64,000 nt of DNA, taken from positions 360-64,359 of IMG/VR virus record IMGVR_UViG_3300025168_013778; one strand, written 5' to 3'. Shown one piece after another: positions 1 to 64,000 of this stretch. A model generated the notes under the pieces. It was not told the origin of the DNA. It did not search any database and saw only the letters and a program-made list of their open reading frames with translations. This stretch comes from a virus. Taxonomy: Duplodnaviria > Caudoviricetes. The first letter of the stretch is position 1; each line of letters opens with the position of its first letter. The translations under genes and the position numbers were made by a program.

Positions 1-171
1 ACTCGTTAGGTGGAATTGTTTGAACGGTGAATACGTATACTTTAAAACTTGTTTAATTATATAGTCATCATTGTACTCTTTAATGATGTCAATCTTATCA
101 TTAGTTGAGTTGGTGGCCTTTAGTTTATCCACAAATTCTTGTATTCTTTTTAAATCTATATTTTCATTCAT
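1..171 (-). CDS. ATP-dependent DNA ligase, N-terminal part (runs off window start)
   Basis: Not in ORF track. Manual translation from ATG 171 gives MNENIDLKRIQEFVDKLKATNSTNDKIDIIKEYNDDYIIKQVLKYTYSPFKQFHLTS, which resembles the T4 gp30-type ligase N-terminus (..STKQKQAILE..LLKRVYRLTYS..Q.Y). Confidence 0.65.
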   Translation of the reverse strand, partial: MNENIDLKRIQEFVDKLKATNSTNDKIDIIKEYNDDYIIKQVLKYTYSPFKQFHLTS

Positions 172-192
172 AGGTTAATTATTTTTATTTTT

Positions 193-663
193 TTATTTAT
201 CCCAGCTTATTTTTTGTACTTTAATTCCGTCATAAGTATACTCACTCTGTATTCCCATTAACTTAAGAAAGTTTTTAACTTCAGCTACAGCCTCATTTCT
301 AATTTCAGTACGAATTGTTTTATTTACTTGATTACCCCAAAGACTGTCATACTTAGAGTCATAACCACCCCAGTAGTTTTTCTTTGTTCTTGTAGCTTTA
401 GCAATTTCCACCAATACTTTTTCGGCACCGTAACTTGGTTTTTTTTCTACCTGACCCTTAACTTTTATGTTTACAAAAATTCTACCCCATTTATTATTAC
501 ACGGTGTTAGATGACAATACTCATCTTCTTGCTCCGCTTTAACCATTGTAATACGATAATCAATATCCAAACCACCTCTCCAAGAACGAGTAGAGTCTAG
601 AGTGTTTAGAGAAAATCTTTTTTTCTTAATAATTCGTTTTAGTTGTATAGGTAATTTTTTCAT
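193..663 (-). CDS. hypothetical basic protein, probably early
   Basis: 156-aa ORF directly behind a consensus Bacteroidota promoter. Confidence 0.7.
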   Translation of the reverse strand: MKKLPIQLKRIIKKKRFSLNTLDSTRSWRGGLDIDYRITMVKAEQEDEYCHLTPCNNKWGRIFVNIKVKGQVEKKPSYGAEKVLVEIAKATRTKKNYWGGYDSKYDSLWGNQVNKTIRTEIRNEAVAEVKNFLKLMGIQSEYTYDGIKVQKISWDK

Positions 664-667
664 ACTA

Positions 668-698
668 CAAAGATAAGAAATTTTAATTAAACCACAAA
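668..698 (-). promoter_or_regulatory. Bacteroidota primary-sigma promoter (TTTG-N19-TATCTTTG)
   Basis: Minus strand reads TTTG tggtttaattaaaatttct TATCTTTG tagt ATG, matching the -33/-7 consensus TTTG/TAnnTTTG. Confidence 0.8.
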
Positions 699-721
699 GA
701 TAATTTTAATTTTTTTTGCAT

Positions 722-744
722 AAAAAAAGAGGTATAAAACCTCT
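722..744 (-). terminator. intrinsic terminator
   Basis: Minus strand AGAGG-ttttata-CCTCT followed by a T run; short stem. Confidence 0.5.
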
Positions 745-803
745 ATAAACATTTTCAGAACCATAATGGTCTTTGAACCTCCGTATACTAAGGCCTACTA
801 ATG

Positions 804-887
804 TTACACTCCTAAATAAAAAACAATCACCATAATGATTATGTATAGAACTGGAGTTACGTCTATTTTTGGTTGTGTTGTGTCCAT
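804..887 (-). CDS. 27-aa single-TM micro-protein (MDTTQPKIDVTPVLYIIIMVIVFYLGV)
   Basis: Manual translation; hydrophobic C-terminal half; preceded by TACTTATTAGT-ATG, nearly the same as TATTTATTAGT-ATG before ORF 57976. Confidence 0.5.
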   Translation of the reverse strand: MDTTQPKIDVTPVLYIIIMVIVFYLGV

Positions 888-958
888 ACTAATAAGTAAT
901 ATAAATTACTTAAAAATAGAGTAAGTGTGTGTTATATTATTGTTAAATAATTATTAAC

Positions 959-2509
959 CTATTGTCTGTAGTCCGCTGGTGGATTACCAAAATAATTAGC
1001 TTGATTTACTACTTGGAATTTAACTGTTTCAAAGTAAGTATTTTTTTCTAAGTTAGAAATTGCTTGGATATCTATAAAGTATTCGTTAGGGACCATATCA
1101 CCTGTGTCTATCATAAAATAGTTTTGATTGTGGGTTCTATTTATTTTAGTCCATTCTTGAGTCTCAACCTGAGTTGTTCCTTGTTTAACGTACACCCTAT
1201 ACTGTAATAAATCTAAAGCTACTGGGAAATTAGTGGTATATTGTTGTCTAGCTGAAACTAGGACTTTTCTTATGTCCCCATTTACGATTTTTTCATCCAT
1301 TTTAAGACCTGATACAGAATAACCGTAGTGTTTTGGTAATCCAGCGTTAGTTCCTATGTCAAAATAATCAGAATTTGACTTTAATGTTACTTTATTAGTT
1401 ACCTCATCTTGACAATTACCGTTAATATTTAAATTAAACCATCTATCTTTAAACATACATGGTGAAACATATTCGTCACAAGCAACTGTAAAACAAGCAC
1501 AATAAACACCTTTTGTCACTTGAGATGCTGTAACAGTACTTATAGCTGTCCCTCCATTATCGTAAAGTTGTACGGTAGGTAAATTATCTAAATTTACTGG
1601 AACACCACCAGCGTTTACGTACAAATATAAACAATTACTTTTACCCGCGTAGAAAAAATCTCTATCGTCTGAAATATAATCGTCATATACAGTTTCAAGA
1701 TAAGGTTCAAAAAATGTCTGAGTATACTTAGTAAAAAAACCAACAGAATAACTTTCTGTTAAACCAGTTAATCTCTCCAACTGCTCTACAAACGCTACCC
1801 CATACCCACTTATGTTCCTACTACCAGATAATACACCATTTATTTCTGTAGTAACATCAAAAGCTATGTTTTCATTACCATTGTCGAAAGTTTGGGTGTC
1901 AATTATTTCCGGGGAACAAGTAGTGTAGTTGTATATACCCATACATGGCCATGATGAAGTGGTAGTTGCAGAATACCAGTTACTAGGTACAGTAGAAAAA
2001 GATTTATCATCTAACCCAACAAAGTCACTAGACATATTACTATAATCATAACCCACCCCCTCACTCCAAGTCGTACCTGTAGGCACTTTAAATAAAATTA
2101 AATCAAATGAACTTGCTCTTCTTTTATTTTTTGCGGTTATAGTATTTAATAATTCGTCATCAAAAAAAGAAGTATTTACCATTCTTATTGTATGTTTAGC
2201 TATAGAGTTGTTACATCCATGACTACCCGTTATAATGGTTTTGTTTGACACTTTACTTTCTAAGTCCGTAATGTCTAAGTCAAAAATAAATCTACTATAG
2301 TCATTATTTATACGAATAGATGTGTAACCAGTTAAAGCTACCCCTTCTGGATTAACACAAATATCTGCAGGAATACCAGTAAACTTACAATCTCTTCTCG
2401 ATGAGCCACCACCATAATATATTTCAGTTACTGGGTTTTTAGCTGTATTAGTCTGGTCGTAAGACAATAAAGTGTTATTTTTCTTAAAATATGATTTGTG
2501 TACGGACAT
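959..2509 (-). CDS. putative virion structural (baseplate-region) protein
   Basis: 516 aa, beta-rich composition, many [ST]Gx[TS] motifs, next to the spike gene, TATTTAT motif upstream. Confidence 0.55.
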   Translation of the reverse strand: MSVHKSYFKKNNTLLSYDQTNTAKNPVTEIYYGGGSSRRDCKFTGIPADICVNPEGVALTGYTSIRINNDYSRFIFDLDITDLESKVSNKTIITGSHGCNNSIAKHTIRMVNTSFFDDELLNTITAKNKRRASSFDLILFKVPTGTTWSEGVGYDYSNMSSDFVGLDDKSFSTVPSNWYSATTTSSWPCMGIYNYTTCSPEIIDTQTFDNGNENIAFDVTTEINGVLSGSRNISGYGVAFVEQLERLTGLTESYSVGFFTKYTQTFFEPYLETVYDDYISDDRDFFYAGKSNCLYLYVNAGGVPVNLDNLPTVQLYDNGGTAISTVTASQVTKGVYCACFTVACDEYVSPCMFKDRWFNLNINGNCQDEVTNKVTLKSNSDYFDIGTNAGLPKHYGYSVSGLKMDEKIVNGDIRKVLVSARQQYTTNFPVALDLLQYRVYVKQGTTQVETQEWTKINRTHNQNYFMIDTGDMVPNEYFIDIQAISNLEKNTYFETVKFQVVNQANYFGNPPADYRQ

Positions 2510-2530
2510 TAGTTTTTTATTAATAAATAT

Positions 2531-4201
2531 CTAGTTGATTCTTATATTTTTATTTAATACTGTTTTATCGAATTCTTTTAGCATTGTCTCCAAAGATTCC
2601 CAAGATTCCTTTCCTCCGTGTTGTGTTTTATCTACTGTAGGTGTGCCAGGTTCTTTATGTTCGTGGTACTTTAAAAAATCCACTATTGTTGTTAAAGCTT
2701 TTTTTAATTGTTCCCCCCTTACTAAAGGTTCAGTTTCCTTATCAATTAACTTAACTAAGGTTTTTTGGTCAATACCTAAATTTTCTCTAGCTGAAGGAAT
2801 GTTGGTGTTATCTACTAACGGAATGGTTTTTCCTCTATTTGGAATTCGTGTGTCGTGGGAGTAAAAAACTATTTTATCGGTTAACATGGTTATGACTCCT
2901 TGAGTTTTGGTCTCAGTACTTTCTTTATCATATTTTTTGACAATTTCTTTTGTAGGTACATTTTTTTCATTTCTAGACCAAGATAATCCCCAATATTGGT
3001 TACCGTTTACACCTATAAGTCTTATGTTTTCTTTTACTTTAGTGGCATTAGACGCGGTTGTGCTGTTAGGTATTAAAGTATCGTTAGAATTTAATTGATT
3101 TCTTAGAGTACTACTAGGTCTAAAGAAAAACGGGTGTAATGCTAGTATTTCTTCATTATTTGGTGCCGCAGAACCAATATCAATATATTCTCCAGATTTT
3201 ATGTAAGTACCATCACCTAAAAACCCTTCATATCCCCCCATACCCATGGGGTCAGTTAATTTCTTTCCGTTTCTATTGTCTACTTCTTCTAAAAATGTAT
3301 TAACTAAAGTTGTAACGCCTGAAAAACTTTGATTAAAAAAACTAACTCTTGCTCTTTCCTTAAGAGTAGCGACGGTTAAGATGGGTGTGGTCAGCCCCAT
3401 ATTTTTTGTTGTCACTTTTTCTTTGTCTGGCAAAGATTCTACCTTAAATAGAGTCACACTACCATTAAATTTACCATCTGATGGAGCTAAATCTAAAATA
3501 TCATATTCCACCACATAGTTTATATTACTTTCTTGTACACTTAATTCTTTTTCTTCTGTGGGTAATAAGGTTAATCCTTTTTCAAAACTATCTACTTGAA
3601 TTAAACTTTGTTTTACATTGTATATTGGGAATTCTGGTTTTTGGTTGTTGTGAGTAAATTTCCCTGAACGTAAAACTATTTGTCTATTTCCTAGAACAAC
3701 GTCCGAATTGTGTCTTCCATCTAAACTAATAGAACCTGGGTACGCAAAACTACCTTCTGAAACAGAAGAATCAGTTATTGCTCTTGCGGCTTCTACTCTA
3801 GTACCTTTAGAAGTGTGCAGTCTTCCATCTGCATATGCTTCACCACTTAATTTGTGGGGTTGGGAAATACTTGGTCCTAAATATTCTTTATTTTGAGTGT
3901 CGTTATCTGAACTATATAAAAATATTTTAACGTTTTCATTAGACTCTGGAACCACATTAATATAATAAGGCAGTAAAGGTGCAGAAATATGTGGGTCATC
4001 TTTACTCCAAAACACGTCTTCAGTTCTTGGATATAAATCTTTATTTTCCTGACTTATTTTTTGACATATGGACGTATCGTAGTCCTTGGGATTGTTACCA
4101 GAATAATTATCATCTGTTACAACTCTAATTCTACCAGCTAATAAAGGGTCGTCACTGTTTATACAAACCCCAAACAATATCATTTTTACATCTTTAGGCA
4201 T
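2531..4201 (-). CDS. baseplate central spike / gp5-gpV-like protein
   Basis: N-terminal OB-fold signature GVCINSDDPLLAGRIRV; middle 'LDGRHNSDVVL'; C-terminal 'EPLVRGEQL...HEH' with the HxH spike-tip motif. Confidence 0.7.
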   Translation of the reverse strand: MPKDVKMILFGVCINSDDPLLAGRIRVVTDDNYSGNNPKDYDTSICQKISQENKDLYPRTEDVFWSKDDPHISAPLLPYYINVVPESNENVKIFLYSSDNDTQNKEYLGPSISQPHKLSGEAYADGRLHTSKGTRVEAARAITDSSVSEGSFAYPGSISLDGRHNSDVVLGNRQIVLRSGKFTHNNQKPEFPIYNVKQSLIQVDSFEKGLTLLPTEEKELSVQESNINYVVEYDILDLAPSDGKFNGSVTLFKVESLPDKEKVTTKNMGLTTPILTVATLKERARVSFFNQSFSGVTTLVNTFLEEVDNRNGKKLTDPMGMGGYEGFLGDGTYIKSGEYIDIGSAAPNNEEILALHPFFFRPSSTLRNQLNSNDTLIPNSTTASNATKVKENIRLIGVNGNQYWGLSWSRNEKNVPTKEIVKKYDKESTETKTQGVITMLTDKIVFYSHDTRIPNRGKTIPLVDNTNIPSARENLGIDQKTLVKLIDKETEPLVRGEQLKKALTTIVDFLKYHEHKEPGTPTVDKTQHGGKESWESLETMLKEFDKTVLNKNIRIN

Positions 4202-4400
4202 TAGTATTTACTCTTTTTTTCAACTCAGTGTTTAATTTATTGTAGTCCCTTTCCAGCTCATCCATTTGATGAGTAAGCTGAATTACTGTATTTTTAGACT
4301 CGTCAAACCTACTTTTTAAAAATACCATAACATCAGCTAAGTCTTTATTAGGTACTTTACTATAATTCTCTAAAACATTTTTTATTTTTTCTATATCCAT
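4194..4400 (-). CDS. small coiled-coil hypothetical protein
   Basis: 68-aa ORF with heptad pattern, overlapping the spike gene start. Confidence 0.6.
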   Translation of the reverse strand: MDIEKIKNVLENYSKVPNKDLADVMVFLKSRFDESKNTVIQLTHQMDELERDYNKLNTELKKRVNTNA

Positions 4401-4403
4401 AAT

Positions 4404-6380
4404 TTAAACTATTAATCCTGTTCCTGTTCCACTTTCTGTTACACCAGGTCCTTGTGGACTTTTAACGTTCTGTGGGTAAGTAACAATTTTTACTACACTA
4501 TTTTCACTTCTTTCTTTTTCTACACCTCGTATACTATTATATAACATAACAACAGAAGCGTTTGGTGACCCATCTGCGTGGTCTGCGGTATTAAATCCAG
4601 TTTCTTGTAAATTTTCTAATACGTTTTGAAATGCTCTTGTATCACTAAATCCTGGTCTACTAGCAGTAGCAAATAAAAGTGGTTTAGGTATGTTTATTCC
4701 ACCCGGTGGTGGAGGTAATCTTAATAATTGTAATAAACTATTTAAGATAGACTTACAATTGGCTAAATCTTCTATTAACTGTAATGCTAACATTAATAAA
4801 TTAAGAAGGTTTTGTATAATAGCAAATTGTTTTAGATACTTTTCTTTTATTATTTCTTTCATAATCTGAGCGATAAGTTGTAAGATAATTCTTTTTATCT
4901 CATCAAAAAGTATCTCAATCATAAGTTTAAATAACCTTCTTACAATTTTTTTAATTAACCTAAAGAATTTTTTAACTAAATCCATAATGTCATTATTGTC
5001 AAAACTATTACCTTGTGATTTCATAGCTATAGCAATAGGTAAAAGGACTTTAGGTGTTAAAATAAGATTTATTAAAATTTTAGGTAACTCTTTAAGGATA
5101 TTTGCGTCAAAGTCAGCTTTTATATTTGGAAGATTAAATGATAAAGTATCGTCACCCATACTTTCAACGGCTTTATCTATGGACTGGTTTAGGTTCATAT
5201 CAATAATACCTTCATTACTCTCTGACAAAATACCATTTATATCTTCATTTAATTGGTCAACATTTATCCCTGTTTCTATATTGTCACAACTGGCAAACCT
5301 CATTAATCCTTTAACCTTTAAAGATGTTTCATCTTCTAAGTTTAATAAATCTTGTGGTCCAAAAGCAAAAAAATCTTCCTCCTCTCCTTCATAAGTGTCA
5401 GTTAAATGAGCAGTAGCAGAGGTACTTATTTCACCACCATCAGAACCATCCTCATCGTCACCACACATACCTAAAATACGTTTTATAATTTCAGCAAATT
5501 TACCATCCAACTCAACCTCTTTACCACTTCTATCGATTTGGACACTTAGTGACCCCATTAACACTTCAAAAATTTGAGCTAAAAAATTATGTTTTTCAAA
5601 AATTTTAACAGAGTCATAATAGTCTCTCATAAAATCAGTTACTTTTCGGTCATTTTCAGCACCTCCACAACCAAAATCAGCAATATTATTATCAGAAAAT
5701 GTGTTATCCACCCCAACAGGTCTAACTAAATAAGAATCAACCCCATCGAATTCTATGGTAAAAAGTCTATTTCCACTAAAACCCATGTAGTCTTCTTGGG
5801 TACTTGGATTTTCCAATCTACCATATAGTCCTTTATTGGCGGAAAAAGGAAAAGAACCAGTAACTATATCTTGTTTTTCGTAAGTAGCCTTACCTACATT
5901 AGATAGTGGACTATTTTTTAATAAACCGAATGGGTCTATACTCTTAACTGGTATTTTTAATAAATTAGCATCTACAGTAGATACTCCCCCATTAACCACA
6001 CAATTCCCGTTGTTAGTACCATTCGCTGAAGGTATTACAAAATTTAAATCACAGTTTAAAAACTGGACCATTTCCTCAAAAACAATCTCCTTAACCTCTG
6101 GTTCGTATTTACCTAATTTTTTAACTAAATTTTTTCTTATACGGGTTATACTTTCATTACCCCCACCTACTTTAATTAGGTCTAAAAAATACTCTATTAA
6201 GTTATTGGATTTTTCGTTTATAGAATCTATAGAACCCATTACATTTTTTAATGCGGTTTCTCTAGCTAAATCTTTTTTGGCCTTTATAACGTTACCAAAA
6301 TTCTGTAATTTAGATAAACCTTTCTTTTTTGCGTCTTTTGTGTCCTGTATTAGGTTTCTTTTTTTCTTTTCTTCAGCCAT
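4404..6380 (-). CDS. hypothetical protein, probably virion/baseplate associated
   Basis: 658 aa in the same run as the spike gene; long amphipathic Leu/Ile-rich helices in the C-terminal third. Confidence 0.5.
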   Translation of the reverse strand: MAEEKKKRNLIQDTKDAKKKGLSKLQNFGNVIKAKKDLARETALKNVMGSIDSINEKSNNLIEYFLDLIKVGGGNESITRIRKNLVKKLGKYEPEVKEIVFEEMVQFLNCDLNFVIPSANGTNNGNCVVNGGVSTVDANLLKIPVKSIDPFGLLKNSPLSNVGKATYEKQDIVTGSFPFSANKGLYGRLENPSTQEDYMGFSGNRLFTIEFDGVDSYLVRPVGVDNTFSDNNIADFGCGGAENDRKVTDFMRDYYDSVKIFEKHNFLAQIFEVLMGSLSVQIDRSGKEVELDGKFAEIIKRILGMCGDDEDGSDGGEISTSATAHLTDTYEGEEEDFFAFGPQDLLNLEDETSLKVKGLMRFASCDNIETGINVDQLNEDINGILSESNEGIIDMNLNQSIDKAVESMGDDTLSFNLPNIKADFDANILKELPKILINLILTPKVLLPIAIAMKSQGNSFDNNDIMDLVKKFFRLIKKIVRRLFKLMIEILFDEIKRIILQLIAQIMKEIIKEKYLKQFAIIQNLLNLLMLALQLIEDLANCKSILNSLLQLLRLPPPPGGINIPKPLLFATASRPGFSDTRAFQNVLENLQETGFNTADHADGSPNASVVMLYNSIRGVEKERSENSVVKIVTYPQNVKSPQGPGVTESGTGTGLIV

Positions 6381-6748
6381 TACATTGTGTAGGGTTTGTC
6401 ATTGGAGTTTGTTTCTCCCTTATTAATCATGGCATTTAAAGCTTCTCTATCGTCATCACTAAGTGAAAGACCAGTATTTTCAGTATTAAGTTGTTTTTGT
6501 AATAAGTTGGTTTGTATTTTAGCTAATTGTATCTTTTTTTCAATAGCAGAATCAACAATTTTTTGTTGTTCTTTTATTACAGGACCTAATAACTGTAGGT
6601 CATCTGGTCCCTGCATAAAACTTAACATTTTGTTCTGTATACGTATAGCGGTATTTCGTTGTTCTACACATTCGTTGTAGACTTCTTGCATTAATGCTAG
6701 AGCACTTTCTTTTTGAAAGGTAATTTGTTTCTTTTTTGGTCTTGGCAT
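6380..6748 (-). CDS. hypothetical helical protein
   Basis: 122-aa ORF with TATTTATA motif upstream; stop overlaps the next start. Confidence 0.6.
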   Translation of the reverse strand: MPRPKKKQITFQKESALALMQEVYNECVEQRNTAIRIQNKMLSFMQGPDDLQLLGPVIKEQQKIVDSAIEKKIQLAKIQTNLLQKQLNTENTGLSLSDDDREALNAMINKGETNSNDKPYTM

Positions 6749-6789
6749 AGTAAATTATTTTTATACCTATAAATATTTGAAACTAAACT

Positions 6790-7485
6790 TTACTCGTCTT
6801 GGAATTGCGTTGTAAGGGCTTTATAAATTACTTTATATTTTTTAAGTGAATTTCTAATCTCTTTTGTAGTTAAATTCGTCATTTCTCTCAGAGAAAGTAA
6901 AATTAAATTTTTATTAAATTTATTACCCGCTCCATGTAAGAATATCTCATTATAGTTAGTAAAGACTTCTATTAAAGCCATACCTATTTTTCTTTCATTT
7001 TCATTTAGATTAGTAATTGACATAAATTCTTCTATCTCATCGACTAATGTATTAATGAATTTATTAATGTCCACTTCTTCAGTGTCTATATAATATACTT
7101 GGTCTGGACGTTCTTCGATACTAGAAGACATGTCTTCATATGAAAGGGTTCTGTTTGTGTGTTTTTGGTCTTTGATTATTTGACCCATTAAATAATTTTT
7201 ACAAATTGTTCCGAAATAAGAATATGCTTTTTTACCTTTTTCGGGTTTAAACTTTTCAGCTTTTGTAATTAAAAAAGAAAGAGTGTCAGCGTGAATATCT
7301 CTAAATTCTTGACCTTTTCTATAAAGTTTATAACGTCTAATAATACTATCAATCATTTTATTTATGGGTGCATAGAGATGTTTTCTATAGACATCATTCC
7401 TTTGGTCCATAGTGGTAGCGGTCAAGAACATACATACAGCATGTTCTTGTTCGCGTCCAAAATAAAAAGTAGTTTTAGCAGTCAC
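6790..7485 (-). CDS. phage RNA polymerase sigma factor (T4 gp55-like late sigma)
   Basis: 'KFKPEKGKKAYSYFGTICKNYL' matches sigma region 2.3-2.4 (FDPEK..AFAYFT.I..N.F); C-terminal HTH-like segment. Confidence 0.7.
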   Translation of the reverse strand: MTAKTTFYFGREQEHAVCMFLTATTMDQRNDVYRKHLYAPINKMIDSIIRRYKLYRKGQEFRDIHADTLSFLITKAEKFKPEKGKKAYSYFGTICKNYLMGQIIKDQKHTNRTLSYEDMSSSIEERPDQVYYIDTEEVDINKFINTLVDEIEEFMSITNLNENERKIGMALIEVFTNYNEIFLHGAGNKFNKNLILLSLREMTNLTTKEIRNSLKKYKVIYKALTTQFQDE

Positions 7486-8276
7486 TAGTCAAGACTTGGT
7501 TCATATTTTATACCTCTATCGGTAGTGAAAAAATATTCTTTTTTAGCTGCATCAATCCAAAACTTAGCTTCGTCAGGATTTACAATTTCCTGTTCTTTAT
7601 TTCTATAATTCCAGAAAAGAGAGTTTTCTCTCATGTTAGTATGTTTGTAACCAACCTTAGGAATTGTCATAATTTTCTTATCGTTATATGTAGCTCTTAA
7701 TAAAAATTCATAAACAAATGTTAATTTCATGGAAGGTTTAAACCCACCTATGTCCTCAAAAGAAGACTTTTTAAATGCGACACCACTTGTTTGGAAATTT
7801 TGGTATTTTAATAGACACCCATTATCTAGGTAACCCATTTTATCACTAAAATTCATTGCCCATACAGCTTCATTAGTGAAGTTTAGGAATTCACCACCTT
7901 CGTTAACATCTACCACAATAGGTAAAAAGGCTTCTACATCATCGTATGCCTCAGCGTACTTCTTAAAATTGTCTATCCAAATATTTGAGAACTCATCATC
8001 AATTTCTAAAATTGTAAACCAGTCAGTCTCAATCCCCTCAACAGCAACATTAATTTGTGAAGTAAATTGGCTATCACCGTCATTCTCTATTAAAGTAACG
8101 TCTAAGTCACCAAAGTCATAACTTTCTAAAAAGTCTTTAACCTGTGGTGTGTGTACGACATAATTTTTATCTGCAACAACTTTTTGTGTTTTGATGCTTT
8201 CTATTGCTTTTCCGAAATACTCTTCTAATTGGGGAGTCATTTCATTAATTGGTATAATTGTACTAATAGTATTCAT
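7485..8276 (-). CDS. glycosyltransferase, GT2-like (GT-A fold)
   Basis: N-terminal 'ISTIIP', acidic 'EIDDE' motif, 'FEDIGGF', 'YEFLLR'. Confidence 0.75.
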   Translation of the reverse strand: MNTISTIIPINEMTPQLEEYFGKAIESIKTQKVVADKNYVVHTPQVKDFLESYDFGDLDVTLIENDGDSQFTSQINVAVEGIETDWFTILEIDDEFSNIWIDNFKKYAEAYDDVEAFLPIVVDVNEGGEFLNFTNEAVWAMNFSDKMGYLDNGCLLKYQNFQTSGVAFKKSSFEDIGGFKPSMKLTFVYEFLLRATYNDKKIMTIPKVGYKHTNMRENSLFWNYRNKEQEIVNPDEAKFWIDAAKKEYFFTTDRGIKYEPSLD

Positions 8277-8277
8277 T

Positions 8278-9366
8278 TTATTTTTCTTCTTTTTCTGTAA
8301 ATTTATTCAAAGCATTTGCAATATCATTTTCTTTTTCTTGGAAAAGTGACCCAAAATATTCTAATAACATTTCGCTTTGAGTTTTGTCATCATATTTTGC
8401 TACTGTTTCATCCATTTTTTTGTATAGTTCTTCAGGTACACTATCCTCCAACCAAGTCTTAACATAAGCGTTAATGACATCTACAATTGAGTTAAAGTCG
8501 TAAGTCCAGAAACCATTATCTTCTTCTAACCATTCTGGTTTTAGATTAGGTATTTTACCTACTACCGGTACACCAGATTTCATACACTCTAATGGGAAAG
8601 TTCCAAACCCAGAAATGTCATCAACCCAAACAGCACCACATGCTTCCTTCATATTACTAGCGAAATCATCAGTAGACATTCCTCTCATGTCTCTAAATGT
8701 TATCCATCTAAATTGTGGGTATTTAGTGTAAAAAGATTTTACAATTTTCATAGTGTCTCTAGGTTCTCTAGTATGTATTAACATAACAGGTGGTTGTAAA
8801 GTTTCACTTTTAGAAAATTTATCTGAAATACCATTAGGGATAACCGATACCTCAGCACCTGGGAACATCCCTCTAATGTATTCTCCAGAAACTCTAGAAG
8901 TAGTTATAACTCGATTAAATCCAAAATTCACCCAACTAGCTCCTGGTTGTAACATTTCAAATATGTAATCATATGATTGACAAAGTACGATTTTAGTACA
9001 AAACATCTCACCAGTCTGTTCCATAACATGAGCATACATTTCAGGTACAATTAAAAAATCAGAAGGCCCAACTTTAAGTTGTTGACTTTCAATAGAAGCA
9101 TGAGGAAGACTAGAGTACTCTTTACCTAACCAGTCAGAAAGACCCATAGTGTTTTCGTCTCCTTCAAATTTGTAATTGTCTTTTTCGTGTAAGATAATTG
9201 CGTCATATCCAGCATTATTTAATAGTTTAACGTATTCATAAATGACAGCAACAGATGCTTTAGGGGCACCTTGTGTGTCCTGTGTTAAAAAGTAAATTTT
9301 ACTTTTTTTGTTTTTTACTAAGGCTAGAGATTCCTCTAGGTTTTTAATTTTTTCTTCGTCTTTCAT
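8278..9366 (-). CDS. glycosyltransferase, GT4-like (GT-B fold)
   Basis: 'VIPNGI' and 'GFGTFPLECMKSGVPVV' GT4-type C-terminal motif. Confidence 0.75.
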   Translation of the reverse strand: MKDEEKIKNLEESLALVKNKKSKIYFLTQDTQGAPKASVAVIYEYVKLLNNAGYDAIILHEKDNYKFEGDENTMGLSDWLGKEYSSLPHASIESQQLKVGPSDFLIVPEMYAHVMEQTGEMFCTKIVLCQSYDYIFEMLQPGASWVNFGFNRVITTSRVSGEYIRGMFPGAEVSVIPNGISDKFSKSETLQPPVMLIHTREPRDTMKIVKSFYTKYPQFRWITFRDMRGMSTDDFASNMKEACGAVWVDDISGFGTFPLECMKSGVPVVGKIPNLKPEWLEEDNGFWTYDFNSIVDVINAYVKTWLEDSVPEELYKKMDETVAKYDDKTQSEMLLEYFGSLFQEKENDIANALNKFTEKEEK

Positions 9367-9368
9367 TT

Positions 9369-9677
9369 TTATTTTATTTCTTTTAAAACATTATTTTCGA
9401 TAAGGGTATTGAAGGCTAATTTAAAATCAAACCCCGTTTTATCTAAAGCTAAATAACTAATACTGTTATCCATCTCTTCACTTTGACTTAAGACAACCTC
9501 TAACATTAATCTAAATATTTCATATTTGGGTGCATTAATCTCAAATTTATTTCCGTCGGTATTACCAATCATTACTAATTCTAAAAATGCTTCAACATCT
9601 ATCACCATTTTAGCTCCATAACAATCTAATTGTAAGTTCTTTAAACTATTATTAAATACTTTTCTATTTATTTTCAT
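9369..9677 (-). CDS. hypothetical protein
   Basis: 102-aa ORF in operon. Confidence 0.55.
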   Translation of the reverse strand: MKINRKVFNNSLKNLQLDCYGAKMVIDVEAFLELVMIGNTDGNKFEINAPKYEIFRLMLEVVLSQSEEMDNSISYLALDKTGFDFKLAFNTLIENNVLKEIK

Positions 9678-10227
9678 CTATTATTTTGGATAGATTTTTT
9701 ATGGATTTTATTGTAAAATCACTTTTTATATTCTTATTATACTTATTTTTAAATTTTATTGAAGTCTTATCGCTTGGTTTTTTATTTAATACGGACTCTT
9801 CACTAGTTACAAATATATCAGTTTTATCCCAAGCCTCGTCTGATTTATTTAGTGGGTAAAACTCTATAGAGTCAATTAAAGACCCATGTTTTGCTAAGAA
9901 TACTAGAGTTGCAGGTTTTGATTTTTCTATTTCTTCTGAAACAAGAACAATTTTATATTCATCTCTAAATTTTTTATAAAAGTCATTAAGGTCTATAAAA
10001 GAAGAACCTTCTTCTAATTCATTCGAATAACCGAAAAGCTGAAGTGGACACTCCACATACATAAAATTAATTAGGTCTTCTTGTGTGTCAAACTCCAAAT
10101 GCTTAACTAAATCCAAATCAGGTAGTTCACCCTCAAACTCTTTTTCATTATATTTGTTATTTAAAGATATTAATTTAGTGGTAATATCCCTTAAAACACC
10201 AGTAATACTTATAGAAATTCTTTTCAT
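9664..10227 (-). CDS. 5'(3')-nucleotidase (NT5C)/HAD-fold protein with degenerate active site
   Basis: 'MKRISISITGVLRD' aligns to 'I.IDIDGVL.D' but lacks both Asp; C-terminal 'NKYNKN' typical of NT5C. Confidence 0.5.
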   Translation of the reverse strand: MKRISISITGVLRDITTKLISLNNKYNEKEFEGELPDLDLVKHLEFDTQEDLINFMYVECPLQLFGYSNELEEGSSFIDLNDFYKKFRDEYKIVLVSEEIEKSKPATLVFLAKHGSLIDSIEFYPLNKSDEAWDKTDIFVTSEESVLNKKPSDKTSIKFKNKYNKNIKSDFTIKSIKNLSKIIDENK

Positions 10228-10230
10228 AAT

Positions 10231-10896
10231 TTAATAACCGTTTAATAGTGTTAATAATTCTTCTATAGACTCATGTCTATGACTATCATTAAGTACGCAT
10301 TTAAAAACATAATCTGAATTTGTTAATTTAGACATGTCATGTATCGCTGAATAATTTTTATCTTTCAAATCTATTTGATATGAATCTCCACAAAATATCA
10401 TTTTTGAGTCTTTCCCCAGTCTACCAATTGCCATGGCTAACTGACCTTTCGTTAAGTTTTGAAATTCGTCCACAATTACAATTGCGTTATCAAAAGTTCT
10501 TCCCCTAAAATGGGCCAGTGACACCAACTCAATCTGTTCCGAGTTTTCCATTTTTTCTAATATGTTAGGTTTATTATATACCTTTCTCATATTACTTCTA
10601 ATAGGTACTAACCAAGGTTCCATCTTTTCTCTTTCAGAACCAGGTAAGAACCCATTGTCTTCTGTGGATATAGTTGGTCTTGTAATTATAATACTATTAT
10701 ATTGTTTTTTAAAAAACATGTCTAACGCAACTTGTACTGCTAGTAATGTTTTACCACTTCCTGCTCTACCAACAACAAAATTGTAAGGGTTTTTTAAAAT
10801 TTCTGCCTTAGCTTTTTTTTGTTCCGGCGATAAGGTTATGGAAAATCTAACAGAACCTTTAGGCGGTGTTTTATCTAAATTAGTTTTTGCCATCAT
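10231..10896 (-). CDS. phoH: PhoH family ATPase
   Basis: GRAGSGKT Walker A, 'GFLPG', 'RGRTF', 'DEFQN', 'GDSYQID'. Confidence 0.92.
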   Translation of the reverse strand: MMAKTNLDKTPPKGSVRFSITLSPEQKKAKAEILKNPYNFVVGRAGSGKTLLAVQVALDMFFKKQYNSIIITRPTISTEDNGFLPGSEREKMEPWLVPIRSNMRKVYNKPNILEKMENSEQIELVSLAHFRGRTFDNAIVIVDEFQNLTKGQLAMAIGRLGKDSKMIFCGDSYQIDLKDKNYSAIHDMSKLTNSDYVFKCVLNDSHRHESIEELLTLLNGY

Positions 10897-11696
10897 AATA
10901 TAAAATTTTTCATTTCTTTAATTTGTTCCTCTAATTCAGGAACATTAATAATAGGTTCTAAATCACTCGCTAATGTCCTATCACATTTTTCATAAGTATC
11001 TTTAGCTGTAACTTTAATGTTAAGTTCGTAGTGATTACTTATTATTTCTACTAGTTCCTTTTTTGTAACTGAAGTTGGTGAAAACATATGTCTACACCCA
11101 TCCCAAAATAAATTTTTAGATACTATTTCAGAACAAATTTTTGCAAATTGTAAACATGTAACCCCATTCCAGTGATGGTTAGTATATCCAAATATGTGAT
11201 TACCCTTTTCTGATTTCACCCATTCTACTAAAGACCTAGAAGTTCTTAATTCTTCACCTATAATAGATGTTCTAATTAAAGTACAGTTCTTAGGTTCACC
11301 AAGAGACTTGGTTCTACCATAAATGTCGGTAACATCGTGTTCATCTTTTTCAGTATAACCACCTTTATTACCTATAAAAACACAGTCGGTAGTTGGGTGT
11401 ATCATTCTTACACCATATTGTTTACAACTATCAGCTAATTTATGTGGAAATAAAGAATTTACAATTAAAGCATTTTGAACACCTAATTCATCTACTCTAG
11501 GTTTTATAGTTCCCATACAATTTATTACAACATCACCTTCTGAGACCCCACCAAAAAATCGTGAAAAGGATAGTCCACACATATCAGAAGCGTCTAATTG
11601 ACTTCTACCTACATTAATAACATTATAGTAATTAGATAGGTATTTCGAAACATACCTACCTAACATTCCTGAAGAACCTAGAACAAATATTTTCAT
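10893..11696 (-). CDS. RmlD-family NDP-4-keto-6-deoxyhexose reductase
   Basis: GSSGMLG, 'TTDCVF', YGRTK; likely start MKIFVLG at 11696 rather than 11741. Confidence 0.85.
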   Translation of the reverse strand: MKIFVLGSSGMLGRYVSKYLSNYYNVINVGRSQLDASDMCGLSFSRFFGGVSEGDVVINCMGTIKPRVDELGVQNALIVNSLFPHKLADSCKQYGVRMIHPTTDCVFIGNKGGYTEKDEHDVTDIYGRTKSLGEPKNCTLIRTSIIGEELRTSRSLVEWVKSEKGNHIFGYTNHHWNGVTCLQFAKICSEIVSKNLFWDGCRHMFSPTSVTKKELVEIISNHYELNIKVTAKDTYEKCDRTLASDLEPIINVPELEEQIKEMKNFIL

Positions 11697-11697
11697 T

Positions 11698-12117
11698 TTA
11701 TCTATATTCTTCATCCCAAATATTCCACTTATCATACTCAAATCTTATATCATCATCCATACTTTCTTCAAGAGTGGATGTAGAATAGAAAATAATTTTA
11801 GTGTTCTCCTCAAGATTTTTAAATCCATTAGCGTGACCAGGTGGAATCCATAGAATTTTAGGTGTTTTGGAACTTAACACAAATTTTTCTATTTTTTGGG
11901 TATCTAAATTTACCACACCAATCAATGCACTACCTTGAGACACGTAAACATATTTTCCTTCATGTTTATGTCCATGCCATGCTCTAATAAAATCACGTCT
12001 GTGATTCTCAACTTGGTAGAATCTTTTAACCCCACCAAAGTCAAATTCATTTACGAAGGACACAGAACCTCTATCATCAACTACTGTACCACCGCCTATT
12101 ACTTTTGCTTCTTTCAT
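11698..12117 (-). CDS. cupin NDP-sugar epimerase/isomerase (RmlC/FdtA-like)
   Basis: 'DDRG', 'RAWHGH', 'IPPGHANGF'. Confidence 0.85.
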   Translation of the reverse strand: MKEAKVIGGGTVVDDRGSVSFVNEFDFGGVKRFYQVENHRRDFIRAWHGHKHEGKYVYVSQGSALIGVVNLDTQKIEKFVLSSKTPKILWIPPGHANGFKNLEENTKIIFYSTSTLEESMDDDIRFEYDKWNIWDEEYR

Positions 12118-13080
12118 TTAAAAAGTTTTTATTTTTCTTAATTCAGTTAGATAACCACCATTATGATAAACTAAATCTTCAGGGTCTTTTATTCTAGACT
12201 CCTCAAACATTTTAACCATTCTTTCTACCTCATGTTCTACAGTTATTGTAGGTTGGTAGGTGAAAGTACTTAGTGATTTACTATTATCTACTTTATAGTT
12301 TCTAGCATCTTGAAAAGAGATTTGGGTATACTTTATTTCCGTATTAGGAATTAATGCTGCTACTCTTTCCCCTAGTTCTTTTATAATAACATTTTCTTTT
12401 GATAAAACATAGATTCCATCGTATTCTTTTTCACACGCTTCAGTTATGTATTCCGCAATATCAATAACTGAAATAATTGGTCTCCACTGTTCTCCCCCAT
12501 TAATGTTTATTTTACCATATTTTAATGCTTTCATAGTTAACACATTAACCACTAAATCCATTCTTAATCTACTGTACGTATCACCCAAACCGAATACTGT
12601 ACCCAATCTAAAAATCGTCCCTCCTCTTTTGGTTACATATTCTTCAGATTTAAGTTTTGTACTAGCGTAAGAAGATAATGGGTTAGTTTCACTATTCTCA
12701 TCTAACATACCATCTTGAGCTCCATAAACTGAACATGTTGACATGAAGACAACGTGTTTATCAACCGGAATACTTTCACAAGCATTTTTAATTGATTTGT
12801 AGTTTATGTCTTCGGTTAATTCTTGGTCTACACTACATGCCGGGTCACCAACTAAAGCGGCCATTAAAACAATAACGTCAAAATCCTCAGAAGCTTTTGC
12901 TAATTTTTTATGGTCTCTTATATCACCATGTATAAATTTAACACCTTTAAGGTATCTATTTTCATATAGTAGGTTGTCATATATAGTAACATCATGACCA
13001 TTTCTAATTAATGTGTCACTAGTTAATCCACCTATATATCCTGCTCCACCTACAACTAATACTTTTTTATTCATTTCCAT
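12118..13080 (-). CDS. NAD-dependent epimerase/dehydratase (extended SDR)
   Basis: GGAGYIG, 'STCSVYG', YASTK. Confidence 0.9.
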   Translation of the reverse strand: MEMNKKVLVVGGAGYIGGLTSDTLIRNGHDVTIYDNLLYENRYLKGVKFIHGDIRDHKKLAKASEDFDVIVLMAALVGDPACSVDQELTEDINYKSIKNACESIPVDKHVVFMSTCSVYGAQDGMLDENSETNPLSSYASTKLKSEEYVTKRGGTIFRLGTVFGLGDTYSRLRMDLVVNVLTMKALKYGKININGGEQWRPIISVIDIAEYITEACEKEYDGIYVLSKENVIIKELGERVAALIPNTEIKYTQISFQDARNYKVDNSKSLSTFTYQPTITVEHEVERMVKMFEESRIKDPEDLVYHNGGYLTELRKIKTF

Positions 13081-13417
13081 ATTTTTTTACTTCGGGATTA
13101 AATCCAGCATTTAAATCCCCACTTTTATATCTTGTAAACATAGAGATTACTTTTTCATCTATGCATTTTTTTAATCTAGCTCTTTCTCTAACTAACTTTA
13201 CGTCCTCTACTGATGCCCAAGATTTAAACTCTTCATCGGTAGGACGTAACATTACCTCATCTTTTAATTTATATAACTTAAAATTAACAATAGACAACCT
13301 ATCAACTAACTCACCCATAGACATTAATTCCTCAAAAGGATTACCTAAGGTGTAACTTTGGTCGTAGTTGTCTATAGACGTTAAAATAGTATTTTCTATA
13401 TTATCACTTATTTTCAT
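13067..13417 (-). CDS. DUF4254-like small helical protein
   Basis: 'SMGELVDRLSIVNFKLYKLKD'; paralog of 14372..14728. Confidence 0.55.
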   Translation of the reverse strand: MKISDNIENTILTSIDNYDQSYTLGNPFEELMSMGELVDRLSIVNFKLYKLKDEVMLRPTDEEFKSWASVEDVKLVRERARLKKCIDEKVISMFTRYKSGDLNAGFNPEVKKYGNE

Positions 13418-14385
13418 AACTTATCACTAATTTTTTTATAATACTCTACAGTATTTTTTATTCCTTCTCTTAGGTCAGTTTTTGTAGACCAACCGAGATG
13501 GTTTATTTTTGTGACATCTAAACATTTTCTTTCCATACCCATAGGTTTAGAAAGGTCACATTCTATTTTACCTTTAAACCCACACACATCTTTAATGATA
13601 TTAGATAATGTTAAAATGTCCACATCAATTCCAGACCCAACGTTTAAAAACTTTTCAGTATAGTCTAGATTGGACATAGACCAAACCATAGAATCTACCA
13701 AATCATCAACATATAAAAATTCTCTTCTAGTATTTCCATTACCCCACAATTCTACTTTACTTGAATTTAGTTCTGTTGCGTCTACAAATTTTCTAACTAA
13801 AGCGGCCATTACATGTGAGTTATGTAAATCAAAATCATCTTCTGGACCATAGAGATTACAAGGTATTAAGGATATAAATCTGGTTAGATGTAAATCTTTA
13901 TTGTGTTGTTTACCATATAATTTATTAGCATATTCACATAATTTTAAACCAGCAATTTTAGCTAAAGAGTAACCTTCGTTTGTTGGTTCTACTGGGGATT
14001 CTAACATACACTCTTCTTTAAATGGTTGTTGAGCATTTTTTGGGTAGATACAATTTGACCCTATAAATAAAACTTTTTTAACTTTTGTTTTAATTGAAGC
14101 TTCTATTAAGCTATTTTGTATTTCTAAGTTGTCCATTAGGTGACCGTAAGGGTCATCTAAATTAGCCTGAAGACCACCACACTTAGCGGCACAAATAAAT
14201 AGAAAATCAAAACTATATTTTTTAAATAGGTTTAAAGTGTCAGCTTGACTTCTAAGGTCTAATTCATCTCTATTAAAGATATGTACATTAGTGTAACCAT
14301 CAGTTACTAATTTCTTGTATAATCTACCACCCAAAAAACCACTATGCCCAGCGACGTATATCTTTGAATCTTTATTTAACTTCAT
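13414..14385 (-). CDS. fcl: GDP-L-fucose synthase / ColC-like epimerase-reductase
   Basis: GHSGFLG, 'AAKCGG', 'GSNCIYPK', YSLAK, 'NLYGPEDDF', 'REFLYVDD'. Confidence 0.88.
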   Translation of the reverse strand: MKLNKDSKIYVAGHSGFLGGRLYKKLVTDGYTNVHIFNRDELDLRSQADTLNLFKKYSFDFLFICAAKCGGLQANLDDPYGHLMDNLEIQNSLIEASIKTKVKKVLFIGSNCIYPKNAQQPFKEECMLESPVEPTNEGYSLAKIAGLKLCEYANKLYGKQHNKDLHLTRFISLIPCNLYGPEDDFDLHNSHVMAALVRKFVDATELNSSKVELWGNGNTRREFLYVDDLVDSMVWSMSNLDYTEKFLNVGSGIDVDILTLSNIIKDVCGFKGKIECDLSKPMGMERKCLDVTKINHLGWSTKTDLREGIKNTVEYYKKISDKL

Positions 14386-14728
14386 TTTCTTCTTTGTATC
14401 CTTTATATAATTTAGGATTTTCTACTGTTGGGTTAAACTTACCATTACATAAATTTACTATCATTTTATCTAATGATTTTACTAACATAGGACGTTTTTC
14501 TTTAAAAGTAATATCTGCCTTTCTTTTTAATTCTGCTATCTTATGTGGGTCTGTTTCTGCATTGGTCGCATCTTCTAAGTACCATAATCTAATGTGTACT
14601 ATAGTTAATTTGTCTATTAATTCGGAAAAAGTATCACTATGAATATTATCATATTCTGGAAATTTATCGTTGTCCAAAACTGATTTTACTTTTTGTTGGA
14701 TGTATTTGTCTAGTTCTGTTCCTATCAT
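14372..14728 (-). CDS. DUF4254-like small helical protein
   Basis: 'SELIDKLTIVHIRLWYLED...R..LV..LD'; both paralogs end in a similar 'K.Y' motif. Confidence 0.6.
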   Translation of the reverse strand: MIGTELDKYIQQKVKSVLDNDKFPEYDNIHSDTFSELIDKLTIVHIRLWYLEDATNAETDPHKIAELKRKADITFKEKRPMLVKSLDKMIVNLCNGKFNPTVENPKLYKGYKEENEVK

Positions 14729-14762
14729 ATCTTTTTTTTTAATAATACCTAATTTTTATTAG

Positions 14763-15539
14763 TTAGTAAATGTACTTTTTGGTGTATAGTGGATGTGGGT
14801 CTTTTTCTTTTAACATTCTTTTTGCTTGATTAATGTGGTTGGGTGGGTGTACACCTTCGGACCAACCATTCCATTGTGACATCCATTTTTCTTTAAAATA
14901 ATTTTCATTAAAGGGGTCGTTCATAGGTAATCTATCTGGTAGGTCCATTTTTTGTCTTTCTTTTACGTCAATGTCCTGATGTGACTTAGTGGATTCATCG
15001 TCAGAAGCGTTATGACTATATAAAACTTCCTGTGGGTAAAGTACTCTCATTTTTATACCATGTTCGGAACCACGCACCATAAAATCTGTATCGAAATGTG
15101 GACCTATTTTAAAACCTTCATCAAACCAACCCATTTTCGGAATCACATTTTTATCTAACGCAAAAACCGAATGATTTTCTAACATAACATACTCCATTCC
15201 CTCACCAATGTTATTATAAAGTTCACTAAACCAACCCTCCTTTAAAAACTCTATGTCTGAACTAGCAAAAATCACATATCGTGTAGATGCTAACATCATA
15301 CCTAAATTCCAAGCTTCAGCTAAACTACTCCTATAGGAAGATTCACATACTCTAATTTTTCTTCCTTTTAAGGTATTTAAAAAGGTCCTAAGAGACTTAA
15401 TAGTGTCTTCTGATGAATCTGCATCTACTAAACAAAAGTTAACCCATTTAGGACATGTTTGGTGAGCAGTTAGTATTGAACGTTCTAAAAGCTCATATCT
15501 ATTTCTAAAGGACCATATAAGTGTGAAATCATTAATCAT
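14763..15539 (-). CDS. glycosyltransferase, GT2-like
   Basis: 'LVDADS', 'LAEAWNLG', 'GWFDEGF...DTDF'. Confidence 0.78.
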   Translation of the reverse strand: MINDFTLIWSFRNRYELLERSILTAHQTCPKWVNFCLVDADSSEDTIKSLRTFLNTLKGRKIRVCESSYRSSLAEAWNLGMMLASTRYVIFASSDIEFLKEGWFSELYNNIGEGMEYVMLENHSVFALDKNVIPKMGWFDEGFKIGPHFDTDFMVRGSEHGIKMRVLYPQEVLYSHNASDDESTKSHQDIDVKERQKMDLPDRLPMNDPFNENYFKEKWMSQWNGWSEGVHPPNHINQAKRMLKEKDPHPLYTKKYIY

Positions 15540-15540
15540 T

Positions 15541-16554
15541 TTATGCGTGTACTTTTTTTACCATGTAATTTACAACCTCTATTACAGATTCCTCCAAACC
15601 AACCTCAGCTTCAAAACCTAAAACTTCTTTTGCTTTATCGGTATTTGGTACTCTTTTTTGTACGTCGTATTTGTAACCAGTTTCACAGGTATAATTAAAT
15701 TTAGTATCTGGTTTTAAAATTTTCCAAATTACCTCAGCTAACTCTAAAACGCTAGTAGCTTGTGATGTTGATATGTTAAAATCGTTATTTATAGCTTTTT
15801 CCGATTCCATGGCCATTCTAATTCCTCTAGCCAAGTCTTTACCATTAGTATAACATCTAACTTGGTCACCACAACCTAAAACGTGTAAAGGGTCTTGACC
15901 TTTTAGTATTTTATTGATTAAATCTGGTAATACATGTGACATCATAAGTTTTATATTTCCACTTGTTACAGCATGTTCCGTAATAGAATCTTCTTCACCG
16001 ACCCCAACACAATTAAAAGGTCGTATTATGGTGTAAGGTAAGTCGTACTGTTCATTAGCTCCTTTAGCGAAATATTCTACTGCTAATTTTTGGAATCCAT
16101 AAGTTGACGATGGTGGTGGGCACTTAGTTACCTCATCTTCAGGTGTTGGGTAAACTGTGGTTTCTTCAAATACCATAGAACTTGAAAGTACAACTATTCT
16201 CTCTAACCAACCTTCTTGATAACCTTTAATTGCTGCGTCAAATGTTTGAGCCAAAATTCTTTCGTTGGTGGCTAATAAATCATAAGCGAATTTATGGAAG
16301 TAAGAAATCCCACCAATCATAGCTGCTCCAGCAATAATTTGATTTGGTTTTTCTTCATCTACAACAGAATTAAATTTATCACTTAAAACGTCTACTTCAT
16401 ATAGTTTAAAGTTCTTATGGGTGTCATGTGGTCTTACCACTCGTCCATATTTAGAGTAATTATCGACACCAACAACTTGGTGTCCCTCTTTCAATAATTC
16501 GTTACATATGTAACTACCAATAAATCCTTGGCTTCCAGTTAATAAAATTTTCAT
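15541..16554 (-). CDS. NAD-dependent epimerase/dehydratase (UDP-hexose or UDP-glucuronate-acting SDR)
   Basis: GSQGFIG, 'SSSMVFE', YGFQK, 'RPFN'; next to the UDP-sugar dehydrogenase. Confidence 0.88.
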   Translation of the reverse strand: MKILLTGSQGFIGSYICNELLKEGHQVVGVDNYSKYGRVVRPHDTHKNFKLYEVDVLSDKFNSVVDEEKPNQIIAGAAMIGGISYFHKFAYDLLATNERILAQTFDAAIKGYQEGWLERIVVLSSSMVFEETTVYPTPEDEVTKCPPPSSTYGFQKLAVEYFAKGANEQYDLPYTIIRPFNCVGVGEEDSITEHAVTSGNIKLMMSHVLPDLINKILKGQDPLHVLGCGDQVRCYTNGKDLARGIRMAMESEKAINNDFNISTSQATSVLELAEVIWKILKPDTKFNYTCETGYKYDVQKRVPNTDKAKEVLGFEAEVGLEESVIEVVNYMVKKVHA

Positions 16555-16558
16555 AGTT

Positions 16559-17350
16559 TTAAAGTCTCATGCCGTCAAAAACGGTCTTTTTAAATTTATT
16601 ATTTTCACTTTCCATAGTTTCAAAAAGTTTTAAGTCTAGTCCTAGTTCTTTAACAAAAGAATCTAAGGCTTTTGTGTCTTTAGGTAAACACATACCAGCA
16701 TACCCTCTAAAGTTATCGTTAACATCTAGATATAGGTCTTTAGTAGTACCTCTTTTAATAAAAGTTTCTTTTACCTTGGTGTAGTCAGCTCCCACAGTTT
16801 TACAAATTTCATACATTTCATTTGCAAAAACCACTTTTAGTGCATTAATCACGTTTGAATAGTATTTTAGGAGTTCTGCTTCTGTTGGTGTTAAGTGTGA
16901 ATGGCTTTTAGGGTAACTACCATGACATAACTTTACCATTTCATAGGTTGTTTGTGAATGGGACCCTATAGCTAGTAAGTCATGGTTTTCAGTAAAGTCT
17001 GAAATGGAACATCTTTCCCTTAAGAATTCAGGTACAAAACAAATTTCCATACCAGTTTCTTTTATTAATTTTTCTGTGGTCGTAGGTTTAACCGTAGATT
17101 TAATCGCTACAATTCCCGAATAACCTAAAGTATGTAACTCATGAACCACACTTTCAACAATAGAGGTGTTACAAGACCCATCTTCATCTGAAGGGGTAGG
17201 TACACAAATGTAAGTAATCTGTGTATCTAAAACATCCTCAATGTTAGTATCTAATGCTATGTCATGACAAATTACTTTATGTCCTAATTTTTCAAAACCA
17301 TACTTACACGCTCCACCTATAATTCCTACACCTATAATTCCTATTTTCAT
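16559..17350 (-). CDS. UDP-glucose/GDP-mannose dehydrogenase family, short form
   Basis: GVGIIG, 'ICVPTP', 'IKSTV', 'PEFLRE', 'GYAGMCLPKD' with catalytic Cys; lacks the C-terminal domain. Confidence 0.85.
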   Translation of the reverse strand: MKIGIIGVGIIGGACKYGFEKLGHKVICHDIALDTNIEDVLDTQITYICVPTPSDEDGSCNTSIVESVVHELHTLGYSGIVAIKSTVKPTTTEKLIKETGMEICFVPEFLRERCSISDFTENHDLLAIGSHSQTTYEMVKLCHGSYPKSHSHLTPTEAELLKYYSNVINALKVVFANEMYEICKTVGADYTKVKETFIKRGTTKDLYLDVNDNFRGYAGMCLPKDTKALDSFVKELGLDLKLFETMESENNKFKKTVFDGMRL

Positions 17351-17426
17351 TTCTTAATTTATTTATTTTTTATTCTTATCACTTTATAGTAACTTATACT
17401 AACTTTATGATACGAAAATGTTTATG

Positions 17427-18245
17427 TTATTTAAATACTACTTTAACAAATTCTGATTCACCCCATACACCAGCTCCCATCATAACTTGTCCAGCCGCCA
17501 TTTCTGGTATTCCATGTTTCGCAAGTAAATCCCTATAAGTTTTCATAATACGTTCTTCAGTTGACTGTGTGCCTTCTGAAATTTTAATATCCGCTGGTAT
17601 AGGTTTGTTAAACTCAGGAACTAATTCCACGGTCCCGTAATTAGACAAAAACTCCAACCACCATTCAGTAGATTTAACATTATGGTGGTTAGTAGTATGT
17701 CCCATAGTTGAGTCTACTCCACCAGTATGGATAGAACATATGTGTTCTTTAGAGATGTAGGAAACATTATCGTAAAAAGTTTTAATGTCTTTTTCGTGTA
17801 TGTGTTCTGTAATCTCAAAAGCAGTAGACACATCAAAGTATTTTTTTAAATCTAACGCTCTAAAATCAAATTTAGTTATGTCACAAACAACATAATTTTC
17901 CATAGAAATGTCTAACCCGTTTTTCTTATCTACACCATATCTACACCCGTCTAACCCATAACTTTCATATCCTTCATTTTGTAAAAGTTTAACCAAAACT
18001 CCTCTACTAGCACCAATGTCAATATGTTTTTTTCCACTATAATTTAATTTATTTAACAACCCTATTGTGTGTCTAGCTTTACCTGGATTAGACATGGAGT
18101 GCATTCCATTAAAATTATGTTTCGCGTACTGGTCTAAAGAATCTTCAGTTTCTATAGTACTAATCACATGACCAAAAAAGTACTTAAACGGATTTATTTT
18201 ACCATTAAACTTTAAATCAAACTTATCTTCTAAAATCTCCTTCAT
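17427..18245 (-). CDS. class I SAM-dependent methyltransferase
   Basis: 'HIDIGASRG', 'GLDG', 'FEITEHI'. Confidence 0.8.
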   Translation of the reverse strand: MKEILEDKFDLKFNGKINPFKYFFGHVISTIETEDSLDQYAKHNFNGMHSMSNPGKARHTIGLLNKLNYSGKKHIDIGASRGVLVKLLQNEGYESYGLDGCRYGVDKKNGLDISMENYVVCDITKFDFRALDLKKYFDVSTAFEITEHIHEKDIKTFYDNVSYISKEHICSIHTGGVDSTMGHTTNHHNVKSTEWWLEFLSNYGTVELVPEFNKPIPADIKISEGTQSTEERIMKTYRDLLAKHGIPEMAAGQVMMGAGVWGESEFVKVVFK

Positions 18246-18247
18246 AT

Positions 18248-19021
18248 CTAATAATAATGATTTCCACCTAAAGGACTATTTCCTTGGTCCGGGTCTAAGT
18301 TAGTTAATAATCTACAATGGCTATTTACTTTGGCACCATCTTCTAACAGTGTGTGTAAAGCATTTTTCTTTGCGACAGAAGCTTTAAAATATTTTTTATC
18401 ATATTGACTCATTAAATAGGACATCGTTAATCCTTGCTCAATTTGCATATTTCTTCCTTTAGTCTTATTATGGCAATCTTTAAACAAGTCTGTTTTTACA
18501 AATAGACCAGGGAACTCAAAGAACCAAGGATTTTTAAATTCTTCCATTCTACGAAAAATTCTATACTCTTCATTTACAAGAATTGTGTTTTCTTCCATAT
18601 GCTTTAAATCTCCTATATTACCAGACGCTGCATCATATTGTGTACCACCTAATGTCATAGATAACATCCCACACTCTCTTCCGTTTATTCTGTTTTCAAA
18701 TACATTTTTTACATCTTCATATTTAGGCATTTTTGCCATTACATCGTCTTCGTTATAAAACATTAATTCGGTGTCTATAAGTTTGAATGCTCGGTCCATG
18801 CTTAATATTCTACTTTTATGTGAATCAATTAATACATCCCATCCCTTATCTTCAAAGTACTTAATTAAATCTTCTTGTACTTTATGATTATTAATTTCGT
18901 CAATAGATACTATTTTTTTCTTAAATGGGAACTCCTGGGAATCTAGATAATCTATAGTGTTTTTTAACCACAAAAGTCTTTGTGGTGGAGAAATACCCAT
19001 TATGTATGCTGTAACATCCAT
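18248..19021 (-). CDS. putative glycosyltransferase (GT-A-like)
   Basis: 'FYNEDD' DxD-type motif and cluster context. Confidence 0.55.
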   Translation of the reverse strand: MDVTAYIMGISPPQRLLWLKNTIDYLDSQEFPFKKKIVSIDEINNHKVQEDLIKYFEDKGWDVLIDSHKSRILSMDRAFKLIDTELMFYNEDDVMAKMPKYEDVKNVFENRINGRECGMLSMTLGGTQYDAASGNIGDLKHMEENTILVNEEYRIFRRMEEFKNPWFFEFPGLFVKTDLFKDCHNKTKGRNMQIEQGLTMSYLMSQYDKKYFKASVAKKNALHTLLEDGAKVNSHCRLLTNLDPDQGNSPLGGNHYY

Positions 19022-20269
19022 TTATATACTGATAAAATCTTCTAACTCCTCATAATCTTTAATTACCTTCATGGTTGGGAAAGCGATTATGTATTTATAT
19101 CCATTTCCTTTTAATTTATCTATAATCATTTTAGAAAAATTCCAAGCAAAAATCATAATGTAATCTGGTTTATCTGTGTCATTATCTAGATGTGATTTAT
19201 CTACAATTGGGACATGTGTACCAGCTATAAATCTTCCTGCTCTTTCTGGTGACTCATCTACAATATACTCTACAACGTCTGGAGTTACGTCCGCTAAATT
19301 ACAAATCATGTTTGCTCTACCAGAAGCTCCATAACCACATATCTTATGACCTTCACTCTTTAACTTTGCCAATGTTTCTTTTATTACCGAAATATGTTTT
19401 CTAACATCATCACCAAAATTATTTAACCAATCTATAGATGTTATCCCCCACTCTTTTTCGTCATCTAATCTTTTAATTACTTTTACTGGGTGTGCTGTGT
19501 AAGTATTCTCCACCACAACCCTAATACTACCCGAGTGGATAGGTATCTCATCAAAATCAATTATCGTCATATCAAATTGATTAAATAAGTTATTAAGTGC
19601 GGTCAAAGAATAATAATATAGGTGTTCATGATAAATGTTATCATATTGTAGTTGCTCTATAAGGTTCTTAACATAGTGAACCTCAACAATAAACTTACCG
19701 CCTGGTTTTAAAGCTTTTTTTACACCCTTAACAATAGATTTTATATCATCTATATGGGCAAAACAATTATTAGATACAGCAACATCAAACTTAGACTCTA
19801 AATCATATTTATCGACTGCTTCTTCATTAAAATAATCGTTAATTACATTACAACCTTTATCTTTAGCAACTTGGGAAATGTTTACCGCCGGTTCAACCCC
19901 AACACAATCAATACCTAAATCCTGTAAAGGTTTTAATAGAACACCGTCATTAGACCCTATTTCTAATACTTTAGTTGGGTTAAATCTTTCTTTAATTAAT
20001 TTAGCTACACCTGTAAAGTGTCCACTTAATCCTATAGATGACATATAACGGTAATCTTTAAATAATGCATCTGCATCTATAACACTATCTGTTTGTAAAA
20101 GTGTACATTTATCACAAAATTGTACATTAAGGTTAAATTTTCTATCCTTTTCTAATTCTGATTTTGCTGGAAAATCTCCAGCTAATGGAACCAATCCATA
20201 CTCCATGATTGATTTTAATTCTGTATTGTCACACACAGCACATTTTTTTCTAACTTTATAAATTTCCAT
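19022..20269 (-). CDS. NDP-hexose C-methyltransferase
   Basis: Zn-binding CAVC...CDKC, 'EIGSNDG', 'YHEHLYYYS', 'HSGSIR', 'GYGASGRAN', 'FAWNF'. Confidence 0.88.
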   Translation of the reverse strand: MEIYKVRKKCAVCDNTELKSIMEYGLVPLAGDFPAKSELEKDRKFNLNVQFCDKCTLLQTDSVIDADALFKDYRYMSSIGLSGHFTGVAKLIKERFNPTKVLEIGSNDGVLLKPLQDLGIDCVGVEPAVNISQVAKDKGCNVINDYFNEEAVDKYDLESKFDVAVSNNCFAHIDDIKSIVKGVKKALKPGGKFIVEVHYVKNLIEQLQYDNIYHEHLYYYSLTALNNLFNQFDMTIIDFDEIPIHSGSIRVVVENTYTAHPVKVIKRLDDEKEWGITSIDWLNNFGDDVRKHISVIKETLAKLKSEGHKICGYGASGRANMICNLADVTPDVVEYIVDESPERAGRFIAGTHVPIVDKSHLDNDTDKPDYIMIFAWNFSKMIIDKLKGNGYKYIIAFPTMKVIKDYEELEDFISI

Positions 20270-20996
20270 TTAAAATATTTTTTACTCCTTTTTTATTATT
20301 ATAATAATTGTTTATGTTTTCTGCCTTTAATTCACTAGAACCCCAACCCAAGTAAGTCTTGTTCTGGTAAGTCCCTTTAAATGTATTAATGTCCTCATAG
20401 TTCACGTCTTTTTTTAATTGTGTTATTTGATTATTAACAAAATCTTCATTCCACTTACTGTTGTAGTATTGGTGGTTTTTAGTGTTAGCGGGGCCCCAAC
20501 TAGTTCCAGTATCAAGATACTCAGTTTCTTTACTTATATAAAGTGATAAATCATTTATAAAAAGTTTATTCATCCAATCAGTATCCTCAAACCCATTAAC
20601 CTCATAACCTTCATCAAAAAACCCTACTCTAGTAGTTAACTCCTTACTAAAACCAAAAATACCTAGTAGGTAAGTTGCAACACAAGAGTAACCTTCTTTT
20701 AATTTATTTTCAATCCTAGTAATGTCGGTACTAGTAACTCTAATTTTATCACATCCAATAATGACATACTCTGTGTTTATTTCTTTTAGTGCTTGGTTCC
20801 ACATACTAACTAAACCACTTTTATGGTTGTTATATATTACATTAACCCTGTCCGATTTAATATATTCACCATCTGGTGAATCACTATTGTCGTCTATAAT
20901 TAAAATGGGGTAATCACAACTATCTAAAAAAGTTTGAATGGCTTCGTTGGCCATATTAACCCTATTTCTACATGGAAAAGTTATAGTAAAATTCAT
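20256..20996 (-). CDS. glycosyltransferase, GT2-like
   Basis: 'IIDDNS', 'GLVSMWN', 'GFFDEGY..GFEDTD'. Confidence 0.8.
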   Translation of the reverse strand: MNFTITFPCRNRVNMANEAIQTFLDSCDYPILIIDDNSDSPDGEYIKSDRVNVIYNNHKSGLVSMWNQALKEINTEYVIIGCDKIRVTSTDITRIENKLKEGYSCVATYLLGIFGFSKELTTRVGFFDEGYEVNGFEDTDWMNKLFINDLSLYISKETEYLDTGTSWGPANTKNHQYYNSKWNEDFVNNQITQLKKDVNYEDINTFKGTYQNKTYLGWGSSELKAENINNYYNNKKGVKNILNGNL

Positions 20997-21811
20997 TATT
21001 GTACGTCTATACTTTCTCCTCTCACAAAGTGATAAGTTATACAGTCTCTAACTAAATAATTTTCATAACCCGCTGTTTGCATCCTATCATGGATTACCAC
21101 ATCACCAGTTATCCAATTCTCTATGTGTGGTAAAGGACCGTGGTCTAACCAATCTTGTTTTGTCATTAACCAAGAACAACCATCAGTTCTATCAATATTA
21201 CCTAACGATGTATTTAGTTTTGTTGGTTTTCCCCAGTACTTAAGACAGTCATCTATTGTTAATATATTTTGTATTACCCCAGTATTCATTCTATTACAAA
21301 AGTCTTCAAAACCACCGTAATTAAACTCATGAAAAGTAGCACCTAAATCTAACGCAAAATGTCTACTAATAGCACCTATTTGTCTTAACCTAGTTGCGTT
21401 TTCAATGGTGTTAGCTTGTAAAATAAACTTACTTTTATTAAGTTTTCTTAATTTTTCAGCTTCTTCGTAAAGGGACACAAAACTATCTCTAGAAAAAACT
21501 TGGTCGGAACCACCCCTAAACACATACCCATCATCTGAAATTTCATAACCCAAGTTCCAACAAGCGTAAAGATTCTCAATAAAAACATCCGTAGGTTCGT
21601 CATAAATTTCTGTACGAATATTATTATCATTACAATAGTCTAGTATTGATTGTGTTATTTTTTCTGGAATCTTATTGTTTTTGTATACTATAACAATTAA
21701 TTCTTTTTCACAAGTTAGTTTATCAAAACCAGCATAGGATTTTACATTGTTCATATGACCTTGTAATAAACTAAGGTCTTTACCGATAATCGTATAGTAA
21801 GTAAATTTCAT
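20996..21811 (-). CDS. putative glycosyltransferase (divergent GT-A)
   Basis: 'YACWNLG', 'GSDQVF', 'GDVV', 'YHF..GE' resemble GT2 motifs. Confidence 0.55.
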   Translation of the reverse strand: MKFTYYTIIGKDLSLLQGHMNNVKSYAGFDKLTCEKELIVIVYKNNKIPEKITQSILDYCNDNNIRTEIYDEPTDVFIENLYACWNLGYEISDDGYVFRGGSDQVFSRDSFVSLYEEAEKLRKLNKSKFILQANTIENATRLRQIGAISRHFALDLGATFHEFNYGGFEDFCNRMNTGVIQNILTIDDCLKYWGKPTKLNTSLGNIDRTDGCSWLMTKQDWLDHGPLPHIENWITGDVVIHDRMQTAGYENYLVRDCITYHFVRGESIDVQ

Positions 21812-22962
21812 TATTTTATAATTTTATTAATTGTATCTATTATTAGTTGTATTTCGTCGTCAGTCAAACTAGGATTGTTTGGTACATACAGACCGTGCCT
21901 ATCTATAACATCACAGTTCTTTAATTCCTTTACACCAAAATTTTCAGTGTAAAATGGTTGTTTACCCATTGTCCCACAAACTAAAGGTCGAACCTCAATT
22001 TCGTTTTCTATTAAAGCTTCTATAATTTCATTTCTTTTTGGGTGGATTACCGGGTAACAAAAACTAGATGTAAAAGTATTGTCTAACGGGTTAGGTTTCC
22101 AAAAGTCATTCTTTATGCCTTTTTGGAATTTTTGGAAATTCTTCTCTCTTTTTTCACAGATATAATCTAATTTTTCTAATTGTCCTATTCCAAGATAAGC
22201 CTGTAAATCGGTAGCTCTTAAATTAAATCCTGGATGGTAAAAAGTATAAAGTGAGTTAAAGTCACTAACATCATGTTGTGCTCTTACTTCCTCCTGCTTT
22301 TCTTTGTCCCAATCTCTATCCCAACCATGACTTCTAATACTTAAAAGTATATCATATATTTCTTTGTCGTCGGTACAAACCATTCCACCTTCTATCGTAG
22401 ATATGTGATGACCAAAATACATAGAGTAGGATGACATTAGGCCGAAATTACCAATCTTAGTACCATCAAATTCTGTACCTAAAGACTCACAATTGTCTTC
22501 AAGTAGTATGACATCATATTTGTCACAAAGGTCCTTAATACTCTTTAAATCAGGTGAAAAACCTAATATAGAAACACATAAGAATACAGCGGGAGACTCC
22601 TCCTTAAAGATTTTTTCTAACTCTACAACATCAACAGCTAAATTATCCAGAGAAACATCACATAGTAGTGGTTCAAACTCTAACTGTAAAGCTGGAGCTA
22701 GGTCAGTAGCCCAACACAAACCAGGTATTACTACTTTTTTATTTTTTAAAGATTTAGAACGTATTAATGCATATAACATTAATAAATTAGCGGAGGAACC
22801 TGAGTTACAATATACTGAGTACTTGGTCCCTAACCATTTAGACCATTTTTCTTCGAATTCCTTTGTTAAAGGTCCTTTCGTTAATCGTGGGTAAGTCTTT
22901 AACCACTCAATTAAAGAATCAATATCTTTATTGTCTATTGTATCATTAGTTAGATAAATCAT
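21811..22962 (-). CDS. PLP-dependent DegT family enzyme, ColD-like GDP-4-keto-6-deoxymannose 3-dehydratase
   Basis: 'NSGSSANL', 'EDNCES', 'SMYFGHHISTIEGG' with His at the usual Schiff-base Lys position; no RfbH-type Cys cluster. Confidence 0.8.
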   Translation of the reverse strand: MIYLTNDTIDNKDIDSLIEWLKTYPRLTKGPLTKEFEEKWSKWLGTKYSVYCNSGSSANLLMLYALIRSKSLKNKKVVIPGLCWATDLAPALQLEFEPLLCDVSLDNLAVDVVELEKIFKEESPAVFLCVSILGFSPDLKSIKDLCDKYDVILLEDNCESLGTEFDGTKIGNFGLMSSYSMYFGHHISTIEGGMVCTDDKEIYDILLSIRSHGWDRDWDKEKQEEVRAQHDVSDFNSLYTFYHPGFNLRATDLQAYLGIGQLEKLDYICEKREKNFQKFQKGIKNDFWKPNPLDNTFTSSFCYPVIHPKRNEIIEALIENEIEVRPLVCGTMGKQPFYTENFGVKELKNCDVIDRHGLYVPNNPSLTDDEIQLIIDTINKIIK

Positions 22963-23846
22963 TTTTTTATTTTATTTATAAATTTTATTAAATCGGTTGC
23001 GTAGTTTAACCAACTCATATTTTCTACTTGACCTCTTCTTTTTAATAGAGGTTCTTGTACTTTATCTAAAATTTTAGATAAGGCATTAACATCGTTTGCT
23101 GGAAAAATATAGTCCGGTTCTAACTCATATCCAGCAAAACCAACATCAGCTGAAATCACTGGTGTACCAGTACTTAAAGATTCTTGAAAAGATATTGGTC
23201 CAGCAGTCCATAATCCAGGTATTAACAAGTAATCTATTTCTTGATAAAATTTTGGGTACACACTGTAGTCAGCGTCACCAGTTAATTTTAAATCAATATT
23301 ATTTCTTTTAGCTATAGGTTTTAAAGCATCCCATCCATCACCCAAAAATCTTAACTTAAAGTTTTTAAAGTCATAAGAAGATACCATTGCTTCCATAAAT
23401 TGTTGTCCATATCCTGGATAACCTCCTCTTGAAACAACCCCTATAGTTAACTTTTTAAGTGGAAACATATCTCTAGGTTCTCCAGGTGTAATAGTTTCTA
23501 TTTTATCTGCAGGCCAACCCATAGACTTTAACATGTCAGTATACCTACCATTCATACTAACAATCCCATCTAGGTTCTCAAAAGATTTAGTTGTGGTTAA
23601 TAAATTACGTAACCATTGAGCACTATTTCTGTCTGCGTGAGTAAAATATGCTACGTCTAATTTAGTTTTTTGACCATGGTAACAATTTTGTAAGTCAGCA
23701 TAGTAATTTACGTCGGCATTTGGGTCGGCTTCGTGAGAAACAGTCATAGTATATCCTTCTATATTTTCATTACAGGCCTTTGCTGTTCTTTCAGATATTT
23801 TTTGAAGTATCCAACCACTAGTAACAGTTACAATGTTTATTCTCAT
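22959..23846 (-). CDS. glycosyltransferase, GT4-like
   Basis: '[22 protein letters not shown]'. Confidence 0.75.
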
Positions 23847-24808
23847 TTTAAAAGGTTTATATCGTTTTCTACCATTTTAGCTACTAATTCTTTAAAACTA
23901 GTTTTTCTTTTCCACCCTAATTCATTTTCTGCTTTACTAGAGTCACCTTTTAAATAATCTACCTCTGCTGGTCTCATAAATCTTGGGTCTTGTTCTACAT
24001 ACTTACTCCAGTCATTGATGCCTATATACTTAAATGCGATATCTAAAAACTCTCTAATAGAGTAAGATTCACCGGTTGCGATAACATAATCATCTGGAGT
24101 ATCTTGTTGCATCATTAACCACATAGCTTCCACATAATCAGGGGCATATCCCCAGTCCCTTAAAGAATCCAAATTACCTAAAGTTATTTTATCTGCCAAA
24201 CCTAATTTAATTTTTGCCACACCGTCTGTAATTTTTCTAGTGACAAATTCGTGACCTCTTCTTTCAGATTCATGATTAAAAAGAATACCACTACAATTAA
24301 ACATATCGTAAGACTCTCTATAGTTTTTTGTTATCCAATGTCCGTACAGTTTTGCAACACCATAAGGACTTCTAGGGTAAAAAGGAGTGCTTTCAGTAGC
24401 AGGATTTTCTGACATCCTTCCGAACATTTCAGATGAACTCGCTTGATAGAATTTAACTGGTTTATTGTACATTCTTATTGCTTCTAACATTCGTAAAACA
24501 CCAAGACCAGTTATTTCACTTGTTTGTTCTGGAGTGTTCCAACTCTCACCAACAAATGATTGTGCCGCTAGATTATATACTTCGTCTGGTTGAGACTCAT
24601 TTAAACATCTTAATAGTGAGTTTTGGTCAGATAGGTCCCCCATTAAAAAATTAACTTTTTCTAGTAAGTGTGAGGTGTTTCTAATATTTTTAGTGGAGGC
24701 TCTTCTTTCGACACCGAACACTTCGTATCCTTTTTCTAATAAAAAGTCAGCTAGGTGACTTCCATCCATTCCACTAATTCCTGTTATTAAAGCTCTTTTT
24801 TTAGTCAT
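23843..24808 (-). CDS. gmd: GDP-mannose 4,6-dehydratase
   Basis: '[15 protein letters not shown]', 'YNLAAQSFV', '[10 protein letters not shown]', 'PRSPYGVAK', 'LFNHES', 'RDWG'. Confidence 0.95.
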
Positions 24809-25592
24809 TTGTTTTTTGTTTTTCTTCGTAAAGTTCTATTATTTTCTTTTTATTTCTTGGGTCTACAACGTCAGTTTTGTTAAACCAAGAAGGTAATATG
24901 CCATCTTCTAGTGGGGCAACATCTAAAGTTTTTTCGTCTAAAAGTCTATCAAGGTCCCAACCCTTTTGACCAAAACCTTTATATGTATCGTACTTTGTTA
25001 TAATTTGTGAGTCAGTAGCAAAACCTCTATGTACAACGTTAAATCCTGAATTTGCAACTCTTCTAAAAGTTAATGGATATTGTGGTTTATGTAATCCTGG
25101 ACTATTATCAAATTTTAATCTTCCAGTGTTTCTCCATAAAGGACACCATTGACCATGTAATCCATGATAACCTTCATCTAACCTATAGTGGATATCACTT
25201 CTCCATAAATTATAATGACCAAAGAAAAAAGCTTCTATTCCTTGTTGCATTCCCGCATCACATAACCCTCTTAGATTTTGTCCATTATTGTCTAACAATC
25301 TACCATCTAAAAGTAGGTCACCATCTAACCATAAAACCCAATCCACATCTGGGTGGTCAAGTAATAATTGGTCCATCAATTCTTGTTTACAGATTAATTC
25401 TTCTTTAAATCTGTTAGTTGGGGACTCTATAACCACGGTATTGTCAAATTTTTTATAGTACTCTTTACTACCATCATCAGAGTTCTGGTCAAAGATATAT
25501 CTATAGTCACAAGGTTCCGTACACTTAAACCAATTTTCTAGATTACCTTTATTTAATTCGTTCCTTAATTGTGTAAAAGCTATTATTTTCAT
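24801..25592 (-). CDS. glycosyltransferase, GT2-like
   Basis: 'DQNSDDGS', 'WLDGD'. Confidence 0.75.
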
Positions 25593-25639
25593 TTTCTGTT
25601 TTTTTTAATTATAGTTATATTTAAACACTTTTTAAATGC

Positions 25640-26452
25640 TTAGTTGACTATTTTCCAACCCGTTTCTTTTAAAGTAACATCGTTAAAAAGTTTTTTATTT
25701 TTATCTAACAATTCTTGAGTATTTGTAACACCAGCCCAATTAAATTCACTGTAATGGTGTTGGTGTACTACGAATGGGGAGTCTACCACATTAACAACTA
25801 AACCTTTTCTCCTAATTCTTAATAATATCTCATTATCGTCAAACGCTATACCTTTAGCGTATCTCTCATCAAATCCCCCCATTTCTTGTATGTGTTTTGT
25901 TGGGATTACTGAACAAAAGTGATAAGCTACAGGTCTAAATCTGCTGTGGTTGTACCAGCCGTCACACCCATCACATTCTACTGGTCCTTGTTTAATTGGT
26001 GTCAGACACAGGTTAATTTTTTCTAACCACTTATCCGAATCAAAATTTATAGTCCCAAACCTATCTGTTACGTCCTCAGTTAATGAGTAACAACCAAAAG
26101 AAAAATAATCATTATCTTTAATATTTTCTATTGCTGTACTAACCAGGTCCCCAACATGTAAACATTCCGGATTTTGTAACATGGTTAATTTTCCTGTAGC
26201 GGCTCTAATTCCAATGTTAAAAGGTACTGAAGGATTGTAGTACCATTTATCTTCAGGGTTAAGTCTAATAACTTTAAAATCGAAATTAAAAGTACCTATT
26301 AAATCCTCTAACCTTTCCTCTTCCCTTGAACCATCGTCAACAACTATAATTTCAATATCACTAGCGTACTTAGAGTTATTTATTGTTTTTAAAGTTCTAA
26401 TAAATAATTCCTTTCTATTGTAGTATGCTGTTACTATGGATAACTTTTTCAT
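25640..26452 (-). CDS. glycosyltransferase family 2
   Basis: 'SIVTAYYNR', 'VVDDGS', 'GGFDERY..GIAFDD'. Confidence 0.85.
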   Translation of the reverse strand: MKKLSIVTAYYNRKELFIRTLKTINNSKYASDIEIIVVDDGSREEERLEDLIGTFNFDFKVIRLNPEDKWYYNPSVPFNIGIRAATGKLTMLQNPECLHVGDLVSTAIENIKDNDYFSFGCYSLTEDVTDRFGTINFDSDKWLEKINLCLTPIKQGPVECDGCDGWYNHSRFRPVAYHFCSVIPTKHIQEMGGFDERYAKGIAFDDNEILLRIRRKGLVVNVVDSPFVVHQHHYSEFNWAGVTNTQELLDKNKKLFNDVTLKETGWKIVN

Positions 26453-27528
26453 TAAAGTGAATTTTTTAATGTTTCTATTACTTTAGTAGAAGTCATTCCA
26501 TCACCTAACCAATGACTGTCCATTAAATTTTTTGACTTTTTTAACCATTTTAAAGAATCGTACCAATCATCATTATATTCTTTTTCCATATTAATCATCA
26601 TAGAACAATGGGAACCTATTGATTCGGGTCTTTCTGTATATTCTCTTGGGACTAAAACGGGAGTTCCCATAATAGCAGGTTCTTCTTGAGCTGTTCCAGA
26701 ATCAGATATAATAAATTTAGAATTATAGACCGATTTCATATAATTTTTATAGGACATTAAAGGAACTACCTCTATATCACCTAAGTCAACACCATATTCT
26801 TCTATTTTATTTTTAGTCCTACCAAACTCTAACATTTTAACTGGTAGTCTATATACCGCACTTACCCATTTTGTAAATTCAATTATATTAACTAAACGAT
26901 GTTTATAGTTGAAATTTTCAGGACGATGAATATCTAGAATAATCTGATTATTTTTTGGAGTACTTTTAAAATCTTTATTTTCCTTAATTAATTTTTTTGC
27001 TACCTCAACAATAGTATTACCTACCACATGTACCCCTTCTGTTATATTTTCTTTTTCTAATTTTTTTCTGTAGTTCTCATGATAAACAAATAATAAATCA
27101 CTACATGTATCGCACACCATTCTATTCACTTCTTCTAACATCCTTTTATCTCCTGAACGCATACCAGCTTCTATATGACCAATTCTATAACCTTCTTTTT
27201 TAAGAGCGACTGCAGAAACTACTGAATTAGAATCACCCAAAAACAATATAATTTCTGGATTAATATTTTTTTCTCTAAATAATTCTATTAGTTTTATTGA
27301 AAGGTCAGCGGTTTGATGAAAATGTTCTTTACCGGGACCACCAACAGATAAATTATAATCGGGCTTTCGTATTTTTAATTCTTCAAAAAATACACCTGAC
27401 AATAAATCATCATAGTGTTGTCCAGTATGTATTAAAATATGATTAAATTCTTTATCTAATTTTTTAAATATTTCAGACATTCTTATAAAGTCTGGTCTAA
27501 TTCCAGTTACTGTTACTATTGTTTTCAT
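26452..27528 (-). CDS. UDP-N-acetylhexosamine 2-epimerase, non-hydrolysing (WecB/FnlC-like)
   Basis: 'GIRPDFIRMS', 'HTGQHYD', 'LGDSNS', 'HIEAGMRS', 'EEVNR', 'SDSGTAQEE', 'TERPE'. Confidence 0.9.
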   Translation of the reverse strand: MKTIVTVTGIRPDFIRMSEIFKKLDKEFNHILIHTGQHYDDLLSGVFFEELKIRKPDYNLSVGGPGKEHFHQTADLSIKLIELFREKNINPEIILFLGDSNSVVSAVALKKEGYRIGHIEAGMRSGDKRMLEEVNRMVCDTCSDLLFVYHENYRKKLEKENITEGVHVVGNTIVEVAKKLIKENKDFKSTPKNNQIILDIHRPENFNYKHRLVNIIEFTKWVSAVYRLPVKMLEFGRTKNKIEEYGVDLGDIEVVPLMSYKNYMKSVYNSKFIISDSGTAQEEPAIMGTPVLVPREYTERPESIGSHCSMMINMEKEYNDDWYDSLKWLKKSKNLMDSHWLGDGMTSTKVIETLKNSL

Positions 27529-27530
27529 TT

Positions 27531-28301
27531 TTATTTTATGTTAAATTTATCTTCTATTTTTTTTATGTTGTAAAACTTATCTGGAGCACCCCCCATTAAA
27601 GCTTGTTTACCATACTCCCAAGTATTAAAATAATTTACCAACTTGTCAATGTTTTGAAAATTCGGACTTGCGGATGAGTTGGTTAACTTAACTCTAATGT
27701 CATTTCTAACATAACTTAAATGGTGCATTTCAATCTCCTCCCTAGTGAAGATTTTACAATTTCCAGCAGGCATTCTTCTAGTTGGGTCTACCAATACTGG
27801 AAAAGGGCACCCAACAAATGTTTTTCCTGGAGCTATTTTATATATTAACGAAACATAGTAGTCTTCCATTGGGTCTAATCTATATTCGGTATTTTTATAA
27901 TATGTGACTAACTGACAAGCTGATGAATCATAGTTACCCTCCTCAATAGTTGAACACATAAATTTAAATTGTTTACTATCGTAATATTCGTCAGTGTCCA
28001 TAGACATGTGGTGAGTACATTTTGCCCCTTCAGATAAAAACAACCCAATGTTACGTTTCATAGACTCATTAAAATGACCACCTTGATTTATTTTTGGTTT
28101 GTATTCAAATAGTTCATCCACTAAACCTTTTTCTTTTAACGAGGTTAGTAGTGGTAAAAGATTTGGGTCACACTGGTTACCAAAGTTAGATTTTTCTTGA
28201 TAAACCACAGATATAAAATCTACTTGGTCTCGTATACATAATATAGATTTTTCTAATAGTTCTTCCCCATCAAATACGTTGTAAGATATTCCTAATTTCA
28301 T
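27531..28301 (-). CDS. putative glycosyltransferase (GT-A-like)
   Basis: 'MDTDEYY' DxD motif, 'KRNIGL', 'MHHLSYVR'. Confidence 0.6.
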   Translation of the reverse strand: MKLGISYNVFDGEELLEKSILCIRDQVDFISVVYQEKSNFGNQCDPNLLPLLTSLKEKGLVDELFEYKPKINQGGHFNESMKRNIGLFLSEGAKCTHHMSMDTDEYYDSKQFKFMCSTIEEGNYDSSACQLVTYYKNTEYRLDPMEDYYVSLIYKIAPGKTFVGCPFPVLVDPTRRMPAGNCKIFTREEIEMHHLSYVRNDIRVKLTNSSASPNFQNIDKLVNYFNTWEYGKQALMGGAPDKFYNIKKIEDKFNIK

Positions 28302-29819
28302 TTATTGTACTTTTATATATTTTAATAATTTTTTATTATGTTGATTTACAAATTGCATTAATTGATTAAAGTCTTCAGGTTTAATAGCCCCCTCACTTTT
28401 TCTAGTTCTACTTTCAAAATGGTAAGCCACAGCGTTACCAGCAAACATATTTTTTCTGCCTTTTATAATACATTGCATGTTAAGTTCAACATCCTCTAAA
28501 CAATCCATATATTGTTCATTAAACATCCCAATCTCCTCGAAAAGAGACTTTTTTATTAATAGAAAAGCACCAGTATTACCCAACGTGTCTATTAAATTAT
28601 TAACTGGGTAGTTATAAGAAGACCTAAACCCTTGATGCCCCAGACCAATCTGCATTCTACCATCTTTTTGGGGTTGTCCAAACAACATAACTCCTCCATG
28701 TTGGATGGTGTTGTCGTCAAAGTGTAGTCTAGCACCTACTGTACCACAACTTTTTTTATTTTTAATGTAAAGACCAACCATTTCTGTAATAGCGTCGTTT
28801 AACAACTCAATATCATTATTACAAAAAAGTAATAATTCACTATCACTATCACAGTGATTTTTAACCACATCGTTATTTGTCCCAGCAAAATGGTAAAATT
28901 CAAACTCTATTAAATTTACTTTATTTTTATTACAATATTCTCTTATTAGTTTTAAATTATCTTCATCACTACCTGTATCTGCAACTGTAATTTTATAATT
29001 GGGATAGGTGGAGACATTAATTATTGAGTCAATACAACCTTTAAGTAATTCAAAATTATTTTTGTTTGGGATGATTATTTCTACTTTAGGTGTTTCTTTA
29101 AGTGATTTTTTTACCTCGTTAAATTTTATTTCAGGTTTAACGTGAGTAGGTAATAAGGGTTCGTTGGTTTTTGAGTCCACAGAAAATTTTTCTACAAACT
29201 TTTTTCTATTTTCTTCCCATTCTTCATTGGTTTGACCTATAGATTTGTGTGTTATTTTTACATCAAAAATCACACCTAACTTGACACCAGCAATAAAATT
29301 GGAAAAACAAAAATCAACATCATAAAAGTGAAACCCTTCAACTCCTTCATCAAAGGTGTTAACTATTCTTTTTTTGTGACAAGAAAAAAAAACACCATCT
29401 AAACAACATACATTTAAAATTTGTTTAGGAAAAGTAGAACTATATGAATTAACCCAAGTTTTACCTTCGTGAGTGTGACTAACCCTACCAACCATTTTTG
29501 TTGTGTCTTGCCACCATCTACCAGTTGAGGACATATGTGTGGTTCCAGCAACACCTAAAATACCATAATCAGATTCTTTATACCTATCTAATAATTTTCT
29601 TCCCCAACCCTTACTATTAAAGGATATATCATCATGGGCTAAAACAACCACATCATTTTTTGCTTGTGATAAGGCTCTATTATAAATTTCAGTTAATGAT
29701 GTCCCATCTGGATTTTCAAATGGAAGTATCTCAAGATTCTTAACACCACACGTTTTTTTAATGTGGTCAATATAGGAAGAATTTATTCTTCGTGTACTAA
29801 ATGCTACGGTTAGACTCAT
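28302..29819 (-). CDS. two-domain glycosyltransferase (GT2-like + GT2)
   Basis: Domain 1 'HDDI..', 'FHFYDVD'; domain 2 'IIIPNK', 'DTGS', 'CNNDI', 'EDVEL', 'HFESRTR'. Confidence 0.85.
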   Translation of the reverse strand: MSLTVAFSTRRINSSYIDHIKKTCGVKNLEILPFENPDGTSLTEIYNRALSQAKNDVVVLAHDDISFNSKGWGRKLLDRYKESDYGILGVAGTTHMSSTGRWWQDTTKMVGRVSHTHEGKTWVNSYSSTFPKQILNVCCLDGVFFSCHKKRIVNTFDEGVEGFHFYDVDFCFSNFIAGVKLGVIFDVKITHKSIGQTNEEWEENRKKFVEKFSVDSKTNEPLLPTHVKPEIKFNEVKKSLKETPKVEIIIPNKNNFELLKGCIDSIINVSTYPNYKITVADTGSDEDNLKLIREYCNKNKVNLIEFEFYHFAGTNNDVVKNHCDSDSELLLFCNNDIELLNDAITEMVGLYIKNKKSCGTVGARLHFDDNTIQHGGVMLFGQPQKDGRMQIGLGHQGFRSSYNYPVNNLIDTLGNTGAFLLIKKSLFEEIGMFNEQYMDCLEDVELNMQCIIKGRKNMFAGNAVAYHFESRTRKSEGAIKPEDFNQLMQFVNQHNKKLLKYIKVQ

Positions 29820-30786
29820 ATTTATTTATGTAAAATTTAATTGTTTCTGTTAATTCGGTTATAAAATCAGTTTTTGGTTTCCACCGTAATTTATTTTTTA
29901 ATTTATCTGAATTAACCGCGTATCTGTCATCATGGCCAACCCTATCTTCTACAAACGTAACTAAGTTTCTAGAATCAGTCTCATTATTTTTTATGGTGTC
30001 GTATATTTGACATATTTTAGTGACCAAATTAAAGTTTGATATTTCATTGTGAGTACCTATGTTATATTCTTCACCCGATTTTCCATTATGAAATACAACA
30101 TCTAAAGCATCTACATGTTCCTTAACACTCAACCAATCCCTAACATTTTCACCTGTACCATATATAGGTATTGGTCTTTTGGTTACTAAAGATTTTACTA
30201 TGGTCGGTATAAACTTTTCGTCATGTTGATGTGGTCCAAAATTATTAGAACAATGAGTTATATTACAATTTAAATTATATGTTCTATGAAAAGAAAGTGT
30301 AAGTAGGTCTGCACAGGCTTTTGACGCTGCGTAAGGTGAGTTAGGTTTATAAGAAGTAAATTCATAAAAATGAGACTTTTCATTTAAAGGAAGGCTACCA
30401 TAAACTTCATCTGTAGAAACACTTAATAGTCTACAACTGTGTTCTAAACATAAATTAATCATGTTAACAGTACCCATAATATTAGTGTCTATAAAAATGT
30501 CTGGATTTTTTATGGAGTTATCCACGTGTGTTTGAGCGGCTAAATGAAATACACCATCAAAACTATATAACTCAAATAACTTACTAATTATCCTAGTATC
30601 TGTTATATCTTGTTTGTGAAATGTTACATCATCTATCACTTCTTTTAAATTATCTATGTCACCTGCATAATTTAAATTATCTATAATGTGTAAATTATAG
30701 TGGGGGTATTTGTTAACTAGAAATTTAACCAGGTAACTACCAATAAATCCCGCTCCTCCTGTAATTAATATTGTTCTTGATTGCAT
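29797..30786 (-). CDS. rmlB: dTDP-glucose 4,6-dehydratase
   Basis: GGAGFIGS, 'HLAAQTHVDNSI', 'STDEVYG', 'PNSPYAASKA', 'EKFIP', 'DRVGHDDRY'. Confidence 0.93.
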   Translation of the reverse strand: MQSRTILITGGAGFIGSYLVKFLVNKYPHYNLHIIDNLNYAGDIDNLKEVIDDVTFHKQDITDTRIISKLFELYSFDGVFHLAAQTHVDNSIKNPDIFIDTNIMGTVNMINLCLEHSCRLLSVSTDEVYGSLPLNEKSHFYEFTSYKPNSPYAASKACADLLTLSFHRTYNLNCNITHCSNNFGPHQHDEKFIPTIVKSLVTKRPIPIYGTGENVRDWLSVKEHVDALDVVFHNGKSGEEYNIGTHNEISNFNLVTKICQIYDTIKNNETDSRNLVTFVEDRVGHDDRYAVNSDKLKNKLRWKPKTDFITELTETIKFYINKYESNRSI

Positions 30787-30791
30787 GTTTT

Positions 30792-31421
30792 TTATTTTAT
30801 TCCTGTACTACCAAAAGCACCGTCTTGTCTATCAGAAGGGGACAAATTATCTACCTCTGACATAACAGACCAATCTTTATTTAGTATAGGACAAACAACA
30901 CCTTGTGCTACCCTATCACCATGTTCTATGATGTATTTTTCCTTACTTAAGTTTATTAAAATTATTTGTATTTCACCCCTATAGTTACTGTCGACAGTAC
31001 CGGGAGTATTAAGTACCATTACACCTTTTTTAATAGCTAAACCACTTTTAGGTCTTACTTGTAATTCATAACCAAAAGGTATTTCAAAAAATAACCCTGT
31101 AGGAACTAAAGACCTACCCATTGGTTCTATTGTCATAGTTTCTTCTAGATTAGCTCTAAAATCAAAACCACTATCACCTTTATAGATGTACGACGGGTTT
31201 TGGTTTGTACTTTTATTGATGAATTTAACTTCTACTTTAGGCTGACTATCCTCAAAAGCGGAAGAAATGTCCATATTATCTAACTCTTCTATACTTACAC
31301 CTAATGTAGATTCCATGGTTTTTTGAAGTTCTTGTGGTGTAGGCATGTCTCCCTTGTCTAACGTTTGTAGTGTTTGTGCTACATTACGTAAATCTTTTAA
31401 TTTATTTATTAAATCTTTCAT
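30792..31421 (-). CDS. dut: trimeric dUTPase with N-terminal extension
   Basis: 'SGFDF', 'RPKSGLA', 'GTVDSNYRGEI', 'RVAQ', 'GAFGSTG'. Confidence 0.93.
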   Translation of the reverse strand: MKDLINKLKDLRNVAQTLQTLDKGDMPTPQELQKTMESTLGVSIEELDNMDISSAFEDSQPKVEVKFINKSTNQNPSYIYKGDSGFDFRANLEETMTIEPMGRSLVPTGLFFEIPFGYELQVRPKSGLAIKKGVMVLNTPGTVDSNYRGEIQIILINLSKEKYIIEHGDRVAQGVVCPILNKDWSVMSEVDNLSPSDRQDGAFGSTGIK

Positions 31422-31423
31422 TG

Positions 31424-32131
31424 TTAGTTAGTTATTTTTTGTACAAATTTTATTAAAGATAGAACATCTTTTTCACAATAGTTCTTAATCTTTTCTATTT
31501 TATCTTTTTCACTGGATTCATCATTATAGTAAAAAGAATGGAGATTTGCCCCATTTACCTCATTGTCCTTTGGGTTTGGAATCCCTAAAGACGCACACAC
31601 TAACTCTAAAGAAGATAATCCCCTGTAAGAGTTAAAGTTCCAAACTTCTTTAGTATCTAAAACTCTAGACTCCCAAGGCTTTATTTTATAGTTTGGAATA
31701 ATGTCCGGAGTTTTAATTCCATTAATAACCATTCTTTTTCCAATATAAGGTAGGTCAAAGTTTTTTACGTTATGTCCACAAATAAGGAAACCTAACTTAT
31801 CTACTCTATTTAAAAGGGTAAAACACTTAGTTAAAATTTCCTTTTCAGTACCAATAAAACTATCCAACTTAGTCTCTCCATTATCTAAAACAAAACCAAC
31901 AGAGATACAAACTATTTTTCCAAACTCAGCTAGAAGACCAGCACGTTTCATAAACATATCGTCACTTGTCAATTCCGAATCTTCAGGGTATTGTCTTTTA
32001 AAATACTCATAACCACTATCTTCCCAAACTTTATGTAGTTGTGGGGACTGATGATGTAAATCATCTAGGTCATAATAAAGACCTACTGTTTCTATATCTA
32101 GAAATAATAGTTTGTTTATGTTTTCAATCAT
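31424..32131 (-). CDS. 3'-5' exonuclease (DEDDy, related to the PolB exonuclease domain)
   Basis: 'FLDIETV', 'GHNVKNFDLPY', 'YCEKDV'. Confidence 0.85.
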   Translation of the reverse strand: MIENINKLLFLDIETVGLYYDLDDLHHQSPQLHKVWEDSGYEYFKRQYPEDSELTSDDMFMKRAGLLAEFGKIVCISVGFVLDNGETKLDSFIGTEKEILTKCFTLLNRVDKLGFLICGHNVKNFDLPYIGKRMVINGIKTPDIIPNYKIKPWESRVLDTKEVWNFNSYRGLSSLELVCASLGIPNPKDNEVNGANLHSFYYNDESSEKDKIEKIKNYCEKDVLSLIKFVQKITN

Positions 32132-32355
32132 TGTTGGTAATATTTTTTTAATGTTTCTAACTTGCCTTCAGCATCTGTTAATTGTGCCAATGCTTTACTT
32201 GATTCTCCTAAAAAATGTTTTGATGTGTGTTCTCCTATTGCGGTTCCTTTAGTAAAACACATATCTAATGTTAGTAAAGCCTCGTTAATTTCTGCTTCAC
32301 ATTCACTTTTTAATGCATTATATAATCTTTTTTTATGTGTATGTTCTTCTTTCAT
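32128..32355 (-). CDS. hypothetical protein
   Basis: 75 aa with 'AIGEH' motif, in operon. Confidence 0.6.
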   Translation of the reverse strand: MKEEHTHKKRLYNALKSECEAEINEALLTLDMCFTKGTAIGEHTSKHFLGESSKALAQLTDAEGKLETLKKYYQQ

Positions 32356-32585
32356 TGTTTATAATAATTTGGTGTTAATTCTGGGTGTAAAATATCTTCG
32401 TATGGTGCTTTTACTACAGATATAATTTCTGAGTCTCTTGTGTCTTCACTAAGATAGTGTGCAAGTCTTTTATTTGCTTCAAACACAGATTCAGACTCTA
32501 CAACATATTTAAATTTTTTAACTTTTGGAGCACCGTTATTATCGATAACTCCAGTTTCAAATGCTACGATTGCTTGATAGTACAT
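32352..32585 (-). CDS. small protein resembling Bacteroidota DUF4494
   Basis: 'G..K..K..YVVESESVFEANKR' pattern. Confidence 0.45.
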   Translation of the reverse strand: MYYQAIVAFETGVIDNNGAPKVKKFKYVVESESVFEANKRLAHYLSEDTRDSEIISVVKAPYEDILHPELTPNYYKQ

Positions 32586-32589
32586 ATTT

Positions 32590-32769
32590 TTATCCTTTAA
32601 AATTTTCTAATTTATGTGTTCCATCACACATTGGTTGGGATTTACTCTTTCCACACCTACACAACGCATAATTTTCACTAACTGTTACTTTTTCACCACC
32701 TTTTGTTACTGTGGTTTCTCCTTTGACCAAAATTGGTCCATTTTCCATGATGTTAATTTCTACTGACAT
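32590..32769 (-). CDS. CDGSH iron-sulfur (2Fe-2S) domain protein, 59 aa
   Basis: Below the ORF-track cutoff. Manual translation: MSVEINIMENGPILVKGETTVTKGGEKVTVSENYALCRCGKSKSQPMCDGTHKLENFKG (C-x-C-x2-S-x3-P-x-C-D-G-T-H). Confidence 0.92.
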   Translation of the reverse strand: MSVEINIMENGPILVKGETTVTKGGEKVTVSENYALCRCGKSKSQPMCDGTHKLENFKG

Positions 32770-32796
32770 TTTTTTTCTTTTTTTTGTTTTTTATTA

Positions 32797-33042
32797 TTAA
32801 TCCAACAAAACCATATAGGCTTTACTGTTATTTTCTCTAAACCACTCTAAACCTTTTTTCATATCTGAAATGGTTTGTGGTTGTGTCATACCCATTTGTA
32901 ATATTATTTGGGCTCCCATGATAAAATCATACATGGATAACTCTTCTGCGGTTAGTTGGTATTCTTTACCAGAAAAAGCGTTTTTTGCTTTACCCCCTTC
33001 TGGGTATACTTCCCCATCAAACCATTTTGGTAATTTACTCAT
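32797..33042 (-). CDS. hypothetical protein
   Basis: 81-aa ORF in operon. Confidence 0.6.
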   Translation of the reverse strand: MSKLPKWFDGEVYPEGGKAKNAFSGKEYQLTAEELSMYDFIMGAQIILQMGMTQPQTISDMKKGLEWFRENNSKAYMVLLD

Positions 33043-33043
33043 A

Positions 33044-33475
33044 TTACATGTACTCGTTTACTGCTTCGTAAATTAATTCTTGTTCTTCCTCATTAAATTT
33101 ATCTTCACCTTCTAAAAAAGTGGCATCACCACCGTTATCATCACTATATTCTTCCACAATAAATTTATGTTCACCATAAGAACCGTAAGCTTCAAATTTA
33201 AAAGCAAACCATGATTCCCAGTCTTTTTCTACAATTACACTATTTTCGTCACCTTTTTCGTCAGGTCTAATATACGTCATATCATCCAACTGTTCAAATA
33301 TTACTTTTTTATCTTCATCACTGAAATTTTCCTCACCTTCTATGTAAACAAGTTTTCTATCGTCATTCATGTCTTCCATGCTAGTTTTAAATTCTTTTCC
33401 TTTATAACTTCCGTTATATCTGTGATTGCCCTCTTCGTGGGTCTTTACTTTGTCATTAATTACTACTTCTGCCAT
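33044..33475 (-). CDS. highly acidic protein with an internal tandem duplication
   Basis: Two copies of 'GSY...F.......D......EGE..F..E....I.E'. Confidence 0.65.
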   Translation of the reverse strand: MAEVVINDKVKTHEEGNHRYNGSYKGKEFKTSMEDMNDDRKLVYIEGEENFSDEDKKVIFEQLDDMTYIRPDEKGDENSVIVEKDWESWFAFKFEAYGSYGEHKFIVEEYSDDNGGDATFLEGEDKFNEEEQELIYEAVNEYM

Positions 33476-33494
33476 TTTTTTTAATTTTTATTTG

Positions 33495-34718
33495 TTATGC
33501 TTTTTTTATTAGTTCTCTATAGATTTCTGCTCTTCTTTCAGTTACTCGGTCTATATGGTATTTTTGTACTGTTTCGTACAATCTCTCACCCAAATCTTTA
33601 ACTAAAGAAGGGTTATTAATTAATCTTTTAATGTGTTGGTACCACAATTTATGATTTTTAGACTCAGGAACCAATAGAGCGTTTCCTGTGTCGTTTATTG
33701 TCCCACCTTTTTCGTAAGCGTTAATACAATCTATTTGGTAAGGACCAAAGTCTTGAGCTATTAAAGCTTTTTTATGGAACCCAGCCTCAATTACTTTTAA
33801 TTGTGATTTAACTTTATTAAACATATGGTGTTTAAGTGGGGCAAGACTAACATCAAACTTATTGTAATTAGAAGCGTAAGTAGTAATAGGTTTGGTCCAA
33901 ACTCTTCGATATGAAGTATCTGTATCACCATACTCTTCACCAAATTTAAATTTCATTAATACTTGTTTTTGTTCCTCACTTAACCAAGTGTGGTTAGCGG
34001 TAAACAACTGTTCGTACTTATACCAAACCGACTCTTTAGGTGTTATGTCTCTAGTTTTTTGTTGTCCAGTTTTTTCGTCAATCATAGTTACATTTCCACG
34101 AGTATCAAAACCACATAATACAAATTGTGACTCGTCTTTAAATGGGGATAACTTTTGTGAAACACCATTTAGGATTTCTAAATCTGCCATATGTGAAGAA
34201 CCACCTAACCAACCAATTCTAACCCTATCACTAGGTTCTGGATTACGGGTAAATTGTTTTTCGTTAGGGTCTATCGCGTTTTCTAAAACAAACACACTTT
34301 TACAAAACCTTTTTATCTCTTCTGCGAAAATAGGTGTGGTAGTAGTAACATGTTGTGCTCTTTTTAAGTTTTCTACAATCATTTCATCTAGTTTTCTACC
34401 TTTAACTAACATGTAAGCTGGGTGTTCTTTATTGGGTAACCAATAATCGTCTAAATCCATAATTGCTGGGATACCTAATTTATTTATTCCTTCTGAAAGT
34501 TTTTGTGCTAAGTTATAGTCTGGGTGTAGACTTCTATGATAATGTATTAAATCGTATTGTTTTAACCATTCAGGGTCGTCTAATTTAGGTTCATAATCAA
34601 TATCAACCCAAAACTCATCTGGATATAATTTTTGTAAACATAAATGTGGGTCTACTGAGCGGAATTTGGAAACACCGGTTCTATCACTCGGTATTACTAG
34701 GATTTTGTATTTAGCCAT
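33495..34718 (-). CDS. glycosyltransferase, GT4-like
   Basis: 'MDLDDYW', 'IGWLGGSSH..DL', 'FNKVKSQLKVIEAG'; likely start MAKYK at 34718. Confidence 0.8.
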   Translation of the reverse strand: MAKYKILVIPSDRTGVSKFRSVDPHLCLQKLYPDEFWVDIDYEPKLDDPEWLKQYDLIHYHRSLHPDYNLAQKLSEGINKLGIPAIMDLDDYWLPNKEHPAYMLVKGRKLDEMIVENLKRAQHVTTTTPIFAEEIKRFCKSVFVLENAIDPNEKQFTRNPEPSDRVRIGWLGGSSHMADLEILNGVSQKLSPFKDESQFVLCGFDTRGNVTMIDEKTGQQKTRDITPKESVWYKYEQLFTANHTWLSEEQKQVLMKFKFGEEYGDTDTSYRRVWTKPITTYASNYNKFDVSLAPLKHHMFNKVKSQLKVIEAGFHKKALIAQDFGPYQIDCINAYEKGGTINDTGNALLVPESKNHKLWYQHIKRLINNPSLVKDLGERLYETVQKYHIDRVTERRAEIYRELIKKA

Positions 34719-34770
34719 AAAATTAATTTCTTTTATGAAAAAGTACAAATAATAAAGTAATTAGTCAATT

Positions 34771-34797
34771 AAAAAAGGGGAGACAATGCTCCCCTTT
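34771..34797 (-). terminator. intrinsic terminator
   Basis: AAAGGGGAG-acaatg-CTCCCCTTT hairpin with a T run on the minus strand after ORF 34822. Confidence 0.8.
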
Positions 34798-34821
34798 AAC
34801 TAAAAAATATAATATTTTTTT

Positions 34822-35535
34822 TTATTTCTTTTTAACAGTCTTAACTTTCTTAATGTTTCCTAAAAATATTTTGTTACCAACACGAAGTTGTAAATTCTCA
34901 TTAATGTTACTTTCTTCTATATTAATTCCATTTTCGGTAATTACTTCTTGGACACATTCTTTTATTACTTCTTTTAATGACTGATAATCTAAACCTGTGT
35001 TAAAATTTTCACTAATTACTGGTATAGGTGAGTCTTCTACTTTTTGTTTAGGTGGGATGTAGTTTCCTCTTTGTGGTGGAGGTGGTGGTGACACACTGTT
35101 ATTGGAGGCAGACCTCATAGCACCAACACTAAACTCATCCGACTTCATTTTTTCACTAACTTTGTTTATAAAATCATCATTTAACGTTGCTCCACCAGCT
35201 GATGCCGGGTCCTGAATAGGATTATCAATCATAAGTTTTTTAATTTCAGGTGGTAAATTAGATTTATTTATCCTTTCCTCGTTTAAACCAGCATGTGGTT
35301 TCATGTTGATAGGTTTTGGCATAGAAGTGGTTGGTGGTGCACTTGAGGGGGAATTGGTTATATTGTCAGGAATATTGTATGTGGCCCTAGGTGTTTTAAA
35401 TTCTTTTATCGGATTTTTTTGTATTGTAGTTGATGTTTCCGTTGATTGAAGTGTGTTTTTAGAAACATTTAGTTTGTCGTGAGACATAAAACGTTTCGCG
35501 TTTAATAATGATTGTTGTAGTTTGTTATTGTCCAT
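34822..35535 (-). CDS. hypothetical Pro-rich protein, possibly head internal or scaffold-like
   Basis: Low complexity; LNE/ISE/ITE/INE motifs. Confidence 0.55.
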   Translation of the reverse strand: MDNNKLQQSLLNAKRFMSHDKLNVSKNTLQSTETSTTIQKNPIKEFKTPRATYNIPDNITNSPSSAPPTTSMPKPINMKPHAGLNEERINKSNLPPEIKKLMIDNPIQDPASAGGATLNDDFINKVSEKMKSDEFSVGAMRSASNNSVSPPPPPQRGNYIPPKQKVEDSPIPVISENFNTGLDYQSLKEVIKECVQEVITENGINIEESNINENLQLRVGNKIFLGNIKKVKTVKKK

Positions 35536-35538
35536 ATT

Positions 35539-35907
35539 TTAAAATTTTGCTATACACCATACTTGGTTCATGCTTTTATCGCCATTCGGATTAAAGTTAG
35601 GTCTAACCTCATCAAAAGTATCTAGTGTTTGGTCAAAATTTGTTATTCTATCTAATCTAAAAAATCTCCACCCAGGAATTCTTTGTGGGGTATCTGAGGC
35701 ACCTTCTCTTTGCCATGCACGTAAAACAGGATTATTTCTTTTAGTAGTACCAGCGGCAACTGGTTCGATAGTTCGCCAACCTGGGTCTAGAGTAGTGTCA
35801 CCTTGATAATAAATACTAGTTACAAATCTACCTTTGATGGCTCTACAGGCGTCGTCTCTGTTAGCGACCTCCAATAATAACGTTTTTAAAGTATTATTTA
35901 ATTTCAC
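35539..35907 (-). CDS. stand-alone WYL-domain protein
   Basis: 'IYY.......RTIEP........LRAW..........WRFFRLDRI' WYL signature; no HTH. Confidence 0.75.
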   Translation of the reverse strand: MKLNNTLKTLLLEVANRDDACRAIKGRFVTSIYYQGDTTLDPGWRTIEPVAAGTTKRNNPVLRAWQREGASDTPQRIPGWRFFRLDRITNFDQTLDTFDEVRPNFNPNGDKSMNQVWCIAKF

Positions 35908-35921
35908 AATAACTTTTTTTA

Positions 35922-36233
35922 TTAAGGTGTAAGACCTACAGAGTTAGTATTGTCGTCAGATACACTAATATACTGTTCTTTAAAATTAAAAGTATTTGTT
36001 TTAATAAGGTCTTTTCTTGTTAAATTATCAGTCTTTGTTCCTGTCTCTTGGTCATGGACACCTAAGAAGTTAGCATTACCTCTACCTTTTTCATCTCCAT
36101 CACCCATAGCATTCGGATGTTGTGGTCCGTAAACGTCTTTATCAGGGGCGTAAGTATTTCTTGGAAAAAGTTTATCTCTTTCCGATGTTGCGATATCTGT
36201 TAGTCTTTGACCAGCTGGTTCTTGTTGTGCCAT
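35922..36233 (-). CDS. hypothetical protein
   Basis: 103-aa ORF in late-type operon. Confidence 0.6.
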   Translation of the reverse strand: MAQQEPAGQRLTDIATSERDKLFPRNTYAPDKDVYGPQHPNAMGDGDEKGRGNANFLGVHDQETGTKTDNLTRKDLIKTNTFNFKEQYISVSDDNTNSVGLTP

Positions 36234-36244
36234 TTCTTTTTATT

Positions 36245-36688
36245 TTATAAATAGTTTATGATTTGATTTATTTTATCTATTTGTTCTCTTAAATCCACAT
36301 TAGGGTCCGGTACATTTACATTTGTTGGATTGGACCCGGTTTTTTCATGTTCTTTATAATGTGTATTAGCTAACCCACCTCTCATTTTATTTTTTTTAGT
36401 AGAAGCTTCTCCACTTCTAGTTTGTTCTTCCATCTTATGGAAAATTTTTTTACCGTAATCTCCACCAGTTAATTTGTAAGGCCAAGTACCTTTTTCTTCG
36501 TTTCTAAAAAAATTATTTATTTTTTTTAAAAGTTCTAAACTTATAATTGGTCTTTTAACCATGTTAATTGCCCTTTCATACCCTTTAGTTGTTTTTGGTC
36601 CAGTAAAATCATTAAGTGCTAATTTTATCTTTTCCATACATTTTGTAGGGACCTTAAACTCTTTACCTTTTAAGTTAGTATCAGGCAT
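36245..36688 (-). CDS. hypothetical basic protein
   Basis: 147 aa; C-terminal 'LREQIDKINQII' resembles the 'LNEEIKRIKSLM' leader of DeoC. Confidence 0.6.
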   Translation of the reverse strand: MPDTNLKGKEFKVPTKCMEKIKLALNDFTGPKTTKGYERAINMVKRPIISLELLKKINNFFRNEEKGTWPYKLTGGDYGKKIFHKMEEQTRSGEASTKKNKMRGGLANTHYKEHEKTGSNPTNVNVPDPNVDLREQIDKINQIINYL

Positions 36689-37341
36689 TATTTAAGATTT
36701 TTAAAGTAATCTATTGGGTTTATTCCATCGGCTTTACACGCTTCTTTAAATTTTTTACCCATTTTATCTAAAATAGGGTTAGCACTATATAAATCCATTT
36801 CACCGTCAGATTGAAGTCCGTTATCTTTAGTTTTTTTATCTACAATAACTTCTAAAACATCTCTCATTTTTTTTCTTGAATTATCTTTTATTAGAAATTC
36901 TGTTTCATCTGGATTTTCTAAATCCTTACCATAATCAACCGAAGCTTTATGTTTGGCTTTATCTTCAGAGTAACCTCTATCTTCTAAATCTTGTACTACT
37001 TCATCCGCGGTCATCAAATCAAAATCTTCCACCTCACCAACGGCAGGACCAACATATGCTTCATTTCTTTCAACTGATTCACCCCAATATCTTTTATAAT
37101 AGTAACCATACCCACTTCCTTTTTGGGCACCAGTTTTAACAACATCATCACTAGTACTCCTACTAACTTTGTTTGTTTTGTTAATTCCTAGTGGGATTTT
37201 AGAGTTTAATAATGCCCCATCAAAGTCCACCAACTCATCCAACTCTTCCTCGTCTTCATTATGTTGTAATCCTTCCCATTCTTCATGAGTTACATCCTTA
37301 TGAGTGTCATCACACGAGCCTTTATGTTTTAACTTTTTCAT
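36688..37341 (-). CDS. hypothetical acidic protein
   Basis: 217 aa; first gene after a TATTTATA motif. Confidence 0.6.
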   Translation of the reverse strand: MKKLKHKGSCDDTHKDVTHEEWEGLQHNEDEEELDELVDFDGALLNSKIPLGINKTNKVSRSTSDDVVKTGAQKGSGYGYYYKRYWGESVERNEAYVGPAVGEVEDFDLMTADEVVQDLEDRGYSEDKAKHKASVDYGKDLENPDETEFLIKDNSRKKMRDVLEVIVDKKTKDNGLQSDGEMDLYSANPILDKMGKKFKEACKADGINPIDYFKNLK

Positions 37342-37354
37342 CTTTTCTTTTTAT

Positions 37355-37387
37355 TATAAATATTATTCACATCCATAAATATTTATA
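37355..37387. promoter_or_regulatory. divergent pair of candidate late promoters (TATTTATA on each coding strand)
   Basis: TATAAATA at 37355-37362 serves the minus gene; TATTTATA at 37380-37387 serves the plus gene; located at the main strand switch. Confidence 0.6.
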
Positions 37388-37391
37388 AACT

Positions 37392-39974
37392 ATGGGACCA
37401 CAGAATTTAAATAATTATTATTTCAACAGATTAGACGCAAAATTGAATTTTAGCGCATACTACGACTTCTATTTAGCAGCAGACGAAAGAGAGTATAATA
37501 GGGAAGTTGTTTACTCTAATTCAATTATTGGGGTTCCCAATACTTTTCCTTCGGGTGGAAGTTTTTCATCTAATAAATTAGGTGTGTGGATGGATTTAAA
37601 TAGTACAGGTACAACATACCAACCTACTATATTCTGTAATGATTATATACCCACTAATACCTTACTTAGTTTATCTTATTGGGATGAGGCAAGACCAAAT
37701 CAACACGATGTAGATTGTAGGTGCATTAAATGTGAAACTAAAGGGTTTGCTCCTGAAGGGTCCTTTGTTGAATCTATATGCGACATTGGTTTAACCGGTA
37801 TAGATAATGGTTTAACTTATTATATGAGTGGTAATACAACAATACCTGATTTATGTTTAACCGGGTTTACAACTCTAACAGCTATGTCTGTCACTGTAAC
37901 AGCTAGTACTTTTAGTTATAGTAGATGTCTACTAAGGCCAATATCTTGGTCCCCAAACACTCCAGGTGTCATATCCGGTGAACCTAATGGTACTTTTAGG
38001 TATCCATGTAACTCTAGTGGTGCAGTAACAGGGAGTACTTCGGCAACTACAGATAACTTTGGAATAATAAATTCCACTTTAAATTCTGGATATACTAGTT
38101 GTTGTTTCTTTACAGCTGGAACAGCTTATAGTGTCACAGTAAAAGATGCAAAACTAACCCCCCAATTCGGTTTTGGGGTTTTCACGGCAAACACACTAGT
38201 AAATTTAGGTTATACTTCCGCACCTTGTAAGTTGGATACGTTAAAATTATGGAAAAGTATGCCAGACAAGTATAAGTACGACCCTTTACATTATGACAGA
38301 AGATTTAAAATGCACGCTGTCACTGGATATACAAATAATAGTTACAATTATAACATTGTAAGTGTAAGTGGTTCATCAGGGTATTATAATGAATTATACG
38401 GTGGATTCTACCAAGGTTTTTGGAAGTTAGACGGTCACCCATATGAGGTTTTACCACAAAGACCCGATTGTGGTTGGACAACTGAATGTTTACTTAAAAT
38501 AAGGACCGGTTCTACAATTTGTACCTCTTCTAATAACACTTTAAATGAAAAATATCCAAACAACAAAGGATTTTTCTGGTATATTGGTACTAGGGCTGAA
38601 AATAAATTCTATAATGTATACTCTGGTGAGTGTGGTTTAACTACCTGTGCTCAAGTAGACTTTAGTTGTACAGGTACTTCCGTATACCTTACAGCATCAG
38701 CAAGTACAGTAGTTGATGATGTTTGTGGAAATAATAGTAAAAGTTATATTACAGCTACCACCTACAATTCAGGGGTTGATGTTTGGAGTAATTCTTTAGG
38801 TTTAAGACTAACGGACGACTATAGGATTGGTTATCGAGCCATATACTACACTGGGACTTGTATAAGTAGTGGAACTTGTGTGACAGGATTAACGTATAGT
38901 AGTGGGTTTACTGTGGTAGAAAAATATTCTGATAATATAATATGTCAATTAACAGGAACCACTCAGTCTGAACCTTGGGTTTTAATAACTGCTAGGTTTA
39001 GAAGAAATTATTGTTATGATAATAAGTGTGATTTATTAAATGAAGGTGGGGTAAATGACTTATTAGAACCAATAACACCCAATACAATTAACTATATTGA
39101 TACGTCAACACCCAATTACGGTGAACTTTTTCCAACACCAATTAAAAAAGAAATTCACTTTTCTAAAAAATGGACAGATGCTAGGTGGTTAAGGACCGGG
39201 GTTTTAACTATATTCGTAAATGGTAGACCAGTTTTTGTTGATGAGGACTTTGAAGAAATAATACCTAGAAGATTAAATACTGACCCACAGAAACAAGTTG
39301 GTGTTCCTTATAATATGAGTTGGGGTGGTGGGTCTCAGGGACTTATAGACACATTAACTTTTATGTCTGGTTGTACTCAGGCATCCGCTGGACCACGTTC
39401 AAGAACCTGTAGACCATATACACAGGACCCTACAGATTTAAATTTACTAATACAAGAATATTTTGCTGGTACTTGGGATGGTGGTATATCACAAATGAGA
39501 TACTACCTAGAACCATTAGGGGCAGACGAAATTATTCATAATTATTTAGTTAATAAAGATAGGTACTCTTTAATTGATTGTAGTTGTTTAAGTACTACTT
39601 GTGTCCCAGGAAGAGCAATCTATTTAAGGGATGGTGATTCTTTAGACATTATAATAGAGTATAATAATACGGATGTAACATACACAGATGATGACCCACC
39701 TGTATGTATAAATCACATGAACAACGTTGCTGTAGATAGGTTAAACCTATATGTCGACCCAAAGTATAACGGGGTAAGAATAAAGAGTGCGGTAATGGAT
39801 AATGTACAAAGTTATGCTATTTATAGACATAGTAAATCTACTGGATATGCTGCGGAATTAGTTACATTCCCATTCAACCTATTAGCGACTGATGTTGTAA
39901 ATGTGTACATAACCCAAAGAATTGTATGTACAAATGTAGCAAAAGTTACTCTGTTAGGAAATTTGTATAAATAA
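37392..39974 (+). CDS. large Cys/Ser/Thr-rich virion structural protein (LamG/ConA-like C-terminal region)
   Basis: 'LTIFVNG...F.GTWDGGISQMRYY..PL...EI..NY' LamG-like ending; very dense [ST][GA]x[TS] motifs. Confidence 0.6.
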   Translation: MGPQNLNNYYFNRLDAKLNFSAYYDFYLAADEREYNREVVYSNSIIGVPNTFPSGGSFSSNKLGVWMDLNSTGTTYQPTIFCNDYIPTNTLLSLSYWDEARPNQHDVDCRCIKCETKGFAPEGSFVESICDIGLTGIDNGLTYYMSGNTTIPDLCLTGFTTLTAMSVTVTASTFSYSRCLLRPISWSPNTPGVISGEPNGTFRYPCNSSGAVTGSTSATTDNFGIINSTLNSGYTSCCFFTAGTAYSVTVKDAKLTPQFGFGVFTANTLVNLGYTSAPCKLDTLKLWKSMPDKYKYDPLHYDRRFKMHAVTGYTNNSYNYNIVSVSGSSGYYNELYGGFYQGFWKLDGHPYEVLPQRPDCGWTTECLLKIRTGSTICTSSNNTLNEKYPNNKGFFWYIGTRAENKFYNVYSGECGLTTCAQVDFSCTGTSVYLTASASTVVDDVCGNNSKSYITATTYNSGVDVWSNSLGLRLTDDYRIGYRAIYYTGTCISSGTCVTGLTYSSGFTVVEKYSDNIICQLTGTTQSEPWVLITARFRRNYCYDNKCDLLNEGGVNDLLEPITPNTINYIDTSTPNYGELFPTPIKKEIHFSKKWTDARWLRTGVLTIFVNGRPVFVDEDFEEIIPRRLNTDPQKQVGVPYNMSWGGGSQGLIDTLTFMSGCTQASAGPRSRTCRPYTQDPTDLNLLIQEYFAGTWDGGISQMRYYLEPLGADEIIHNYLVNKDRYSLIDCSCLSTTCVPGRAIYLRDGDSLDIIIEYNNTDVTYTDDDPPVCINHMNNVAVDRLNLYVDPKYNGVRIKSAVMDNVQSYAIYRHSKSTGYAAELVTFPFNLLATDVVNVYITQRIVCTNVAKVTLLGNLYK

Positions 39975-40001
39975 AAAGATATTTAATAATAAAGAGAAGA
40001 T

Positions 40002-40322
40002 ATGTCTTGTAAGTGTAAAAATATAGTCGAAAATTTTCAAGGAGGTGATATACCGTTAACTACCACCTTCCTAGACGTAGCACAATTTAGTGCGGATAGT
40101 AGATTTAATGACATCATGTATTTGAATCATTCACCACATAGATTTAATGGTGTGACTCAAATAAATGACGCACTTACTTTAATGACTTTGGGGTCTCACC
40201 CTAGTCCTCTAATTTTTGGAGATAAATTTAGGATTTTAGTTAATTCACAAGTTAATCATGCAGATACTTATGTAATACAGGGTACCATGGAATTAAATGG
40301 AGAATTAATGTTAAACCCTTAA
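40002..40322 (+). CDS. small putative virion protein
   Basis: C-terminal beta-strand repeat 'YVIQGTMELNGELML'; lies between fibre-like genes. Confidence 0.5.
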   Translation: MSCKCKNIVENFQGGDIPLTTTFLDVAQFSADSRFNDIMYLNHSPHRFNGVTQINDALTLMTLGSHPSPLIFGDKFRILVNSQVNHADTYVIQGTMELNGELMLNP

Positions 40323-40366
40323 CAATATAAAGTAGTTGAATAAAAAAAGAAAAAAATAAATAAAAG

Positions 40367-41602
40367 ATGCCAGCAAAAATTAGATTTTATAAAGAAGCTA
40401 AAACAGCCATATCCACACCAGCAAGTCCTTATGTGACATTTTTTGCTGGGGCAGATGCCTTAATTCCAGACGGGTCTGGAAATTTAAACCATTTAACCGC
40501 TATAGACTCAGCGGGGAATCAATTAGTAATACCTTACTTAGATGAGGCTTTAACCAACACTAGAGGATTAGCTTTTAAAGCTGATGTAGATATGAATGCG
40601 TTACTAACCCTTACATCTATGACTGCATCAGTGATAGGTAGAGTGTATCTAGCATCTACTGGTACAACACAGACATCTCAATATAACACAACAACTACAC
40701 AAGCAACAGATGCTCTATCATTCGCAGCTTACAATAACCTTTTAGAGGACAATATTGTGATTAGTACTACTGGGATTACCTACATAACAGGTAGTTTACC
40801 TACATCTACCTACGCAAACAACTACTTTAGTTTATCTAACGGTTCTGGTGATACGGCAAGTCTTGGTTCGTTACCAGATAGTAACGAATACCAATTTAGA
40901 GTGTATGACCCTAGTAATTCACACCAAATAATAATCACACCTACTGGTATGACTATTGAGGTTTCCGGTACATCAGTTTTCCAATTCTCATCTACTGAAG
41001 GTTTGGTTGGTACCTCTTCAAGTGGGTCTTTTGGTAGTGTTATTTCTAGTGGGATTACTTTACAAAGTGTATCATCACCATCTGGTACTACAGGTGGATT
41101 TACCGGACCATCTAGTGAAATTTTAACTCAAACGGTACAGGTAACCTCAGCACAAACAGCTGTCTTAGATTCTTACCATAATAGAATAACTTTAATTGAA
41201 GCACCAGGAGGTAATGAATTATTAGATGTTATAACAGTAACTGGTAAGTTTAATTATTTAGGTAATTTAACCGGTGACCAACCATATTCAGCTAACACTA
41301 ATGTGTATATTGTGTCTTCTGGTACAACCGCGACTACGTATATGCATGAAGGAGCTATGTTCTATTCACCAACATTCTTAAGTGGTCAAACAGGAAATGG
41401 TACAGTTTATAGTAAATTTACACAACCACCTTTAACATCATTTCAGTCTATTAGTACAGACAAGGCCACTAATTTAAGTAATATGGGGTTAGGTCAACCA
41501 ATTATGATTGCCACTCAAGGAACACCAGATGGACAAGGTTCTCCAGTCGCAAACTACGATAATTTCGCCATAAACGTGGTTTATAGAAAAACCCAATTCT
41601 AA
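40367..41602 (+). CDS. Ser/Thr/Gly-rich fibre or decoration protein
   Basis: 411 aa, very T/S/G-rich, few charged residues. Confidence 0.55.
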   Translation: MPAKIRFYKEAKTAISTPASPYVTFFAGADALIPDGSGNLNHLTAIDSAGNQLVIPYLDEALTNTRGLAFKADVDMNALLTLTSMTASVIGRVYLASTGTTQTSQYNTTTTQATDALSFAAYNNLLEDNIVISTTGITYITGSLPTSTYANNYFSLSNGSGDTASLGSLPDSNEYQFRVYDPSNSHQIIITPTGMTIEVSGTSVFQFSSTEGLVGTSSSGSFGSVISSGITLQSVSSPSGTTGGFTGPSSEILTQTVQVTSAQTAVLDSYHNRITLIEAPGGNELLDVITVTGKFNYLGNLTGDQPYSANTNVYIVSSGTTATTYMHEGAMFYSPTFLSGQTGNGTVYSKFTQPPLTSFQSISTDKATNLSNMGLGQPIMIATQGTPDGQGSPVANYDNFAINVVYRKTQF

Positions 41603-41609
41603 ATAAGAC

Positions 41610-41999
41610 ATGGAATTTTTTATTAGAAAAGATGCTACCGAACCAATACTTAAAATGCAACTCATTCAAGATGGGAGAAATGATTATATGCATTTTCATG
41701 ATAAGTTAGCTAACTCTTCTATTGGGTTTTCTATGAGAAGAGTAGATAATGGGGAGTTTGTTATACTTAATAAATCTGCAGGTATAGTATCTAAAACCAC
41801 TATAGAACCTAACGCACCCGACGAATATTACATATATTATCGTTGGCAATCTTCTGACACATCCGAGGTTGGAAGGTACCAAGCACAATTTGACATAACT
41901 TTCATTGATGATGGGTCCGAACTAATTGTACCTATTAGAGATGACTTATATATTAACATAAATGATAGTTTTGTTAGAAGTCAATGTAAATCATTTTAA
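41610..41999 (+). CDS. Ig-like virion protein (BppU N-terminal-like)
   Basis: 'FFIRKDATEPIL..QL', 'YRWQSSDT..VGRYQAQFDITF.DG..LIVP'. Confidence 0.6.
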   Translation: MEFFIRKDATEPILKMQLIQDGRNDYMHFHDKLANSSIGFSMRRVDNGEFVILNKSAGIVSKTTIEPNAPDEYYIYYRWQSSDTSEVGRYQAQFDITFIDDGSELIVPIRDDLYININDSFVRSQCKSF

Positions 42000-42097
42000 T
42001 ATTTGATTTAAGCTAATTTTATTCCTATATTTAATTTAGTGTTAAGTAGAACTCGTGAAATCACGAAGCCAATATTACAAACGTTAAAATTAAACAT

Positions 42098-44821
42098 ATG
42101 AAAATCAATCAAGAAATTATCCAAAGTTTCCTAGAGGGAACTGACCCCGAAAAATACATTGTAGCAGTAGAATACGACTACAGAAGTAACTCCATTTATA
42201 AAATAAAAGAAGACCCAATAAACGGTAAATCAATCCAAAAAGATAAGTTTATTCCTTTTGCTTGGGTTGGCAATCTAAAACAAACTAATTTTTATTCCAA
42301 TAGTAGGATAAGACAACAGGAAGCTATGAGTAAACATGGTATCCTAATAGAAAAATTAAAAACTGAAGATAATGAAAGGTTAGAAGAGGGCCAAACTTAT
42401 CTAGTAAAAACAACTAAAACTTATAGAAATTTAGTTAGCTTTTTTAGGGAAGGTGGGTTAAATCCCTGGGCCATGGAGACTAGACATTTAATAACCATTT
42501 TAAGTCCAGTAGAACAGTACTTAACACAAACACAAAAAAGATTATTTAAAGGATTTACTGAGTATGAAGAAGTTCATAGGTTAATGTTTGATATTGAAAC
42601 AACCTCATTACGACCACAAGACGGTATGATTTTTTTACTTGGTATGTTGGATAATAGGGGCAATAGTAAAATATTTTACGCTGATGATGACGAATCTGAA
42701 AGACAGTTAATAATAGACTTTTTTGATGAAATACACAGAATAAAACCAACTATAATAGGTGGATATAACTCATCTTCGTTTGATTGGGATTGGTTGGAGA
42801 GGAGAGCTGAAATACTTGGTTTGAATATACGAGACATAGTTAAAACCCTAAATCCACACAGTCCATTTAAAAGAAGAGACTCAATACTAAAATTAGGTGC
42901 GGAGGTAGAAGACTATAAAAGTACCCAAATGTGGGGATACAACGTTATTGATGTCGCTCACTCTGTTAGAAGAGCACAAACAATTAATTCCGATATTAAA
43001 TCTTGGGGTCTTAAATATATTACTGAATTTATTGGAGCAAATAAAGATACTAGGGTTTATGTTGATGGAGATAAGATTTCTTCTACTTATGCTGAAAATA
43101 AAGATTTCTTTTTTAACCCTAGAACTGGAAAATATAAATCGGTAGAAACTCCAGGATTAGAGGACTTAATAAAAAAACACCCCAACACATACGAAGTGTT
43201 AAATGGGCAAGAAGTAGTTAAAAAATACCTAGAAGACGATATAGATGAAACTTTAAGGGTTGACGAACAATTTAACCAAGCTTCGTTCTTACTTTCCACT
43301 ATGGTACCAACAACCTATGAAAGAGTTTCTACTATGGGTACCGCTACATTATGGAAAATGTTAATGTTAGCTTGGTCTTATCACCAGGGTTTAGCAATAC
43401 CAAAGAAAGAAGAAAAACGTCCTTTTGTTGGTGGTTTATCTAGATTAATTAAAACAGGTTATTCTGAGGACGTACTTAAACTAGATTTTAGTTCACTTTA
43501 CCCATCTATACAATTGGTACACAATGTTTTTCCTGAGTGTGACGTATCTGGAGCAATGGAAAGTATGTTAAAATACTTTAGAGATACCAGAATAAAATAT
43601 AAAAAGTTAGCTTCAGAATTTTATGGTGTAGATGATAAGAAATCTGAGTCTTATGGTAGAAAACAATTACCTATTAAAATTTTTATTAACTCTATGTTTG
43701 GGTCCCTATCTGCACCACAAGTATTTCCTTGGGGAGATATGGATATGGGTGAAAAGGTTACTTGTACAGGAAGACAATATCTAAGACATATGATTTCTTG
43801 GTTTATTGAGCGTGATTATTCACCTTTAGTTTTAGATACAGATGGGGTAAATTTCTCATGTCCTAAAGGTTTAGAAAAACACTCTTATATTGGTTTAGGT
43901 AATAATGAGTTAGTAGTTAAAGACAAGGAGTATATTGGTTCTGAGGCACATGTTGCGGAATACAATGATTTATATATGGTAAATGAAATGGGGTTAGATA
44001 CCGATGGACAATGGCCTTCATGTATTAATGTTTCTCGTAAAAACTACGCTCTTTTAACTGACAAAGGTAAGATAAAGTTAACTGGTAATACTATTAAATC
44101 AAAAACTTTACAACAGTATCTAGTGGAGTTTATGGATACTGGATTAGGTTTATTATTAAATGGGAAGGGTAAAGATTTTGTTGAGCACTACTATGAGTAC
44201 CACACTAAAATATTTAACAAAAAAATACCCTTGGCTAAGATTGCTAATAAGTCTAGAGTCAAATTAACATTAGATGAGTACCACAAAAGGTCAAAAAAAG
44301 TAAATAAAGCTGGAAACCCTATGTCTAGAATGGCACACATGGAATTAGCTATTAGAGATAATATAAGTGTTAATTTAGGTGATACAATATTTTACGTCAA
44401 TAATGGTACAGCTTTATCACATGGTGATGTACAATCTAAGAAAAAGAAAGACGGAACCAAAGAAACCATTTTAAGGTGTTATATGGTAAAAGAAAATGAC
44501 ATGAAAAATAATCCAGATATGTTAGGTGATTATAATGTAGCCAGGTATATTAATATTTTTAATAAGAGAGTAGAACCTTTACTAGTTGTTTTTGGTCATG
44601 AAGTAAGAGATTCTTTATTAATAAAACACCCACAAGACAGACAGTATTTTACAACTAAACAATGTGTACTAATAAATGGTTTATCTAGAAAAGAAGGTGA
44701 CCAGGATACACTTGAAGAGGTTTTAACCGCATCTCCAGAAGAAATGGTTTTCTGGAATAAAATGGGAGAAGACAAAGATGCTTTTTTAGAGGAATTAGGA
44801 ATTTTTAATACCGTCGGATGA
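42098..44821 (+). CDS. DNA polymerase family B
   Basis: Exonuclease motifs 'FDIETT' and 'GYNSSSFDW'; polymerase motifs 'LDFSSLYPS', 'KIFINSMFG', 'LDTDG', 'RKNYA'. Confidence 0.93.
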   Translation: MKINQEIIQSFLEGTDPEKYIVAVEYDYRSNSIYKIKEDPINGKSIQKDKFIPFAWVGNLKQTNFYSNSRIRQQEAMSKHGILIEKLKTEDNERLEEGQTYLVKTTKTYRNLVSFFREGGLNPWAMETRHLITILSPVEQYLTQTQKRLFKGFTEYEEVHRLMFDIETTSLRPQDGMIFLLGMLDNRGNSKIFYADDDESERQLIIDFFDEIHRIKPTIIGGYNSSSFDWDWLERRAEILGLNIRDIVKTLNPHSPFKRRDSILKLGAEVEDYKSTQMWGYNVIDVAHSVRRAQTINSDIKSWGLKYITEFIGANKDTRVYVDGDKISSTYAENKDFFFNPRTGKYKSVETPGLEDLIKKHPNTYEVLNGQEVVKKYLEDDIDETLRVDEQFNQASFLLSTMVPTTYERVSTMGTATLWKMLMLAWSYHQGLAIPKKEEKRPFVGGLSRLIKTGYSEDVLKLDFSSLYPSIQLVHNVFPECDVSGAMESMLKYFRDTRIKYKKLASEFYGVDDKKSESYGRKQLPIKIFINSMFGSLSAPQVFPWGDMDMGEKVTCTGRQYLRHMISWFIERDYSPLVLDTDGVNFSCPKGLEKHSYIGLGNNELVVKDKEYIGSEAHVAEYNDLYMVNEMGLDTDGQWPSCINVSRKNYALLTDKGKIKLTGNTIKSKTLQQYLVEFMDTGLGLLLNGKGKDFVEHYYEYHTKIFNKKIPLAKIANKSRVKLTLDEYHKRSKKVNKAGNPMSRMAHMELAIRDNISVNLGDTIFYVNNGTALSHGDVQSKKKKDGTKETILRCYMVKENDMKNNPDMLGDYNVARYINIFNKRVEPLLVVFGHEVRDSLLIKHPQDRQYFTTKQCVLINGLSRKEGDQDTLEEVLTASPEEMVFWNKMGEDKDAFLEELGIFNTVG

Positions 44822-45670
44822 CAGTATATACCAAGACCCGTCTGTAAAAATAAGTTCTATACAACTTTCAGTCCCAAGCTCTAATGAACCCCAAGTGTCA
44901 TCTATTAAGCCAACTGATGTTTTAACCACACACTCAACCATGGATTTAATGTAAACTTTATAACCTTCTTCACCTTCTAAAGTTATTTCACTCTTTTCAC
45001 CCTTAACTATTAGGTATTCTTCTTTGTTGGTTGTGTAGTTTTCGGTAATGGTCTTAATTAGTTTTTTATCTGACGATTCTGAGCCTACCCAACCATCTAA
45101 TAATCCATTTTTTAACACCCCCATTAAACCAACAGCTAAAAGTTTATATTTTACACCATCAGGTCTACCATCTATATCGTAATGAACAAACTCTTTTAGT
45201 CCTAGAGAATCCACTTCTTCAGCGATTAAACCTATACTTTCTTCCCCATTATGGTTCCATTTAAATTTTTTAGGTTCTAATTGAAGTAGTTTGGCGTAGG
45301 AAGAAAAAGGTAGTGTGGTAACATCATGTTTATACCTTAGAGAAGATGAGTGTTTGGTTACTTCACCTGTAGTGGGGTTAATTTGTAAATCTAAATTATC
45401 TGCTGTGGGTATTTGGTTTGGGTTTATTTGTACTGAAGAAGCCCAAGTATTTAGGTTAGGTTGTTGATTTAAGGCTAACACAACAGTAGAACCTGTGGTT
45501 GCACTCACCGTAAAGTTGTACGTGTCCGCACTATACCAATTTGCTCTTAAGTTATCACCTACGTTTGTAGAACCAGACATAGTAGCTGTAGTACACCTAT
45601 TTTGGTATATTTGTCTAGAAAAGTCAGCTCTTGTTCTTAGACCGCTTTGACCTAAATAATCATATCCCAT
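44795..45670 (-). CDS. fibre-like protein with internal peptidase S74 (intramolecular chaperone) domain
   Basis: 'SSLRYKHDV', 'L.P..F.W', 'GLIAEEV', 'GVKY..L'. Confidence 0.75.
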   Translation of the reverse strand: MGYDYLGQSGLRTRADFSRQIYQNRCTTATMSGSTNVGDNLRANWYSADTYNFTVSATTGSTVVLALNQQPNLNTWASSVQINPNQIPTADNLDLQINPTTGEVTKHSSSLRYKHDVTTLPFSSYAKLLQLEPKKFKWNHNGEESIGLIAEEVDSLGLKEFVHYDIDGRPDGVKYKLLAVGLMGVLKNGLLDGWVGSESSDKKLIKTITENYTTNKEEYLIVKGEKSEITLEGEEGYKVYIKSMVECVVKTSVGLIDDTWGSLELGTESCIELIFTDGSWYILSSDGIKNS

Positions 45671-45671
45671 A

Positions 45672-46784
45672 TTAAATTACGTTATAAGGGTCCTGAAAAG
45701 GACGATACTGTAATGATTTGTTAAGATTTTCAGCTTCACTCGCTTTTCTCTCCATCATCTTATCTTGGCGTAACCTCTCCAATCTCCCAACTAATTCCTC
45801 TATTAATTTAGATTTTTCATCTATAGCTTCTGAAGATAAACTAGAATAGTCCATAGTCAATTCACTATCTGGTACTTTTAATGCTCCACTAAATTTACCT
45901 CTTACCCTACCCAAAGTTTCTTTTGCTAATGCGGTAAAATATCTTCTAGCCCACGCTTTCGCGGCTGAATTTAATTCGTACCATTCTATATCTTGTAAAG
46001 GAACATCAGAAGGTAATCTAATAATGTCCGGGTTTTGTCTATAACAATCGTCAACATCACCATCTGTATCGTAATACCAATACCAAACCCTATCATTTTT
46101 CATTAATTTATTACTAAAATCAAAATTACCACCAGGTACGTTATATAGGTGAAGAAACTTTGACCCTTCAGGTCCAGCAGTAATTCTATAGGTTAATTCA
46201 CCACCGATTAATCTATTTTTAAGATTTCTATCACCCATTCTAAGTAGTATATCATAAGCAGGCATCATATAGTAAGACCCAACAATACCCATTTGAGACA
46301 TTCCCATTCCTCCTCCTATTCCACCCATACCACCCATTCCACCCATAAATGGGTCTAGAAATGATTGGTCTAGTTCAGGTCTAGTGTACCATAAAACTTC
46401 GTTTATTTCTCTACCAGCTGGTATTTGGTATATCTGTTGGTCTTTTACTAGAGTAATGTAATCTTTTTTTAATTGCCAAGGACCTCCAGCTTGTAAACCA
46501 ACAATTTTAGAATACGCGTAAGTAAAGGAAGTCTCCCAATCTAAACTCCTAGTTGTAAACGCTCTAGCTAAATCAGCCTCATCTACATTTATCCCATATA
46601 AAGAAGACCATTGGTTCTCAATTAACCAATCTTGGACATACATCGCATAATCTTGAATTGCGAGTTCTAAGAGAGAATCTAACATCTCATCTTCTAACTC
46701 CACACCAATAATAGGTGCCCCTAATTGATGTCTCAATTGGGTAAAGAGTTTATTTCTTTCTGTTGGGTCTATTCCTGATGACAT
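45672..46784 (-). CDS. neck / head-tail adaptor protein (T4 gp13-like)
   Basis: 'LGAPIIGVELEDEML', 'WARRYFTALAKETLGRVRGKFSG..VP..ELTMD...L.SEA..EK..L.EEL'. Confidence 0.8.
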   Translation of the reverse strand: MSSGIDPTERNKLFTQLRHQLGAPIIGVELEDEMLDSLLELAIQDYAMYVQDWLIENQWSSLYGINVDEADLARAFTTRSLDWETSFTYAYSKIVGLQAGGPWQLKKDYITLVKDQQIYQIPAGREINEVLWYTRPELDQSFLDPFMGGMGGMGGIGGGMGMSQMGIVGSYYMMPAYDILLRMGDRNLKNRLIGGELTYRITAGPEGSKFLHLYNVPGGNFDFSNKLMKNDRVWYWYYDTDGDVDDCYRQNPDIIRLPSDVPLQDIEWYELNSAAKAWARRYFTALAKETLGRVRGKFSGALKVPDSELTMDYSSLSSEAIDEKSKLIEELVGRLERLRQDKMMERKASEAENLNKSLQYRPFQDPYNVI

Positions 46785-46833
46785 ACGCTTTTATTTATAA
46801 ATATATTTTAATAACTATATACCCATAAATATT

Positions 46834-64000: not shown

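Follow-up and report, generated by a model that had tools for sequence, protein, structure and literature searches.

The window analysed here is a 64-kb stretch of viral DNA that represents nearly an entire record with an estimated completeness of 20%, so statements on absence from the whole genome rest on relatives. Virion and replication genes for sheath, tube, baseplate hub, PolB and helicase are found within the window. Positions 7485-30786 contain 28 ORFs, all on the minus strand and with small gaps or overlaps between neighbours, in agreement with the co-oriented, tightly packed sugar and glycosyltransferase (GT) cluster described in the first-pass annotation. The GC content is uniform, at 30-34% throughout the cluster and its flanks. 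Comparison of related loci (see below) divided the genes into a frame and a cargo, the latter comprising 10893-28301 and RmlB in this phage. The features are as follows (-, minus strand).

4404-6380 (-), p658, 658-aa neighbour, conserved in 72/72 eligible loci
6769-6776 (-), ATATTTAT promoter-like motif, the first after the island, upstream of a 122-aa gene
6790-7485 (-), sigma-like gene, last of the co-directional block (Sigma70_r2, E 2.3e-4 in the window; 79/79 eligible loci)
7485-8276 (-), core GT no. 1, GT-A, GT2-like (E 3e-3 in the window; orthologues PF00535, E 1e-9 to 2e-5)
8278-9366 (-), core GT no. 2, GT-B, GT1/4-like (E 0.01 in the window; orthologues Glycos_transf_1, E 2e-6 to 3e-5)
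9369-9677 (-), p100, frame ORF of ~100 aa (69/73 eligible loci)
9664-10227 (-), p190, frame ORF of ~190 aa (73/73 eligible loci)
10231-10896 (-), PhoH-like ATPase, frame marker (PF02562, E 2e-49; 73/73 eligible loci)
10893-11741 (-), RmlD-like reductase (RmlD_sub_bind, E 5e-20; TIGR01214, 63 bits vs cut-off 224)
11698-12117 (-), cupin, RmlC/FdtA-like (dTDP_sugar_isom, E 9e-11; TIGR01221, 26 bits vs cut-off 156)
12118-13080 (-), SDR epimerase/reductase (PF01370, E 1.4e-29)
13067-13417 (-), DUF4254-like small ORF (PF14063, E 1.7e-4, below cut-off)
13414-14385 (-), GDP-L-fucose synthase-like, Fcl or ColC (NF047922, 341 bits, below cut-off 500)
14372-14728 (-), DUF4254 small ORF (PF14063, E 2.4e-6)
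14763-15539 (-), GT2 (PF00535, E 8e-11)
15541-16554 (-), SDR epimerase/dehydratase (PF01370, E 1.5e-39)
16559-17350 (-), short nucleotide-sugar dehydrogenase-like (Ugd-like), 263 aa (TIGR03026, 142 bits, below cut-off 190)
17427-18245 (-), weak SAM methyltransferase (Methyltransf_23, E 1e-5, below cut-off)
18248-19021 (-), ORF without assigned function (dN/dS 0.03)
19022-20269 (-), NDP-hexose C-methyltransferase (Methyltransf_14, E 5e-37; Methyltransf_13 zinc domain, E 5e-11)
20256-20996 (-), GT2 (PF00535, E 3.6e-7)
20996-21811 (-), divergent GT-A candidate (a GT2 cluster at atlas rank 10, score 0.97, 178 shared features)
21811-22962 (-), ColD-type GDP-4-keto-6-deoxymannose 3-dehydratase, DegT family (best solved match ColD/WbdK 2gms, E 6e-60)
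22959-23846 (-), GT1/GT4-type GT (Glyco_trans_1_4, E 6e-8)
23843-24808 (-), GDP-mannose 4,6-dehydratase Gmd (TIGR01472, 434 bits, above cut-off 415)
24801-25592 (-), weak GT2-like (Glyco_tranf_2_4, E 4.8e-4, below cut-off)
25640-26452 (-), GT2 (PF00535, E 7e-12)
26452-27528 (-), UDP-GlcNAc 2-epimerase, WecB-like (PF02350, E 1e-63; TIGR00236, 198 bits, below cut-off 210)
27531-28301 (-), divergent GT-A candidate (viral atlas clusters nearby, one with PF00535 in 13% of members; dN/dS 0.046)
28302-29819 (-), core GT no. 3, Glyco_tranf_2_5 domain fused to a second GT2 domain (PF13712, E 1e-27; PF00535, E 2e-18)
29797-30786 (-), dTDP-glucose 4,6-dehydratase RmlB (TIGR01181, 373 bits, above cut-off 365)
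30792-31421 (-), dUTPase, frame marker (PF00692, E 3e-23; syntenic in 5/5 large relatives)
31424-32131 (-), 3'-5' exonuclease-like gene (DNA_pol_B_exo2, E 2e-11)
33495-34748 (-), core GT no. 4 (GT417), 417 aa, GT-B-like, outer frame member on the dUTPase side (phrog_7162 glycosyltransferase, E 3e-40)
34774-34797 (-), intrinsic-terminator-like hairpin just upstream of GT417 (9-pair stem with 5 GC pairs, T run)

In 7485-30786, eight GT genes have Pfam support (E<=0.01), and up to 11 are reached when weaker leads are counted. Firm matches were obtained for 14763, 20256, 22959, 25640 and 28302, the last with two GT domains, while 7485 and 8278 matched weakly in the window and were confirmed via their orthologues. 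From the 11 GT or GT-like genes proposed in the first-pass annotation, the eight could be retained; 20996 (no Pfam match) is probably and 27531 (no Pfam, PHROG or NCBIfam match) possibly a divergent GT-A, and 18248 showed no family match in Pfam, PHROG and NCBIfam searches and a single-sequence fold with pLDDT 35. The additional GT it had placed at 33495 was recovered. Core GT no. 1 has an invariant E-x-D-D-E motif, its profile matches 6p61 (E 1e-5) and it is present in 79/79 eligible loci. For core GT no. 2, encoded in related form by at least 578 viral contigs and without a match among GenBank phages, the only significant solved relative of the profile is 8xsg (E 4.5e-11), a glucoside-glucosyltransferase that performs successive transfer with small glucosides as acceptors. 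The N-terminal domain of core GT no. 3 occurs in 5/5 relatives (37% identity in G003, 47-55% in the other four), with variable C-terminal fusions such as GT4 or pyruvyl transferase. Orthologues of GT417 have 54-92% identity in G002 and G004-G007 (5/5) and 65% in G003, and lie 0.5-2.1 kb from the dUTPase gene in every case.

The sugar-nucleotide and tailoring enzymes support deoxy- and methyl-sugar chemistry as predicted from family matches. Gmd and RmlB exceeded their cut-offs, and the proposed 2-epimerase, C-methyltransferase and two SDRs were matched to their families. The ColD-like assignment was likewise borne out, the protein retaining His-His where the mutant entry 3b8x departs from the wild type. 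The Fcl/ColC-, RmlC-, RmlD- and Ugd-like genes belong to the expected families with scores below the cut-offs, far below the equivalog cut-offs for the RmlD-like protein (10893) and the cupin (11698); the second methyltransferase (17427-18245) is a weak match. The Ugd-like protein is short, lacking the C-terminal UDP-binding domain, and keeps GxGxxG and the catalytic Cys motif (Cys-x-P-K-D); its dN/dS is 0.036 and comparable short forms are encoded in G004 and G007. The PhoH gene, both DUF4254 ORFs (13067, 14372) and the small ORFs at 9369 and 9664 lie inside the span and had not been listed before.

The independently assembled record G002 aligns with the window in a single 32-kb collinear stretch of 86.5% identity that spans both island junctions. 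All 28 island genes have 1:1 orthologues in G002 and dN/dS is <=0.11 for 26 of them, so the island genes are under purifying selection. These data support phage DNA rather than host DNA.

At least 578 related contigs exist, and 80 related loci were fetched, each gene being scored only where the flank suffices. The order GT417, exonuclease, dUTPase, GT2_5, cargo, PhoH, 190-aa ORF, 100-aa ORF, GT-B, GT-A and sigma-like gene forms the frame, of which the four core GTs, PhoH, both small ORFs, the sigma-like gene and dUTPase occur in the same order across the 80 loci. The interval from dUTPase to p658 measures 10.7-24.4 kb in six genomes. In contrast to the frame, the 589 cargo ORFs from 75 loci fall into 174 families, 91 of them confined to one locus, and the median pairwise Jaccard overlap is 0.077 (1830 pairs). 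Pfam matches were found for 74 of 150 family representatives, nearly all in glycan chemistry, including GT2/4/8/11, NeuB with cytidylyltransferase, Kdo-like SIS and sulfo-, pyruvyl- and carbamoyl-transferases. The cassette can be dispensed with, since four loci have the sigma-side GTs and neither cargo nor GT2_5 at the site. The region combines a fixed frame with exchangeable cargo, an organization newly described here, and is best explained as the variable island for glycan biosynthesis in an uncultured jumbo myophage of aquatic origin. Its lineage matches that of the published 'moraphages', which likely have Bacteroidota hosts and also possess four core glycosyltransferases. GT-rich islands resembling this one are described for pelagi- and cyanomyophages in the available text of the respective papers.

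The first-pass annotation had placed the cluster between sigma/baseplate genes and dUTPase. The dUTPase was identified by its family, and the sigma assignment is weak but consistent (Sigma70_r2 in 27/46 orthologues, best E 8.8e-5; SigA by profile, E 0.012). The presumed baseplate gene p658 had no family match and a model pTM of 0.62, and its fold matches were exclusively uncharacterised myovirus proteins. For p190, profiles of 7 and 46 sequences gave no match among solved structures. The ATATTTAT motif is found ahead of virion genes, sheath and tube among them, and is absent from all island gene starts; the copy behind the island has an equivalent in G003 (212364). The island is part of a ~28-kb co-directional block shared with dUTPase, exonuclease and PhoH, in which no convincing internal terminator was detected. 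Due to the missing motif and this block of DNA-metabolism genes, island expression may be separate from that of the late genes.

As proposed earlier, no polytopic membrane protein, initiating transferase or nucleotidylyltransferase was detected. In seven records, two of them 93-99% complete relatives, NTP_transferase was found in 0/7 (control positive in 14/14 genomes), as were Bac_transf, Glycos_transf_4, Polysacc_synt and Wzy_C (controls positive in 9-14 of 14 genomes), and the Pfam inventory of G003 (93% complete, 273/274 ORFs) contains none of these export, initiation and activation families. A hydropathy scan, run with no positive control, revealed no membrane spans in real genes from 6790 to 37341 apart from the RmlB Rossmann N-terminus. 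Of the 589 cargo ORFs, 12 contain a single hydrophobic segment, none contains two or more, and the other 577 are free of them. An absence of membrane and export parts from the window, the two relatives and the cargo ORFs is supported. With NTP_transferase at 0/7, the phage should draw on host NDP-hexose pools. The step from missing Wzx, Wzy and PGT to a soluble acceptor is not tight, however. In lipooligosaccharide synthesis, peripheral GTs build the outer core onto lipid A-core on the cytoplasmic side, host MsbA carries out the export, and the loci involved are likewise not known to carry Wzx, Wzy or PGT, so assembly on lipid A-core is compatible with the absence of these parts.

In the favoured model, the glycan would be built wholly by soluble enzymes in the cytoplasm of the infected cell from host GDP-mannose, dTDP-glucose, UDP-GlcNAc and probably UDP-glucose. 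The slot for the cassette is flanked by four conserved soluble GTs (7485, 8278, 33495 and the N-terminal domain of 28302). These would prime an acceptor that is itself conserved and determined by the phage, most probably a virion protein or several, and the cassette would then add a lineage-specific outer glycan; we give this model an even chance. The cargo is predicted to yield L-fucose and/or colitose, a 6-deoxyhexose, maybe C-methylated, and ManNAc-type sugars, and to provide two methyltransferases and, beyond the core GTs, four or more firmly assigned transferases. Since the core GTs are invariant over a clade of at least 578 contigs, a phage-encoded acceptor fits better than varied host structures. 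A gp23-type capsid gene is located within ~10 kb of the frame in 6/6 genomes; in G003 it directly adjoins GT417, which overlaps the start of this major capsid gene. Virion proteins appear the most plausible target by analogy and parsimony, with confidence about evenly balanced. Precedents, in the available text of the sources, are the clade-specific fibril glycosylation clusters of 6-33 genes in Megavirinae (PMC10117803) and the glycosylation of mycobacteriophage capsid and tail tube (as described in PMC12619734). Several observations count against virion proteins: the virion-gene motif is absent from the island gene starts, the island shares one block with dUTPase, exonuclease and PhoH, the solved enzyme closest to the core GT-B uses small glucosides as substrates, and four loci carry no cargo. 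Mucin-like poly-Thr linkers, an obvious O-glycan substrate, are also restricted to G003 (57 matches), the other six records being at control level. The authors of the pelagimyophage and cyanophage studies, in the available text, prefer host-surface modification.

Such remodelling of the host envelope, in which soluble GTs extend a host lipid-linked acceptor, is considered unlikely here. The acceptor would be either lipid A-core on the cytoplasmic side, with export through host MsbA and Lpt, or an undecaprenyl-linked unit for which host enzymes provide priming and flipping, and the altered cell-surface glycan could block superinfection or progeny adsorption to debris, or change grazing. The families in the cargo match those of LPS and capsule loci, the lack of Wzx, Wzy and PGT is shared with lipooligosaccharide loci, and the missing virion motif and the block with DNA-metabolism genes would fit expression before assembly. 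It is also the published reading, in the available text, of the hypervariable GT-rich islands of pelagimyophages (PMC7029224) and of 22 'cell wall synthesis and modification' genes in cyanophage S-SCSM2R (PMC12801897). However, host core structures vary, whereas the four core GTs are invariant over a very large divergent clade, and initiating transferase, flippase, polymerase and ligase are absent from the seven records and 589 cargo ORFs. A Wzy-dependent route would require the host to have a polymerase that fits every newly acquired cassette, and any benefit would be limited to a single lytic cycle because integrase and lysogeny genes are missing from the G003 inventory.

The enzymes might instead make an oligosaccharide or glycoside that stays soluble, glycosylate host proteins or phage proteins outside the virion, or serve different targets with core GTs and cassette. 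A reading of this kind would accord with 8xsg as the sole significant solved relative of the core GT-B profile, with the four loci retaining sigma-side GTs without cargo or GT2_5, and with the frame genes PhoH, p100 and p190, which have no assigned role. This is rated improbable, as no aglycone biosynthesis genes were found in the window and extreme cassette turnover is what a surface-exposed structure should show when selection is diversifying, unlike a metabolite.

More improbable still is glycosylation of a modified base in phage DNA for evasion of restriction. The dUTPase, exonuclease and PhoH genes in the frame and the missing virion-type motif would suit it, and known phage GT clusters place mono- to trisaccharides on 5hmC (Pyle et al., bioRxiv 10.1101/2023.12.21.572611, available text). 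However, the required ThyS-like hydroxymethylase or 5mYOX/TET enzyme is missing from the G003 inventory; Thymidylat_synt occurs in 2/7 records, distant from the island and with >300 bits, as canonical ThyA would; and 8-11 GTs with methyl, sulfo, pyruvyl and carbamoyl decoration far exceed the DNA glycans described in the available text of that study. A Tet_JBP search gave no match in the records and none in its control either, and is given no weight.

Misassembly of O-antigen or capsule DNA from the host into a phage contig, which the first-pass annotation expected to betray itself by a coverage or linkage break at the flanks, is practically ruled out despite the bacterial-type enzymes, since GC content is uniform, the G002 alignment runs unbroken over both junctions, phage core genes bracket the cargo and the same frame recurs in 80/80 loci.

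If the conserved GTs do prime virion proteins for outer glycans supplied by the cassette, related phages would carry different surface sugars.

The record from which the window is taken comprises 64,359 bases with a CheckV completeness of about 20%, and the G + C content is uniform over the window (30-36%). Encoded in the window are a tail sheath, a tail tube, a baseplate hub, a family-B DNA polymerase, a helicase and head-tail connector-like proteins, and a tRNA scan of it gave no hit. In the sheath protein (50775-54398, plus strand, 1207 aa), a sheath profile of about 470 positions is scattered across the full length, pointing to inserted domains that total about 700 aa. A megablast search of the window against GenBank phages resulted in a sole match of 142 bp within Gmd, and the best GenBank-phage match to the DNA polymerase (PolB) is about 25% identical. 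The same polymerase retrieves 144 related IMG/VR contigs, some of which are 270-298 kb in length. As there is no close cultured phage and related contigs reach this size, the window is regarded as a fragment of an uncultured jumbo myophage; relatives sharing the gene frame described below are 270-298 kb at 88-99% completeness, compared to 64 kb and about 20% for the window's own record.

The 93%-complete relative G003 carries DnaK, DnaJ, Hsp20, a ClpB-like protein, ClpP, a glutamine-synthetase-like protein and SAM synthetase, as well as the gp23 capsid, the gp20 portal and the prohead protease. It also encodes a SusC-like TonB-dependent receptor and two C-terminal sorting domains of type IX secretion (Por_Secre_tail, CHU_C) at G003:C1:32099-34504, 39355-43320 and 290040-290570, which are Bacteroidota-specific features within a phage genome. 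Moraphages have been described as aquatic jumbo phages of 200-307 kb with predicted Bacteroidota hosts (Perez-Hernandez et al., Arch Virol 2025, PMC12619734). Among their core genes are those of dUTPase, PhoH, sigma factor, PolB, gp23 capsid, portal, sheath, tube, gp25 and Clp ATPase, and four further core orthogroups are putative glycosyltransferases (GTs); DnaK/DnaJ as well as glutamine synthetase are also encoded (PMC12619734). These core genes, together with prohead protease and glutaredoxin, were found in the window and G003, and gene content and the four core GTs agree with the available description (PMC12619734). The window therefore probably belongs to the moraphage lineage, by a match to the published description and not by placement in the moraphage trees.

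The island at 7485-30786 contains 28 ORFs, called as longest non-overlapping frames, all of which are located on the minus strand and mostly abut or overlap. Enzymes were assigned using Pfam, NCBIfam and one search of solved structures.

Nucleotide-sugar and modifying enzymes of the island (all minus strand)
Gmd: TIGR01472, 434 bits, above the cut-off of 415
RmlB: 373 bits, above the cut-off of 365
13414-14385, Fcl/ColC-like SDR: 341 bits against the Fcl model, below its cut-off of 500
DegT-family enzyme: top solved relative ColD (E 6e-60)
2-epimerase: WecB-like
C-methyltransferase: Methyltransf_13 and Methyltransf_14 domains
Second methyltransferase: weak match
RmlD-like protein: 63 bits, equivalog cut-off 224
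Cupin/RmlC-like protein: 26 bits, equivalog cut-off 156
Two more SDRs
16559-17350, Ugd-like short protein, 263 aa: GxGxxG and catalytic Cys-x-P-K-D motif kept

In the 3-dehydratase ColD, an active-site His replaces the Lys of the aminotransferases. The DegT-family enzyme retains a His at the position where the ColD point mutant 3b8x departs from the wild-type 2gms, and this residue together with the ColD match bears out the label "ColD-like" given in the first-pass annotation. From the GDP-colitose pathway, Gmd and ColD are thus represented, and the ColC candidate was scored with the Fcl model only. From the dTDP-L-rhamnose pathway RmlB is present, whereas RmlA (NTP_transferase) was found in none of the seven records searched. 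The RmlC- and RmlD-like proteins belong to the right superfamilies as non-equivalogs, and judged by these scores the product may be another 6-deoxyhexose. The short Ugd-like protein is devoid of the whole C-terminal UDP-binding domain and about 40 residues of the N-domain. Short nucleotide-sugar dehydrogenase-like forms of 263-274 aa occur in the window (dN/dS 0.036) and in two related loci (L098:6809-7627 and L102:5481-6305), and a full-length form of 404 aa is found in other clade members (L178:4910-6124).

Five GT genes are firm (14763, 20256, 22959, 25640 and 28302, the last with two GT domains), and for three others (7485, 8278 and 24801) the match in the window is weak; of these, 7485 and 8278 were confirmed by orthologues and by profile matches to solved GTs. 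For the no-hit ORFs 20996 and 27531, GT2-bearing clusters are among the closest atlas neighbours, which are leads only, and the single-sequence AlphaFold model of 18248-19021 was unusable (pLDDT 35). Out of the 11 GT or GT-like genes counted originally, 8 are shown by these data, and up to 11 are reached with the weaker leads. PhoH, two DUF4254 ORFs and two small conserved ORFs, absent from the first-pass annotation, are also located inside the span. The small DUF4254 ORFs (13067-13417 and 14372-14728, minus strand) adjoin SDR and GT genes, and the family recurs in other cassettes (L140:1854-2108).

The island is real, well-defined and ordinary for its clade. An independently assembled sister record, G002, aligns collinearly to window positions 185-32146 as a single block of 32 kb with 86.5% identity and continues to 42498, so that misassembled host DNA, the artefact that could have produced such a cluster, does not account for it. 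All 44 minus-strand ORFs at 193-37341 have one-to-one orthologues in G002. In this comparison, dN/dS is at most 0.11 for 26 of the 28 cluster genes, the exceptions being 9369 (0.21) and 17427 (0.36, with a dS of only 0.026). Given the low ratios, the short Ugd-like gene and the ORFs without a family hit are real, constrained genes. At window positions 17427-19021 (G002 81412-83006), synonymous divergence falls to 0.03-0.21, compared to about 0.5-1.2 in most other genes; this local drop suggests recent recombination inside the cargo.

The interval between dUTPase and the gene of a 658-aa protein (p658, 4404-6380) is syntenic in five large relatives of 60-99% completeness, with lengths of 10.7, 12.0, 15.2, 20.6 and 21.8 kb compared to 24.4 kb in the window. 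To separate the conserved core from the exchangeable cargo, 108 ORFs of the relatives' islands were annotated and reciprocal BLAST was run.

Core genes conserved in six of six genomes
Sigma-like gene: 58-71% identity
GT-A, gene 7485: 50-57% identity
GT-B, gene 8278: 45-51% identity
ORFs of about 100 aa (p100) and about 190 aa (p190), PhoH, dUTPase
N-terminal Glyco_tranf_2_5 domain of 28302: 37% identity in G003, 47-55% in the other four
GT of 417 aa, gene 33495: 54-92% identity, 0.5-2.1 kb beyond dUTPase

Since core GTs are found at both sides in all six genomes, four conserved GTs bracket a single slot, the cargo of which is different in each genome. The relatives' cargo includes GT11 and NodZ/FUT8-like fucosyltransferases, GT17, GT7, sulfotransferases, a pyruvyl-transferase fusion, FkbM and TylF methyltransferases, an AsnB-like amidotransferase and an HMGL-cytidylyltransferase fusion. 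The profile of the core GT-B matches at least 578 viral contigs. Among 80 fetched loci, counting only those with sufficient flank, the frame was recovered with GT-A (79/79), the sigma-like gene (79/79), PhoH (73/73), p190 (73/73), p100 (69/73), p658 (72/72) and a 122-aa protein (66/72). The slot ranges from 67-86 bp up to 7.7 kb in the 15 loci with a visible dUTPase and exceeds 8 kb elsewhere. In four loci (L142, L146, L152 and L153), dUTPase adjoins PhoH at a distance of 67-86 bp; cargo and the Glyco_tranf_2_5 gene are absent at this site and the sigma-side GT-A and GT-B are kept.

The cargo survey, which reaches up to about 8.4 kb beside PhoH per locus, yielded 589 ORFs from 75 loci. By single linkage, with the SDRs merged into one family, these fall into 174 families, 91 of which occur in a single locus, and the median pairwise Jaccard overlap is 0.077 (n = 1830 pairs). 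Representatives of 150 of the 174 families were scanned, and the 74 with a Pfam match (E ≤ 1e-5) are almost all related to glycan chemistry.

Regarding the frame itself, p190 profiles of 7 and 46 sequences revealed no relative among solved structures; its N-terminal "INGVLRD" may resemble a degenerate HAD motif. A homologue of the 417-aa GT in phage phi92 sits in a cluster of four GTs without stated function. In the 99%-complete relative G004, the orthologue of this GT (G004:C1:187222-188451) contains two in-frame TAA stops, which may reflect decay into a pseudogene or a fault of assembly. For p658, neither the sequence profile nor the predicted fold (57-sequence alignment, pTM 0.62; PDB search at E ≤ 0.001) matched a solved structure, and the only viral matches of the fold are two uncharacterised myovirus proteins. 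The earlier label "baseplate" for this neighbour was consequently dropped.

The cluster had originally been noted for its want of export machinery, and this key negative holds at the level of the clade. Six-frame family searches were carried out on the window's record and six relatives, with 14 genomes as controls. NTP_transferase was found in 0 of 7 records (controls 14 of 14); the initiating phosphoglycosyl transferases (PGT) Bac_transf and Glycos_transf_4 gave 0 of 7 each (controls positive in 9 and 12 of 14), as did Polysacc_synt (Wzx) and Wzy_C, with controls for all five families positive in 9-14 of 14 genomes. In the Pfam inventory of G003 (E ≤ 1e-6, 273 of 274 ORFs of the 93%-complete genome, one ORF of 1139 aa being missed), none of these five families was detected, and neither was ABC2_membrane. 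No ORF of G003 has 8-12 membrane spans, and the most hydrophobic protein encoded there, which matches no family, contains about five segments. Among the 589 cargo ORFs, 577 contain no hydrophobic segment, 12 contain one and none contains two or more; no exporter or initiating transferase was found among the 74 Pfam-matched representatives. In the window, a hydropathy scan run without a positive control showed no membrane span in the real genes of 6790-37341. For the window's own genome, the absence of export, initiation and activation genes depends on its relatives.

The octamer ATATTTAT (window positions 2523, 6769, 37356-37382, 46797-46825, 50725, 57981, 58699-58705 and 61099-61178) occurs in 16 copies in the window, of which 12 are located within 60 nt upstream of a start on the same strand. 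Genes preceded by it include sheath, tube, an adaptor-like gene and those of the 122- and 516-aa proteins. In G003, 36 of 66 copies lie near starts, compared to 1-12 for 29 permuted octamers. By its positions, ATATTTAT is a strong promoter-like motif of the clade, and it may be the target of the phage sigma-like factor, whose gene is immediately upstream of one site. Between 36688 and 6790 no sense-strand copy was found; the motif returns 21 nt upstream of the gene following the sigma-like gene, and likewise in G003. Sigma-70-type promoters and terminators inside the island did not exceed the shuffled expectation, and only a strong terminator-like hairpin at 34797-34774 stands out. Because of the motif gap and this hairpin, the stretch from the 417-aa GT through the exonuclease, dUTPase and the island to the sigma-like gene resembles a single block of about 28 kb in which the virion-gene motif is lacking. 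Such a block would agree with expression that precedes assembly or coincides with its start, a timing that does not help to tell the acceptors apart. The -7 promoter consensus of Bacteroidota, TAnnTTTG, is not enriched in the window, with 3 of 96 copies within 80 nt upstream of starts compared to 1-7 for six control patterns. Two copies of TATCTTTG at 668-702 (minus strand), upstream of the gene at 193-663, match this consensus.

As the acceptor of the glycan, virion proteins are a candidate favoured by the conservation of the core GTs, the proximity of the capsid gene and viral precedents. Across a huge clade, the core GTs show the same degree of conservation as structural genes, which fits a phage-encoded acceptor. 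In all six genomes at most about 10 kb separates the capsid gene from the frame, and in G003 this gene lies directly beside the 417-aa GT. The gene part of autonomous virion glycosylation, namely soluble virus-encoded nucleotide-sugar enzymes and GTs that are clustered and lineage-specific, is present. On the other hand, the virion promoter motif is missing from the island. Mucin-like poly-Thr tracts were rejected as an acceptor signature of the clade, since they are confined to G003, where five neighbouring large proteins (399-4512 aa, G003:C1:173497-203235) carry mucin-like poly-Thr/Pro linkers (six consecutive Thr codons, 57 hits), and the remaining six records stay at the level of the control. 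It is possible that these proteins are O-glycan carriers specific to the G003 phage.

Two viral systems are proven precedents for glycosylation without an exporter. In mycobacteriophages, according to what Freeman et al. are said to have reported in 2023 (cited in PMC12619734 and PMC12801897), GTs modify capsid and tail-tube subunits; these siphoviruses reportedly carry one to a few GTs beside structural genes. They resemble the island in their phage-encoded cytoplasmic GTs, and differ in that they are not known to have nucleotide-sugar pathways of such size or cassette turnover. The second precedent is the fibril glycosylation of Megavirinae (Mimivirus and relatives), in which clade-specific clusters of 6-33 genes combine nucleotide-sugar pathways and GTs and decorate the particles (Notaro et al. 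2022, PMC10117803). As described there, these clusters share with the island bacterial-type rare sugars and the independence from host secretory or export machinery, but have eukaryotic hosts, unrelated proteins and a glycan chemically shown on virion fibrils (PMC10117803), whereas the glycan of the island is predicted from genes.

The main rival is a remodelling of the host envelope, in which the island glycan goes onto the host surface. Bacterial O-antigen, capsule and lipooligosaccharide (LOS) loci have conserved flanks, variable sugar and GT cargo and the Gmd-ColD-ColC colitose route. The island shares enzyme families and the layout of conserved flanks and variable cargo with O-antigen and capsule loci, but has no initiating PGT, flippase, polymerase, ABC exporter or nucleotidylyltransferase, and thus does not correspond to a Wzx/Wzy- or ABC-dependent locus. 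The missing Wzx, Wzy and PGT do not eliminate this rival, as assembly of the LOS type on lipid A-core proceeds without any of the three. In gene content, the island is closer to exporter-free LOS or flagellin-glycosylation islands than to Wzx/Wzy loci. Host-envelope remodelling is also the published reading of comparable islands, such as the host recognition cluster of pelagimyophages and cyanomyophages, located between VrlC and gp14 and mixed with tail-fibre genes (Zaragoza-Solas et al. 2020, PMC7029224), and the "cell wall synthesis and modification" genes of large cyanophages (PMC12801897). In the available accounts, these islands resemble the window's in being hypervariable, in belonging to large aquatic myophages, in combining GTs with LPS-type sugar genes and in an unproven acceptor (PMC7029224; PMC12801897). 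The window's island belongs to another lineage, and the boundaries of its slot are the four conserved GTs, PhoH and dUTPase, whereas those of the host recognition cluster are VrlC and gp14; none of the 28 island genes matches a tail-fibre family.

DNA modification by the island GTs is unlikely: although phage clusters for sugar hypermodification of DNA likewise have GT-A and GT-B near DNA-metabolism genes, the island has far more GTs and decorating enzymes, of a complexity far beyond the mono- to trisaccharides described on DNA in the accessible part of Pyle et al. (bioRxiv 10.1101/2023.12.21.572611), and no ThyS-like or 5mYOX/TET partner tracks it, such partners being absent from the window and the G003 inventory and Thymidylat_synt occurring in only 2 of 7 records, remote from the island. 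A six-frame search for Tet_JBP carries no weight, as its control was silent.

Tentatively, and with rather less than even confidence, the locus can be read as determining a phage "glycotype", in which the four invariant cytoplasmic GTs would prime the phage's own virion proteins and the swappable, O-antigen-like cassette would add a strain-specific outer glycan. The clade concerned would be a very abundant one within the Bacteroidota jumbo phages (at least 578 contigs), and in the window's phage the outer glycan would comprise fucose or colitose and a C-methyl deoxysugar.

Large sugar and GT gene sets of aquatic myophages have been reported for years. Hypervariable islands that are rich in GTs are already in print for large aquatic myophages, with an unproven acceptor (PMC7029224; PMC12801897), as are the four core GTs of the lineage, whose role was left open in the available text, where variable genomic islands are mentioned and left for future study (PMC12619734). 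The frame-plus-cassette layout, the cargo content and the lack of export genes were found here and are not described for moraphages in that text. In the open-access literature, no earlier description was found of this architecture or of quantified cargo turnover, of the clade-wide lack of export, initiation and activation genes, or of the colitose/fucose and C-methyl-deoxysugar content of the window's cassette.

The clade represents an unusually clean case, with a fixed four-GT frame, a single cassette slot and no membrane parts in near-complete genomes, and hundreds of natural cassette variants are available for comparison. For either target, the cargo is a source of soluble rare-sugar enzymes (colitose, C-methyl deoxysugars, sulfated, pyruvylated and carbamoylated glycans). 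If the target is the host envelope, the island would be a seroconversion system of a lytic phage that hijacks host export. If it is the virion, the self-made glycan coat known from giant viruses and mycobacteriophages would extend to tailed phages of Gram-negative hosts, with a bearing on adsorption, defence, grazer evasion and virome typing. Should the "glycotype" reading be true, phage serotypes would evolve by cassette exchange, and prokaryotic viruses would have, in this locus, a counterpart to the fibril glycosylation of giant viruses.
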